From IMG/VR virus record IMGVR_UViG_3300032116_000017: DNA of 51,108 bases; one strand, given 5' to 3'. Shown here piece after piece: positions 1 through 51,108 of the stretch. Origin of the DNA: an uncultured virus (IMG/VR IMGVR_UViG_3300032116_000017). Taxonomy: Duplodnaviria; Heunggongvirae; Uroviricota; Caudoviricetes. The notes under the pieces were generated by a model. The model had not been told where the DNA came from, searched no databases, and saw only the letters and a list, made by a program, of their open reading frames with translations. A program made the translations under genes and the position numbers. Position 1 is the stretch's first letter. Each line of letters opens with the position of its first letter.

Positions 1-2
1 CT

Positions 3-263
3 GTAAGATGTATTGCGACTCATGGTATTCTAAGTGGTAAAGCAATTGAAAACCTTTACAACTCTAAGATTACTGAGTTATTAGTATCTGATACAATCTC
101 ATTTATTGGTGATAAAGATGCTTCTCGTAATGAAGGTAGAGGTATTTATCAAGGTCCTCCAACTAATTCAAAAATGAGAGTGATTAGTTGTGCAAAAATT
201 ATTGGTAAATCAATCTGGTCTCTCTCTCAGCGTCAATCAATACACGAAATTAATATGATATAA
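3..263 (+). CDS. prs: ribose-phosphate pyrophosphokinase, C-terminal fragment (5' end outside window)
   Basis: Own translation VRCIATHGILSGKAIENLYNSKITELLVSDTI...KMRVISCAKIIGKSI matches the PRPP synthetase C-terminus (ATHGxLSG, VxDTI); TAA overlaps the next ATG. Confidence 0.88.
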   Translation, partial: VRCIATHGILSGKAIENLYNSKITELLVSDTISFIGDKDASRNEGRGIYQGPPTNSKMRVISCAKIIGKSIWSLSQRQSIHEINMI

Positions 264-628
264 TGAAAAAGATTTTACTATGTGACATAGACGGAACTAT
301 ATGTGATGATATCAAAAATGAGGAATCACATCTTTATGCAACTGCAGAAGTGTATGAAGGATCCAGAGAACAATTAAATCAATGGTATGATGAAGGACAT
401 CATATTACATTCTTTACAGCTCGTGAAGAAAAAGATAGAGAAGTGACCGTAAAATGGTTAGATTATAATGGGTTTAAATATCACGGTCTTATTATGAATA
501 AACCAAGATGTTTAAATGATGAAGATGTTTATTGTTGGATAGACAATAGAAAAGTTATGGGTGTTACTTATAAAGGGGTCTGGGGACCACTTGTTGAAAG
601 AGTAACAACAATAAAAACGATGGAATAA
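263..628 (+). CDS. small capless HAD-superfamily phosphatase
   Basis: DIDGT motif I, FFTAR motif II, KP motif III, IDN motif IV. Confidence 0.85.
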   Translation: MKKILLCDIDGTICDDIKNEESHLYATAEVYEGSREQLNQWYDEGHHITFFTAREEKDREVTVKWLDYNGFKYHGLIMNKPRCLNDEDVYCWIDNRKVMGVTYKGVWGPLVERVTTIKTME

Positions 629-629
629 T

Positions 630-722
630 ATGGTAGTGTATTTAGTTGGTGGGATAGCAATAGGAATTATGATTGCACCTACAGTTAATCAAATGATTAA
701 AGATTACGTTAATAGAAAATAA
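630..722 (+). CDS. 30-aa single-TM peptide (not in ORF track)
   Basis: MVVYLVGGIAIGIMIAPTVNQMIKDYVNRK fills the gap between neighbours exactly, 1 nt spacing on each side. Confidence 0.55.
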   Translation: MVVYLVGGIAIGIMIAPTVNQMIKDYVNRK

Positions 723-723
723 T

Positions 724-1368
724 ATGAGTTATCTTAATGAACTTAAAGCTTATCTAAGAGATATAAATTTGGAAATTCTAATGGAAAGTCCAGATGTTAA
801 AATTGATATATCTAAAAGATATTATAATAAATTTAGACTTTTTTACCCAAGTCGTAGGCTTATCAAATACACCACCAATATTGGTGGTGTATTGGTTGGA
901 TCAAGAGCAATTCGTTGCTTTACAATAAATGATAAACCAATTCTTGAAAGAAGAGTAAATGATTGGGACTTTATTGTAACACTTGATATGGCTTTTAAGA
1001 TCTGTGATGATATGGGAATAGAAGAGATTCCAAAAATCGGTGGTGTTATAAGTATTAAGAATCAAAGAAGATGGGCTCATCCATCTTATCAAGATGCTTA
1101 TAGAGTTGGTCCAGTTGATGTTCAGTTAATTGTAGAGGAAGAACTACCGGATTATACGGAAGTTGATGGTGTTAGAATTGCTAACTTTGGTTATTCAATT
1201 TCTCAAAAGATTGGTCTAACTTCTGAATTACAAAGTAAATTGGGTGATCGAAACAAATACAAAAGCCTATCTTCTCGTTATGATAGTATAGATGAACAAT
1301 ATCATAAACACATAGATGATTTAAAAGAAATAATTATAAAATATAATAGTATCAAATGCAAACTTTAG
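724..1368 (+). CDS. putative Pol-beta-superfamily nucleotidyltransferase
   Basis: LVGSRA...DWDFIV (hGS...DhD) plus later VDV. Confidence 0.6.
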   Translation: MSYLNELKAYLRDINLEILMESPDVKIDISKRYYNKFRLFYPSRRLIKYTTNIGGVLVGSRAIRCFTINDKPILERRVNDWDFIVTLDMAFKICDDMGIEEIPKIGGVISIKNQRRWAHPSYQDAYRVGPVDVQLIVEEELPDYTEVDGVRIANFGYSISQKIGLTSELQSKLGDRNKYKSLSSRYDSIDEQYHKHIDDLKEIIIKYNSIKCKL

Positions 1369-2261
1369 CAAACATTTTAGATGGAAGAATCGTATCAGGT
1401 CAAATTTTATCCAATATCAAAGATAAAATCGAAGGTCACATAGAAAAAAGCCAATCAAGATTAGGATATCAAATTTCAAAACCATCTATGGCGATAGTTC
1501 TTGTTGGAAATAATCCAGCATCTGAGTCTTATGTCAATGGAAAAACAAAAGCTTGTGAAAAAGCTGGAATAAACTATAGTGTTATTAGATTTCCAGAAAA
1601 AATAACCTCATTTGATCTTTTAGAAGAAGTAAAAAGATTAAATAAGTCTTCTTATGATGGATTTATTGTTCAACTTCCATTACCAGAACACATTAAGTCG
1701 GATTCTATTATAAACGAGATAAGTGCATATAAAGACATTGATGGATTTCATCCTCTTAACTTTGGTAAAATGTCACTTGGTCAGAAGTCAATGAGACCAG
1801 CAACTGCTTATGGTATATTAAAACTAATCGAATGGTATGAAATTGACACTAAAGGAAAACATGTCGTAGTTATTGGTCGCTCTAATATTGTCGGGAAACC
1901 TATTTCTATTATGTTAGGTAACGACTTTAACATTGGAAGAGCTACCGTTACATCTTGTGATATAAACACTCCTAAAGAACTCCTAATTGAAGAAACTAAG
2001 AAAGCTGATATAGTAATTGTTGCAGTTGGAAAACCTGGTTTATTAACAGCTGATATGATTAAAGAAGGAGTGGTTGTGATTGATGTAGGTATCAATAGAT
2101 TAGAATCTGGTAAATTAGTTGGTGATTGTGATTTTGATTCTATTTCTAAGAAGGCTTCTTGGATTACTCCAGTACCAGGTGGTGTTGGACCAATGACTAT
2201 ATCTGGTTTGATTTTGAATACTTATGAGGCTTGGAAGATGAAAAATTTTATTGAAGAATAA
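1356..2261 (+). CDS. folD: bifunctional methylenetetrahydrofolate dehydrogenase/cyclohydrolase
   Basis: YVNGK, VQLPLP, KDIDGFHP, GRSNIVGKP, DVGIN, TPVPGGVGPMT. Confidence 0.97.
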   Translation: MQTLANILDGRIVSGQILSNIKDKIEGHIEKSQSRLGYQISKPSMAIVLVGNNPASESYVNGKTKACEKAGINYSVIRFPEKITSFDLLEEVKRLNKSSYDGFIVQLPLPEHIKSDSIINEISAYKDIDGFHPLNFGKMSLGQKSMRPATAYGILKLIEWYEIDTKGKHVVVIGRSNIVGKPISIMLGNDFNIGRATVTSCDINTPKELLIEETKKADIVIVAVGKPGLLTADMIKEGVVVIDVGINRLESGKLVGDCDFDSISKKASWITPVPGGVGPMTISGLILNTYEAWKMKNFIEE

Positions 2262-2680
2262 TGGGATTTATAGGAGCAACAACTTTATTAAATCATGATG
2301 TATCTATTAACCCAAGATCAAAGATGACTTGGTCTCAAAAAATAGATGATATATCCTCTTACTTAGAGAATCCAGATTTTGAGGTTATAAACCCAACCGT
2401 AAAAATATGTGAGTATTTTAAAGATAAGATAGGATATTGTCTACCATCATCAAGTTTCTTTGTTATTGATAATAGTAGATTAGAGATTTTTAATCAACCA
2501 TTAAATTGCTTAGATTTTTATAACTATGATGATTTAATAAAATATTTAAGTGATGAGAAGAAAACTATTTATGTAAGTAAGATTACATTAAACTTTGGTA
2601 GAATATACAAAGCTTTTATCTATGAGATAGATAATTTACCTAATATAAGAAATCATAAATTAGAAAAAATAGGAATATGA
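2261..2680 (+). CDS. hypothetical protein with C-terminal RxxKLxxI tag
   Basis: Coupled ORF ending IRNHKLEKIGI. Confidence 0.7.
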   Translation: MGFIGATTLLNHDVSINPRSKMTWSQKIDDISSYLENPDFEVINPTVKICEYFKDKIGYCLPSSSFFVIDNSRLEIFNQPLNCLDFYNYDDLIKYLSDEKKTIYVSKITLNFGRIYKAFIYEIDNLPNIRNHKLEKIGI

Positions 2681-2934
2681 AAGTAAAGTGTTTATCTAAT
2701 GAAAGTTGGGATCTTCTTCACAATTTGCGTGATAAACTAACGATTGGTAAAATATATGATGTTATAAAAATTGAACAAATACCATTCTCACCACATAGAT
2801 ATGATGATCCAAGTGGTCCCTTTTATAGAATAAAATGTGATAATGGAGAAATAAAACACATTGATGCAAATAGATTTCGCGAATTGACTATGTATGAAAA
2901 AAGAGAATTAAAATTGAAAGATTTAGGTATATGA
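2677..2934 (+). CDS. small beta-rich (SH3-like) protein with C-terminal tag
   Basis: LTIGKIYDV; ends KRELKLKDLGI; ATGA coupling. Confidence 0.7.
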   Translation: MKVKCLSNESWDLLHNLRDKLTIGKIYDVIKIEQIPFSPHRYDDPSGPFYRIKCDNGEIKHIDANRFRELTMYEKRELKLKDLGI

Positions 2935-3164
2935 GAAAGTTTTATAAAATAGTTTGTATAAATAATAAACCAATTCCCGGTAGTAGCGAAAGAACTCAAA
3001 GCCTCACGGAAGGAAAAGTCTATCAAACTTATGACAATCCAGATTATAGAGATGTTTGTGTTGTAAATGATAAAGGAATAGAAGTAAACTATTCGAGTTC
3101 TAGATTTATAACATTAGAAGAATTTAGAGAAAATAAATTAAATAAAATATTAGAATGCAGTTAA
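2931..3164 (+). CDS. small beta-rich (SH3-like) protein with C-terminal tag
   Basis: LTEGKVYQT; ends FRENKLNKILECS. Confidence 0.7.
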   Translation: MRKFYKIVCINNKPIPGSSERTQSLTEGKVYQTYDNPDYRDVCVVNDKGIEVNYSSSRFITLEEFRENKLNKILECS

Positions 3165-3493
3165 TACTTGGAATATTATTTGGAACATTAGCACAAATAC
3201 TTGTTTTTTTTCAGATACAAGGTAGTTTGAAATATCCTTTCTTACAGAATAATCAATGGATAGTTCTGCTTTCTGGTGTTCCAATAACTTGGCTTTTTGT
3301 AGAATCGGTAAAATATATTTACGATTGGAGTGGAGGTCAACTTTGGCCCGGAAGACTTATCGGATTTTCAATTGGTATAGTTGTCTTCACAGCGATGTCA
3401 ATTATATTATTTGGAGAGGGAATAAGTGCTAAAACTGGAATTTGTTTAGTTCTATCAGTTTTGATTCTACTTATACAAATTTTTTGGAAATGA
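3155..3493 (+). CDS. small 4-TM membrane protein (SMR/DMT-like topology)
   Basis: 112 aa, four hydrophobic segments, LFGE before the last helix. Confidence 0.6.
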   Translation: MQLILGILFGTLAQILVFFQIQGSLKYPFLQNNQWIVLLSGVPITWLFVESVKYIYDWSGGQLWPGRLIGFSIGIVVFTAMSIILFGEGISAKTGICLVLSVLILLIQIFWK

Positions 3494-3519
3494 ATATAAA
3501 TAAAAAATAAAATAATATT

Positions 3520-5283
3520 ATGAATGTATTAAGAGGTGGTGAGTTTTTGATTAAAGAATCAAACTGTGATGAAACTTTTATACCAGAAGAGTTTAATGAA
3601 GAGCAATTGATGATTGCTGAGATGTGTGAAGACTTCATCGAAACAGAAGTTTATCCTAATCTAGATAGAATCGATTCAATGGAAGATGGTCTGATGGTTT
3701 CTATTTTGGACAAAGCTGGTGAATTAGGATTATTAAGCATTTCAATCCCTGAAGAACTAGGTGGAATGGGTTCCGACTTTGTAACTTCAATGATTACAAC
3801 TGAAAAAACTGGAACTGGTCACTCTGCGGCTGTTGCACTTTCAGCTCACACTGGAATTGGAACTTTACCAATACTATACTTTGGAAGTGATGAACAAAAA
3901 TTAAAGTATATTCCAAAATTAGCCACTGGTGAATTAAAGGCTTGTTATTGCTTGACAGAGCCAAATGCGGGTAGTGATGCTAATAGTGGAAAAACCAAAG
4001 CGGTGTTGAATGGTGATAAGTCTAAATATCTAATCACAGGACAAAAAATGTGGATAACAAACTCGGGGTTTGCTGATATATTTGTTGTTTTTGCTAAAAT
4101 TGATGATGATAAAAATCTATCAGCATTTATTGTTGAAAAAGAATATTCAGGTATTTCTTTAAATCCTGAGGAAAAGAAAATGGGTATTAAAGGTTCTTCA
4201 ACTCGACAAGTATTCTTTAATAACTGTGAAGTTCCGGTGAAAAATTTACTTGGTAAAAGAGAAGATGGTTTTAAAATTGCACTTAATATTCTCAATATCG
4301 GTAGAATTAAATTAGCAGGAGCTACACTTGGTTCATCTAAAAAGGTCATCGAAGATACAATTAAGTATTCGCTTGAAAGAGAACAGTTTGGAAGACCAAT
4401 TGCTAAATACTCTGCGATAAAAAATAAAATTGCAAATCAAATTATTAAAACATACGCATCAGAATCAGCGCTATATAGAGTATCAAAAAATATTGATGAC
4501 TTAATCAACCAATCAATTGCTAATGGTAAAACTAAATCCGAATCATTACTAGATGCTATTAAAGAATATGCTTCTGAAGCAGCTATGTTAAAAGTACATG
4601 GCTCTGAAACATTGGATTATGTAGTAGATGAAGGAGTTCAGGTATATGGTGGTATGGGGTATTCCGCAGAGGCTCCTATGGATAGAGCATATAGAGATTC
4701 GAGAATTAATAGAATATTTGAAGGGACAAATGAGATTAACAGAATGTTATCAGTTGATTTTATACTAAAAAAGGCAATGAAAGGTGAATTAGATTTAATG
4801 TCACATGCTACAAAGATAGCTGGTGATTTGATGTCTATTCCGGATTTTTCAACTGAAGAAGAATCAACCTTTGATAAACATAAAAAATATATCAAAAACT
4901 TTAAGAAGATATTATTAATGATAGCAGGGGCTGCTGTGCAGAAATTAATGATGACTTTATCAAAAGAACAAGAGATACTAATGAATCTATCTGATATTAT
5001 GATTGAAACATACGTATCCGAATCTCTTTTACTAAGAGTTGAAAAATTAGTAAAACTAAGAGGTGAAGAAAACTGCCAGTATGAAATTGAAATTATGAAG
5101 AGTTATATTTATGATGCTTCTGATAAAATTAACAAATTAGGAAAAGATACACTAAATTCATTTTCATCAGGTGATGATTTAAGAATAATGTTAATGGGTT
5201 TGAAAAGATTTACAAAACAAGATCCTTTTAATATTACAAAGTCTAAAAGACTTATCTCTGAAGTTGCAATGAGTAAAAACTAA
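3520..5283 (+). CDS. acyl-CoA dehydrogenase (long, Bacteroidota/FadE-like)
   Basis: CLTEPNAGSDA, GQKMWITN, KMGIKGSST, REQFGRPI, QVYGGMGY, RIFEGTNEIN with catalytic Glu. Confidence 0.95.
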   Translation: MNVLRGGEFLIKESNCDETFIPEEFNEEQLMIAEMCEDFIETEVYPNLDRIDSMEDGLMVSILDKAGELGLLSISIPEELGGMGSDFVTSMITTEKTGTGHSAAVALSAHTGIGTLPILYFGSDEQKLKYIPKLATGELKACYCLTEPNAGSDANSGKTKAVLNGDKSKYLITGQKMWITNSGFADIFVVFAKIDDDKNLSAFIVEKEYSGISLNPEEKKMGIKGSSTRQVFFNNCEVPVKNLLGKREDGFKIALNILNIGRIKLAGATLGSSKKVIEDTIKYSLEREQFGRPIAKYSAIKNKIANQIIKTYASESALYRVSKNIDDLINQSIANGKTKSESLLDAIKEYASEAAMLKVHGSETLDYVVDEGVQVYGGMGYSAEAPMDRAYRDSRINRIFEGTNEINRMLSVDFILKKAMKGELDLMSHATKIAGDLMSIPDFSTEEESTFDKHKKYIKNFKKILLMIAGAAVQKLMMTLSKEQEILMNLSDIMIETYVSESLLLRVEKLVKLRGEENCQYEIEIMKSYIYDASDKINKLGKDTLNSFSSGDDLRIMLMGLKRFTKQDPFNITKSKRLISEVAMSKN

Positions 5284-5293
5284 AATATTATCA

Positions 5294-5587
5294 GTGATTA
5301 ACAATTGGATTATAAAGGATAGAATAAAAAGTGGTATAATTTCATTTGAGGTTGGTGATGAAATAGTTATTTTTTGGAGAAAAGGAAATGGCTATCCGAG
5401 AACTATAATTGATAATAAAATATACGTTATCAGTAGAATTGAATCTGATAATTTATTTTTAAACGAAAAAAATATTATAAACTCAAAACATTTTCCATTA
5501 AGAGTGCATAAAACCTATATGATACCTCTGTATGTTTTAAGAGAAATCAAATTAAATAGTCTGTTTGACGAAACAAAGTTAATATAA
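5294..5587 (+). CDS. hypothetical protein with C-terminal tag
   Basis: GTG start; LREIKLNSLF near the end. Confidence 0.65.
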   Translation: MINNWIIKDRIKSGIISFEVGDEIVIFWRKGNGYPRTIIDNKIYVISRIESDNLFLNEKNIINSKHFPLRVHKTYMIPLYVLREIKLNSLFDETKLI

Positions 5588-5619
5588 TAAAATATAAAAT
5601 AAAAAATAAAAAATTCTAA

Positions 5620-6798
5620 ATGGGAAAATTAGCCTTAAATTTTATTTGTAAAGATGAATCACATGTCATCGAAAAAATGCTAGAAAGTAATAAATCCATA
5701 GTTGATTTAGTAGTTTGTAATGACACTGGTTCAACTGATGGTACTCAAGATATAATTAAAAACTGGGGAGAAAAAAATAACATTCCAACTTACGTTTTTG
5801 AAAGACCGTTCGATGATTTCGAAAAAAGTAGAAATCATGCGATGCAGAAACTTAAAGATGTTGTTGCTGAACTAAAATGGAATCCAAATGATGTACATGG
5901 TTACTGGTGTGACTGTGATGAAACGGTTGTCATTGATCCTAAATTCAATAAAAATCAATTCAAAAATGACCTTTATATGATTAACACTTATATCGGTCAA
6001 ATGAAATATACCAGAAATACATTCTTTAGAGTATCACTTCCCTTTAAATGGTATGGACCCGTTCATGAGTTCATTGTATGTGATAAGAAAGATATTACTT
6101 CTGGTTTAGCTGAAGGTATCCATGTTGATGTTAAAATGACAGGTAATTCCTGGAAAGGTAATATCCCTACAAAATACAAATCACATGCCTTTGTTTTAGA
6201 GAAATATATTGATGAGAACAGACAAGATCCTCGTTGGATATTCTATACAGCTCAGTCTTATCACGACTCAGCTTCTATCCCGGATAATAAAGAGGAAAAT
6301 GAAGAAAGATTAAGAAGAGCTCTTAAATATTATAGAGAGAGAACAAATAGATTCGATGGATATGCGGAAGAAAACTACTATTCTCAATACAGAATCGGTA
6401 CTATTATGAGAGTTTTAGAAGATCCGTGGCACTTGACTATGCAGGAATGTCTCAAAGCTTACTCAATGGATCCAGTTAGGGGAGAATCTATCAAAACTAT
6501 CATAGACCATTACTTACAAGTTGGTGAATGGAATTTAGCTTATCTATATACAAAATTTGCTAAAGAAAATTTTCACGGCAAAAATCCTTACCCATCAAGA
6601 TTACTCTTTGTCGATGAGGCACTTTACGCTTGGAAGTTTGCAGAAGCTCACGCAGCCGCGAGTTTCTACACTGGTAGAATGGAAGAAGCTAAGGGTAATT
6701 ATCAGGAAATTCTAAAAGCAATGAAAACTCATCCACAGTGTTTCACACCAGAAGATATAAAAAAGGTTGAAATGAACGGTCAGTTTTTTAACAGATGA
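5620..6798 (+). CDS. GT2-like glycosyltransferase with C-terminal TPR-like helices
   Basis: ICKDE, DTGSTDGT, DCDE (DxD), GPVHE; helical C-terminal half. Confidence 0.85.
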   Translation: MGKLALNFICKDESHVIEKMLESNKSIVDLVVCNDTGSTDGTQDIIKNWGEKNNIPTYVFERPFDDFEKSRNHAMQKLKDVVAELKWNPNDVHGYWCDCDETVVIDPKFNKNQFKNDLYMINTYIGQMKYTRNTFFRVSLPFKWYGPVHEFIVCDKKDITSGLAEGIHVDVKMTGNSWKGNIPTKYKSHAFVLEKYIDENRQDPRWIFYTAQSYHDSASIPDNKEENEERLRRALKYYRERTNRFDGYAEENYYSQYRIGTIMRVLEDPWHLTMQECLKAYSMDPVRGESIKTIIDHYLQVGEWNLAYLYTKFAKENFHGKNPYPSRLLFVDEALYAWKFAEAHAAASFYTGRMEEAKGNYQEILKAMKTHPQCFTPEDIKKVEMNGQFFNR

Positions 6799-7274
6799 TT
6801 AAGTTAATAGTTGCAATATCAAAGAATAGAGTTATTGGTGATTCGAATAAACTAATTTGGAATTTACCAGCAGACTTAAAACGATTTAAGGAAATCACAA
6901 CAGGTCATCCAATTGTTATGGGTAGAAAAACCTATCAATCAATTGGAAGACCTCTTCCTAATCGTAGAAACATTATTATAACAAGAGATGAGAGTTATGA
7001 AGTTGATGGATGTGAAGTCGTCAATTCTGTTGAAGAAGCTCTTTTACTTACGAATAATGATTGCTTTATAATTGGTGGTGGTGAAATTTACAAACAAACC
7101 TTACATATTGCTGACCAGATTTATATGACCGAAGTTCATGAAGAATTTGTTGGTGATACTACTTTTCCAGAACTAACTGCTGTTTGGTATGTGTCTAAAG
7201 AAGAAAAGTTCTTAGCAGACAAAAAAAATAATTACAACTATTCATTTATTTTTTATGAAAAATTTGAATTCTAA
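6795..7274 (+). CDS. folA: dihydrofolate reductase
   Basis: W-x-LPADLKRF, MGRKT, GRPLPNR, IIGGGEIY, GDTTFP. Confidence 0.97.
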   Translation: MIKLIVAISKNRVIGDSNKLIWNLPADLKRFKEITTGHPIVMGRKTYQSIGRPLPNRRNIIITRDESYEVDGCEVVNSVEEALLLTNNDCFIIGGGEIYKQTLHIADQIYMTEVHEEFVGDTTFPELTAVWYVSKEEKFLADKKNNYNYSFIFYEKFEF

Positions 7275-7827
7275 AGGTAAACTTATAATGATAATCGGGG
7301 CACCTGCTTCTGGTAAATCAACATTGGCTTCTGAAGTTCATACTGAACTAAAGAAAAGAAATAAGAACTCTATTTTTATTAGTGAAGTCGCTACAGATTT
7401 TATTGCAGAATATGGAATACCAAACACACCAATTGATCAGATGGTTATATTTTATAAACAATTGAATAAAGAAACAATGTTTTTAGATTCAAAGGAGTTC
7501 ATTGTTTGTGATTCGAGTTCTATCTTAAACTATTTTTACTTTAGAAAATTATTCCCTGAGAAGTTATCCAATAAAGATATTGCTTCTATTAATCATCTTC
7601 AAAAAGAAATATTAAAACATATTAATACAATTGACTATATCTTTTATGTACCACCTATGATAGATATCGATACTAATGATGGTATTAGGTATCACAAAGA
7701 AGATGATATAAAGAGATTAGATAGATGGATTAAGTCTTATTTAGAATTAGAAAATATAAATCATACTGATTTATCTGAAGTGAAAGTAAATGATAGATTA
7801 GATTTTATTTTAAAAGAATTACTATAA
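7255..7827 (+). CDS. P-loop kinase/ATPase, NadR/AAA_28-like
   Basis: GAPASGKST, SEVA, VCD, DGIR. Confidence 0.75.
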   Translation: MKNLNSKGKLIMIIGAPASGKSTLASEVHTELKKRNKNSIFISEVATDFIAEYGIPNTPIDQMVIFYKQLNKETMFLDSKEFIVCDSSSILNYFYFRKLFPEKLSNKDIASINHLQKEILKHINTIDYIFYVPPMIDIDTNDGIRYHKEDDIKRLDRWIKSYLELENINHTDLSEVKVNDRLDFILKELL

Positions 7828-8148
7828 TCCATCCTCATCGTGACTGTGTGAAGAATGACCTGTTCGGGTTGATTTATACTGATTCCACATCTCCATATAA
7901 TCCTCTTCATCTTCGATTTTATCAAATATATCAACTGGCTTTTCATGTTCTTCTTCATTATCTGTCGATGATAAAGATCCATGAAAAATCTCACCCGGTT
8001 TAATATTTTCATCCAACCAATTCTCAAATTCCTCAACCTCATCGATTGTACAACCAAGTCTCTTAGATATATCATCATAAGTTAGTGGTATGAACATTGA
8101 TTCTTTATTTCCACTCACAAATTCTAAAAATAATTTTATCTTCTTCAT
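7822..8148 (-). CDS. acidic hypothetical protein with N-terminal MKxIKxF motif
   Basis: Starts MKKIKLFLEF; AATATATA 4 nt upstream. Confidence 0.7.
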   Translation of the reverse strand: MKKIKLFLEFVSGNKESMFIPLTYDDISKRLGCTIDEVEEFENWLDENIKPGEIFHGSLSSTDNEEEHEKPVDIFDKIEDEEDYMEMWNQYKSTRTGHSSHSHDEDGL

Positions 8149-8174
8149 AAGGTATATATTAAAAAAAATTAGAC

Positions 8175-8230
8175 AAAAAAGAAACCCAAGAAAATCATTC
8201 TTGGGTCGGTCTAAGAATACTATTCTTAGA
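8175..8230 (-). terminator. intrinsic terminator preceded by a second hairpin
   Basis: ACCCAAGAA/TTCTTGGGT (8184-8206) with minus-strand T tract, plus TCTAAGAAT/ATTCTTAGA (8210-8230). Confidence 0.65.
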
Positions 8231-8239
8231 GTGGTTTGT

Positions 8240-8887
8240 TTATTTACTTAGTAGTCTAATTAAATCCTCAGTGATTTTAGTAATCATTTTCTTACCATCT
8301 AAAGTAATAGTAGGAATGTTTTTTACCATAGAATATTTATCATTACCATCAACATAAATAGCCTCAACAAGCTTTTGAATCTTTGGTTCGTTTGAATATT
8401 TTTTCAAGTAATATGTTTTTAATTCGTTAACAAATTTAGTTAAATCAACACCTTCTTTGTAGTTGTATTTGACCATTTGTAATTCATTATCTTGTTTTTC
8501 AACCATCAAATACCAAATTGACTTCTTAGAAACTTTAACATTTTCTAAGAAGTTATAAGCTTTTGATGCCTTAACATTTTTTGGGAATTTAGCAACTTTG
8601 CCAGTAAAATCAACTTTTGATTCATGAGTCTCTTCGTCTAAATCTATATCGTTTTCAAAATCATCAGAATCCTCATCTATTTCTAAATTTTGGTCTTGAG
8701 GTATGATATTCTTTCTAGAAGTTAATCTCTCAACTCTGTTGGAGTCTTTTGATAAATTCGGATTCATTGGTATGTCACTATCACTATCTGGTGATTGAGG
8801 CAAAGAAGCATCTACCTCTTCCATTTTAGATTTACCTTTAATTTCAGAGAATTTCTTAAAACCAACTACTTTTTTATTTTCCGCCAT
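8240..8887 (-). CDS. hypothetical protein
   Basis: 215-aa ORF, FKKFSE near N-terminus, acidic linker, AATATATA upstream at 8910-8917. Confidence 0.7.
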   Translation of the reverse strand: MAENKKVVGFKKFSEIKGKSKMEEVDASLPQSPDSDSDIPMNPNLSKDSNRVERLTSRKNIIPQDQNLEIDEDSDDFENDIDLDEETHESKVDFTGKVAKFPKNVKASKAYNFLENVKVSKKSIWYLMVEKQDNELQMVKYNYKEGVDLTKFVNELKTYYLKKYSNEPKIQKLVEAIYVDGNDKYSMVKNIPTITLDGKKMITKITEDLIRLLSK

Positions 8888-8936
8888 TAATTCAATTTAT
8901 TTTATTCTTTATATATTAAAACTCGAAATTAGTTTT

Positions 8937-9191
8937 TTAACCTTTACCTTTATAATGATATTTATCTACCATATAATTTCTCCAATTCTTGATGATGTTC
9001 ATTTTATCAAAAAACAAAGCCATTAATGGTTGGAGTCTATCTAAAAATCCAGCCATTGTCTTATTTTCGTAAATATATGGTGAGAGTGATTTATTCAAAA
9101 TATCATTTTCATAGTCAAAGTTAGGTGTTTCTGAATCATGTATATGCTTCATAAATTTTAATTCTGGTAGTTGCCTTCTATCGTATAACAT
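8937..9191 (-). CDS. hypothetical protein, probably baseplate-associated
   Basis: Coupled to the gp6-like gene. Confidence 0.55.
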   Translation of the reverse strand: MLYDRRQLPELKFMKHIHDSETPNFDYENDILNKSLSPYIYENKTMAGFLDRLQPLMALFFDKMNIIKNWRNYMVDKYHYKGKG

Positions 9192-10945
9192 TATCTTCCT
9201 TTATTTTTAACATCTACAGTTCCAGTGAAGAACACATTTAACCCACATATATTAGATGTTGATATTGGATCTTCATCTGTATAGAAAGATCCATTTCTGT
9301 CATAAAAATTTCCTCTCAATACTGGTATTTCGCTTGGTTCGAAAATAATATCGCCTAATTGAGAGTCGATACCAAGTATTTTATTTGGATCGTAAGAGTT
9401 TGGTGATGAAGAAGGATCACTTCCGAAGTTTGACTCATCAAAAGAAGCTCTACTCAAAAGTGACTTTTGACCTTCTATGTGGTAATCTTCATTCTTTTTA
9501 CAAACAAATTCTACTTTTACTGAGTTGATATCAGCGATATTGGAAAGTAATTTAACAATATCTGATTTTGGAATTCTATCAATTTTATTAAGAGATAAGA
9601 AATAATTTGATATTTGACCTACTATTTGTGCTTTGACAGCGTCGGTTGTTGAATCTGAATAGTTGATAACCCAAACATTCATTACATAAAAAGACAATGT
9701 AGGTGACTTTACTATAAATTTCTTTGTTAATTGAATATTTCCACCTGATTTTAGGTAAGTGATTATTTTATTACGCTCATAAGAGTCTAACTCAAATGCT
9801 GATGTCTTTACTTTACCTGATTCAAAAGTGTTTTGAATCGGAATATTAAAGTAACTCTCATCATCTCTTTTAAACAAGTTTATGTTAGGTACAAGATATA
9901 TAAAAACGGTACCATTTTTTTCTTCAGCATTGACGTGTGTGAAGATACCAAGTTTTTTCAACTCATAAGCATACTGTTGAGGTAGAGCCAATACAAAGTT
10001 ATTAGAGGCTATTGGTAGAAGACTTCTAGTAAATAAATAGTTTTCTCTATCCGCTCCAAAATTGATATCATTATAAATTTCTATGTCAAATATTTTTTCT
10101 AACTCCACAGTGTCGCCACCTATGTCAAAAATATCATCAATAATTGACCAGTCATTAACAGTCCTTCTATAGATGTTGCCTATTGCACCATCAGAACAAA
10201 GGTATCTAACAATGATTTCAGAAGATATAGAAGGTATCCTACCAAATCCACCATTACCAAAAATGATATCAATTCCACCATCAAATGATGTTCTCACTAC
10301 ACAAGACCTTTCATTTGGTAGTAAGTCATAGACATGTTTTTTTAATTCAAAAATAATACCATCGACCGAAACTTCAACATTAAAGTTTTCAATATCTTTT
10401 TCACCGATCTCTTGAACATTATAAGTTTGCATCTGAGAACCATCACCTGTAAAGACTTGGCTTTTCCACTCTCCTTGTATAATAGGAATAGGAATAAACT
10501 TAGTATTATTGACGTTATATTCCAATTTGAATTTACCTATATTGAATGAGTAAAATAAGTTATTTGTTTTATTTTTTATTTTTGTTTTGTTATTTAATAC
10601 GATAACTCCACTTGGTAGTTCTTTCTCAATATCAATTGAGGTTTTTTTAATTAATCTAATTGTCCCAGTAGAACTAATTGAACGAAATGGAATATGACCA
10701 GCTAAAATTGCAGTATTCTTAATCACTCTTTCGTTGGTGCTATTGAACTTATTCAAATCTAATTGACTTATTGTATTTTTTAGATACAACAACGAAAGTT
10801 GATGTAGATTTTCAATCACAGCAAGTACCTGACCATAAGGGGAAGCAGGACTATATAAAAGACTAGCCTTATTGTGCTCCTCTCTTAAGTATCTTTCTAC
10901 TTCGTTTTTAATATTCGAAAAGGATATGGAAGAAAATGCTGTCAT
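9191..10945 (-). CDS. baseplate wedge subunit, T4 gp6-like
   Basis: A-x-LAGH-x-P, IQGE, IIFGNGGFGRIP, I-x-VRYLxSDG-x-xGN, GADRE pattern of gp6/baseplate-J-like proteins. Confidence 0.8.
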   Translation of the reverse strand: MTAFSSISFSNIKNEVERYLREEHNKASLLYSPASPYGQVLAVIENLHQLSLLYLKNTISQLDLNKFNSTNERVIKNTAILAGHIPFRSISSTGTIRLIKKTSIDIEKELPSGVIVLNNKTKIKNKTNNLFYSFNIGKFKLEYNVNNTKFIPIPIIQGEWKSQVFTGDGSQMQTYNVQEIGEKDIENFNVEVSVDGIIFELKKHVYDLLPNERSCVVRTSFDGGIDIIFGNGGFGRIPSISSEIIVRYLCSDGAIGNIYRRTVNDWSIIDDIFDIGGDTVELEKIFDIEIYNDINFGADRENYLFTRSLLPIASNNFVLALPQQYAYELKKLGIFTHVNAEEKNGTVFIYLVPNINLFKRDDESYFNIPIQNTFESGKVKTSAFELDSYERNKIITYLKSGGNIQLTKKFIVKSPTLSFYVMNVWVINYSDSTTDAVKAQIVGQISNYFLSLNKIDRIPKSDIVKLLSNIADINSVKVEFVCKKNEDYHIEGQKSLLSRASFDESNFGSDPSSSPNSYDPNKILGIDSQLGDIIFEPSEIPVLRGNFYDRNGSFYTDEDPISTSNICGLNVFFTGTVDVKNKGR

Positions 10946-10946
10946 A

Positions 10947-11267
10947 TTAGTTTAGTTTTTCTAAATAATCGGATGAGAATCTATTTTTAGTGAAAATATC
11001 ACTTACGTCGTTAGTAAAGTTAGATACAGAGGATTTTCTCTCCACTACTTGTGAATCATTTTCAAGTGGATTTGATTTATAGTTCCACTCAAATTCGTCA
11101 GAGTTTAAATCTTGTTTCTTGAACTCTAATTTTAAATTTTTATTTTCCTCATTGATGATCATCTCAATAAATGATACACCTTTAATAAACTTTTCATTTA
11201 CTATAACTTCACCATAGAGTGATTCTAACTCACTATGTAACTTATTTATGTTCTCTTTGAATTTCAT
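10947..11267 (-). CDS. hypothetical protein
   Basis: First gene of the baseplate unit; AATATATA at 11287-11294. Confidence 0.7.
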   Translation of the reverse strand: MKFKENINKLHSELESLYGEVIVNEKFIKGVSFIEMIINEENKNLKLEFKKQDLNSDEFEWNYKSNPLENDSQVVERKSSVSNFTNDVSDIFTKNRFSSDYLEKLN

Positions 11268-11381
11268 ACAGATTAAAAATTTATTTTATATATTAAATAC
11301 GTATTCCTTCAATTAAATTGATATTTAAAAAAATGGGTATTTTCTAAAAAAATATATATAATAAACAGAACTTTTAATAAA

Positions 11382-12101
11382 ATGAGTATTAAGGAAATAT
11401 CCGAAATTTTTGAGAAATATGGTTATAAAGGTGGGATTTTTATAATAATTATCTTTCTTTTGATTCTATTGGTAAAAAGCAAATGGTTTTCTGATTTCTT
11501 CTCTAAGATTTCGGATAAGTTTGTTGAAAGACTAATGAGAAATAAAGTTAAAGATATTAGTGTAGTGTCGAAATCTATAACTGACTCTGATATTACAAAT
11601 CACGATATTTTTAATTATATTGACTTTTGGATGTATTCGAAGGTTCCAACTTTGCAATTCTCAACAGACTATAGAACTGCAGTATTTAGAAAATACTTAA
11701 CAATTTATCTAAAATCTTACAAAAAAAATATTTCAGACTTCGTTCTTACAAAAGATTATCAAAATATGGATGATGCTAAAGTTTGGAAAGCTCTACTTAA
11801 TTTAATAAATAAAACAGTATTTGATTATGAAAGAGAATGTTTAGAAGTTGGAATTCCAAAAATCATCATAGATAAGATGAAAGTTAAAAATAACGATAAT
11901 ATAACTTTAACATTTGATTTGATTGAAGGTGTTTGTGGATCTCAATTTTATGATTCAGATAAGAATTTACTGAAAGTATATTCTATATTAAACATTCTAT
12001 TATCAGTTTTGGAAAATACGATTAGTAACTCAGAGAGTGTTTGTAATTCAATTAATGGACAACTAAAAGGTTTGAATTTTGAAGGTAGAACAGAACCTTA
12101 A
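11382..12101 (+). CDS. single-pass membrane protein
   Basis: GGIFIIIIFLLILLV near N-terminus followed by a soluble helical domain. Confidence 0.7.
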   Translation: MSIKEISEIFEKYGYKGGIFIIIIFLLILLVKSKWFSDFFSKISDKFVERLMRNKVKDISVVSKSITDSDITNHDIFNYIDFWMYSKVPTLQFSTDYRTAVFRKYLTIYLKSYKKNISDFVLTKDYQNMDDAKVWKALLNLINKTVFDYERECLEVGIPKIIIDKMKVKNNDNITLTFDLIEGVCGSQFYDSDKNLLKVYSILNILLSVLENTISNSESVCNSINGQLKGLNFEGRTEP

Positions 12102-12646
12102 TCCATTAAATCATAAACATCATCAGCTGTGAATTCATGATCTCTAATCTTTAAGTCATAGTCAGTAAAGCTTTGAAAGTCTAGTTCATCAGCGTCTAAT
12201 CTTCTTTTGATAGAGTCATTTTTATCTTCTCTTTTGAATAGTCTTGATTCTCTTACACTTCGGTCTATGTCTAAATAGACAACGAAACAATTTTTTCTTT
12301 GTTCAGTTGTTATGTTTTTAAACTCACCTGGTGTCATTATTAGAACCTGTGAATTATCAAACTCTTCTTGGGTTATTCCATAATACCAATTTTCAGGAGA
12401 TTTTCCTTCTGGTGTTACTTGAAACTTCTGATAAGCTAAGAATTTATTTTCATTTATTGATTGTACGAACTGAAAATCAGAAACAAAGTTATAATCTATA
12501 CCAGGTTTTTCAAATTTACGAACAGGTCTAGTAGTCCATTTAAGACAAGGTTTTAATCCTTTTTCTACAAGTTTTCTGACTAGAAAAGATTTACCACTAC
12601 CGGTTTTTCCGATAACTATACACTTTTCTTTTTTTGATTTATCCAT
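12098..12646 (-). CDS. gmk: guanylate kinase
   Basis: GKTGSGKS, TTRPVR..E..GIDYNFV, YYG, RRLDAD. Confidence 0.9.
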   Translation of the reverse strand: MDKSKKEKCIVIGKTGSGKSFLVRKLVEKGLKPCLKWTTRPVRKFEKPGIDYNFVSDFQFVQSINENKFLAYQKFQVTPEGKSPENWYYGITQEEFDNSQVLIMTPGEFKNITTEQRKNCFVVYLDIDRSVRESRLFKREDKNDSIKRRLDADELDFQSFTDYDLKIRDHEFTADDVYDLMD

Positions 12647-12677
12647 TATCTATTATAACAGATAATTTTAGAAAGTT

Positions 12678-12929
12678 TTAATTTCTACTTAAAGGTTTAT
12701 AATCAGGCATTACACCTTTGAAGTTTCTCTCTCCGGATAAATATGCTTCTTGGTCAGCTTTACAAGCAGCGTCATATTCAGGATCCTTTATCTCATCCTC
12801 TTTACATTTCATGCAAATGACCTCTTCATTGAACATTGATTGGGTTGTTGAGTTGTCAGTTGGACCTTTACATCTATCACAGAATTCTCTATACATTGAG
12901 AATGATTCGAATGTTTTTATGTTTTTCAT
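12678..12929 (-). CDS. small Zn-binding protein with N-terminal motif
   Basis: MKNIKTFESF; CDRC...SMFN...ICMKC. Confidence 0.7.
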   Translation of the reverse strand: MKNIKTFESFSMYREFCDRCKGPTDNSTTQSMFNEEVICMKCKEDEIKDPEYDAACKADQEAYLSGERNFKGVMPDYKPLSRN

Positions 12930-13438
12930 TTTTTGATTGTGTTAAAATCATTTTTAAGGAAGTTATTAAAATCTAAAACTTTTTTATCTTTCGATTTAAT
13001 TTCTCCTTCTCCAGATGTAAAGTCTTGTCTTTTAGCAAAGATATCTTTAAGTGCTTTTAAATCTAACCTTTTTTGTCTTGATTTCTTTCCAGTTCTGGGT
13101 CCATGTTCTTTACCCATCGGACTTGGCATTTTCTGAAAAACTCTATTGGATCCAGATGGATTGTATGGAATTGAAACATCACCCGAACCGACAGATCCGC
13201 CACCAGAAGCCCAGTTTGTACCTATTGTAGTTCCTGCTAATCCAGATGGTTGAGCATTTACAACAGCTCCCATTCCACCGACAGATGGGCCACCAGTTGC
13301 TGATGTATCTTCGAGTATAAGCGACTCTTTTTGTTTTATTGTTGAAACTATTTGTTCAAACAATACTTCATCACTGTGGTCTTCTTTCAAAAATCTAGAT
13401 TTAATTTGATATAATTCCATTAGGCTTAAATGTTCCAT
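12926..13438 (-). CDS. hypothetical protein with Gly/Ser-rich core
   Basis: 170-aa ORF; AATATATA at 13444-13451. Confidence 0.7.
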   Translation of the reverse strand: MEHLSLMELYQIKSRFLKEDHSDEVLFEQIVSTIKQKESLILEDTSATGGPSVGGMGAVVNAQPSGLAGTTIGTNWASGGGSVGSGDVSIPYNPSGSNRVFQKMPSPMGKEHGPRTGKKSRQKRLDLKALKDIFAKRQDFTSGEGEIKSKDKKVLDFNNFLKNDFNTIKK

Positions 13439-13450
13439 AAATCTATATAT

Positions 13451-13726
13451 TCAATTTTGTAAGCGGTTTCTTAGAAAAGTTATCTCGTGTCTATATTTTT
13501 CTACCCATTCAAAAACTAAGGATACATCATCACCAACAGTAAACGTTACCGCAAGTTGAGGATTGTCTATATCAACACCCTCGATATTAATTAGCATAAT
13601 TTTATTTTTCACAGGTGTGTAATATATCTGCATCTCAAAATCTTTAGACTTTCTCCAGAAAGTCTTTTTTGTTTTACCAACAATTACAACTTGACTCAAT
13701 AATCTTTTTAGTCTTTTGTAATTCAT
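13451..13726 (-). CDS. hypothetical protein
   Basis: 91-aa ORF. Confidence 0.6.
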   Translation of the reverse strand: MNYKRLKRLLSQVVIVGKTKKTFWRKSKDFEMQIYYTPVKNKIMLINIEGVDIDNPQLAVTFTVGDDVSLVFEWVEKYRHEITFLRNRLQN

Positions 13727-13796
13727 TGTGAAGATTTTTTTTTGAACAAACTCGTTTATAACTTATATATAATTTACTAAATATAGAAAAACATTA

Positions 13797-14462
13797 ATGA
13801 ATAAAGTGAAACTCTTAGAAGTAAAAAAACTTCTAAAAGAATTGGAGTTTATTGAATCTGATTTTGACTATCGAAATGAAATTATCGGAGAAGCAGATTC
13901 TGCTTTTATAAATTCAATCAATCAATTCTTATCACTTCATCCAGAACTTAAGGAAATCTATGACAACAAAATTACGGAAAAAATTAATCAATCAATCAAA
14001 AAAACGGAAGAATTCTCAGGAGAATCTACAACGGAAAATTCCGAATTGGTTGAACCAGATGATATCGAAAACGAGAAAATTGAATCTGAAAATATTGAGG
14101 AGAATGAAGAGGAAGTTAAGAATCAAAGCCATCTTTCGGTTATAAAAAAACTTTACAGAGAAATTGTAAAAATTACACATCCTGATAAAATTAAAAATAG
14201 TAGATTAAACGAGTTATATCTCAAATCAACACAATATTATGATAGTAATAATAAGATTGGAATTTATGCAGTTTGCAATGAGTTAAATATTAATTATGAA
14301 ATATCAGATGATGACATTGAATTGATTTATGGTGAAATAAAAAAATATCAACAGAAAATTAATTTTATTGAAAGTACATATACTTGGAAATGGTATAATT
14401 GTGATGACGATGGATTAAAAAATCAAATATTGGTAAATTATATCAAACAAAAAATTACATAA
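13797..14462 (+). CDS. J-domain-like (HPD) co-chaperone-related protein
   Basis: IKKLYREIVKITHPDK. Confidence 0.7.
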   Translation: MNKVKLLEVKKLLKELEFIESDFDYRNEIIGEADSAFINSINQFLSLHPELKEIYDNKITEKINQSIKKTEEFSGESTTENSELVEPDDIENEKIESENIEENEEEVKNQSHLSVIKKLYREIVKITHPDKIKNSRLNELYLKSTQYYDSNNKIGIYAVCNELNINYEISDDDIELIYGEIKKYQQKINFIESTYTWKWYNCDDDGLKNQILVNYIKQKIT

Positions 14463-15099
14463 CATTTATTTTAATCTTCTTGTCTTTTACTAAATCCTCT
14501 AATTCTTCTTTTCTAAAAGTCTCTTTATAAATATCATTAATCTTATCCTTATTCTGAAGTATCCACTCATTACCATTCGATGTAGTGTAGATATAGTTCT
14601 GGTCACCATCAACAATTTCAATAGTTCTTGATGTAAGTTTATCATAAAACTTTTTGACATCATCTTTAATTTTATAAATTTTTACATCATTCCATTTTGA
14701 AACAGTGTCATTGAATATTTGCATAAGAATATAGAGTGGATTCTCTAGTTCACTACTATTTATGTCATATAAAAACATAAATCTACAAGGTTTATTTAAA
14801 AATGTTTGATAGTCATTTGAATTTTCAAGAGGAGACTTCTTTAACGCTATACTTGATAAGGAGTTAATGAACTCTATGTTATCTGTTAAAACATCTAAAT
14901 CTAACTTATCTTGAAAATCATTTTGTGGCAATTTCAAAGTATCAAAGATATTTGTTTCCTCAGCGCCTATCGAAGATAGTAGTGCATCATGCCATACAGT
15001 TAGTGATTCAAGTAGATCCTCTACTCTCTGAAAATTTAAGTCGATGACCAACGATTCTTTGAACTGACTATATGTCTTGAGCCTTTTTAGATGTTTCAT
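14455..15099 (-). CDS. hypothetical protein with N-terminal motif
   Basis: MKHLKRLKTYSQFKES. Confidence 0.75.
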   Translation of the reverse strand: MKHLKRLKTYSQFKESLVIDLNFQRVEDLLESLTVWHDALLSSIGAEETNIFDTLKLPQNDFQDKLDLDVLTDNIEFINSLSSIALKKSPLENSNDYQTFLNKPCRFMFLYDINSSELENPLYILMQIFNDTVSKWNDVKIYKIKDDVKKFYDKLTSRTIEIVDGDQNYIYTTSNGNEWILQNKDKINDIYKETFRKEELEDLVKDKKIKINVM

Positions 15100-15103
15100 A
15101 ATT

Positions 15104-15139
15104 TATATATTAAAAAAAGAGATTCAATTTTAATATATA
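15104..15139. promoter_or_regulatory. divergent pair of AATATATA putative late promoters
   Basis: TATATATT 15104-15111 (-) and AATATATA 15132-15139 (+), 4 and 6 nt from divergent ATGs. Confidence 0.65.
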
Positions 15140-15145
15140 AGAAGT

Positions 15146-16504
15146 ATGAAATGGATCAGAGGTTATCAACTTTTTAAAGAATCAAAGACTTATGCTAACA
15201 AAAACATTATTAGTGAGATTTGCATCTCTATGGTTCTATTGAATAATGAATTTCTTGACTCAATATTAGATAGAGGACTAAAAGCTAGGTATTCTGAGAA
15301 TTCTCAGATATTTTTAACAGACTTAAAGAATTTACTTCTTGCTAAGAATAGACTTGAGTTAGGTAAATTTGTGGATGGTAAATGTGTAACAGATGATGAG
15401 GTTTCTAAAATAAACGGTGGATTCGATGAGATAGATTTTGATATTGAAAAAGATTGGAATATACTTTTAAATGCTAGATTAGCTGCTCGTAGTATTATTG
15501 ATAAACTACTCCCAGATCAAAAACTTGAATCTGAAATGATTTCAAAAGTTTATTGGTTAGGTCCTAATAAAGACAACGAAAACAAAGAAGATATTGTTTT
15601 AGAACTAAAAGACGGGAAACAATTTTCATTTTACATAAATAAAAGTTTAAGTAGTCAAAAGAGCTCTTCTTTTAATACATTCGCTGAAGACTTATTAGGA
15701 TCTAATTTAGAAAAACTATATTCAGAAGAGTATTTACCAAAATGGGATAAATTAGTACAACAATGGATTAAAATAATTTATGAAAATTCTAATAAAAATA
15801 TTCAAAGACATATAGAAAATTTCATTGATCCAAATAGAATAGATACTATGAAATATTTTGAATACTTTGATATTAGACACAGTGATCCTAAATTTAAACA
15901 TTTAGGTGAGTTTATTGATGAGTTTAGTAAGAACATTTTAAAATTTGACGAACTACTTAATGAAGTTTGGAAAAACAAAGAAAGATGCTTTGTTGATGTC
16001 GATAGAGTTGAAAAAGATTGGAATGAAACAAAGATAGTTATTCTAAACTCAAAAATATTAGAGAACTTATTTACAAACTCGCTCAAAACTCAATTTCCAG
16101 AAGATATCAAAAAAGTTGATGATAATTTTAAAGAAGCCGCTGGTACTGTTAAAATGAAATTTATTAAAACAGTTGTTGATAAAATGGGTTGCTTAGAAAG
16201 ACCAATTTACTATGTCGGTACAGGAGGTAAAGATTTTAATCTATTACCATCGAGAGAGTTCTTTAGAGAGAACTATGATAATTTACAACTATTATTTGAC
16301 TACCACGTAAACTTTGAAATAAGTCAATTAGACAATGACTTTAAAATTAAATTGATACTTAATTTCGAAAATGAAAAACTAATCGAAATGGACATCATTA
16401 TTAAATTTAGTGGAAGTGAGTTATCTGGAAAACTTAGTTCAAAATACAGGTATGAAATTCCTGCAAATTTTAACTATCTAGTCTCAAAGAATATCTTAGA
16501 TTAA
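15146..16504 (+). CDS. hypothetical protein with N-terminal motif
   Basis: MKWIRGYQLFKES; 452 aa. Confidence 0.75.
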   Translation: MKWIRGYQLFKESKTYANKNIISEICISMVLLNNEFLDSILDRGLKARYSENSQIFLTDLKNLLLAKNRLELGKFVDGKCVTDDEVSKINGGFDEIDFDIEKDWNILLNARLAARSIIDKLLPDQKLESEMISKVYWLGPNKDNENKEDIVLELKDGKQFSFYINKSLSSQKSSSFNTFAEDLLGSNLEKLYSEEYLPKWDKLVQQWIKIIYENSNKNIQRHIENFIDPNRIDTMKYFEYFDIRHSDPKFKHLGEFIDEFSKNILKFDELLNEVWKNKERCFVDVDRVEKDWNETKIVILNSKILENLFTNSLKTQFPEDIKKVDDNFKEAAGTVKMKFIKTVVDKMGCLERPIYYVGTGGKDFNLLPSREFFRENYDNLQLLFDYHVNFEISQLDNDFKIKLILNFENEKLIEMDIIIKFSGSELSGKLSSKYRYEIPANFNYLVSKNILD

Positions 16505-17640
16505 GCAGCGACTATAGTTGCCTTAAGCAACGGTAGTCCATTAGATAAACTCTTATTTAAATCAGCATATGCTTTTTGTTTATCCTTTTCAATTTTTTCT
16601 CTAAACGATTCATAAAGCTGTCTTTGTGTTTTATAAGGATTTACACCACCGGCTGGATTCGGAGCAAAGAAGCTAACAGCTGTATTTTTAAGTAGTGTAT
16701 CATATCCTTCAATCTGAACCTGATAAGCTAAAAGAACTACAAGCTTAGCATCAATAAACTTAGAAATCGCGTCATATTTAAGTCTTTTTGATTCAATTTT
16801 TTTCATTTCCAAATTTAAGTAAGTAGATATCAATACTTTAGATTGTGGTTTTATGATAAAATCTAAATAATGAGTGTGTAAAAATAAATCCCCAATGGAT
16901 GAAAGTTTCTTTTTTCCTTCTTTAATCATAGATTTACAAACATGATATATTGCATATATTCCAGATATGCTCAAAATTGAATGACTTGTTATAGGAGACC
17001 AACCAGCTCCATGATCTAAAACACCCGTAGGATCCGCAGCTACTAACTCTATATAATCCGGAGGAACGTGAAATGATGTGTTCTCAAACTTAGTAGCTCT
17101 ATCGATTAAAGTCATCATGTAATTGAGGTCCTCATCTAACTCAGAGTTAAAATATTGTATTTTATGAAAGTCCGAAGCAACTTGTTTTTTCATTAAATAG
17201 ATATCTTCAAACATTTTGTCCTCTCTTCTTAGTGGCTTGAAAGGAGAATCCGGATCATCGTCCATCTCTCTATCGGTTTTCACACCATCTAATCTATCAG
17301 ATACAATTGATGGATTTAAGTCTTCATCATCTGTTGTCCATGGTACATAAAGTGGTCCTAATTGTTTTTTTAAATCCGTTCCATAAACCATTTTATTTGC
17401 ATCTTCGTCTGACAAATAATCACCGTTTTCTTCATCTCTTTTTTCATAGACAGGATAAACCTTTATAGTATTTGCTCTTTTAAGAGTCATTCTTTTATAA
17501 CATTGTCTATCAGACATATAATGTTGCTTAACATTAAAACTTGCTGGTAAAAAATATGCTTCATTAGTCAAGATAAATAGTCTGACAGTATCTTCCAAAA
17601 TGTTCATTTCAGGACTAAAACCTTGTTCCTTAAAATCCAT
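16501..17640 (-). CDS. hypothetical protein
   Basis: 379-aa ORF; AATATATA at 17657-17664. Confidence 0.75.
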   Translation of the reverse strand: MDFKEQGFSPEMNILEDTVRLFILTNEAYFLPASFNVKQHYMSDRQCYKRMTLKRANTIKVYPVYEKRDEENGDYLSDEDANKMVYGTDLKKQLGPLYVPWTTDDEDLNPSIVSDRLDGVKTDREMDDDPDSPFKPLRREDKMFEDIYLMKKQVASDFHKIQYFNSELDEDLNYMMTLIDRATKFENTSFHVPPDYIELVAADPTGVLDHGAGWSPITSHSILSISGIYAIYHVCKSMIKEGKKKLSSIGDLFLHTHYLDFIIKPQSKVLISTYLNLEMKKIESKRLKYDAISKFIDAKLVVLLAYQVQIEGYDTLLKNTAVSFFAPNPAGGVNPYKTQRQLYESFREKIEKDKQKAYADLNKSLSNGLPLLKATIVAA

Positions 17641-17720
17641 AATTTTTTTTTATTTTTATATATTTGATTAAACATCTTCTATCGACTGCTATATAAATAA
17701 AAAATTAAAATTTTATCAAT

Positions 17721-18050
17721 ATGGCTACAAATTCAAAGCACAGAAAGAATCATAAACAAAAAGTAGAAGCTAGAAAAAAAAGAATGGCTCATCAAAAAAG
17801 AACTCAGGAAAAATTCCAAAGAGAATTTATTATGAATTTGATTAAACAAGAGCAAGAAAAAGGACTTTTTGAATCATCTACACCAGTTGATGGACCAGTT
17901 ATTGATGGACCAGTTATTGATGGACCAGTTATTGATGGACCAGTTATTGACGGACCAGTTATTGACGGACCAGTTATTGACGGACCAGTTATTGACGGAC
18001 CAGTTATTGACGGACCAGTTATTGACGGACCAGTTGAAGAGACCAAATAA
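17721..18050 (+). CDS. basic N-terminus/(GPVID)9 repeat protein
   Basis: Own promoter-like motif upstream and terminator downstream. Confidence 0.75.
   Translation: MATNSKHRKNHKQKVEARKKRMAHQKRTQEKFQREFIMNLIKQEQEKGLFESSTPVDGPVIDGPVIDGPVIDGPVIDGPVIDGPVIDGPVIDGPVIDGPVIDGPVEETK
17892..18035 (+). repeat. 15-bp tandem repeat GGACCAGTTATTGAY, 9 full units plus a partial
   Basis: 3 units end GAT, the next 6 end GAC. Confidence 0.97.
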
Positions 18051-18071
18051 ATTAAAAGAATACTAAAAAAG

Positions 18072-18118
18072 AAAAAACGCTAATCAATGAATTTTTTCTT
18101 TGATTTAGCGTTTTTTTT
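18072..18118 (+). terminator. intrinsic terminator
   Basis: AAAAAACGCTAA...TTAGCGTTTTTTTT. Confidence 0.75.
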
Positions 18119-18293
18119 ATGCTAACTGTAAGATATTTTCTAGCAAGTTCAGTTTTTTCACAACAACTTTGATCTACTTTACACTTCAGTAGATAGTTAT
18201 TTGCGAGTAAAATAGATTTAACATTCCATTTGTTCATAATTAACAAAACTTTTACTTCACATATATATAAAAATAAAAAAATAATTTTTTACT

Positions 18294-19364
18294 GTGTCAA
18301 AAAATAAACAAAATATAAATTTGAACATCAATAAAGATGATTCAGATATCAATGATTTTATTTACTGTTGGTCTAAATTTGAAGACAGACCTAATAAAAT
18401 AACAATCCATTCGAGCTACAACCAACATCTATTCACTGATTTTATCTCTAAGCATGAAGTCAGTCGTAATATTTTCACAGAAATAATACCATCACCAGAT
18501 GAGGATATTATAAATGATAAAATTTTAATTCAGATTGAAGAGGATATCTATTTGTCTTATGTTGTAGTTGATAGGAAAATGGAAAGTTCAATTGTAAGTG
18601 ACTTAACATTCTTTTATAAATCAATCTCTAATTTAGAATTAATAGAATCACTTATCGATGAACTAAAAAAATGCACAATTGAGTTTTATGAAGATGAGTC
18701 TTCTAACCTCAACACACTAACAATTAGTTCTTCCAATTCACTTGAAATCGAACCAATAGATTTAGATGACACTAACGGTCATTTTGATTGTTATTATAAC
18801 GAAAAAACATTTAAAGAAGTAGATAAACTAATTAAAAAAATAAAAAAATCAAATAAGGGTTTATCCGTTCTATGGGGAGAAAGAGGTACTGGTAAAAGTT
18901 CGATTATAAACTACATCGCGAAGAAACTAGACAGAATTGTAATTTTTATTCCTAATAACTTAATTGACCATACAATAAATAATCCAGATTTTAGAAAGTT
19001 TCTTAAAAAGTATGATAAACCAATATTAGTTATAGATGACTGTGAAATGTTATTTAATGAATTTTTCAATAAATCTAATATCATCACAAACAATCTATTA
19101 CAACTGATAGATGGATTCTTATCTGATCTAATTAATCTAAATGTTATTACAATTTTTAATGTTGAAGATGAAAGTGAGATAGATCACACTATTTTAGATT
19201 GTAATAATCTTATAGACTCTGTTTATTTTGACTACTTGACTTCTGATGAGAGTAAAGAATTATCATCAATATTGAATTATAATAAAAAATATAAATCAAG
19301 TACTAAACTTATTGATGTTATTAAGAAAAATAACAATATTGGAAATAAAAAGATTGGATTTTAA
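18294..19364 (+). CDS. AAA+ ATPase
   Basis: GERGTGKS, LVIDDCE, NLLQLIDGF, C-terminal KIGF. Confidence 0.85.
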   Translation: MSKNKQNINLNINKDDSDINDFIYCWSKFEDRPNKITIHSSYNQHLFTDFISKHEVSRNIFTEIIPSPDEDIINDKILIQIEEDIYLSYVVVDRKMESSIVSDLTFFYKSISNLELIESLIDELKKCTIEFYEDESSNLNTLTISSSNSLEIEPIDLDDTNGHFDCYYNEKTFKEVDKLIKKIKKSNKGLSVLWGERGTGKSSIINYIAKKLDRIVIFIPNNLIDHTINNPDFRKFLKKYDKPILVIDDCEMLFNEFFNKSNIITNNLLQLIDGFLSDLINLNVITIFNVEDESEIDHTILDCNNLIDSVYFDYLTSDESKELSSILNYNKKYKSSTKLIDVIKKNNNIGNKKIGF

Positions 19365-19379
19365 AATATATACTAAATT

Positions 19380-19709
19380 ATGATTTCAGAACTGAGCGAT
19401 GAGGAAATATTAGACTTTTTAATGACTTCGGACTTTGAAGGAGATTACAAACCCGAAGAATTAAAATATTTACTTTATAAATGGAGAAATTTTTTTCGAC
19501 AGCAACATGGTAAATATGAGCATTTAAAAAATGATATTAAATTAGTTGAGAAAACACTTGAAGAGGAATCTATTTTTTATTTGAAAGAAAAAAATAAACT
19601 TCTTTCTCAATTAGCCTCGAAAGATGATGAGATTAATCAACTAAAAAACAGAAAGCTTAGTTTAAAAGAAAGATTAAAAGGAAAAATTATTAACAAAGAT
19701 GAAAATTGA
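19380..19709 (+). CDS. coiled-coil hypothetical protein
   Basis: 109 aa, heptad-like charged sequence. Confidence 0.7.
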   Translation: MISELSDEEILDFLMTSDFEGDYKPEELKYLLYKWRNFFRQQHGKYEHLKNDIKLVEKTLEEESIFYLKEKNKLLSQLASKDDEINQLKNRKLSLKERLKGKIINKDEN

Positions 19710-20820
19710 TGAGTACAAAAAATTAGAAAAAAGAATTAACAATCAAAACTTCAATGAAGGATATAAAACTATTAATTTAGTTTTAGTTACTCTTTCTTGG
19801 TTTGGTCACTTTGCCTCTATTTTCTTAGCATATTTTATGTTAAGTAAAATTCTATCAGGAGCAATGACCGATAATCAAGTTGCTGTATTTATTTCCTCTA
19901 TTGTTATATTAAGCGGAATTGAATTGTTAAAAAGAGATATTTTTGATAAATTCTCTATACAGTTTTTGAAGCTTAAGTCTATTCAAAAAGTTCTACCCTT
20001 ATTTTTACTAAGTATATTGATTATTGGAATATCTTTCTATTCATCAATTAGTGGTGCTAAAGAATTTGCTTCTAAAGAAAAAGAGTTTGAAACAAATAAA
20101 GAGTTAATAGTAACTCAATACACTGACTCTATAAACAAAATAACTGATAGTGTTTTCGTCGCCAAAGATTTTGAAATTAAAAATTTAAAAGATAAATTAG
20201 ATATTAAAGATAAGGAGCAGACTGATATTGAGGCAATGCAACCACTTACGAGACAACAAAGACAAAGAGTGGCTGATTTAAAAACCGAAAGATCTACACT
20301 AAGAACAGACATTGAAAAGATAGAATCTTACAAAACGAGTTATAAAGAGGAAAATGATAAGAAGATAAAACAAAAAGAAAATGAACTTTCATCAAAAACA
20401 GATGAAAAGAAAAAAGACAACTCTAAGAATACGGTCATGTTTGTAATAGTATCGACGCTAATAGAATTAACTATCTTAGCTGGTGTTTATTTTAACGAAT
20501 ATTATAAATTTAGAAGTTATAGAGAGTTCAGAGACAAGCTTGAAAAAGATCCTAACTTTCAAAAGTATTTATTATATGAACAAATTTTACAGGTTATTTA
20601 TCCAGAAGACGCTAAAATGAATCAAAAGATTCCTTCTAATAAAGCAATTACTGATATGTGTAAAGTTAACGACTTAATAGTTCTAAATAAAGATATTGTA
20701 GATTTTCTTAAAGTAGTTTCTAATTTAGGAATAATTAAAATGAGCGGTAGTCTTAAATACATCAATAAACAAAGAGACTTGTCATTTGAAATTCTAAGAA
20801 GACATTTCGGAGTTGAGTAA
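19699..20820 (+). CDS. membrane protein, 3 TM + coiled coil + TM
   Basis: Hydrophobic segments flanking a long charged region. Confidence 0.75.
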   Translation: MKIDEYKKLEKRINNQNFNEGYKTINLVLVTLSWFGHFASIFLAYFMLSKILSGAMTDNQVAVFISSIVILSGIELLKRDIFDKFSIQFLKLKSIQKVLPLFLLSILIIGISFYSSISGAKEFASKEKEFETNKELIVTQYTDSINKITDSVFVAKDFEIKNLKDKLDIKDKEQTDIEAMQPLTRQQRQRVADLKTERSTLRTDIEKIESYKTSYKEENDKKIKQKENELSSKTDEKKKDNSKNTVMFVIVSTLIELTILAGVYFNEYYKFRSYREFRDKLEKDPNFQKYLLYEQILQVIYPEDAKMNQKIPSNKAITDMCKVNDLIVLNKDIVDFLKVVSNLGIIKMSGSLKYINKQRDLSFEILRRHFGVE

Positions 20821-21071
20821 TGAAAGTGGGTGAAATATACGTCTTTATTGGAGAATCTGTAAAAGATGAACACTTTAAAAACTTTACTTATGGTAATAAT
20901 TATAAAATAAGTTCAATTTCAACTTTAGCTGATACGGATATTTATGGAGACTCGGTAGCTGTTCTATTTGAAAATTTTAGATATGGTTGTTTAGATTATC
21001 ATTTTAATACGTATTTTATAACTTTAGAGGATTTTAGAAATACAAAGATTAAAAAAATTATTTATGATTGA
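20820..21071 (+). CDS. small beta-rich protein with C-terminal tag
   Basis: FTYGNNYKI; FITLEDFRNTKIKKII, similar to the 2931 ORF end. Confidence 0.7.
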   Translation: MKVGEIYVFIGESVKDEHFKNFTYGNNYKISSISTLADTDIYGDSVAVLFENFRYGCLDYHFNTYFITLEDFRNTKIKKIIYD

Positions 21072-21903
21072 GACACCCTTTAACTTTACAGGATCAAAGT
21101 ATAAACTATTGAATCAATTATTACCAGAATTTGACTACACTAAAGAAACATTTGTAGATGTTTTTTGTGGAGGCGGCTCAGTATATACTAATGTTGTTGA
21201 TAAATACACTCAAATCGAAGTTAATGACGTAATATCAGATTTAATAGGAATACACATTGGATTAATTTTAGGAGATGATATAATTGAAAAGACAAAACTA
21301 CTATGCCCTGATAAAACTAATGAATTAGATTACAGTAGATTGAGAGATGAATACAATGCAATTCCTTCATCTGAAAAACTTTGGGCACTTATGTTATCTT
21401 GTACATCGAATATGATGAGGTTTAATCAGAAATTTAAATTCAATCAGACATTTGGTAAAAGAAGTTGGAATTCAAATACCGAAAAGAAAGTAGAAGAATT
21501 TAAAAATCACATCAGAAGTTATTCAGATAAGATTACCTTCACATCCAAGTCATTTTATGATTTAGAAATCAAAACAAACACGATGTACTATTTAGATCCA
21601 CCATATGGTCGTGTTAAAAATATTGATGGATCAATCGGTAAAAAACAAATATCAGAAGCTGGATACAATGCTTTTTGGAAAGAAGATGATGATAAAAAAC
21701 TATATGAATTTATCCATAAGATAAATGAAGTAGGATCATCATTTATGGTATCTGGTGTATTAAATCACAATGGATTAACGTGTTGGATGCTAGATAAACT
21801 AATAAATGATGGATTTAATAAAAAGCTCTTAAACTTTGACTACAACAAGGTTTCAAGAGTTGGTGATAAGGATACTATCGAAATAATCATTAAAAACTAC
21901 TAA
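21064..21903 (+). CDS. DNA adenine methyltransferase (Dam/D12-like), orphan
   Basis: FNFTGSK, DVFCGGGSV (motif I), YLDPPY (motif IV); specificity unknown. Confidence 0.9.
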   Translation: MIETPFNFTGSKYKLLNQLLPEFDYTKETFVDVFCGGGSVYTNVVDKYTQIEVNDVISDLIGIHIGLILGDDIIEKTKLLCPDKTNELDYSRLRDEYNAIPSSEKLWALMLSCTSNMMRFNQKFKFNQTFGKRSWNSNTEKKVEEFKNHIRSYSDKITFTSKSFYDLEIKTNTMYYLDPPYGRVKNIDGSIGKKQISEAGYNAFWKEDDDKKLYEFIHKINEVGSSFMVSGVLNHNGLTCWMLDKLINDGFNKKLLNFDYNKVSRVGDKDTIEIIIKNY

Positions 21904-21949
21904 AAAGAAAAAAAATTTAATATATACTAACAAAAAATATTAAAAATAT

Positions 21950-22165
21950 ATGGATTATCTAGACAAATACGACTCTTTAGTGAAGTTAATTACTGAAGAG
22001 ATCGAAATCGATGGTAAAAAATTGAGTCTTAAAGACGACTTCGAAAAATTCTTTATACGCGGAAATAAAACCGCTGGAACACGCATTAGAAAAATGATGC
22101 AAGAGATTAAAAAACTTTCTCAAGAAATTAGATCTGATGTTCAAGACTACAAAGGAAAGATTTAA
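21950..22165 (+). CDS. histone H1-like Hc1-family protein
   Basis: KFFIRGNKTAGTRIRKMMQEIKKLSQEIR. Confidence 0.8.
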   Translation: MDYLDKYDSLVKLITEEIEIDGKKLSLKDDFEKFFIRGNKTAGTRIRKMMQEIKKLSQEIRSDVQDYKGKI

Positions 22166-22170
22166 TTCAT

Positions 22171-22200
22171 AAAAACCGAACTTAACAGTTCGGTTTTTTT
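22171..22200. terminator. bidirectional intrinsic terminator
   Basis: AAAAACCGAAC-TTAACA-GTTCGGTTTTTTT between convergent genes. Confidence 0.85.
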
Positions 22201-22651
22201 ATTTAATAATCTCTTCAACCAAAACTTTAATTCTTCCTGAACGAGGATTACCGATTGAGTCAAAAGCGCATTTACTTAAATCAATATGATTTTTAGATTT
22301 ATTACCCATTCTGTCAGTGACTTTAACGATTATACTGGATGAGTCATAAACATTACTCACTTTTAAATAAGACCCCATTTTTGAAAAATTGTACGCAGCG
22401 GTCAAAGAATCTTTATGAAATTTAGCACCTGATGCTGTTTTAGCACCATGTGGATTATACCAGGTTGCTGTATGTAATCCACCTTTTCTTTTGTAAATAA
22501 TAGAATCATCAAAACTATTTTCGTAATTAATTGTAGTTTCTCTATCATTTTTAGTTTCAAACTCATTACCAATGAATTTAGAAACACCAGATACATTAAA
22601 ATAGTTATGAAATGTAAATGTGAGTATTGTTAAAAAATATTTTCTCATCAT
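22199..22651 (-). CDS. RlpA-like double-psi beta-barrel lytic transglycosylase
   Basis: ATWY, TASG, LTAA, VKVTDRM, IDLSK.AF. Confidence 0.85.
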   Translation of the reverse strand: MMRKYFLTILTFTFHNYFNVSGVSKFIGNEFETKNDRETTINYENSFDDSIIYKRKGGLHTATWYNPHGAKTASGAKFHKDSLTAAYNFSKMGSYLKVSNVYDSSSIIVKVTDRMGNKSKNHIDLSKCAFDSIGNPRSGRIKVLVEEIIK

Positions 22652-22719
22652 TTATATATGAAAAAAGTAAAAGTAGGTTTGAAATTTAATATATACTATG
22701 TTAAAATTTATAGGTAAAT

Positions 22720-23274
22720 ATGAAAAAATTTAGTAATATAACTGGACAGAAAGTCAATGAAGAACCTAAAGTTCAAATTAAACAATTGAACGAGGAAGAC
22801 TTGTTTAAATCAAAGTTGATAAAGCTTATGGATCAAGTTCTTACTATTAGAACATATGGACCTGTTGATAGACACCAAAGAGCCGGCTTGATTCAAATTG
22901 GCGGAAAAGAAATGTTAGTGGAAGCTATTTTAGATTTGCTTTCTGAAAAAAGTATTAAAGAACAAACTAGTATTCTTGAGGGTTTAAAATCAGAAGTAAG
23001 AGATTGGGAAGCAATTGATGCTAAAATTGAATCACTTAATAAAGAAAAGACTTTAATTTCTAATAGAAATAAATTTAGAAAGTTAATTGAAAATTATACT
23101 GAGTCAGATCTTTTGGTTAAGGTGGTGGAAACCGAAAGTAATAAAATAAACAAAGAAAAAACTCTTAGAGATTATATTAAACTTACTTTAGAGTCTAAAC
23201 TTGATTTAGATACTAAAAATCAAATAGTGAAAATTTATTCAGATAGATTAAACCAAATTTCTTTATCAGAATAG
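22720..23274 (+). CDS. hypothetical protein (MKKF...NEE start)
   Basis: AATATATA at 22688-22695. Confidence 0.7.
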   Translation: MKKFSNITGQKVNEEPKVQIKQLNEEDLFKSKLIKLMDQVLTIRTYGPVDRHQRAGLIQIGGKEMLVEAILDLLSEKSIKEQTSILEGLKSEVRDWEAIDAKIESLNKEKTLISNRNKFRKLIENYTESDLLVKVVETESNKINKEKTLRDYIKLTLESKLDLDTKNQIVKIYSDRLNQISLSE

Positions 23275-23281
23275 AACTAAT

Positions 23282-23740
23282 ATGATAAACTTTGAAGAAC
23301 TTAATATTTTTTTTGATGAGATAATCGAATCAGATAATCAAATATTTCAACTCGACTACAAAGAAACGTTTAAAGAAAACGGAGAAGTCAAGACCAATAT
23401 AGTTATTGATAGAATAAATCTTCAGCCAATAGAAAATATCTATAATTTATTTGAAACTGGCGAAATTGAAAAAATAAATTATTACCCTAAAACTTTTTTT
23501 AAGAAATTATTTAATATTAAAAGATTTAAATATTTCAGCATTGACGGTAGTGAATCAGATTTTATTCTATGTTCAGAAAAAACATCAAAAATTATTAAAA
23601 CTAATTGTAGAGTCTATAATTACCCAATTGAGAACAAAATTATCTTTGGTAAAAGAGGAAGACTAATTTATTACAAAAACCGTGATAAGTTTTTTGCAAA
23701 AGTCGATTCTAAAAATTTTAAAATATACCTAATTGATTGA
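23282..23740 (+). CDS. hypothetical protein
   Basis: 152-aa ORF. Confidence 0.6.
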   Translation: MINFEELNIFFDEIIESDNQIFQLDYKETFKENGEVKTNIVIDRINLQPIENIYNLFETGEIEKINYYPKTFFKKLFNIKRFKYFSIDGSESDFILCSEKTSKIIKTNCRVYNYPIENKIIFGKRGRLIYYKNRDKFFAKVDSKNFKIYLID

Positions 23741-24671
23741 GTATCAAATCTCTTTCAATCGATTTATCTTCAAACTCTTTGTAATCGTACCAGTTTCTTG
23801 ATGCAGAATCATCAACTATCAGTACTCTTAAAAAACCAGAGGAAATCGAGGAACTTTCAACAGCATAATCTTTACCTTTGGTGAGTCTGTCTGTACCGTA
23901 ATTAGTTTTTAAATCAACCTTACTTCTTATTTTAACACCAACAGATATGGTCATTAAACTCTTGATTTTATTTTGCAAAGTATCAATAATAAAATCAGAG
24001 TTTAATTTTCTAAAATCAATATTACTACTTTCAATATATCCCACTAGTGAGTTCAATAAATTTCGAGTTACTTCAATTTCTACTTTTGGAACTAAATCTA
24101 ATGATAGACAAACTTCAGAGTAATATTTAATTCTACTTAAATACTTATCTTGTTGAGTAAATTTTTTATAAATATCGTATTCTGATTTCTCACAGGTATC
24201 AATATCATTTGAAATTATCCAATTTAAAATTGGCACAAATACAATATCAAATCCTTCAATTACCTCATTAGACCTTCTTCCCCAAATCTTTCTACCTCTG
24301 TAGGTGTATCCAGGTTTAGATACCCAGCGTCCATTTAATAATCTATCAAATTTTTGTGAATCTTCTTCTATTAACTTTTTAAAAGAATTAGATGTTTTAT
24401 TTTTCAACCAATTTTTGAACCTTTCGTTCTTAGTTTTCTCAATAAGAATTTGCTTTAATTCTTTAAAGTTAATGGCTTGAATTGTTGAAAAATCATTGTC
24501 AGATAAATTCTTTTGAAAGTTGTAAAACTCTGCAAATTTATCAAGTCCAATATTTCTCATGACTTGAAAACTAACAAGTCCATTTTCATAATCAGAAATA
24601 GTAGGTAGTGAATCTTTAGCTTCTTGATAAATTCTAAGATTCTCTTTAATAAATTCGTAAGTAAATTTCAT
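23718..24671 (-). CDS. hypothetical protein ending in SH3-like module plus C-terminal tag
   Basis: LTKGKDYAV...ERDLILNQLGIF. Confidence 0.7.
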   Translation of the reverse strand: MKFTYEFIKENLRIYQEAKDSLPTISDYENGLVSFQVMRNIGLDKFAEFYNFQKNLSDNDFSTIQAINFKELKQILIEKTKNERFKNWLKNKTSNSFKKLIEEDSQKFDRLLNGRWVSKPGYTYRGRKIWGRRSNEVIEGFDIVFVPILNWIISNDIDTCEKSEYDIYKKFTQQDKYLSRIKYYSEVCLSLDLVPKVEIEVTRNLLNSLVGYIESSNIDFRKLNSDFIIDTLQNKIKSLMTISVGVKIRSKVDLKTNYGTDRLTKGKDYAVESSSISSGFLRVLIVDDSASRNWYDYKEFEDKSIERDLILNQLGIF

Positions 24672-24947
24672 TTAGATTTGATTTGAAAGTTCATAATAAA
24701 TTGGACTTCTTTTGATAATTTCTCTTATATTATCAATTCCGATATCCTGTAAAATGAATTTAAAAACCTCGGTATCAATTTCTTTAGTCACTATTTCGCC
24801 TTTGGTTAATGAAGTAATATCGTGTTTATAAAACTGGATATCACATCTACCAATAGTTGGACTTTGATGTTTTAAAAATCCAATCTTACATAGTTGCGTA
24901 AAAGTATCTTCGGTTAAAATGATACGTATTTCTTTAATTTGTTCCAT
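24672..24947 (-). CDS. hypothetical protein
   Basis: 91-aa ORF abutting the next gene. Confidence 0.65.
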   Translation of the reverse strand: MEQIKEIRIILTEDTFTQLCKIGFLKHQSPTIGRCDIQFYKHDITSLTKGEIVTKEIDTEVFKFILQDIGIDNIREIIKRSPIYYELSNQI

Positions 24948-24950
24948 AAT

Positions 24951-25172
24951 CTATTTATTAATATTTAGTTGTTTGTTTTTTAATTTCGAACCAATGCAAA
25001 TGTCTTTATCAGTAATTTCTGATTTAATTGACCAAATATCACTATCAATCATATGACACTTGTGATTAGACTTACCAAGTTTTTCAAACTTATCAACGTA
25101 AGTTCTAAATTTTAGATTATGTACATTATCATTTGTCCACGGACAAGACTTACAGGGTTTACGACAACTCAT
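24951..25172 (-). CDS. small Cys/His-rich protein
   Basis: PCKSCPW...HKCH...CIG; TAnnTTTG upstream at 25210-25217 (-). Confidence 0.65.
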   Translation of the reverse strand: MSCRKPCKSCPWTNDNVHNLKFRTYVDKFEKLGKSNHKCHMIDSDIWSIKSEITDKDICIGSKLKNKQLNINK

Positions 25173-25269
25173 TATTAATTTTTCTTATTTTCACCAACAA
25201 CATATTTTACAAATATACAAAAAATTTATTAAAATAGAATATATACTTAAAATATAATAAAATTAATAA

Positions 25270-25590
25270 GTGGAGAGAATTATACATTTAAAACCGAATG
25301 CTCAGGAAATTGAAACTTGGATAGCAACTATTGACAACGTGGTCGTTGGTCATATTTACATGAAGGTTGAAAAAGATAACAAAGTTAAATTTCTTGATGC
25401 TTGGGTAGATCCAGAGTGGAGAAGAAAAGGAATTTATAGGAAATTGTGGGAAACTAGATGGCAATATGTCAATGATAATTACAAAGACTGGACTGTTTAT
25501 GCTTGGTCAAAAAATGAAAGCTTACCACTTTTGATAGAGAAGGGTTTCGAAATAGGTGATACTGCTACTTATGTAGAGAAAAAAATTTAA
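25270..25590 (+). CDS. GNAT-family acetyltransferase
   Basis: WVDPEWRRKGIYRKL acetyl-CoA motif; KGF. Confidence 0.85.
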   Translation: MERIIHLKPNAQEIETWIATIDNVVVGHIYMKVEKDNKVKFLDAWVDPEWRRKGIYRKLWETRWQYVNDNYKDWTVYAWSKNESLPLLIEKGFEIGDTATYVEKKI

Positions 25591-25687
25591 TTTTTTTCAT
25601 TTTTTACTAAACTTTTTAAAACTTAGTATTTATTGAACTCTATAAGATTTATACGATGAAAATCGTAATAAAAAAAAGTAAAACGGA

Positions 25688-25960
25688 ATGAATAAAGCAG
25701 ATTTAGTAAATTCTATAGCAGAAAAAGCCGGCTTAACTAAAACTAAAAGTAATGAAGTTGTAGATGTAATCGTTTCTACGATTTCTGAAGCACTTAAGAG
25801 TGGTGACAAAGTTACACTAGTTGGTTTTGGTACCTTCACTACTACTCAAAGAGACGCTCGTAAAGGTCGTAATCCTAAAACAGGTGAAACGTTGGATATT
25901 CCAGCAAAGAGAGTAGCGAAGTTCAAAGCAGGAACAGAGCTTACGAAAAGTGTAAATTAA
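25688..25960 (+). CDS. hup: DNA-binding protein HU
   Basis: MNKADLV, VTLVGFGTF, ARKGRNPKTGE, FKAG. Confidence 0.97.
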   Translation: MNKADLVNSIAEKAGLTKTKSNEVVDVIVSTISEALKSGDKVTLVGFGTFTTTQRDARKGRNPKTGETLDIPAKRVAKFKAGTELTKSVN

Positions 25961-25973
25961 TTAATTGATTTAC

Positions 25974-26006
25974 AAAAAAACCCTCTGATATTCAGAGGGT
26001 TTTTTT
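25974..26006. terminator. bidirectional intrinsic terminator
   Basis: AAAAAAACCCTCTGA-TAT-TCAGAGGGTTTTTTT. Confidence 0.88.
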
Positions 26007-26289
26007 ATTTTAATATTTTTTGTATTTTTAATTGTCTTTTGAAATTCCTTATACCTTTATTAATTTCTTTTAGGTTTAATTCATCAGACTCCGTTGTTGT
26101 AAAAGATTCATCACAAGAATCACACTGATAATTTGTAAAATTAACGCAGATTTTTTTATTTATTTTACCAACATAAAAATCATTATATTCAGTAACCAAT
26201 TGAGCAATATCTCCACAAACCGGACAGTCTAATTTATTTTTCACTTTTGGTTTTATTTTTATAACCCCAGGGACAGTTACGACATCCAC
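26005..26289 (-). CDS. zinc-ribbon protein (YgiT/MqsA N-domain-like) with C-terminal tag; start uncertain
   Basis: CPVCG...CDSCDESF; ends KRQLKIQKILK. Confidence 0.65.
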   Translation of the reverse strand: MDVVTVPGVIKIKPKVKNKLDCPVCGDIAQLVTEYNDFYVGKINKKICVNFTNYQCDSCDESFTTTESDELNLKEINKGIRNFKRQLKIQKILK

Positions 26290-26425
26290 TTTGACAACAC
26301 TTAGGTCTTATCATTTTAAGATACTCTTCAGTAAAGACTCTAAGTCGAGTACCATCAACTTCTTCCCAATAGAAATCCAATCCTTCAATTAGTTCATCAA
26401 CTTTAAGTCTTTTCCAATCACACAT
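26234..26425 (-). CDS. small Cys-rich protein (DUF5522-like)
   Basis: VFTEEYL...CCQSGCRNCPWG. Confidence 0.75.
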   Translation of the reverse strand: MCDWKRLKVDELIEGLDFYWEEVDGTRLRVFTEEYLKMIRPKCCQSGCRNCPWGYKNKTKSEK

Positions 26426-26670
26426 TATTTATACATTGATTTTCCCGAACCCTTTACATATTGAACCGAATTTCCCAACTGAGCAAACATCGGTTTTTCA
26501 GTATGAGAACAGATATGTATTTCTCTTGAATTGACTTTCAGTTTAACTATTGGTGTTCTTACATCATTAATAAGAGTCAACTCAAGGCCCTCTAAAGGGA
26601 CATCATCATTAATAGTTACGAGTACACACTCGTCTGTCTCTGCAGTAACCGTCCAATCGTTTGAATTCAT
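26425..26670 (-). CDS. hypothetical protein
   Basis: 81 aa; AATATATA at 26675-26682. Confidence 0.65.
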   Translation of the reverse strand: MNSNDWTVTAETDECVLVTINDDVPLEGLELTLINDVRTPIVKLKVNSREIHICSHTEKPMFAQLGNSVQYVKGSGKSMYK

Positions 26671-26684
26671 ATTGTATATATTAA

Positions 26685-27305
26685 TTATGATTTGATTATT
26701 TCAACTTCTCTGAGTGAGGTATAAATAAAAAGAGCTGAAAAAACTGTTAGAATAATTGCTGAAATTGAAATAGAATAAATAAGCAAAGCGGTTGAGAAAA
26801 CTAATGAAACATAACCAGATATCTTTTTTGCTAAACTTCTTCTATTTCTCATTTTTAAGAAAAGAAAATCCTTTAGAAGTCGCCCACCATCCATAGGATA
26901 AATAGGTAATATATTAAACACAAACATAAATACATTAACTATACACAAATCAAACAAAAATTTACCAAGTAATGGACTCGTATCATTAAATAATAAAAAC
27001 AATGGAAGACTAAATAAGGCAATTAGTAAATTACTTATAGGACCAGCAGCAACTACCGGTATAGAATCTTTCTCAGGTATATTTGTATCAACCGAGGCTG
27101 AACCGGTGAATAAATCAACTCTTATACCATAGACTCTCCAACCTTTTCGGTCAGCGACATAAGCATGTGCTAACTCATGTATTAAAACTGAAACAAAAAT
27201 TGCTATAACCCAACTTACGGGAGCAAAAAGAAAAAGAATAAAAAACCAAAGACTCAGTTCAACAGGAGCTCCGACAAAATCAAAAAGCTTAAAAGATGTT
27301 TTCAT
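26685..27305 (-). CDS. site-2 protease (M50 intramembrane metalloprotease)
   Basis: HELAH, AAGP, FNILPIYPMDGGR, multiple TM. Confidence 0.93.
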   Translation of the reverse strand: MKTSFKLFDFVGAPVELSLWFFILFLFAPVSWVIAIFVSVLIHELAHAYVADRKGWRVYGIRVDLFTGSASVDTNIPEKDSIPVVAAGPISNLLIALFSLPLFLLFNDTSPLLGKFLFDLCIVNVFMFVFNILPIYPMDGGRLLKDFLFLKMRNRRSLAKKISGYVSLVFSTALLIYSISISAIILTVFSALFIYTSLREVEIIKS

Positions 27306-27322
27306 TTATATATATTTAAAGA

Positions 27323-27354
27323 CAAATATAATAAGAAATTAAAACAAAAACAAA
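27323..27354 (-). promoter_or_regulatory. Bacteroidota primary-sigma-type promoter
   Basis: TTTG-N20-TATATTTG upstream of the S2P gene. Confidence 0.7.
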
Positions 27355-27356
27355 TA

Positions 27357-28565
27357 TTAATTAAAGTAATCTTTAAATCTTCTAATATAATTTGTTGCTT
27401 TATCAATCTTTTTCTGATAGGTGGTTCCTTTGGCGTAGTAATCACCGGTAGTGGAATTCAAACTAAATCCTCTATTTGAAATTTCATAATTACAAAGTGT
27501 AGATGATTGAACATCATAGTATTTAAATGTGTCTAAATAAGGAAACTGTCTATAAGCAATCTTTTTAACATTAATACTAAGAATTGGATGACCTACTTTA
27601 CCTTTATAACTTATTTCATTTCCAATTTTTATCATAAAGTTATTCTCTTTAGCCCATTTTTGAAATGAGTTGCTAATCCATTCTTTTGTGAAATAAACTC
27701 TATCCATAAAATATAAATCTTTGACGCTACTCTTTAATAACATATTATCATATGAATCTAATTTAACTTCTTGCCAATCAACATCAAAGTTTGAATAATA
27801 ATCATCTTCTCTAATAGTTCTTTCTTCTGAATAACCTGTCCATCTAGAAATTTCATCTATTTTCCAAACTAAAGCTCTACCAACTAATTGACCTGATGAA
27901 TTTAACATAACCGCTAACTGGCAACTTTCAGGATTCTTTGTATAAATATCAAAAATATTTGGTTTTTCTGATTCCACATCCATCATACAAGAACTTTGTA
28001 GTGTTCCATAGTTTAAGAACTTACGATCACAAGATTCTTTTCTATAGTATTTTGCGATATCATTACCTTTGACTAATTTAATTTCAAACCCAGTTTGTTC
28101 CGACTTTAAACTATTAACGAGTGATTCTAAATCTTTATCTGGAATTTCAGGTATCAACTTTTTTATAACTCTGCCCATTTTTACACGACCCCTATTTGCT
28201 AAGTTTTTAATATAATTTTGCTCATATGCACTTAAATAGTTATTAATCGAAATAGTATCTGTGTTAATCTCATTACTTCCAAAAAAATCCTGAATATCCA
28301 AATCACCTATCATTCTTTGCCCAGATAAAACTTTTATAATATCATCTTCTTTTGAGAAGGAAAAATTTTCACCATCTAGATTTAAGAATGTTGCATCAGT
28401 ATCTATATTTTTACCTTGTGATTTAAGTAATTTAGAAGCCCACTCATTATTCTCTTCATCTCTTATTTCACGAAGTTTTAGAAGTAAGTCATTCATGAAA
28501 TAAACTTTAGATTCGGATATAAAATCTAAACCACCGAAGTCGTTAAATTTTTTGATTCTTTTCAT
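27357..28565 (-). CDS. hypothetical protein, N-terminal motif plus SCM/GRALVW/DRVY/PYLD domain
   Basis: MKRIKKFNDF; motifs visible in translation. Confidence 0.75.
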   Translation of the reverse strand: MKRIKKFNDFGGLDFISESKVYFMNDLLLKLREIRDEENNEWASKLLKSQGKNIDTDATFLNLDGENFSFSKEDDIIKVLSGQRMIGDLDIQDFFGSNEINTDTISINNYLSAYEQNYIKNLANRGRVKMGRVIKKLIPEIPDKDLESLVNSLKSEQTGFEIKLVKGNDIAKYYRKESCDRKFLNYGTLQSSCMMDVESEKPNIFDIYTKNPESCQLAVMLNSSGQLVGRALVWKIDEISRWTGYSEERTIREDDYYSNFDVDWQEVKLDSYDNMLLKSSVKDLYFMDRVYFTKEWISNSFQKWAKENNFMIKIGNEISYKGKVGHPILSINVKKIAYRQFPYLDTFKYYDVQSSTLCNYEISNRGFSLNSTTGDYYAKGTTYQKKIDKATNYIRRFKDYFN

Positions 28566-28570
28566 CTTAA

Positions 28571-28613
28571 TATATATTAAAATAAGATTTTAAGAAAACA
28601 GAATTAATATATA
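28571..28613. promoter_or_regulatory. divergent pair of AATATATA putative late promoters
   Basis: 28571-28578 (-) and 28606-28613 (+), 5 and 4 nt from the ATGs. Confidence 0.65.
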
Positions 28614-28617
28614 GACT

Positions 28618-30291
28618 ATGAAATGGATTAAAAATAGACAACAATGGTTAAACGAGGCAAAAATCAGAGATGTGATTTTACCAAGACAAGCAAAAGAAGT
28701 AGCTTCTTATTGGGGTGAAAAATATCTTGATTACGAAGAAATTGAACCAACTGGTAAGATTAAACAAGGCAATTGGAAGTTAGAAGAAGAAGATAAATTA
28801 AAAGTTCTTTCTGCTTTTTTTGACTGTGATATGAAATCAGTTATGACTCTTTTCTCTAATCTACCAGATAAATTTAATAGTGTTTTGGTAGAGTCAATTA
28901 AACCAGAATTGTTACAAGAGGATTCTAAACAAGTATTACATGAATTAAATATAATAGCGCCTACTGTAGATCAGATGGTTTTTATCTTTGAAAACGTATT
29001 TAGAAAACTTGATATCAACCAAACAAGAGCAACTGAAATGATTCAAAAAGATGAAAACGGTGTTCCAGTGAGAGATGAAGAAGGTAATATGATAAGAACT
29101 AAGAAGAATGCAGGTGATCCTATTTTTACGAATAACTTAGTAAATATAAATACTTTTGCTGATGACTATAATAGGTGTTATACCGATGAAAAAGTTGAGG
29201 CAAATTTCCAAAACAGAGACTTGTCACAGCTAAGAAACTTAGCTAAAGAAAATCACAACAGAGATTACAAATTTGAGTTTAATATTTTTGGTAAAGACCT
29301 TTATCTACAAATAGATCACAATCCGAAAGATATTTTGAATATGTCAATTTCTAAATTTTATGGATCTTGTCAGCATCTTTATTCGGGTGGTTATAGAAGT
29401 AGATTATTAGGAAATGTATTCGATCCTAACTCTATTCCTGCTATTTTATTATTTGATTCTCCAATAATCTGGGGTAGTGATAAATTATCTGATAAACTTC
29501 CACTTTCAAGAATGATGATTAGAAATATTGAGTCATTTGATGATTCCGGAAACACCGAACCTAAATTATTCTTTGATAGAGCTTATCCAGACAGGATGAG
29601 AGAAATTTTTGCAGATATTGTTGAAAAATATTCTGAAAATAAAGAAACTATTAAAGACAGTGATAGTGTTACATATATTTTCTCACCAGATATTGATTAT
29701 GATGATGATAATATTGAAGAACCTTACATGGATAGATTAAGACTTAAACAAAGTAAAATGATTGGAGTAAATACTAAAACTCTTTACCTTAATCATGCCT
29801 ACGATTGGTCAAAAATTAAAATCGCACCTAATGCTAAAATCAGAGAATTAATCATTGAAACAACTGACATTCCAGAAAACCTACTTGATATAAAAATTGA
29901 CTTAGAATGGATTAAATTTAAAAACTTAAAAATAAAAACACTTCAAGGTTTTGAAAATTTGAAAACAGATTCGTTAGCTTTTGACAAGTGTAAATTTGAT
30001 GTTAAGTTATTTGATGATGTTGCGTCAGCTAAGAAAGAAATTAAAAGACTTCAGATAGTAAGTTGTAATGTAGTTGGTGGTATTCAATTATCTCAATTTG
30101 AAAATTTAGAAGAGTTACAATTAATTTATACACTTGATTCATTAGATGAGGCAAAAGAAGCTCTTTCAAATACTAAATTAAAGAAATTAGTATTATCTGG
30201 TGATATAGCTTCTGATAGCAATTCTAAAGTGTTCATTAGTGAGTTAAGAAGAAGTGGAATTAAAGTAGAAATAGTAGGACCAGTTATATGA
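28618..30291 (+). CDS. hypothetical protein, N-terminal motif, SCQ/DRAY/PYMD domain, LRR-like C-terminus
   Basis: MKWIKNRQQWLNEA; IRELII, IKRLQI, LEELQL, LKKLVL repeats. Confidence 0.75.
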   Translation: MKWIKNRQQWLNEAKIRDVILPRQAKEVASYWGEKYLDYEEIEPTGKIKQGNWKLEEEDKLKVLSAFFDCDMKSVMTLFSNLPDKFNSVLVESIKPELLQEDSKQVLHELNIIAPTVDQMVFIFENVFRKLDINQTRATEMIQKDENGVPVRDEEGNMIRTKKNAGDPIFTNNLVNINTFADDYNRCYTDEKVEANFQNRDLSQLRNLAKENHNRDYKFEFNIFGKDLYLQIDHNPKDILNMSISKFYGSCQHLYSGGYRSRLLGNVFDPNSIPAILLFDSPIIWGSDKLSDKLPLSRMMIRNIESFDDSGNTEPKLFFDRAYPDRMREIFADIVEKYSENKETIKDSDSVTYIFSPDIDYDDDNIEEPYMDRLRLKQSKMIGVNTKTLYLNHAYDWSKIKIAPNAKIRELIIETTDIPENLLDIKIDLEWIKFKNLKIKTLQGFENLKTDSLAFDKCKFDVKLFDDVASAKKEIKRLQIVSCNVVGGIQLSQFENLEELQLIYTLDSLDEAKEALSNTKLKKLVLSGDIASDSNSKVFISELRRSGIKVEIVGPVI

Positions 30292-31943
30292 AATATTTAA
30301 AATTATTTGAAGGATTTGAATCTGAAAAGCTTACTAAGACTTTAGGATATGTTGATAAAAAAAGCAGAGATGAAGTCTTACAAAGACTCAGAGAGATATG
30401 TAATAGTATAGATTTTCCATTTTCTCAATTAAATGATTCTTACTTTCAATACTTACCTTATCAAAAGGCACTCAATTTACAATATGTAGGTGAGAAAATT
30501 CCCTGTAAAGCAACATCAAGTTCAGTATTTGATAGACAATTTGCAGTACCGGGAGAAAAATGTGAAGATGGTAAAATTAAAAGAATGTGGGGTAGTCGTC
30601 AAAGAGTTGTTGAGTGCCCTAATTGTAATGGCACAGGAATTGAACCTGAAAAACAGGAAGTAAAGTTACTTAAATTTTGGTTCACAAAAGAAGGAGAAAT
30701 GGTGACAATCACTGGTGTTGATAATAGGTATAAACCCGAAGTCAAATCTAAGTTAAAGGCATTTAGCAAAAACATAAGTGATTATGTTGTAGTAGGTGAG
30801 ACGGTTACAAGAAGAGGTGATGTTTCATTTTTGCAGAATGGTGATTTTGTTTTGGCTAAGTTAAATTCATCAAGTGATGAAATTATTTGTTATGTGTTAA
30901 AAGAAGGTAGAAGATTGTATTTAATACAAGACAGACATGACGGTGATACACCAAATGCTGATTATAGAAGCATCGCAAACTACTCTTGGAATATAACAGA
31001 TGGTGATTTTATAACATTAAAGAAAGTTGAAGTAAAAGTTAGAAAAAGTGATGATGAAGATGATGAAGATGAAATAGATCCATTTTCATTTAATAGACAA
31101 ATAAATTTTGGATACAGAGGGACAATCAGTTTTGATAGGTATCAAAGAGGAGTTGAGAAGTTAGTAGGCAAAGCTCACTTTGCACTCATTTTCAATTTAA
31201 GTTCATTGAAGACTACAGAATTTAAGACAAAAAGAGAAATTGGTGCAGAAAGAGTTGAGATTAAATCAGGTTCTAGATTAACCGTAAAGGACTCGGATAT
31301 AAAGAAGGCTAACATAGAAAGATATATGAAAGAAATAGCTCTAAGAAGTGATATAGTTTCAGATATCAGCAATTTACCAAAAGTAGTTAAACGAATTATC
31401 GGAGGTGAGAATGTTTTTTTTCTAATGATATACAACTCAAGATTTTTTGATAGTTTAAATAGATTAGCAGAATATTACATAGAAGCTCTCAAAGAAGGAA
31501 AAGATTCGGATTATCATAAAAACAGACTATCTACTTATATTGGTGATAGATATAAATCCATTACAAATAGTAATGTATTAATCTCAAATAATACTAAGTA
31601 CATTAAAGACTCTATTAGAAAAGATGATTTTAAAGATTACTTAAAAATATTTGAAGGCTTAGAAAATTTAAGTAAGAAAATATATCAAAAAGTGACAACA
31701 ATGCCTATAGAGTGTGTTGAAGATTTAGATATTATAAAGGCTAAATTAGAGTCAATAAGACAGATTTTCAGATCAAACAGGTATAATTTTGATAAAATGG
31801 ATTATTTTATTGATAGTTTGACTACATCATCAAATCCTGAAAATGCTCTAAGGTACTTAACAAATCACTATTATATAAGAGATTATAAGATAGAGATTCT
31901 TAAAGGAATTGAGCAAGCTAACAGAGTCTTAGATAGGTTCTAA
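30288..31943 (+). CDS. hypothetical protein, N-terminal motif plus DnaJ-type Zn finger
   Basis: MKYLKLFEGFES; CEDG...CPNCNGTG. Confidence 0.75.
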   Translation: MKYLKLFEGFESEKLTKTLGYVDKKSRDEVLQRLREICNSIDFPFSQLNDSYFQYLPYQKALNLQYVGEKIPCKATSSSVFDRQFAVPGEKCEDGKIKRMWGSRQRVVECPNCNGTGIEPEKQEVKLLKFWFTKEGEMVTITGVDNRYKPEVKSKLKAFSKNISDYVVVGETVTRRGDVSFLQNGDFVLAKLNSSSDEIICYVLKEGRRLYLIQDRHDGDTPNADYRSIANYSWNITDGDFITLKKVEVKVRKSDDEDDEDEIDPFSFNRQINFGYRGTISFDRYQRGVEKLVGKAHFALIFNLSSLKTTEFKTKREIGAERVEIKSGSRLTVKDSDIKKANIERYMKEIALRSDIVSDISNLPKVVKRIIGGENVFFLMIYNSRFFDSLNRLAEYYIEALKEGKDSDYHKNRLSTYIGDRYKSITNSNVLISNNTKYIKDSIRKDDFKDYLKIFEGLENLSKKIYQKVTTMPIECVEDLDIIKAKLESIRQIFRSNRYNFDKMDYFIDSLTTSSNPENALRYLTNHYYIRDYKIEILKGIEQANRVLDRF

Positions 31944-32002
31944 GCACAATTATTCAGTAAACAATTCAGATGAAATTGATTACCTATTAAAAAGATTTAG
32001 AA

Positions 32003-32221
32003 TTACTTTTTTAATTCTTTAATTTGACGATTTAACTCTTTTTTTTCAATATTTCTTAGATTGATAAACCTTTGATGTAGCTTTTCAATATCTAAATTTT
32101 GTTGAAATTCCGTGTTTCGAGACATTAGTGTTAAGTAAAACTCTTCAATCTCTCTTTCAATCGTTTTAATTTCTCTTTTTAATCTCCAGATTTTATACAA
32201 TGATACAATCCTTCTAATCAT
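32003..32221 (-). CDS. hypothetical coiled-coil protein
   Basis: 72 aa; AATATATA just upstream. Confidence 0.6.
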   Translation of the reverse strand: MIRRIVSLYKIWRLKREIKTIEREIEEFYLTLMSRNTEFQQNLDIEKLHQRFINLRNIEKKELNRQIKELKK

Positions 32222-32295
32222 TAAATATATATTTGACCATTTGTCTTCATTTTTTCTAAAAGCCTTTAAAAATGAGGTTTTTTAAAATTTAATAT

Positions 32296-32323
32296 AAACT
32301 TGATAGATTTGAAAACATATAAA
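32296..32323 (+). promoter_or_regulatory. AAAC-N18-TATAAA putative phage-sigma promoter (representative of a class)
   Basis: Same arrangement at about 10 gene starts in the window. Confidence 0.5.
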
Positions 32324-32327
32324 TAAT

Positions 32328-32552
32328 ATGAAATTCAATAAAGACTTAGTATATTTCAAAGAAGATGAGGTGTTTTATGATGGCATCAAATTAGCCATCA
32401 CTCGACAAAATATACAAGATTATACTTTACAAACTGACATGTCAGGAGAATCGATAATAATCTACTATTATAAAAAAGAACTTCAACAAATAAGAGATAA
32501 GCAACTAGAAGCACTACTAAATGATAGAGAAGGACAAGATAAAGTGGATTAA
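32328..32552 (+). CDS. hypothetical protein with C-terminal tag
   Basis: IRDKQLEALL. Confidence 0.7.
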   Translation: MKFNKDLVYFKEDEVFYDGIKLAITRQNIQDYTLQTDMSGESIIIYYYKKELQQIRDKQLEALLNDREGQDKVD

Positions 32553-32739
32553 AGATGAGAATCCTGATGAGACAGGGACCTATGGGCAAATTTACTATAA
32601 AGAAGTAAGACTTGACCTCTCAGTTGAAACAATACAAAGTATTTATTACCGTTCTTTTACAGAAGAAGTGGTTGGAACAATAATCTCACAGTCATATAAA
32701 AGATGTCTTAGGATACACAGAGAGAGAAAAATTACTTAA
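32521..32739 (+). CDS. paralogue-like neighbour of 32328; C-terminal tag apparently frameshifted
   Basis: IYYKEVRLDLSVETIQ vs VFYDGIKLAITRQNIQ; REKLLNDLL lies in another frame. Confidence 0.65.
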   Translation: MIEKDKIKWIKDENPDETGTYGQIYYKEVRLDLSVETIQSIYYRSFTEEVVGTIISQSYKRCLRIHRERKIT

Positions 32740-32750
32740 TGATTTATTAA

Positions 32751-32993
32751 ATGAAAGAAATACTAAATAAATTTGGTGGTAGATTTATAACACACCTACC
32801 CACAACATACAACTCAACTACATACATGCCATCATTTACAATAAAAGATACATTTGATGGGGATGTTTTTACAATACAGATTGATTCATTAGCAGCTGAT
32901 CCTGAAATCATTTTAGAAAATGTACTGCGTGAAAAAATAATAAATAAGAGAGAAATAAAAATTGATTCTATTATTGATGGAACAACGCCTTAA
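32751..32993 (+). CDS. hypothetical protein with C-terminal tag
   Basis: KREIKIDSII. Confidence 0.7.
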   Translation: MKEILNKFGGRFITHLPTTYNSTTYMPSFTIKDTFDGDVFTIQIDSLAADPEIILENVLREKIINKREIKIDSIIDGTTP

Positions 32994-33201
32994 AAAGATT
33001 GGACAGGTCAAAGCAACAGTTTTTAATAAACAATTTGATAAAGTTTATGATTACTGGAAAAACCGAGCAGAAAATGAACACAACTATTTCGGAAATCTGA
33101 AATTCATTAAAGAACATAACACAGTCTTTATTTACACCGTTATAGAACTAGAGGAAAATCAACAGATAGACCCTGATAATTGGGAAGATATTTCTGAATA
33201 A
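32977..33201 (+). CDS. hypothetical protein (ATG at 32977 preferred over TTG at 32962)
   Basis: MEQRLKK... Confidence 0.6.
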   Translation: MEQRLKKIGQVKATVFNKQFDKVYDYWKNRAENEHNYFGNLKFIKEHNTVFIYTVIELEENQQIDPDNWEDISE

Positions 33202-33227
33202 AATTAGGCAAATCTTTAAAAGTTCCT

Positions 33228-33235
33228 TATATTTG
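33228..33235 (+). promoter_or_regulatory. Bacteroidota-type -7 element
   Basis: TATATTTG with TTAG 20 nt upstream. Confidence 0.6.
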
Positions 33236-33264
33236 TAGTATAAATCACTACAAAAACTATTAAT

Positions 33265-33948
33265 ATGTATAATATAAACGAAAGATTTGACTTTTTGAAT
33301 AAACTAATAGGTATGGTAATTGATGGATTGACACCATCATTAGTAATTTGCGGACCAGGTGGTTTAGGTAAATCACATAGCGTAATATCTATGATTAAAG
33401 AAAAAGACCTTTTAGATTTTGAATGGACTCAAATAAAAGGTTACTCTACTGCACGTGGTCTTTACAATGTTCTATGTGATAATAACGACAAAGTTATTAT
33501 CTTTGATGATTGTGACTCTGTTTTAGAAGATAAAGTTGCTGTGAATATACTAAAATCAGCACTTGACTCTTATGAAACTAGAACCATTACTTGGATGGCT
33601 AAAATGAATAAATCAGACGAGTATCCTCAGCAATTCAATTTCACAGGAAGAATCATCTTTATATCAAATAAAAATAGAAACTCAATTGATGATGCTATTC
33701 TATCTCGTAGTTTGACTGTTGATTTGTCTATGACAGCGGATGAAAAGATTGAAAGAATGGAATTTATATTAAATAACATTCTACCTGAAGTATCATATAC
33801 AATCAAAAAAGATGCACTAGATTACTTGAGTGAAAAAAGATATGAAGTTCAATTAAATATCAGAAGTCTAATCATCACATCAAAGATAAGACTTGCTCAT
33901 CCAGATACTTGGAGAGATTTAGCAGACTATATGATTTCAACTAAATAA
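33265..33948 (+). CDS. phage AAA-like ATPase (T4 NrdC.10-like)
   Basis: GPGGLGKS, IIFDDCDS, FTGRIIFISN, AILSR. Confidence 0.75.
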   Translation: MYNINERFDFLNKLIGMVIDGLTPSLVICGPGGLGKSHSVISMIKEKDLLDFEWTQIKGYSTARGLYNVLCDNNDKVIIFDDCDSVLEDKVAVNILKSALDSYETRTITWMAKMNKSDEYPQQFNFTGRIIFISNKNRNSIDDAILSRSLTVDLSMTADEKIERMEFILNNILPEVSYTIKKDALDYLSEKRYEVQLNIRSLIITSKIRLAHPDTWRDLADYMISTK

Positions 33949-34003
33949 TATTTTTTTTAATAACAGCAAATTAAACTTTTAGAATAAAAAAAATATACAT
34001 AGT

Positions 34004-34312
34004 ATGAACTATTTAAGAAATAATTGGACGTTTATTTTAGTAATTCTATTTTTAACATTCTCTGTTATACTGATTTCTAAATGCGAAACACCAAAACAAA
34101 AACATTCTGAATGGAGATATGAAGTACATGGTTATGTTATTCATAACGGAAAACCCCATGACGCTATATGGTTTTCTGATACAATTGAAATTGGTGAAAA
34201 CTATCTAAGATATGAAAATACCGATGGAACTGAAGTTGTTATTCCATCCCCATATGTTCTTATAGATCATCAGTACGACAAAGTTATTAAAGACACAACA
34301 CCCGCTTTCTAA
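34004..34312 (+). CDS. secreted/membrane-anchored hypothetical protein
   Basis: N-terminal hydrophobic stretch followed by KC. Confidence 0.65.
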   Translation: MNYLRNNWTFILVILFLTFSVILISKCETPKQKHSEWRYEVHGYVIHNGKPHDAIWFSDTIEIGENYLRYENTDGTEVVIPSPYVLIDHQYDKVIKDTTPAF

Positions 34313-35421
34313 AGACCCCATTTAGTATAAACCTCTTCTCTTGTTGCAACAGAATAGTTTTTAACCTTTTGATTATAACAATCATCCTTAAACAACCAAT
34401 CAGATAATATACCCGGTGCTTTATTACCTTCATTATCAGTTAAGACCATATAATGAATGTGATTTCCAATATAATGTCTATCACCTTCTTGTGATTCACC
34501 AAACTCAAGATAACCCCAGACAGATGAATAATGTGTCATATCTCTACAAGCAACTTCCATAATGAATTGTAAGAACTGTTTAGAAGTGTTACCGTTCTCG
34601 TCAGTACTAATAAAGTAATAAGGAGGAAATACAGTTTCTAACCCACCCTCAAATTTCTGACACCAAAAATCATCATCAGTATGTGGATTATATTGTGAAT
34701 AATCAAAGTCAAAATGTCTTTGGCCATCATTTCTTGTATAGTAATCTTTACACCAATAAGTGGGGTATTTCTTTACTTGCCATTTAACCGGTAGTAATTT
34801 AGAAACAATAATAGACTTACATCTTTGTGAAAGATAAAGTTGGAAATCATCATAATCAGGATTCTCTTCATCTGGAAAGAAATCTAAACATTCAGCCATA
34901 TCCGCCATTGTAATATCTCCTTTGATACCTAAGTCAGAATAATCATTACAATGAAATACTTCTGACCAATGTGATTCAGGATCAACAACCATTTGGTCAA
35001 TCTTCTTTTTAGTAGCATCAAAAATAGCCAACATACCTTCTCTAATCTCATTTGCTTTAGATTGAATCTCATCTCCTGGTTGAGATTGTTCGATTAGTTT
35101 AGTAATAACACCAGAAGCAATTTTTCCAATAATCATTGAGATGTAAGCAGCAGGAGTACCACCTAGCCAGAACGCAGAAATACCTTCAAATATTTTTGAA
35201 GCAAACATACCTAAGATTTGTAGTGTTTGGTCTTTAACAGCATGAACTCCAATATTGTTGATAGCATCTTGTAAGTCAATTTGTGCTTGTTGTCTTAAAG
35301 AATAAATTAGTTTAGAAAGTGTTCTTAAATTGATATAAGTTACTTGAACGTGTTTGTCATCATAAATTCTAACGTTCATATCATTTATTGTATAATGAAA
35401 TGTAGATGGTGTATAAGCCAT
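34309..35421 (-). CDS. hypothetical protein
   Basis: 370 aa; helical N-half with a hydrophobic hairpin, aromatic-rich C-half. Confidence 0.75.
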   Translation of the reverse strand: MAYTPSTFHYTINDMNVRIYDDKHVQVTYINLRTLSKLIYSLRQQAQIDLQDAINNIGVHAVKDQTLQILGMFASKIFEGISAFWLGGTPAAYISMIIGKIASGVITKLIEQSQPGDEIQSKANEIREGMLAIFDATKKKIDQMVVDPESHWSEVFHCNDYSDLGIKGDITMADMAECLDFFPDEENPDYDDFQLYLSQRCKSIIVSKLLPVKWQVKKYPTYWCKDYYTRNDGQRHFDFDYSQYNPHTDDDFWCQKFEGGLETVFPPYYFISTDENGNTSKQFLQFIMEVACRDMTHYSSVWGYLEFGESQEGDRHYIGNHIHYMVLTDNEGNKAPGILSDWLFKDDCYNQKVKNYSVATREEVYTKWGL

Positions 35422-35452
35422 AATTTTTGATTTTTCTTTTATATATCAAAAA

Positions 35453-35845
35453 TTAAAGCGGTAAAAATTCTAATCTAACTTTGTAAATTACACCTGTAGA
35501 CTCAGCTAATTCATCAATTGAATCTAAGTTTTCCCAATCTACAGGATACTTAATCGAAGGCACTGTCTTAAATCCTTCGGATTGCATATAACTTTCAACC
35601 TCTCTGCAATTCTCTATAAACCATTCTGGAAAGTGAGAAGCAATTTTTTTATTTCCTGTTTTTACAGTGTACATTGGCATGATTGTTCTGTCGATGTCTA
35701 TATCGATGTAGAATAACATAGAATATTCTATTTCACATTGACAATTATTGTCCTCAAATTCTAAACAAAGGTCTTTAAGATCTGATTTAATTTTATCAAT
35801 GTCAGAAATACTCTCAAATATTTTATATGTCTTTATATGTTTCAT
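35453..35845 (-). CDS. array family paralogue with N-terminal motif
   Basis: MKHIKTYKIFES; KDLCLEFED; YMQSEGF. Confidence 0.8.
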   Translation of the reverse strand: MKHIKTYKIFESISDIDKIKSDLKDLCLEFEDNNCQCEIEYSMLFYIDIDIDRTIMPMYTVKTGNKKIASHFPEWFIENCREVESYMQSEGFKTVPSIKYPVDWENLDSIDELAESTGVIYKVRLEFLPL

Positions 35846-35846
35846 A

Positions 35847-36320
35847 TTAGTCTTTATAATAAATTATAATTTTTAGATAATCAATTCTTTTTTTGTAATA
35901 TTCATTAGATAAACCAAATTTTAGAAAAACATCTCTATCACTTAACTCACCTTCTTCTGAAGAAAGTCTATCTTTCACTTCTGAGTTTAAAACAGACTCT
36001 ATTGTAATATCATAATCAATCTCATCTACATATCGAACTAAATGTTGTAAAACAGATAAAAATTCCTCATCTGGTATAAAACTACACTTCCTTCTTTCTG
36101 GACTAAATCCAAAAATAGCAAACTTCTCAATATAAATTCGACACACTTCTGATTCTTCTTCTAACTTTGGGTTATCACCATTTACATTCCTGTGTATTTC
36201 AACTTCATAATCCTGGTCTTTTATTCCAAGTAGGATATCTTCAATTGTATTTAACTCATCTGAAGTAGCAAATCTGTGATCACTTGATTCAAATATCTGA
36301 TATGACTTTATATATCTCAT
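35847..36320 (-). CDS. array family paralogue
   Basis: MRYIKSYQIFES; EDILLGIKD. Confidence 0.8.
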   Translation of the reverse strand: MRYIKSYQIFESSDHRFATSDELNTIEDILLGIKDQDYEVEIHRNVNGDNPKLEEESEVCRIYIEKFAIFGFSPERRKCSFIPDEEFLSVLQHLVRYVDEIDYDITIESVLNSEVKDRLSSEEGELSDRDVFLKFGLSNEYYKKRIDYLKIIIYYKD

Positions 36321-36323
36321 CTT

Positions 36324-36812
36324 TTAGTAAATTAAAATTGATATTGATTCCAACTCTTCATCATTATATTGATTAATAAATTCATCTGCTGTTACAAACT
36401 GGTCATCAATTGTACCAGCAATATCAACACTTAAATCGAAGTCAGAAACATAACTCTCTATCTCTTTAATAGTCATCTCTAGTGCCTTATTATCTAAAAA
36501 GTGTCCTGCCTCTGAATCAATATCAATACAACAACACGGAAAAATTTCAGTGGCTCCTTCTTTATGATATTGAGGAAAATAAATTCTGACAGAATAACCT
36601 AAATCATCTAATTCTAAACACATATCAGATATAGTCTGAATAAAATTATCATCAAAAATTTGTGTTATATCTTTACCAGTTCTACTTTTCACCCCATCTA
36701 AGAAGTGGTCTTTTAGTCTTTGTAAATTACCCCTATCTACATTAACATCTTCAAATAAATTAGTCTCATTAGAGACTCTCTCAAAGAGGATATATGATTT
36801 TAAATATCTCAT
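36324..36812 (-). CDS. array family paralogue
   Basis: MRYLKSYILFER; SDMCLELDD. Confidence 0.8.
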   Translation of the reverse strand: MRYLKSYILFERVSNETNLFEDVNVDRGNLQRLKDHFLDGVKSRTGKDITQIFDDNFIQTISDMCLELDDLGYSVRIYFPQYHKEGATEIFPCCCIDIDSEAGHFLDNKALEMTIKEIESYVSDFDLSVDIAGTIDDQFVTADEFINQYNDEELESISILIY

Positions 36813-36813
36813 C

Positions 36814-37428
36814 TTAGTTAATAAAATTTGTTTGTTCCCAACGATACTCCTTTTCCATTATCTCTCTTATCTCTCTATCCCAAATAGAAAACTTAATATG
36901 ATAAAATTGCTTTTCAGCACCACGAATCGAATCTGTAAATAAATCCTTCTCAAATCCTATCTTATAATCATATCTTTCTACCAATCTTTCAACCGTAGAG
37001 GAAATATCTTCTGATAAATTTTTACACTTATCAAAAAAATTACTAACATTATTTAACTCACTAATAGATTCTACCTTTTTATCCTCAGATATCTCAAACT
37101 TAAATTCAATTCCCCAAAGACCAGATCCATTAGGATATCTCTTTAAGTAAAGGTCTCCATCTTCTGGTTGATTTTCCCGCTTATCAGTTTCAGGGTCATA
37201 AGTAAAAATATCTGTAATTCTTGAATTTCCATAACCAAAACTTGAACCAGAATACTTATTATAATACCAATCATCTTTTCTGCCTCCATTAAAATTACAC
37301 GAGTAAAAATAAAAAACAACTTTAGTATTCACTGAATCAAAAGTTTCAAGCAAGCAATCTTTAATAAAAGACCAATCTAAGTCTTTAATTTCCTCTTTTG
37401 ATTCATTAAACTTCTTAATATATCTCAT
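36814..37428 (-). CDS. array family paralogue (divergent)
   Basis: MRYIKKFNES; KDCLLETFD. Confidence 0.8.
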   Translation of the reverse strand: MRYIKKFNESKEEIKDLDWSFIKDCLLETFDSVNTKVVFYFYSCNFNGGRKDDWYYNKYSGSSFGYGNSRITDIFTYDPETDKRENQPEDGDLYLKRYPNGSGLWGIEFKFEISEDKKVESISELNNVSNFFDKCKNLSEDISSTVERLVERYDYKIGFEKDLFTDSIRGAEKQFYHIKFSIWDREIREIMEKEYRWEQTNFIN

Positions 37429-37429
37429 C

Positions 37430-37631
37430 TTATAAAACTTGTATTTGAAATGTAAAGTAAGCGTATTGGTCTAAACCATACTCTGGTTTCATATTACTAT
37501 ATCCGTTAATATATTTCATCATCTCATCGAAATTACTTAAAAAACCATGATTGAATGTGTGGCTAACTGGTTATCGTTTTACTAACTTCTTCAACAGACT
37601 CGAATAACTTGAAAGTTTTTAATCTTTTCAT
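37430..37631 (-). pseudogene. internally deleted, frameshifted array member
   Basis: MKRLKTFKLFESVEEVSKTITS* (37631-37563), then 46 open codons in another frame ending at a TAAGATG junction like those of other array genes. Confidence 0.7.
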
Positions 37632-37636
37632 AATAT

Positions 37637-38170
37637 TTACTTCTTTTCAGGAGCAAGTGCTGTAGATATTTGCATAGTTCCAAAACCTAAAAGTGAAGCA
37701 AAAAAAGCACCTACCATAGCATGTAAAGCACCTCCGGTTCCTAATCCACTCTCAACTGCTCCAATAGCAGCTACTGCAGTTGCAGCCAAAACTCCAATAC
37801 CAATGTGTTTTAAAGCTGTCATTATTTTCTTCTTTTTCTTTTCAGGTGAAAATTCGGCAAATGTTACATGATCATGCTCTAATTCAGCCTTTACTTTATC
37901 AAAGTTTTCAACTAAAGTAATAATATCATCAGGATTCTCCTTAGCTACTTTACAAAAATTATCATACTCCGGAGTTTTCTTAAACTTCTCAACCGTAGCT
38001 TTAAACTGAGGATCAGTTTCCTGTCTGTTGATAAATTCTTTAAAGAATCTACTATCTACATATTTTCTTAATTCTTCAGCTCTTCTTTCTTGACCCATTG
38101 CAGAAAGCTTATCTGCCGCGCTCATATACGTCTCTGGGTTTAATTCTTCAAATGTTTTTAAATATTTCAT
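37637..38170 (-). CDS. N-terminal-motif protein with C-terminal Gly/Ala-rich TM hairpin
   Basis: MKYLKTFEEL; IGIGVLAATAVAAIGA...AMVGAFFASLLGFG. Confidence 0.8.
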   Translation of the reverse strand: MKYLKTFEELNPETYMSAADKLSAMGQERRAEELRKYVDSRFFKEFINRQETDPQFKATVEKFKKTPEYDNFCKVAKENPDDIITLVENFDKVKAELEHDHVTFAEFSPEKKKKKIMTALKHIGIGVLAATAVAAIGAVESGLGTGGALHAMVGAFFASLLGFGTMQISTALAPEKK

Positions 38171-38187
38171 AATTTATATATTATTTT

Positions 38188-38664
38188 TTAAGATTTATTT
38201 TTCGTATAACAGATATCAATTAGTTTGAATGTCTTATGCCAAAGTGCAGGGTGTCTCTTATTCCAATTCTCAATCTCTTCGATCTTAGATATAAAGTTAG
38301 AGATCTCACCAATTCCGTGTCCAGTTGGTCTAACAGGGAAAGGTCTTTGATCAGTTATTGGTTCATTATGTGGTTTAATCCAACATGCTATAGTTCCCAA
38401 ATGATATCCTTCACCAAGTAAATATTCATGTAGTGAAATAAAATTATCGATGTTTTGATAAAGTGGTAAATCTTCAGAAGTTAACATATTATCTTCATCT
38501 CCAATAAGAATTAAAACTCTATCTTCTGAACTACCTAATGGATCCGGTTGATACACCTCAACCTCAACTGGTATATCTTCATCAGAGAAATCTCTAAGAA
38601 AATCTTCAACCATGTCTTTTACAACTTCAGTTGATTCAAAAAGTTTCCAATTTTTAATCCTCAT
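38188..38664 (-). CDS. array family paralogue
   Basis: MRIKNWKLFES; EDFLRDFSD; YLLGEGY. Confidence 0.8.
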   Translation of the reverse strand: MRIKNWKLFESTEVVKDMVEDFLRDFSDEDIPVEVEVYQPDPLGSSEDRVLILIGDEDNMLTSEDLPLYQNIDNFISLHEYLLGEGYHLGTIACWIKPHNEPITDQRPFPVRPTGHGIGEISNFISKIEEIENWNKRHPALWHKTFKLIDICYTKNKS

Positions 38665-39184
38665 AATCTTCTTTATCTAATTTATTTAAGAACTCTAAAA
38701 CATCCGGAGTCACATAATCAAAATAAACCGACCTAAATGATTTTTTGATTTCCCTACCGTTTTCCTGTTCAGATTTTTTAACCATATCAATAAAGTCTCT
38801 AAAGTGGTCATAATCATGACGATATTCAATTCCATCTTCTAAAAAATCAGTATGCCAGTTTTCCATTTCTAAAGTAAATACAATAATCGTTCTTAATACC
38901 CAGCCATCATCTACTAAATAGCTATTTAGTGAAGTTAAATTATCGATATTTCCATAAAGATCTAAATCACATACTAAATCATAAAAAGTTCCAATTCCAA
39001 CCTCTACGGATTCATAAAATCCTTCAGCGACCATATCCGAAGTTGACATCCCCTCTGGTCTTTTATCTTCGACTCTAACTTTAACTGGAATATCATTATC
39101 AGAGAAATCTCTAAGAAAATCCTCTATCATGGTTTTATTAACCCCAACAGATTCAAATAACCTATATGATTTTAAGTATCTCAT
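38654..39184 (-). CDS. array family paralogue, closest to 38188
   Basis: MRYLKSYRLFES; EDFLRDFSD.DIPV; LY.NIDN..SL. Confidence 0.8.
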   Translation of the reverse strand: MRYLKSYRLFESVGVNKTMIEDFLRDFSDNDIPVKVRVEDKRPEGMSTSDMVAEGFYESVEVGIGTFYDLVCDLDLYGNIDNLTSLNSYLVDDGWVLRTIIVFTLEMENWHTDFLEDGIEYRHDYDHFRDFIDMVKKSEQENGREIKKSFRSVYFDYVTPDVLEFLNKLDKEDYED

Positions 39185-39233
39185 ATCATTATATATTAAA
39201 TAAACAAACTAAAACTTCAAACTATAAAATTCT

Positions 39234-39443
39234 ATGAAAGAGTGGTTAATCGGAACTCCTATTGGTGAAATGACAGTTGGTATTGATTTTTTCAAGACAG
39301 TAACAATAAAAAAGACTAAAGTTGTCGAAAATACTGTTTTTGTCACTTTAGATGATGGTCAAACATTTTCAATCTGGGAAAGAGATTTTACACTAATACA
39401 AAAAATTATTAGAGATTACAAAATTAATCAAATATTGTCATAA
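39234..39443 (+). CDS. small protein with C-terminal tag
   Basis: Ends IRDYKINQILS; AAAC-N17-TATAAA at 39202-39228. Confidence 0.7.
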   Translation: MKEWLIGTPIGEMTVGIDFFKTVTIKKTKVVENTVFVTLDDGQTFSIWERDFTLIQKIIRDYKINQILS

Positions 39444-39477
39444 AAAAAACCCACTCGATTAAAGTGGGTTTCTTTTT
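39442..39477. terminator. bidirectional intrinsic terminator
   Basis: AAAAAAAACCCACT...AGTGGGTTTCTTTTT. Confidence 0.8.
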
Positions 39478-39498
39478 ATATTTTTTAGTTATCTAAAA

Positions 39499-40104
39499 TC
39501 AGTGTTCTAATCTATAAACTAATTTTCTAGCCATTACAATAACAGCTAAAGCAATTGCCGTGATTATAAAAGAAGCAATCATAGGCATAACACCCACCAT
39601 ACCCATAGAACCAAATAATAAAGATAAAACTAATGCCAACGGAACCCCACAAGCATAAATATTTACCGCAAAAATATTTTGTAAAATAGCTAACACAGTT
39701 TGCACAATTCCCGAATCTTTAGGTAAACTACCTACTAAATTACCATCACCGGCCTCCTGTTCCATATGAGACTCATAACTTTTACCTGAATGTTCCTCAA
39801 CTGATTTTTCAATTTGTCTTCCAAATTTTAATTCAATCATCTTCTTAACATCACTAAAAGTGAATGAACCTATAGGACCAAACATCTTTTCTAAGTTATC
39901 TACAACTTTATCGACTTGATTATCAACTACATTTGCAATTGAATCACATAACTTTTCAATTGCCTCTACAAATTGATTATACTTATCACCTAAATAATCA
40001 ACTAAATCACCTATCTTATTTTTAATCCAGTTCCAAATGTCACCAAAAACACCTTCATTCATTGGCTCGTAATTGAAATTCTCATAAGTTTTAATATATT
40101 TCAT
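39499..40104 (-). CDS. N-terminal-motif protein with C-terminal TM helices
   Basis: MKYIKTYENF...MNEG; long hydrophobic C-terminus. Confidence 0.8.
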   Translation of the reverse strand: MKYIKTYENFNYEPMNEGVFGDIWNWIKNKIGDLVDYLGDKYNQFVEAIEKLCDSIANVVDNQVDKVVDNLEKMFGPIGSFTFSDVKKMIELKFGRQIEKSVEEHSGKSYESHMEQEAGDGNLVGSLPKDSGIVQTVLAILQNIFAVNIYACGVPLALVLSLLFGSMGMVGVMPMIASFIITAIALAVIVMARKLVYRLEH

Positions 40105-40148
40105 AACTCAATTTTTATTTTTACTCTTTATATATTATTTCTAAAAAA

Positions 40149-40829
40149 TTAATATTTAACGATAGGACCCCCTGAAATCTCTCTTAAACCGATTGTTGTT
40201 TCAAATTGATCAATGACCGATTTCCACTTTCTTCCATCAGATGTTAAGTCCCACGAGTTTTTATTATTCTCTGAATATAAAGGTCTAATCATTTTAACAA
40301 AATTACTCAGAAAAGGAGATATTCTATTCATATCACCAGTCTTACAAATTCTAATCATTTCTTTTAATGAAGTAGTTAGCTTATCTTGACTTAACGAATT
40401 AGACTTTAATATCTTACTATAACTATTAACAATAGGATTCAAATTCTTCTCTAAGAAATTAGGAAAATCTTTACCTAAATCCATCACACCAGATGATTGA
40501 GATGCTGACCCACTTGAAGAAACTAAATCCAGTGACAATCTTTTAATAACAAATGAACCAATCTTTAAATTAGAATCTTCAAATTCTTTAACCACATCAC
40601 TAATGTAATTCTTAGCCTCTTTTAATTCACTAAAACATAAATCAAGAAGCATCACACTTCCACTTGCTAAGACTAAAGTAACGGTATAAACCGAACTACC
40701 TGCCTCCTTTTTATCTATAATCTTTACAGAATATCCAGAAACTTCTTGTGTCTGTGACATAGAATCATCTTTAGAGGATGTGTAAAAACTACCTACTTTA
40801 AACTCTTCAAATATTTTTAACCTTTTCAT
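40149..40829 (-). CDS. hypothetical protein with N-terminal motif
   Basis: MKRLKIFEEF. Confidence 0.75.
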   Translation of the reverse strand: MKRLKIFEEFKVGSFYTSSKDDSMSQTQEVSGYSVKIIDKKEAGSSVYTVTLVLASGSVMLLDLCFSELKEAKNYISDVVKEFEDSNLKIGSFVIKRLSLDLVSSSGSASQSSGVMDLGKDFPNFLEKNLNPIVNSYSKILKSNSLSQDKLTTSLKEMIRICKTGDMNRISPFLSNFVKMIRPLYSENNKNSWDLTSDGRKWKSVIDQFETTIGLREISGGPIVKY

Positions 40830-40860
40830 AAATTATATATTACTTATCAAACCTTAAAAA

Positions 40861-41766
40861 CTAATTAGTAACCCATCTTAAAAAAACACACGTATCATAA
40901 CCGGGATTCTCACCACCACCATCATACCAGTTAGCCCTAACCTCAAACTTAGGAGTATCTTTATCTCTACCATCCGATTCCCACTGAGGTTTAAATCCCC
41001 ACTGACTAAGATAGTCTGAAACAACATCTATAACTTCTTGAACATCTGACCACTCAAAGCCACGATTCTCATCACGATCTCCCCACAAAACAGCAGATGA
41101 CCTTTCTTTAACCTCTTTCTTTAACTCTACTTGTATAACATTTTCACTAAGAACCCAAACACCCGAACGAATACTCTGAAAATCCAACTCTAATAACATA
41201 TCTCCTACAGTAGACTTAATCTCATCCGTTTCACTCTGAGTAAAACTCTCATTGAAAGTTTTAAAGAGATTCTTATCACTAAAAAATAATTCTATCTGCT
41301 CTACACGCTTACCCTCACTAATAGCTATATCTAACCTCTCAATAGTAACTGGCCATTGGTCTAAAAGAAAACGGTCTGGATCTCCAACATATCCACACTT
41401 ATTACAACGGGTAAAAACTCCCGGATAATTATCCTCAAAATCATCTGATAAACAATTAGGACAACCCACATAATGCTGCCACATATCACTCCAAAACCAA
41501 GACTCTTTCATTAAAAATAAACCAGAACTACTTAGATAATCTATAACATCTAATATACAATCTTCTACCTTAAACTTAAGACCATGTGTCTTTCCAATAC
41601 TTACTTTAACATACTCAACTGGAGTTCCACCTAAATGTGACCAAGAACCGTCACTTACTTTAACATTAATATCATTATCAGAATAATCTAATAACATATC
41701 ACTTATAATAGATAAATCATAATCCTTACTTTCATTAAATAAATTATATGTCTTTAACCTTTTCAT
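40861..41766 (-). CDS. two-unit fusion of array family domains (start revised to 41766)
   Basis: MKRLKTYNLFNES...SDMLLDYSD with CPNC/CNKC insert; internal LFKTFNES...GDMLLELDF. Confidence 0.8.
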   Translation of the reverse strand: MKRLKTYNLFNESKDYDLSIISDMLLDYSDNDINVKVSDGSWSHLGGTPVEYVKVSIGKTHGLKFKVEDCILDVIDYLSSSGLFLMKESWFWSDMWQHYVGCPNCLSDDFEDNYPGVFTRCNKCGYVGDPDRFLLDQWPVTIERLDIAISEGKRVEQIELFFSDKNLFKTFNESFTQSETDEIKSTVGDMLLELDFQSIRSGVWVLSENVIQVELKKEVKERSSAVLWGDRDENRGFEWSDVQEVIDVVSDYLSQWGFKPQWESDGRDKDTPKFEVRANWYDGGGENPGYDTCVFLRWVTN

Positions 41767-41767
41767 C

Positions 41768-42223
41768 TTAAAATCCGAAACCATATTTAATTTTATTGGA
41801 TTGAAACTCATCAAATCCCTTTTCAAACCACATTTCTATTCTAGAAGTGTATTGATTAGTAACAGCACTGCCAGTTGAATTCACATAAGGACCTTCGTCT
41901 CCATACTTAGGAGGCTGACCATGAGTTCCCTTATTAAAATTCCAATCAAATCCTTCTGATGACAAATACTCTCTTATAGGTGTCATATACTCTTTAATAT
42001 CTTCATATGTAAAAGAATCAATTACACGACCTTTGTAGGTGTTATAGGATGTTGCCTTACTAATTCCTATTCTAATATACTCCTTACTATCCATTCTACG
42101 AATAACACAATTAGTAGTATAATCTAAATCACTTATTTCTAATAACATATCCTTTATATTACTAACAATATCTAATGTATCATCAAATGACTCAAATAAC
42201 TTAAATGATTTAATTCTTTTCAT
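41768..42223 (-). CDS. array family paralogue
   Basis: MKRIKSFKLFES; KDMLLEISD; YLSSEGF. Confidence 0.8.
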   Translation of the reverse strand: MKRIKSFKLFESFDDTLDIVSNIKDMLLEISDLDYTTNCVIRRMDSKEYIRIGISKATSYNTYKGRVIDSFTYEDIKEYMTPIREYLSSEGFDWNFNKGTHGQPPKYGDEGPYVNSTGSAVTNQYTSRIEMWFEKGFDEFQSNKIKYGFGF

Positions 42224-42271
42224 TAAGTTATATATTAAAAATTACTGAGATTAATTCTGATTCACCGAAAG

Positions 42272-42308
42272 AAATTTTTTTGACCCTTTAAAAATTTTTT
42301 TGACCCTT
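42272..42308. repeat. 17-bp direct repeat, 20-bp period
   Basis: AAATTTTTTTGACCCTT at 42272 and 42292. Confidence 0.85.
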
Positions 42309-42374
42309 ACGTCGAAGACGAGTTAAAAATTTTTCCAACAGGAATTCTTACAACCCACCACCTCTAAACCTAAA

Positions 42375-42803
42375 CTACTTAACCACCTCTTTAGTAAAGA
42401 TAAGAATAAAATTTTCTAAACCACAGTTTCTATCAACCACTTCTTCAATATTATGTTCACTATAATAATACAACTCACCATCTTTAACATAACCATCGAT
42501 ATCTCCGAACTCCATATCATATCCATCATAGAAAATAAATTCAACCTGGTGCGACCAACCTTCACTTTTCATAAAAGCTATCATATCCTCTACGACATCT
42601 TTAATATCACTAAAATAAAATACCTTACCATTATTTAAAATAAATGATAATCTATCACTACTTTTATGATATGAAAAGGGTACAAACTTACTAAAATAAA
42701 ATCCTTTATCAGTCAATTCTAATGACATATCTTTAATAACAGATACCAATTCACTATTATCCTCTACACTCTCAAATAACTTAAATGATCTAATCCTTTT
42801 CAT
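42375..42803 (-). CDS. array family paralogue
   Basis: MKRIRSFKLFES; KDMSLELTD; FMKSEGW. Confidence 0.8.
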   Translation of the reverse strand: MKRIRSFKLFESVEDNSELVSVIKDMSLELTDKGFYFSKFVPFSYHKSSDRLSFILNNGKVFYFSDIKDVVEDMIAFMKSEGWSHQVEFIFYDGYDMEFGDIDGYVKDGELYYYSEHNIEEVVDRNCGLENFILIFTKEVVK

Positions 42804-43192
42804 CTTATAAACACCATTTCTATTTTACTACTAACATTATCGAATTGATAACTACCCGACGTAGATACAATAGGAACACCATTATAAGCCAGTGTGCCTT
42901 TATCCTTATGCCATTTAAAACCCTCAGATTCTAAATACTCTATAATAGGCTCTATAACATCTTTAATATCATTCCAACTATAAGAAGGTTTAAAACCATA
43001 ATCCTCTTTTCTAATTGCTCTTTTTGATAATTTAACAACAATAGCCTCATCATTTCCCCACAAACCAGGAACAAATGCCCACTTACTATCAATATCTAAA
43101 AAATCTAACTCTAATAACATATCCCTTACAGTAGATATAATCTCCTCGACATTATAACTAGACTCAAACAAACGAAATGACTTAATTCTCAT
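42800..43192 (-). CDS. array family paralogue
   Basis: MRIKSFRLFES; RDMLLELDF; YLESEGF. Confidence 0.8.
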   Translation of the reverse strand: MRIKSFRLFESSYNVEEIISTVRDMLLELDFLDIDSKWAFVPGLWGNDEAIVVKLSKRAIRKEDYGFKPSYSWNDIKDVIEPIIEYLESEGFKWHKDKGTLAYNGVPIVSTSGSYQFDNVSSKIEMVFIR

Positions 43193-43243
43193 AAACTATA
43201 TATTATATTATATTATAATAATAATAACACACCAAACTACCAA

Positions 43244-43591
43244 ATGAATAACACACTAACTCAATACCAACATAAAACACTACAAGAGATTAACTCTAAT
43301 TATATCAAAGACCTATTCAGATTCTTCTCATATGAATATACACAAATGTATAAAGATCCTAATAGAATAAAAGAAGCCATAAATAAACAAATAGAAAGTC
43401 GAATGCACAATACTAATATGATACTAAACTGGAGAATAACTATAGATGGTCCTACACTATCCGAAGTAAGAGATACTACTATACACAATATACTTAATGA
43501 TGATACTAAAAGACATCCAATCAAAATAGAGTTTATGTTCCAACAATCTAAAGCGCTAAATATCGAAATATGTGAGTTTATAATAGAATGA
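43244..43591 (+). CDS. hypothetical protein with an internal copy of the tag
   Basis: EVRDTTIHNILND. Confidence 0.65.
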   Translation: MNNTLTQYQHKTLQEINSNYIKDLFRFFSYEYTQMYKDPNRIKEAINKQIESRMHNTNMILNWRITIDGPTLSEVRDTTIHNILNDDTKRHPIKIEFMFQQSKALNIEICEFIIE

Positions 43592-43608
43592 TGTTGAATG
43601 TAAAATGA

Positions 43609-43818
43609 TTAATGAATCCCTAACTTCTTTAAGTTAATCTCCCTTAACTCTGCTTTAGTCGGCTTGGTCACATACCAACTATCATCTATTAAACTCTGAA
43701 CTTCTACCTTATCACATCTTAGACACCTTCTTCTAATTAAGATAAGTTGTCCTACTTTTAAGGACTGTCTAGTTGGAGTATAATACCAACGGTGGCGGAT
43801 TTTACAAAGCCATTTCAT
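43609..43818 (-). CDS. small Cys/His Zn-ribbon protein with C-terminal tag
   Basis: LCKIRHRW...RRCLRC; ends LREINLKKLGIH. Confidence 0.7.
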   Translation of the reverse strand: MKWLCKIRHRWYYTPTRQSLKVGQLILIRRRCLRCDKVEVQSLIDDSWYVTKPTKAELREINLKKLGIH

Positions 43819-43853
43819 AAAGGTTTTATTAGTTAGATAAGGTAAAGTTTATT

Positions 43854-44006
43854 GTCAGAATTGTGGTCGGAATCCTGTATTTAGGATGCAAAATTGGTTT
43901 AATTTATACAAAAAAGGGAACAGATTCTTGTATGGTTGTTTTTATTAATTACAGAAATCTGAACGGAATTTTGTAGGGGCTACAGGAAAAAGACCATATT
44001 TCTGTA
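43854..44006. repeat. cluster of degenerate 26-bp TACA(G/A)AAA...TTT(C/T)TGTA palindromes
   Basis: Copies at 43907-43932, 43950-43975, 43981-44006 and a weaker one at 43854-43879. Confidence 0.8.
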
Positions 44007-44136
44007 AGAATATGTGTTAAATCTATGTCATTCTATCAGTTTGTGTCAAAAGGGTTAAGTCAGCCATTACATTTACTTACATCTAAGCCATTTATTAAAA
44101 ATCAAAACTTGCGCAAATAAATCAGATATATATACT

Positions 44137-44325
44137 ATGAAAGAAGAAGATGAATTTGAAGAGGCCAAAAAAGAAAACAATAAGAGGTTTCGTATATGTG
44201 GCACGATAGATTATGACCTTTACAAGAGATTTGATAAGTATTGTGAAGAGGGTGGTTATGACCGCTCGAAGTTGCTTGAATTGATATTAAGAAAGTTTAT
44301 GGATGTTAAGGATGGCAAAGATTAA
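44137..44325 (+). CDS. ribbon-helix-helix (CopG-like) DNA-binding protein
   Basis: RFRICGTI strand, DLYKRFDKYCEE, GYDRSKLLELILRKF. Confidence 0.75.
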   Translation: MKEEDEFEEAKKENNKRFRICGTIDYDLYKRFDKYCEEGGYDRSKLLELILRKFMDVKDGKD

Positions 44326-44419
44326 GATTGACCGATGGCAGAATGACCTCGAGGAATATGGGCGTTGGAAAAGGTCTATGCGTCGTATTAAGAAGATAAT
44401 GCGTATATATGGAAAATAA
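44312..44419 (+). CDS. 35-aa basic micro-ORF (not in track)
   Basis: MAKIKIDRWQNDLEEYGRWKRSMRRIKKIMRIYGK; overlaps both neighbours. Confidence 0.55.
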   Translation: MAKIKIDRWQNDLEEYGRWKRSMRRIKKIMRIYGK

Positions 44420-44528
44420 TAAAAATGATTGGGAGCCACTCTCTAAGTCGTTTAGAGATAGTTTTAAGAATGGTTTGAGGACGAGGCGAGTTCAGAAGAT
44501 TATCCGCATCTTTAAGATTGATATATGA
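44409..44528 (+). CDS. 39-aa basic micro-ORF (not in track)
   Basis: MENNKNDWEPLSKSFRDSFKNGLRTRRVQKIIRIFKIDI. Confidence 0.55.
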   Translation: MENNKNDWEPLSKSFRDSFKNGLRTRRVQKIIRIFKIDI

Positions 44529-44665
44529 GTCATAGAATAAACTTTATAGAGAACCTTAGTCAAATGTACCGTAATAAGCGCCAGAGGTGGTTTATTAAGC
44601 GTAGGGTTTTGAGGATGGAGAAGTGTATTAGATTACTACAGAAAAATGAACGGATTTCTGTATAA
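44525..44665 (+). CDS. 46-aa basic micro-ORF (not in track)
   Basis: ATGA-coupled; MSHRINFIENLSQMYRNKRQRWFIKRRVLRMEKCIRLLQKNERISV. Confidence 0.5.
   Translation: MSHRINFIENLSQMYRNKRQRWFIKRRVLRMEKCIRLLQKNERISV
44637..44662. repeat. 26-bp imperfect palindrome
   Basis: TACAGAAAAATGAACGGATTTCTGTA. Confidence 0.95.
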
Positions 44666-44671
44666 ATAGGT

Positions 44672-45127
44672 ATGAAGGTATTTTGTTATGGATCTAATAT
44701 GAGTAGTAGAAGGATAACCGAAAGGTGTCCTAATTCCGTGTTTATAGGTGTAGCTAAGGTTAGTGGTTGGAAGTTAGTATTTAATAAAAGGAGTAAAGAT
44801 GGGTCTGGTAAGGCAAATTTGGTCTATATTGGTGGAGATAATCTGGTGTGGGGTGTTATATGGGATATATCAGAGGGTGATAAGGTACTATTAGATAAGG
44901 CTGAAGGTTTAGGATGGGGATATGATGAATTTAAATTGTTTGTTATAAATGATTTAGGTGAAGAAATTGAATGTGTTTGTTATATATCTACTAATGAGAA
45001 GTATTTGGATGGGGGTTTAAAGCCGTATGATTGGTATAAGGAGTTTTGTTTAGAGGGTGCTAGGGAACATAGTATACCTGAAGATTATATTTTAACGATA
45101 GAGAGTGTAGATGTTACAGAAAAATGA
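44672..45127 (+). CDS. gamma-glutamylcyclotransferase/AIG2-like protein
   Basis: FCYGSNM, VWGVIW, LDKAEG...Y, GAREH. Confidence 0.88.
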   Translation: MKVFCYGSNMSSRRITERCPNSVFIGVAKVSGWKLVFNKRSKDGSGKANLVYIGGDNLVWGVIWDISEGDKVLLDKAEGLGWGYDEFKLFVINDLGEEIECVCYISTNEKYLDGGLKPYDWYKEFCLEGAREHSIPEDYILTIESVDVTEK

Positions 45128-45140
45128 ACGGATTTCTGTA
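45115..45140. repeat. 26-bp imperfect palindrome, identical to 44637
   Basis: TACAGAAAAATGAACGGATTTCTGTA. Confidence 0.95.
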
Positions 45141-45180
45141 TAAATTAAAATAATATATAGAATATAAAAAATCAAACAAT

Positions 45181-45681
45181 ATGGCAAAAAGAATATTATT
45201 AAAAGAAGGTGGATTATCTGGTGTTTCTCCTACTGGATTCAAAATTTTAGGAATTAATGATGGTGGTAGTTTATCTTTAATTACAGGAACTACATCATCT
45301 GAAGTAGTTAATTTCAAAACAATTAAAGTGTCTTTAGATTCATCACAGCTTAGTTCTTTAAGTACATCTCCTATAAATACAGGTATTCCGACTCCATCTG
45401 TTGGTGATGCTATTTTTGTTGTTGCAGCATATGTTAAATATACGTTTGTTAGTGTTACTGCATCATTTACACAATTAGAGCTAGGTGATGGAACTGGAAA
45501 TGCTCAATTTGTATGGAATGGAGTTGATACTCAAAATGTATTTTCACCGATGATACCAACTGATATAACTGGTAATCCAATTGTTGATAATCAACCTTTA
45601 TTAATTCGTGCTAACAGTGATACAGTGAGTGGGGATTCATCTGCGGATATTTACATAACATATCAAATACTTACAATATAA
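45181..45681 (+). CDS. beta-rich putative virion/fibre-associated protein
   Basis: S/T/G-rich; N-terminus resembles 49373; AATATATA at 45152-45159. Confidence 0.6.
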   Translation: MAKRILLKEGGLSGVSPTGFKILGINDGGSLSLITGTTSSEVVNFKTIKVSLDSSQLSSLSTSPINTGIPTPSVGDAIFVVAAYVKYTFVSVTASFTQLELGDGTGNAQFVWNGVDTQNVFSPMIPTDITGNPIVDNQPLLIRANSDTVSGDSSADIYITYQILTI

Positions 45682-45775
45682 TCTGTTAAATAATAGTAAG
45701 CAGGTTGGAGTCTACACTCCAATCTAAATAGACAGCCCTTTCACTTATACAAAGATAGTGTTTATATTTGTATAA

Positions 45776-45801
45776 TACAAAAATCTGCACGTTTTTCTGT
45801 A
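45776..45801. repeat. 26-bp palindrome variant
   Basis: TACAAAAATCTGCACGTTTTTCTGTA. Confidence 0.85.
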
Positions 45802-45814
45802 TATTTCTTATTAG

Positions 45815-46342
45815 TTAAAATAATTCGAAGTTAGAGATTAAGTCTAAATAAGCTTCTTTGTTGAATTCTGGTGCATTATCATTAACCAATTGGGTATATC
45901 TACTATTTTTATAGGTATCGTCTGTCAGGTTCAATTTATTAGCCATATCGAGGTAGAATTCATTAGCATCGGTAAATGAATTAAACATAAAGGTGTGTTC
46001 TTTTTTATAGGTGCCAGAGTAAAGGACTTTTTCTGATCCTGTGATTTTAAAATCAGATTTTTCTTTAGGTTCATTAATAGTTACGACAAATTTATATCGG
46101 TATTGGTTTCCGATTTTATTAGCCATAGACATAGATGGGTATTCTTTATCGACTGATAAATCGTTTTCGGTAATGATGAATTTGCTTGATTTGATAAGGT
46201 CTACGTGTCCAGATTTAGTTCCACCGTGTGTAATGGTGAATAGTGATTGTAGTGGATAGTCGTAGAAGTTACCAGCGGCATCTGGTTTAGGGGTTATGTT
46301 TTTGAATAACTCTTTTATATGGTTGATTAGTTGGGTGTTCAT
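45815..46342 (-). CDS. hypothetical protein
   Basis: 175 aa; TATCTTTG at 46347-46354 (-) immediately upstream. Confidence 0.75.
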   Translation of the reverse strand: MNTQLINHIKELFKNITPKPDAAGNFYDYPLQSLFTITHGGTKSGHVDLIKSSKFIITENDLSVDKEYPSMSMANKIGNQYRYKFVVTINEPKEKSDFKITGSEKVLYSGTYKKEHTFMFNSFTDANEFYLDMANKLNLTDDTYKNSRYTQLVNDNAPEFNKEAYLDLISNFELF

Positions 46343-46372
46343 AATACAAAGATAAGGAATTAATTAATATAA

Positions 46373-46398
46373 TACAGAAAAATGAACGGATTTCTGTA
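46373..46398. repeat. 26-bp imperfect palindrome, identical to 44637
   Basis: TACAGAAAAATGAACGGATTTCTGTA. Confidence 0.95.
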
Positions 46399-46435
46399 TA
46401 TTTCTTATTTGATAAACAAACATAACTTTCTATTT

Positions 46436-46687
46436 TTAAACATCCATTGCGTGTTCTTTACATAAATTATAATCTACACAATCTGGCTTAGTTGTATCAA
46501 TAGGGTTTCCGCAATAACATAATTCACTATCACTATCAATCTCAAACCACTTTCCTTCTAATGAGTATGCGGTACCTTTTACTTTTTCCCGTTCCTCAAT
46601 ACATTTTTTACACTCCAATTCTTCTGATGAATGAACACATACGACTCTTTCGTGTAATGGGTTCCATCTAACATATAACTTATTCAT
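46436..46687 (-). CDS. small Cys-rich protein
   Basis: CVH, CKKC, CYCG, C...CKEH. Confidence 0.65.
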   Translation of the reverse strand: MNKLYVRWNPLHERVVCVHSSEELECKKCIEEREKVKGTAYSLEGKWFEIDSDSELCYCGNPIDTTKPDCVDYNLCKEHAMDV

Positions 46688-47027
46688 AACTTTCTATTGT
46701 TTTATCTTTGTATGTTATTGTGATTAGTTTTGTTGGAATGTTTTGTTGGTCTAACTCAAAATTTTTCCAATCAGATTTCATAAAAGGGTTATTACCATTT
46801 AAATGAATTTGAAACCACGCATTTCTTTCTTGGGTGCTTAACTCTTTTTCCTCAATCTTTACTCCCCAAACACGAGAGAACTCTGGATTGGTTTTACAAT
46901 TATTTATGAATTCTTCTTTTGGTAATATCAAACCACTAATACCAAAAGGACCTTCCTCTATACTTTTTATAAGAAAATAATTCTTATAAACCTCATCAAT
47001 AATCTGATTGTATTTTTCTTTATTCAT
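46680..47027 (-). CDS. tandem paralogue A (MNKEKYNQII family)
   Basis: Shares FIN.CKTNPEFS..WG.KIEE.ELS and PTKLIT.TY...TIESYE with 47020. Confidence 0.8.
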   Translation of the reverse strand: MNKEKYNQIIDEVYKNYFLIKSIEEGPFGISGLILPKEEFINNCKTNPEFSRVWGVKIEEKELSTQERNAWFQIHLNGNNPFMKSDWKNFELDQQNIPTKLITITYKDKTIESYE

Positions 47028-47430
47028 AACTTTCTATTGTTTCGTTGTTGTATGTTAGTGTAATTAGTTTGGTTGGGACATTTCTTTCGTCTAAACAATC
47101 TTTAATCTTTTTCTTTCTTACGTTTTTGAAACTTTGAACTTCTTCATAAATCAATCTTTGTTCATTTTGAACTAAAGTATTCATCCTTTCTTTTTCACTC
47201 AACTCTCTTTCTTCAATCTTTAGTCCCCACTTTTCAGAGAACTCTGGATTGGTTTTACATTTGTTGATAAACTGTTCTTTTGATAGTAATTTGGGAATTG
47301 CGTTATAAACAGGACCTTCCACAACTACAATATCTTTATTGATTGCTAAATGGAGATCTAATCCTCTGGTTTTATTAAAAAAATCCTCATACGCTTCACC
47401 AATAATCTGGTTGTATTTTTCTTTATTCAT
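47020..47430 (-). CDS. tandem paralogue B (MNKEKYNQII family)
   Basis: Same shared blocks as 46680. Confidence 0.8.
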   Translation of the reverse strand: MNKEKYNQIIGEAYEDFFNKTRGLDLHLAINKDIVVVEGPVYNAIPKLLSKEQFINKCKTNPEFSEKWGLKIEERELSEKERMNTLVQNEQRLIYEEVQSFKNVRKKKIKDCLDERNVPTKLITLTYNNETIESYE

Positions 47431-47494
47431 AACTTTCTATTGTTTTGTTTTGTTGGCCCAAACTCTCTGTAAAAATTATATTTGAGTGTTCCAA
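47423..47494 (-). pseudogene. remnant 3' end of a third family copy
   Basis: Reads ...QNKTIESYE* with the same 8-nt overlap onto the next ATG. Confidence 0.6.
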
Positions 47495-47517
47495 TTTATT
47501 TTTTATTGTGTGTGAGT

Positions 47518-47946
47518 TTATTTCTTTAAGTGTCCTAACTTCTTATAAAGGCAGATAATCTCATCAATTGTAAGATTATTCTTTTTTCCATTAATGTCAG
47601 TGGTACAAGCCACAACGTTTCCGATAACATAACCTCTATCATTATCTACTCTATCGAAGGATCTAGCGTGTGGTCCATCTTCTGTGAATTGAACATTAGT
47701 ATAAAAACAAGTGGTGTATTCAAGTAGTTTTTTAACATACTCAAAACTCAAATCAAATTCTAAGTTTCTACTTTGTGCAGACGAATGTATATTAACTAAC
47801 TTTCTGGCAACTTCGATATCTGGTATATGTGGTTTTGGTTCTTTCTTAACCTCAACAGGTTTTCTAACTTCTACTACTTCTAATTCTAATTCTAATGTAT
47901 CAACATCAATATTATTATTATCAATTATTTCTTTCTTTTTTCTCAT
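47518..47946 (-). CDS. HNH-like (His-Me finger) protein, T4 Srd-like
   Basis: SAQSRNLEFDL, CFYT, SFDRVDNDRGYVIGNVV, N.KK. Confidence 0.7.
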   Translation of the reverse strand: MRKKKEIIDNNNIDVDTLELELEVVEVRKPVEVKKEPKPHIPDIEVARKLVNIHSSAQSRNLEFDLSFEYVKKLLEYTTCFYTNVQFTEDGPHARSFDRVDNDRGYVIGNVVACTTDINGKKNNLTIDEIICLYKKLGHLKK

Positions 47947-48099
47947 AATGTTATATATAACTTTTGATCAGTCATGATAAAGATAAACAAAATGAATCAT
48001 ATGTCCAAATCATTTAATCCTATAAATATAGTGATTATATTTAAGATATACTAATATAAAATTGAGATACTTAAGGAGGTTTGAGATAAGTGGAAAAAC

Positions 48100-48130
48100 T
48101 TTGAAATATAAAATTTTATTACTATATTTG
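48100..48130 (+). promoter_or_regulatory. Bacteroidota primary-sigma consensus promoter
   Basis: TTTG(48100)-N19-TATATTTG(48123), 4 nt before the ATG. Confidence 0.75.
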
Positions 48131-48134
48131 TAAT

Positions 48135-48509
48135 ATGAAAACTGTTTTATTAAAAGGTGTTGAAATCAAAATTGGATCACGTGTCAGATATGTAAATGAT
48201 ACTGACTTATATGTTACTGTTAAAGGTGTCATTAAACCAGAATTAGGCCAAGTCTATACTGTTCGAGATATTAACGATTTAGGTGGTTTTCTTTTAAAAG
48301 AAATCAGAAACACCACTTTTGAATGGTATTCACCTAGTGGTGAGTTAGATTATATAGCAGAGCCAGGATTTGCTAATTGGAGATTTGAACCAGGTATGCC
48401 TGCACTGAAATTGGAACGAAAGAAATCTAAGACTAAATCAAAACCCCAAGTAAAGGAAACAGTTGATGTTCCTGTTAGAGAATTAGAAAGAGAATTAGAA
48501 CCGGCATAA
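48135..48509 (+). CDS. hypothetical SH3-like protein
   Basis: IKIGSRVR, ELGQVYTV, WRF. Confidence 0.7.
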   Translation: MKTVLLKGVEIKIGSRVRYVNDTDLYVTVKGVIKPELGQVYTVRDINDLGGFLLKEIRNTTFEWYSPSGELDYIAEPGFANWRFEPGMPALKLERKKSKTKSKPQVKETVDVPVRELERELEPA

Positions 48510-48538
48510 AAAAAGGGTGATTTGTTAATCACCCTTTT
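48508..48538. terminator. bidirectional intrinsic terminator
   Basis: AAAAGGGTGATT-TGTT-AATCACCCTTTT. Confidence 0.85.
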
Positions 48539-48569
48539 ATTTTATATTTAAAATTAAATTTGATATTTA

Positions 48570-49241
48570 TTATCTTCTTCTGTAACTTTCTCTATACATT
48601 GACATATCTACATTATCTAATGATCCTTCTTGTGTAACTGCTGTTGGTTCAGCTGGAACTTCTCCTTCAACTGGAATCTCATCCTGTTGAACTTGAACAA
48701 TTAGTTGTTTAAGTGTTCTAACAAATGCTTTGCTACTCATCAATAAAGTCTCAATCATATAGTTGTCTTCTGAAGTATTTGCTGATGGTGAGTATTTACT
48801 CATTTTTGCAAGTTCATCATTGAAAGATGATTTTTGATACTTATCTTTAGTGATTGAAATTGACATCAATACTTCTTCAAAAGTTCTGTCTTTAATCAAA
48901 AATACAACAACTCCTTCTTCAAGTCCTGTATCAACTAATTCAACTACAAACTTATTTTTAAGATTTCCAGTAGATAAAGTTGCGTAACCTGGATGTTTGA
49001 ATTGGCCTTCTGCACCAGCAACTGCACTACTAACCATTTCTTGTAGTTTCATTGTAATTTGTTTTACAGCTGGAGAAACCATTGCTTGAATGCTTTTAGC
49101 CATATTAGATTTAATCAAGCTATCCAATGCTTGTGGGTCTTTAGAGATTTGAACCATTTTGTCATATGCTCTCTTTTGTAACTCTGGAGATAATTCCTCA
49201 TTAACTCTACCAAAAGTATTAAATTTTTTGAGATGTTTCAT
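48570..49241 (-). CDS. hypothetical protein with N-terminal motif (start revised to 49241)
   Basis: MKHLKKFNTFGRVNEEL. Confidence 0.75.
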   Translation of the reverse strand: MKHLKKFNTFGRVNEELSPELQKRAYDKMVQISKDPQALDSLIKSNMAKSIQAMVSPAVKQITMKLQEMVSSAVAGAEGQFKHPGYATLSTGNLKNKFVVELVDTGLEEGVVVFLIKDRTFEEVLMSISITKDKYQKSSFNDELAKMSKYSPSANTSEDNYMIETLLMSSKAFVRTLKQLIVQVQQDEIPVEGEVPAEPTAVTQEGSLDNVDMSMYRESYRRR

Positions 49242-49372
49242 AAATATCATTTTATTTTTTAATTATATATTAACTAAAAAAAGTGAAAAGTTCAATTTTA
49301 TAAAAAAAGTTCAATTTTGACTCATACTCAATATTTAAATTAAAATATTAATATATACAATAAACGAAAATT

Positions 49373-49828
49373 ATGGCAAGAAGATTATTATTAAAAGAAG
49401 ACCAATTAACATCAACTGGTAATCCACCAAGTGGTTATCAATGGATTGGATATAACGGTGCAACTTTTTCTGAGAGACAATCAGATGGTGATATTATTAA
49501 AACTGGTAATCCAAGGCCGTATAAAGTATATACTGCTTTATTAAATCAAGGTTTAACAGCCTCACCTGTTCCTACAGTATTAGAGAATACCATTGGTAAT
49601 ATTAATTGGACAAGAATTACTGATGGTGAATATAGAGGAGAACTTAATGATGGTTTTGTTATAGGTAAAACAACAATTTTTATTACAGCTAATACAAGTC
49701 AAGGAAGTAGTGTATTATTTTCTATTATAGATACTAATACAATAGAATTAGCCACATCCAATACAACTGATGCATTAGTAGATGATTTATTATCCGAAAC
49801 ACCAATAGAAATAAGAGTGTATAATTAA
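49373..49828 (+). CDS. putative virion/tail-fibre-tip-like protein
   Basis: PYKVYTALL...VLENTIG...IEIRVYN block recalled from Bacteroidota-phage structural proteins; AATATATA at 49350-49357. Confidence 0.55.
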   Translation: MARRLLLKEDQLTSTGNPPSGYQWIGYNGATFSERQSDGDIIKTGNPRPYKVYTALLNQGLTASPVPTVLENTIGNINWTRITDGEYRGELNDGFVIGKTTIFITANTSQGSSVLFSIIDTNTIELATSNTTDALVDDLLSETPIEIRVYN

Positions 49829-50256
49829 CCTATTTTCCAAACTGCTTTAATCTGACAACGCATTCTAGTAGCATCATTCCAATTACCACCAACAACTACA
49901 CCGTCTTTAATAGTGAAAGCGTGACGTGAAATAACAATGATATAAGTTCCCCTATCATACCACTTTACGAACTGACCAACTGTTTTGATACCTGGGTCCG
50001 TAATAGGTTTGATTGACTTACGACCTAATTTACGACCTTCTGAAACCATTTGATTCATAGTCGGTATAAATCGTTTAGTTCCGCATTTTGGTTGTCTTAG
50101 AAACTCTTTAGCAACGAACCGGTGAGTCTTATTATAATCCCAATCTAAGGCAGAAGCAAATGCCCTAACAACACAATCTTTGGTTTCTGTACGGGCTAAT
50201 AGTGATTCTGAATATCCTTTAATAGAGTCTTTAGCTGATTGGAATTGAAGTGACAT
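49825..50256 (-). CDS. putative papain-fold Cys/His protein (start revised to ATG 50256)
   Basis: DCVVRA...HAFTIKDG; TATCTTTG at 50275-50282 (-). Confidence 0.6.
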   Translation of the reverse strand: MSLQFQSAKDSIKGYSESLLARTETKDCVVRAFASALDWDYNKTHRFVAKEFLRQPKCGTKRFIPTMNQMVSEGRKLGRKSIKPITDPGIKTVGQFVKWYDRGTYIIVISRHAFTIKDGVVVGGNWNDATRMRCQIKAVWKIG

Positions 50257-50308
50257 ATTGTAGTGATTAAAAGACAAAGATACGGAATTTTAATTAAATA
50301 TATACTAT

Positions 50309-50602
50309 ATGAATAAATTAAAAGGTATAGAAGATTTTGCAAAAACTCGTGGAGCAGGAGCTGAGAAGATTGCAACTGGTGCAAAAGAAAAAGGAGGATT
50401 AGCTCTTCTTACTTGGAGACACTTCAAAGTTAAACTTCCCTATTATGAAAAGGCATCTAAAGGAGAATTAGATGAGGTAGAAGCTAAAAAAGAATTTAAT
50501 AAGACCTTAAACTCTATTAGTTTAGATATGACACAAACTGAGTTTCAAACTGAAATGGGTAGATTAGAAGTGTTAGGTGAATTATTAATTAAAGGAGAAT
50601 AA
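50309..50602 (+). CDS. hypothetical protein
   Basis: 97 aa; AATATATA at 50297-50304. Confidence 0.7.
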   Translation: MNKLKGIEDFAKTRGAGAEKIATGAKEKGGLALLTWRHFKVKLPYYEKASKGELDEVEAKKEFNKTLNSISLDMTQTEFQTEMGRLEVLGELLIKGE

Positions 50603-50606
50603 ACAT

Positions 50607-51101
50607 ATGAAAAATATTAAATCATTTAAATTATTTGAGAGTGGGCTTCCTTACTCATATTCTCAAGATATGCAAATTGCAATAAATAGTCTTCTTTCGG
50701 AAATGAGATTTCAACCACATATTAATCAACTCAATAGATGGACTGGTAATATGAGAAAGTTTAATGTTGGTGTAGTTGCTAATGAATCTAAATGGGGCAT
50801 ACAATATGAAGTAGGATTTAGATTGGATGAACCAGTTGATATTAGTTTAGTCAATAGTGAAATCAAATCATGTTGGAGAGATATTATGGAAGTAATAATG
50901 GATAGATCTAAATCACAAGGTGAAGTTAAATTAACTAAGTTTGATTATTTTGGACATTCTGCTGTTGGTAGAAAAAATGGCCACACTAAAGAAATTGAAG
51001 ATATAACTGATAGGTTAGAAGATGCTATTGAATTAGCTGAGGTTGATCCTAAACCAGGTCCATATTGTCCGATTATGTTTCAATTTACGGTAGTAAATTA
51101 A
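50607..51101 (+). CDS. hypothetical protein with N-terminal motif
   Basis: MKNIKSFKLFES. Confidence 0.75.
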   Translation: MKNIKSFKLFESGLPYSYSQDMQIAINSLLSEMRFQPHINQLNRWTGNMRKFNVGVVANESKWGIQYEVGFRLDEPVDISLVNSEIKSCWRDIMEVIMDRSKSQGEVKLTKFDYFGHSAVGRKNGHTKEIEDITDRLEDAIELAEVDPKPGPYCPIMFQFTVVN

Positions 51102-51108
51102 TTACTTA

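Follow-up and report, generated by a model that had tools for sequence, protein, structure and literature searches.

Why should about one in eight proteins encoded on one stretch of phage DNA, all of them small, early-type and otherwise unrelated, end in the same short peptide? The question is raised by the window, i.e., a stretch of 51,108 nucleotides from an uncultured tailed phage (IMG/VR record IMGVR_UViG_3300032116_000017). Huge phages are known almost solely through metagenomics, and the majority of their genes lack annotation. The C-terminal tag comprises about 13 residues and follows the consensus [ST]-x-x-E-h-R-[DEN]-x-K-[LI]-x-x-[IL]-[LG]-x(1-4)-COOH. We consider it probable that it is a portable tag that is read in trans by one partner. 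According to this proposal, the tag would be a recognition helix maintained by selection on the peptide, and it would be carried, within a single clade of huge Bacteroidota phages, by accessory proteins that are small, evolve fast and belong to the early or non-late class, all of them addressed to a common reader, the existence of which we infer.

An initial annotation of this DNA listed eleven C-terminal peptides of this kind. All of them were recovered in a six-frame scan of the window with the loose pattern R[DENQ]..[LI]..[LI], 2–11 residues before the stop codons of eleven open reading frames (ORFs), whereas the numbers assigned to them are the low coordinates of these ORFs and not the positions of the motifs. 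Eight tags are encoded on the forward strand, namely at 2648–2671 in ORF 2261–2680 (139 aa; followed by the two residues GI and the stop), 2902–2925 in ORF 2677–2934 (85 aa; again GI and the stop, overlapping the start of the next gene), 3126–3149 in ORF 2931–3164 (77 aa; four residues before the stop), 5540–5563 in ORF 5294–5587 (97 aa; seven residues), 21036–21059 in ORF 20820–21071 (83 aa; three residues), 32493–32516 in ORF 32328–32552 (74 aa; eleven residues), 32949–32972 in ORF 32751–32993 (80 aa; six residues) and 39411–39434 in ORF 39234–39443 (69 aa; two residues). The reverse strand encodes the tags at 23730–23753 in ORF 23718–24671 (317 aa; three residues), 26014–26037 in ORF 26005–26289 (94 aa; two residues) and 43621–43644 in ORF 43609–43818 (69 aa; three residues). 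A borderline motif at 31878–31901 on the forward strand, 13 residues before the stop of ORF 30288–31943 (551 aa), was not counted as a tag.

The comparison with shuffled sequences, which had been suggested as a check, was carried out on 89 ORFs (15,776 aa) defined by our own greedy longest-ORF procedure and not by a gene finder. The loose motif starts within the last 20 residues of 11 of the 89 ORFs compared to a shuffle mean of 0.40, and 0 of 5000 shuffles reached 11; elsewhere in the window proteins it occurs 6 times with 4.2 expected. For the stricter form R[DEN].K[LI]..[LI], 7 occurrences were found with 0.034 expected. Two further copies reported in the annotation are also present, an internal one at 43469–43492 and an out-of-frame one at 32723–32746 on the forward strand, while the C-termini of the micro-ORFs at 44.3–44.7 kb, described as carrying weaker variants, do not match the motif. 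The out-of-frame stretch is shifted by one frame relative to the 3' end of ORF 32521–32739, and slippage by one base close to the A-run (about 32697–32700) would yield a twelfth tagged protein.

As the pattern had been defined on the window, it was tested on DNA that had not been used for its definition. In LR745206.1, a 635-kb relative, 139 of 982 proteins carry the tag (shuffle mean 3.6, maximum 11 in 300 shuffles; reversed-sequence control 4). It was furthermore detected on 91 of 515 proteins of a 344-kb IMG/VR phage contig (shuffle mean 1.9) and on 34 of 251 proteins of a 176-kb contig (shuffle mean 0.81), which overlaps the first 18 kb of the window and hence is not fully separate from it. 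The tagged share of the proteome amounts to 12–18%. The motif ends 1–4 residues from the C-terminus in 109 of the 139 LR745206.1 tags, and the residues behind it vary (I, D, N, K, E or stop). Enrichment is absent in four other large phages, LR756501.1, LR756500.1, Lak-A1 and pT24, three of which were sampled only (250–450 kb each). No cultured phage bearing the tag was found, pT24 being without enrichment, and no description of it was found in the literature searched, including a term search in PMC7162821, the presumed source paper of the genomes.

The codons used at the motif positions are those used genome-wide, which supports the earlier proposal that selection acts on the peptide and not on the DNA. 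Arginine is encoded by AGA in 72% of the tags compared to 75% genome-wide, with CGN codons also present, and leucine by TTA, TTG and CTN as in the rest of the genome. Moreover, the protein bodies are indeed unrelated: the 139 tagged LR745206.1 proteins fall into 137 BLAST clusters, tagged proteins range from 66 to 731 aa, and the Pfam cut-off was passed by 1 of 138 tagged proteins versus 10 small untagged window proteins (Fisher 5e-5). The tag is kept by orthologues at 26–40% identity, with both members tagged in 48 orthologue pairs and a single member in another 12, the latter comprising, as judged from their printed C-termini, seven near-misses, four false pattern hits and one real difference. 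Median orthologue identity is 35.9% for tagged and 48.9% for small untagged proteins (P = 1.5e-4). Among the window ORFs, 5294–5587 has tagged orthologues in both LR745206.1 and the 344-kb contig, 32328–32552 has one in LR745206.1 and 39234–39443 one in the 344-kb contig; the gene corresponding to ORF 20820–21071 is missing from its slot in LR745206.1. For three tagged families, homologues in tag-less genomes carry no tag. On a helical wheel, the conserved positions R0, K3, [LI]4, [IL]7, [LG]8 and h-1 all fall on one face, which we take to be a contact surface.

Structural models were examined for two of the tagged proteins. The AF2 model of the 77-aa protein (ORF 2931–3164) shows five strands followed by a helix at residues 62–76 (helix pLDDT 87–95), and R66 and L70 are shared by the query and all of its 18 aligned homologues (19 of 19). 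This predicted helix may pack on the barrel, which would fit a structural role and speak against a free docking helix. The model of the 317-aa protein (ORF 23718–24671; mean pLDDT 85.9) consists of an N-terminal helical domain, an SH3/Tudor-like barrel and the tag helix at residues 303–313; R307 and L311 do not vary among the query and its 38 aligned homologues (39 of 39), yet the pLDDT of the helix is low (57 and 41), so in the model it is conserved yet unanchored. Foldseek returned only SH3/Tudor-like matches for both models (E about 1e-2, those of the 77-aa protein to SH3 domains being weak) and nothing for the 250-aa N-terminal domain of the 317-aa protein. The body of the 94-aa protein (ORF 26005–26289) has weak zinc-ribbon matches below the Pfam cut-offs. 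An iterated profile detected a barrel-plus-helix module in 44 of 271 tagged proteins and not in the other 227; in both AF2 models, too, a five-strand barrel directly precedes the helix. Three barrel proteins lack the tag.

The assignment of the tagged proteins to the early/middle class by the initial annotation agrees with their upstream regions, in which the late-promoter motif is scarce and the Bacteroidota sigma-A -7 element enriched. With this motif serving only as a proxy for the promoter, the late motif AATATATA, which occurs upstream of terminase, portal and capsid genes, precedes 1 of 28 tagged genes but 79 of 294 others in LR745206.1, and 2 of 21 tagged genes in the 344-kb contig. The -7 element TAnnTTTG lies upstream of 12 of the 28 tagged genes and of 48 of the 294 others. 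Upstream gaps of 5 nt or less are found for 63% of the tagged compared to 37% of the other genes, and of 19 tags that finish precisely with GI and the stop codon, 14 extend into the start of the following gene. Genes encoding a second, N-terminal tag have the late motif in 16 of 22 cases in LR745206.1 and in 13 of 16 cases in the 344-kb contig. As had been noted, no window protein carries both tags (0 of 89), and in LR745206.1 a single protein does so with 8.6 expected (P = 7.8e-4). Of the two-address code that had been postulated, the two mutually exclusive tags with differing promoter classes stand as observations; that either is an address, we infer.

These data have to be weighed against explanations that do without a separate reader. 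A DNA- or RNA-level signal, e.g., a site of 3' processing or an element of translational coupling, might happen to be translated, and the tight coupling of tagged genes to their neighbours, including the overlap of GI-stop with the next start, would agree with this. However, synonymous codons are used as genome-wide, Ile and Leu interchange, third positions are poor in information, the motif keeps to the reading frame at a variable distance to the stop, and a DNA-level link exists for the last two residues only, so that this explanation is largely refuted by the codon use and hardly credible. It is less far-fetched, but still improbable, that the tag is no address at all and that the tagged proteins form one hyper-divergent family with the helix as its best-kept structural element. 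The barrel-plus-helix module that ties 44 of the 271 tagged proteins together, the end of the 317-aa protein in the same module and the confidently predicted helix of the 77-aa protein fit such a family, while the 227 proteins in which the module is undetected, the wide range of lengths, the body with zinc-ribbon matches, the three barrel proteins without the helix and the three tagged families with untagged homologues in tag-less genomes do not. With about the same low probability, the helix might be an element of self- or cross-association by which tagged proteins pair or bundle without a separate reader. The conserved face mixes acidic (E-2, D/E+1), basic (R0, K3) and hydrophobic residues, making self-complementary packing possible, and tagged genes lie in tight arrays; on the other hand, about 1.5 heptads make a short stretch for a coiled coil to be stable, it is not evident what mixed bundles of more than 100 unrelated proteins would serve for, and the tag helix in the 317-aa model is of low confidence and not a packed surface.

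Two further explanations keep the tag as an address of another kind, and both are very unlikely. Amphipathic helices as in MinD and FtsA target proteins to membranes, and a C-terminal amphipathic helix with basic residues could likewise bring early proteins to the inner membrane, all the more as the phage encodes membrane proteases of the families M50 and PrsW. The invariant Arg, the adjacent near-obligate acidic residue and the polar positions +5/+6 point instead to a specific protein contact and not to lipid, and the hydrophobic face comprises three or four residues only. Alternatively, the tag could be a capsid-loading signal packing proteins into the head for injection. The T4 internal proteins are described, in PMC3012670, as diverse, fast-evolving, small proteins sharing a short terminal peptide, the capsid targeting sequence (CTS), as address; the tagged proteins resemble them in having only such a peptide in common, and the phage encodes a portal and a capsid of the T4 type. 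Capsid loading is nevertheless scarcely to be expected since the tagged genes fall outside the late class, as seen from the counts of the late motif in both genomes, and the genes encoding the N-terminal tag, from which the C-terminal tag is mutually exclusive, are better suited to this role.

For a recognition helix read in trans, the phage's own Clp protease takes the largest single share of the probability as reader, albeit as a tentative assignment. The reader would be a ClpC-type unfoldase without N-domain and with a VGF ClpP-docking loop, acting together with ClpP, and the tag would be a phage-private degron or delivery signal limiting the lifetime of early proteins. LR745206.1 has two genes for ClpP as well as a Clp ATPase of 701 aa, in which the first AAA module starts near residue 85 and the VGF loop is located at 552; both IMG/VR contigs encode this ATPase at 72% identity, and the VGF ClpC-ClpP pair is also present in the 344-kb contig. 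In whole-record searches, the N-domain-less VGF form together with ClpP was found in the tag-bearing LR756504.1 and in none of LR756501.1, LR756500.1, Lak-A1 and pT24. LR756501.1 encodes a Clp form with a Clp_N-like start, which lacks an xGF loop and is not accompanied by ClpP; by our reading of its sequence it is ClpB-like. The ClpC-ClpP pair is limited to tag-bearing genomes among those tested, i.e., three tag-bearing and four tag-less ones, which are related to one another, so that the association may reflect one or two events. Also against the Clp link, another N-domain-less Clp ATPase (669 aa, IGF loop) occurs at two IMG/VR loci with 0 tags in 56 genes. According to PMC12583610, the C-terminal SsrA degron is read by the ClpC pore and not by the N-domain, which favours the link, whereas S. 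aureus ClpC without N-domain is proteolytically inactive unless the middle domain is also mutated, which counts against it.

The neighbourhood of the ClpC gene adds further observations. The tagged protein F5 is conserved directly beside it, a place that is odd for a mere substrate and counts against the Clp link, and the promoter class of the ClpC and ClpP genes is ambiguous. Related loci were searched with a 62-residue ClpC piece, yielding 28 loci, and with the whole ClpC alignment, yielding one locus on low-complexity patterns. Two conserved proteins, F3 (164 aa) and F6 (196 aa), are encoded upstream of ClpC. Complex prediction of these two with the 77-aa tagged protein gave scores of 0.05 and 0.00, which is no answer either way. 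None of F3, F6 and F5 has a Pfam family, and no PDB relative was retrieved by sequence with the F6 profile; in the ESM Atlas, F6 matches PTH2-like clusters (score 0.93, family on 21% of members), which makes it less likely as an adaptor. In the most elaborate form of the Clp reading, more than 100 early accessory proteins per genome would carry the degron helix, N-domain-less ClpC and ClpP would clear the early proteome on schedule, and the separate N-terminal tag would send late proteins into the capsid; such a private protein-lifetime code is somewhat more speculative than the assignment of the reader itself.

The conserved phage proteins specific to this clade, among which a reader might be sought, number 111. 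Other hubs are less favoured. The sliding clamp, one of the hubs suggested before, looks unlikely in view of the polymerase, the tail of which is another one: the C-terminus of the PolB fragment (...VVMDIFGGFK) lacks an R-[DE]-x-K-[LI] motif and looks T4-like. None of the replication-type Pfam proteins in the LR745206.1 scans is tagged. Three candidate readers were rejected, i.e., Hsp70, which is present in the tag-less LR756501.1 and Lak-A1; a MoxR plus VWA system, as no AAA_3-type protein was found among 319 LR745206.1 proteins of at least 200 aa and DUF2201_N also occurs in three tag-less genomes; and the AAA protein of the window (18294–19364), for which sequence comparison gave no PDB relative and of which relatives exist in tag-less genomes.

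A label on 12–18% of a proteome allows unannotated proteins to be classed without homology, here as early proteins that evolve fast and are probably short-lived or co-located. If the tag is a degron for a phage-owned Clp protease, this would be, as far as known, the first bacterial virus timing its own proteome by a private tag-protease pair, and Bacteroidota engineering would gain a degradation tag that is compact and orthogonal. Should the tag serve for docking, its reader would be a central hub of infection.

Several known systems use short terminal peptides in a comparable manner. Sliding-clamp tails such as the PIP box and the T4 gp45-binding C-terminal tails resemble the tag in the spacing polar-x-x-hydrophobic-x-x-hydrophobic-hydrophobic near the C-terminus and in linking many partners to one hub; the tag, however, has no aromatic pair, with I/L at +7, L/G/I at +8 and F or Y at +8 in 7 of 139 cases. 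In eukaryotes and archaea, the MIT domain of Vps4, i.e., the N-terminal domain of an AAA ATPase, recognises the MIM1 of ESCRT-III proteins, a C-terminal amphipathic helix that shares with the tag the conserved Leu and Arg and its presence on several proteins; an MIT-like domain was not found. Encapsulin cargo-loading peptides and the P22 scaffolding C-terminal helix dock varied cargo on an HK97-fold shell protein, yet they act during shell assembly, whereas the tagged genes do not belong to the late class. The T4 CTS, which is cleaved after loading, is like the tag the sole common part of varied small phage proteins, but it is N-terminal and present on a handful of late packaged proteins, while the tag is C-terminal, present on 12–18% of the proteins and avoids the late-promoter class; by analogy, the window's N-terminal tag would be the better CTS counterpart. 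Finally, Clp degrons such as SsrA and the MuA-type tails, which are read by ClpX, ClpA or ClpC, are short signals at the extreme C-terminus as well, and the tagged genomes encode both a cognate unfoldase and its peptidase. SsrA has a fixed non-polar end (...LAA) with a free carboxylate, whereas the last 1–4 residues of the tag vary, and the tag is a conserved helix with an invariant Arg that is not added by tmRNA but genome-encoded on more than 100 proteins.

The initial annotation had listed eleven C-terminal peptides in the window that share a short helix motif (the C-terminal tag, in its loose form R[DENQ]..[LI]..[LI]), and all eleven were recovered by a six-frame scan with this pattern. 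The positions given for them proved to be the low ends of the ORFs rather than the motif sites, while the placement close to the stops held, the motifs lying 2–11 residues before them. Within the last 20 residues the motif starts in 11 of the 89 window ORFs, called by a greedy longest-ORF procedure and not by a gene finder, versus 0.40 expected, and none of 5000 composition-preserving shuffles of these ORFs reached 11 tags. Outside the last 20 residues 6 motifs were observed in the window proteins versus 4.2 expected, and stricter motif forms gave 9 versus 0.054 and 7 versus 0.034 expected in the window.

As the pattern was derived from the window, it was tried on other records, of which only the IMG/VR contig G002 (175,894 bp) shares DNA with the window, its end overlapping the window's first 18 kb. 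The window has a G+C content of ~29%, and stretches of ~4 kb match LR745206.1 (634,780 bp) and LR756502.1 (642,428 bp), both titled ‘uncultured phage’, with 77–79% identity; it is syntenic with 539–600 kb of LR745206.1 (36 reciprocal best hits). In LR745206.1 the tag is present in 139 of 982 proteins versus a shuffle mean of 3.6 (SD 1.9, maximum 11, 300 shuffles) and 4 matches in a reversed-sequence control, and for 109 of these tags the distance from motif end to C-terminus is 1–4 residues. Enrichment was also found in the IMG/VR contig G003 (344,083 bp, 36.6% G+C, CheckV estimate 91%; 91/515 versus 1.9 expected), in G002 (34/251 versus 0.81) and, as the variant R-[DEN]-x-I-I-x-[DE]-L-L-COOH, in LR756504.1 (18/460 ORFs versus 1.6, 250 kb sampled). 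The tag is not enriched in the whole genome of Tenacibaculum phage pT24 (1 versus 1.1 expected), nor in the sampled parts of Lak-A1 (250 kb; 1 or 2 versus ~1, with code 11 or TAG=Q), LR756501.1 (450 kb; 2 versus 2.1) and LR756500.1 (250 kb; 2 versus 1.2). No description of it was found in the literature searched, including a term search of PMC7162821.

Aligned on the arginine (position 0), the 139 LR745206.1 tags show K or a hydrophobic residue at −4, S/Q/E at −3, E at −2 and I/L at −1, followed by D/E/N at +1, any residue at +2, K at +3 (92/139), L/I at +4, N/K/D/E at +5, a polar residue at +6, I/L at +7 and L/G/I at +8, after which 1–4 variable residues follow. On a helical wheel R0, K3 and positions +4, +7, +8 and −1 would lie on one face. 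Two endings, ...IL-x-x and ...LGI, interchange between orthologues. The earlier proposal that selection acts on the peptide and not on the DNA is borne out by the codon use at the tag positions, which is the same as genome-wide (Arg AGA 72% versus 75%, with CGN and all Leu codon families used) and thereby excludes a DNA-level signal as explanation of the tag. A DNA-level link exists only in the exact GI-stop ending, the stop of which overlaps the next gene's start codon in 14 of 19 cases throughout LR745206.1 (in the window at 2677–2680 and 2931–2934), so that the last two residues are partly shaped by the start-stop overlap. Within window 32521–32770, the ORF 32521–32739 has no tag at its own end, but a full tag is encoded over its 3′ terminus in a frame offset by one. 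Slippage by one base in the A-run around 32697–32700 would fuse the two; this could be either a genuine frameshift or an indel introduced by the assembly.

The tag is retained across orthologues. Of the reciprocal best-hit pairs drawn from LR745206.1, G003, G002 and the remainder of the window, 48 have the tag in both members and 12 in a single member, and tags are kept even at 26–35% body identity; therefore homologues do not lose the tag freely. Judged by reading the C-termini, seven of the 12 singly tagged pairs are near-misses, with F, M, V or T in place of I/L, four are false pattern hits, and one pair, of a 731-aa and a 415-aa protein, differs genuinely. In ORF 2931–3164 (77 aa) R66 and L70 are kept in 19/19 aligned sequences (the query and 18 homologues, 63–83% identical); its AF2 model (mean pLDDT 87.9) has five strands and a helix at 62–76, and Foldseek matches it weakly to SH3 domains. 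The AF2 model of ORF 23718–24671 (mean pLDDT 85.9) shows a helical domain at the N-terminus, followed by an SH3/Tudor-like barrel and a helix at 303–313, and its tag scores only 57 and 41. R307 and L311 are nevertheless invariant in 39/39 aligned sequences (the window protein and 38 of 160 homologues, the best 120 of which were listed), and this conserved yet unanchored stretch of the model looks like a docking motif.

The tagged proteins are small (median 117 aa). The curated Pfam cut-off was passed by one (a UVR motif) of 138 scanned tagged LR745206.1 proteins, the remaining one of the 139 crossing the locus edge, and by none of the 11 tagged window proteins; a Pfam family at E ≤ 1e-4 was found in 10 small untagged window proteins (Fisher 5e-5, with a denominator of 64 that includes two unscanned proteins). 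Orthologues of LR745206.1 and G003 share a median of 35.9% identity when tagged (n=24) and 48.9% when small and untagged (n=86; P=1.5e-4), the tagged proteins evolving faster. Their genes form tight arrays, with an upstream gap of ≤5 nt in 63% versus 37% of the others, and are concentrated near the LR745206.1 genome ends, with none in the terminase, portal and capsid region (140–200 kb). Annotated window genes include FolD, DHFR, acyl-CoA dehydrogenase, guanylate kinase, Dam methylase, HU, an Hc1-like protein, an M50 protease and an AAA ATPase. The 109-aa ORF at 17721–18050 (+) carries a C-terminal tandem pentapeptide (IDGPV)x4 followed by EETK, and 46680–47027 and 47020–47430 (−) are tandem paralogues (44% identity over 139 columns, E 7e-32) with identical N-terminal 12 residues and similar C-termini.

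A separate N-terminal tag, M-[KR]-Y-[IL]-K-x-F-x-x-F (also written M-[KR]-Y-[IL]-K-x-[FY]-x-x-F), is also real, with 16 versus 0.2 expected from shuffles of the 89 window ORFs and 61 of 982 LR745206.1 proteins versus 2.0 expected. We take it to resemble the capsid targeting sequence of T4, with an [IL]-x-E site. In the window its genes cluster at 35453–43192 (−), and further ORFs lie at 14455–15099, 15146–16504, 27357–28565, 28618–30291, 30288–31943, 48570–49250 and 50607–51101. As initially noted, no window protein carries both tags (2.0 expected, hypergeometric P=0.097), and the two are mutually exclusive, with one doubly tagged protein each in LR745206.1 (8.6 expected, P=7.8e-4), G003 (5.3, P=0.019) and G002 (3.3, P=0.13). 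LR756501.1 has the N-terminal tag on 29/708 proteins and no enrichment of the C-terminal tag; therefore these are two separable systems.

Both sets also differ in their upstream words, counted for genes with ≥40 nt upstream. The late-promoter-like word AATATATA precedes 16/22 N-terminally tagged genes in LR745206.1 and 13/16 in G003, versus 1/28 and 2/21 C-terminally tagged and 79/294 and 22/152 other genes. For TAnnTTTG, described in PMC6847099 as the Bacteroidetes sigma-A −7 element, the respective counts are 1/22 and 1/16, 12/28 and 7/21, and 48/294 and 26/152 (enrichment among C-terminally tagged genes P=0.0017 in LR745206.1, P=0.13 in G003). AATATATA-like words also stand upstream of the LR745206.1 terminase, portal and capsid genes, where the shared word (A/T)ATATATA (178,2xx, 193,1xx and 200,7xx) lies 15–35 nt ahead of the starts and is a possible late promoter in this phage clade. 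LR745206.1 encodes type IX secretion C-terminal domain (CHU_C) proteins (15115–17613, 25768–27966, 578811–582428) and TonB-dependent-receptor-like proteins (136722–138704, 77454–80102), which fits a Bacteroidota host; PMC7162821 describes a Mahaphage clade of huge phages with Bacteroidetes as predicted hosts.

These promoter classes bear on the reading of the C-terminal tag as a capsid-loading signal, which suits the N-terminal tag and does not fit the C-terminal one. A clamp acting as hub of the tagged proteins is unlikely, since the family B DNA polymerase of LR745206.1, split into two genes ~100 kb apart (130568–131992 and 232803–234344), ends in its pol-domain part with ...MDIFGGFK, a tail that looks T4-like and differs from the tag. 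That all tagged proteins form a single hyper-divergent family has low odds. In agreement with the claim that the bodies are mostly unrelated, the 139 LR745206.1 bodies without the tag region fall into 137 BLAST clusters. When a profile seeded by the 77-aa protein was iterated, it converged on a module of barrel plus helix in 49/1808 proteins; this module is present in 44/271 tagged proteins, and three barrel proteins lack the tag. For three of the tagged families, homologues without the tag occur in tag-less genomes. It was concluded that the tag is portable and that the barrel family, although the largest group to carry it, does not explain it. Low odds are likewise given to a self-association element and to membrane targeting.

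A common partner protein recognizing the tag was sought among the proteostasis genes of LR745206.1, which comprise two ClpP, a 701-aa double-AAA Clp ATPase, DnaK, DnaJ and GrpE, next to a DUF2201_N metallopeptidase and M50, PrsW, M16, M28 and M42 peptidases. The Clp ATPase has no N-domain, its first AAA module starting from ~residue 85, and a VGF loop behind an MTSN sensor; by reading, it seems to contain a UVR-like middle motif, and it is taken to be a putative ClpP-docking, ClpC-type unfoldase. It is 72% identical in G002 and in G003. According to whole-record searches, the tagged LR745206.1, G003 and LR756504.1 (variant tag) all encode an N-domain-less Clp ATPase with VGF loop, ClpP, Hsp70 and DUF2201_N. 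Among the tag-less genomes, LR756501.1 has a Clp ATPase with Clp_N-like start and no xGF loop, no ClpP, but Hsp70 and DUF2201_N; LR756500.1 has ClpP and DUF2201_N and neither Clp ATPase nor Hsp70; Lak-A1 has ClpP, Hsp70 and a weak DUF2201_N match and no Clp ATPase; pT24 has none of the four. Hsp70 and DUF2201_N were rejected as their occurrence does not follow the tag, and so was the window AAA protein, relatives of which are present in tag-less genomes too. LR756504.1 and LR756501.1 are similarly distant from LR745206.1 (terminase identity 42% and 43%), yet differ in both tag and Clp pair. Fourteen IMG/VR loci with the ~700-aa N-domain-less form contain 11 tags in 363 ORFs versus ~1.2 expected, and 14 loci with other Clp ATPases 1 in 360 versus ~1.3, two of the latter carrying an N-domain-less 669-aa IGF form with 0 tags in 56 ORFs. 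As the genomes are few and related, and three of the four tag-less ones were only sampled for the tag, the association with the Clp pair is a lead.

Upstream of the N-domain-less ClpC gene lies a conserved trio, F3-F6-F5 (LR745206.1 421687–425329; G002 5751–9619; at least 12 IMG/VR loci, L160–L172), which was not found upstream of the LR756504.1 ClpC. F3 (~162 aa) appears by reading to begin with a CYTH-like ExExK motif, F6 (~196 aa) ends in an invariant ...FLRDFLKNFKLA and is PTH2-like according to the ESM Atlas, and F5 (~125 aa) bears a tag-like motif. For ClpC of S. aureus, PMC12583610 reports that the form without N-domain is active only with a middle-domain mutation and that the pore, rather than the N-domain, recognizes the SsrA degron.
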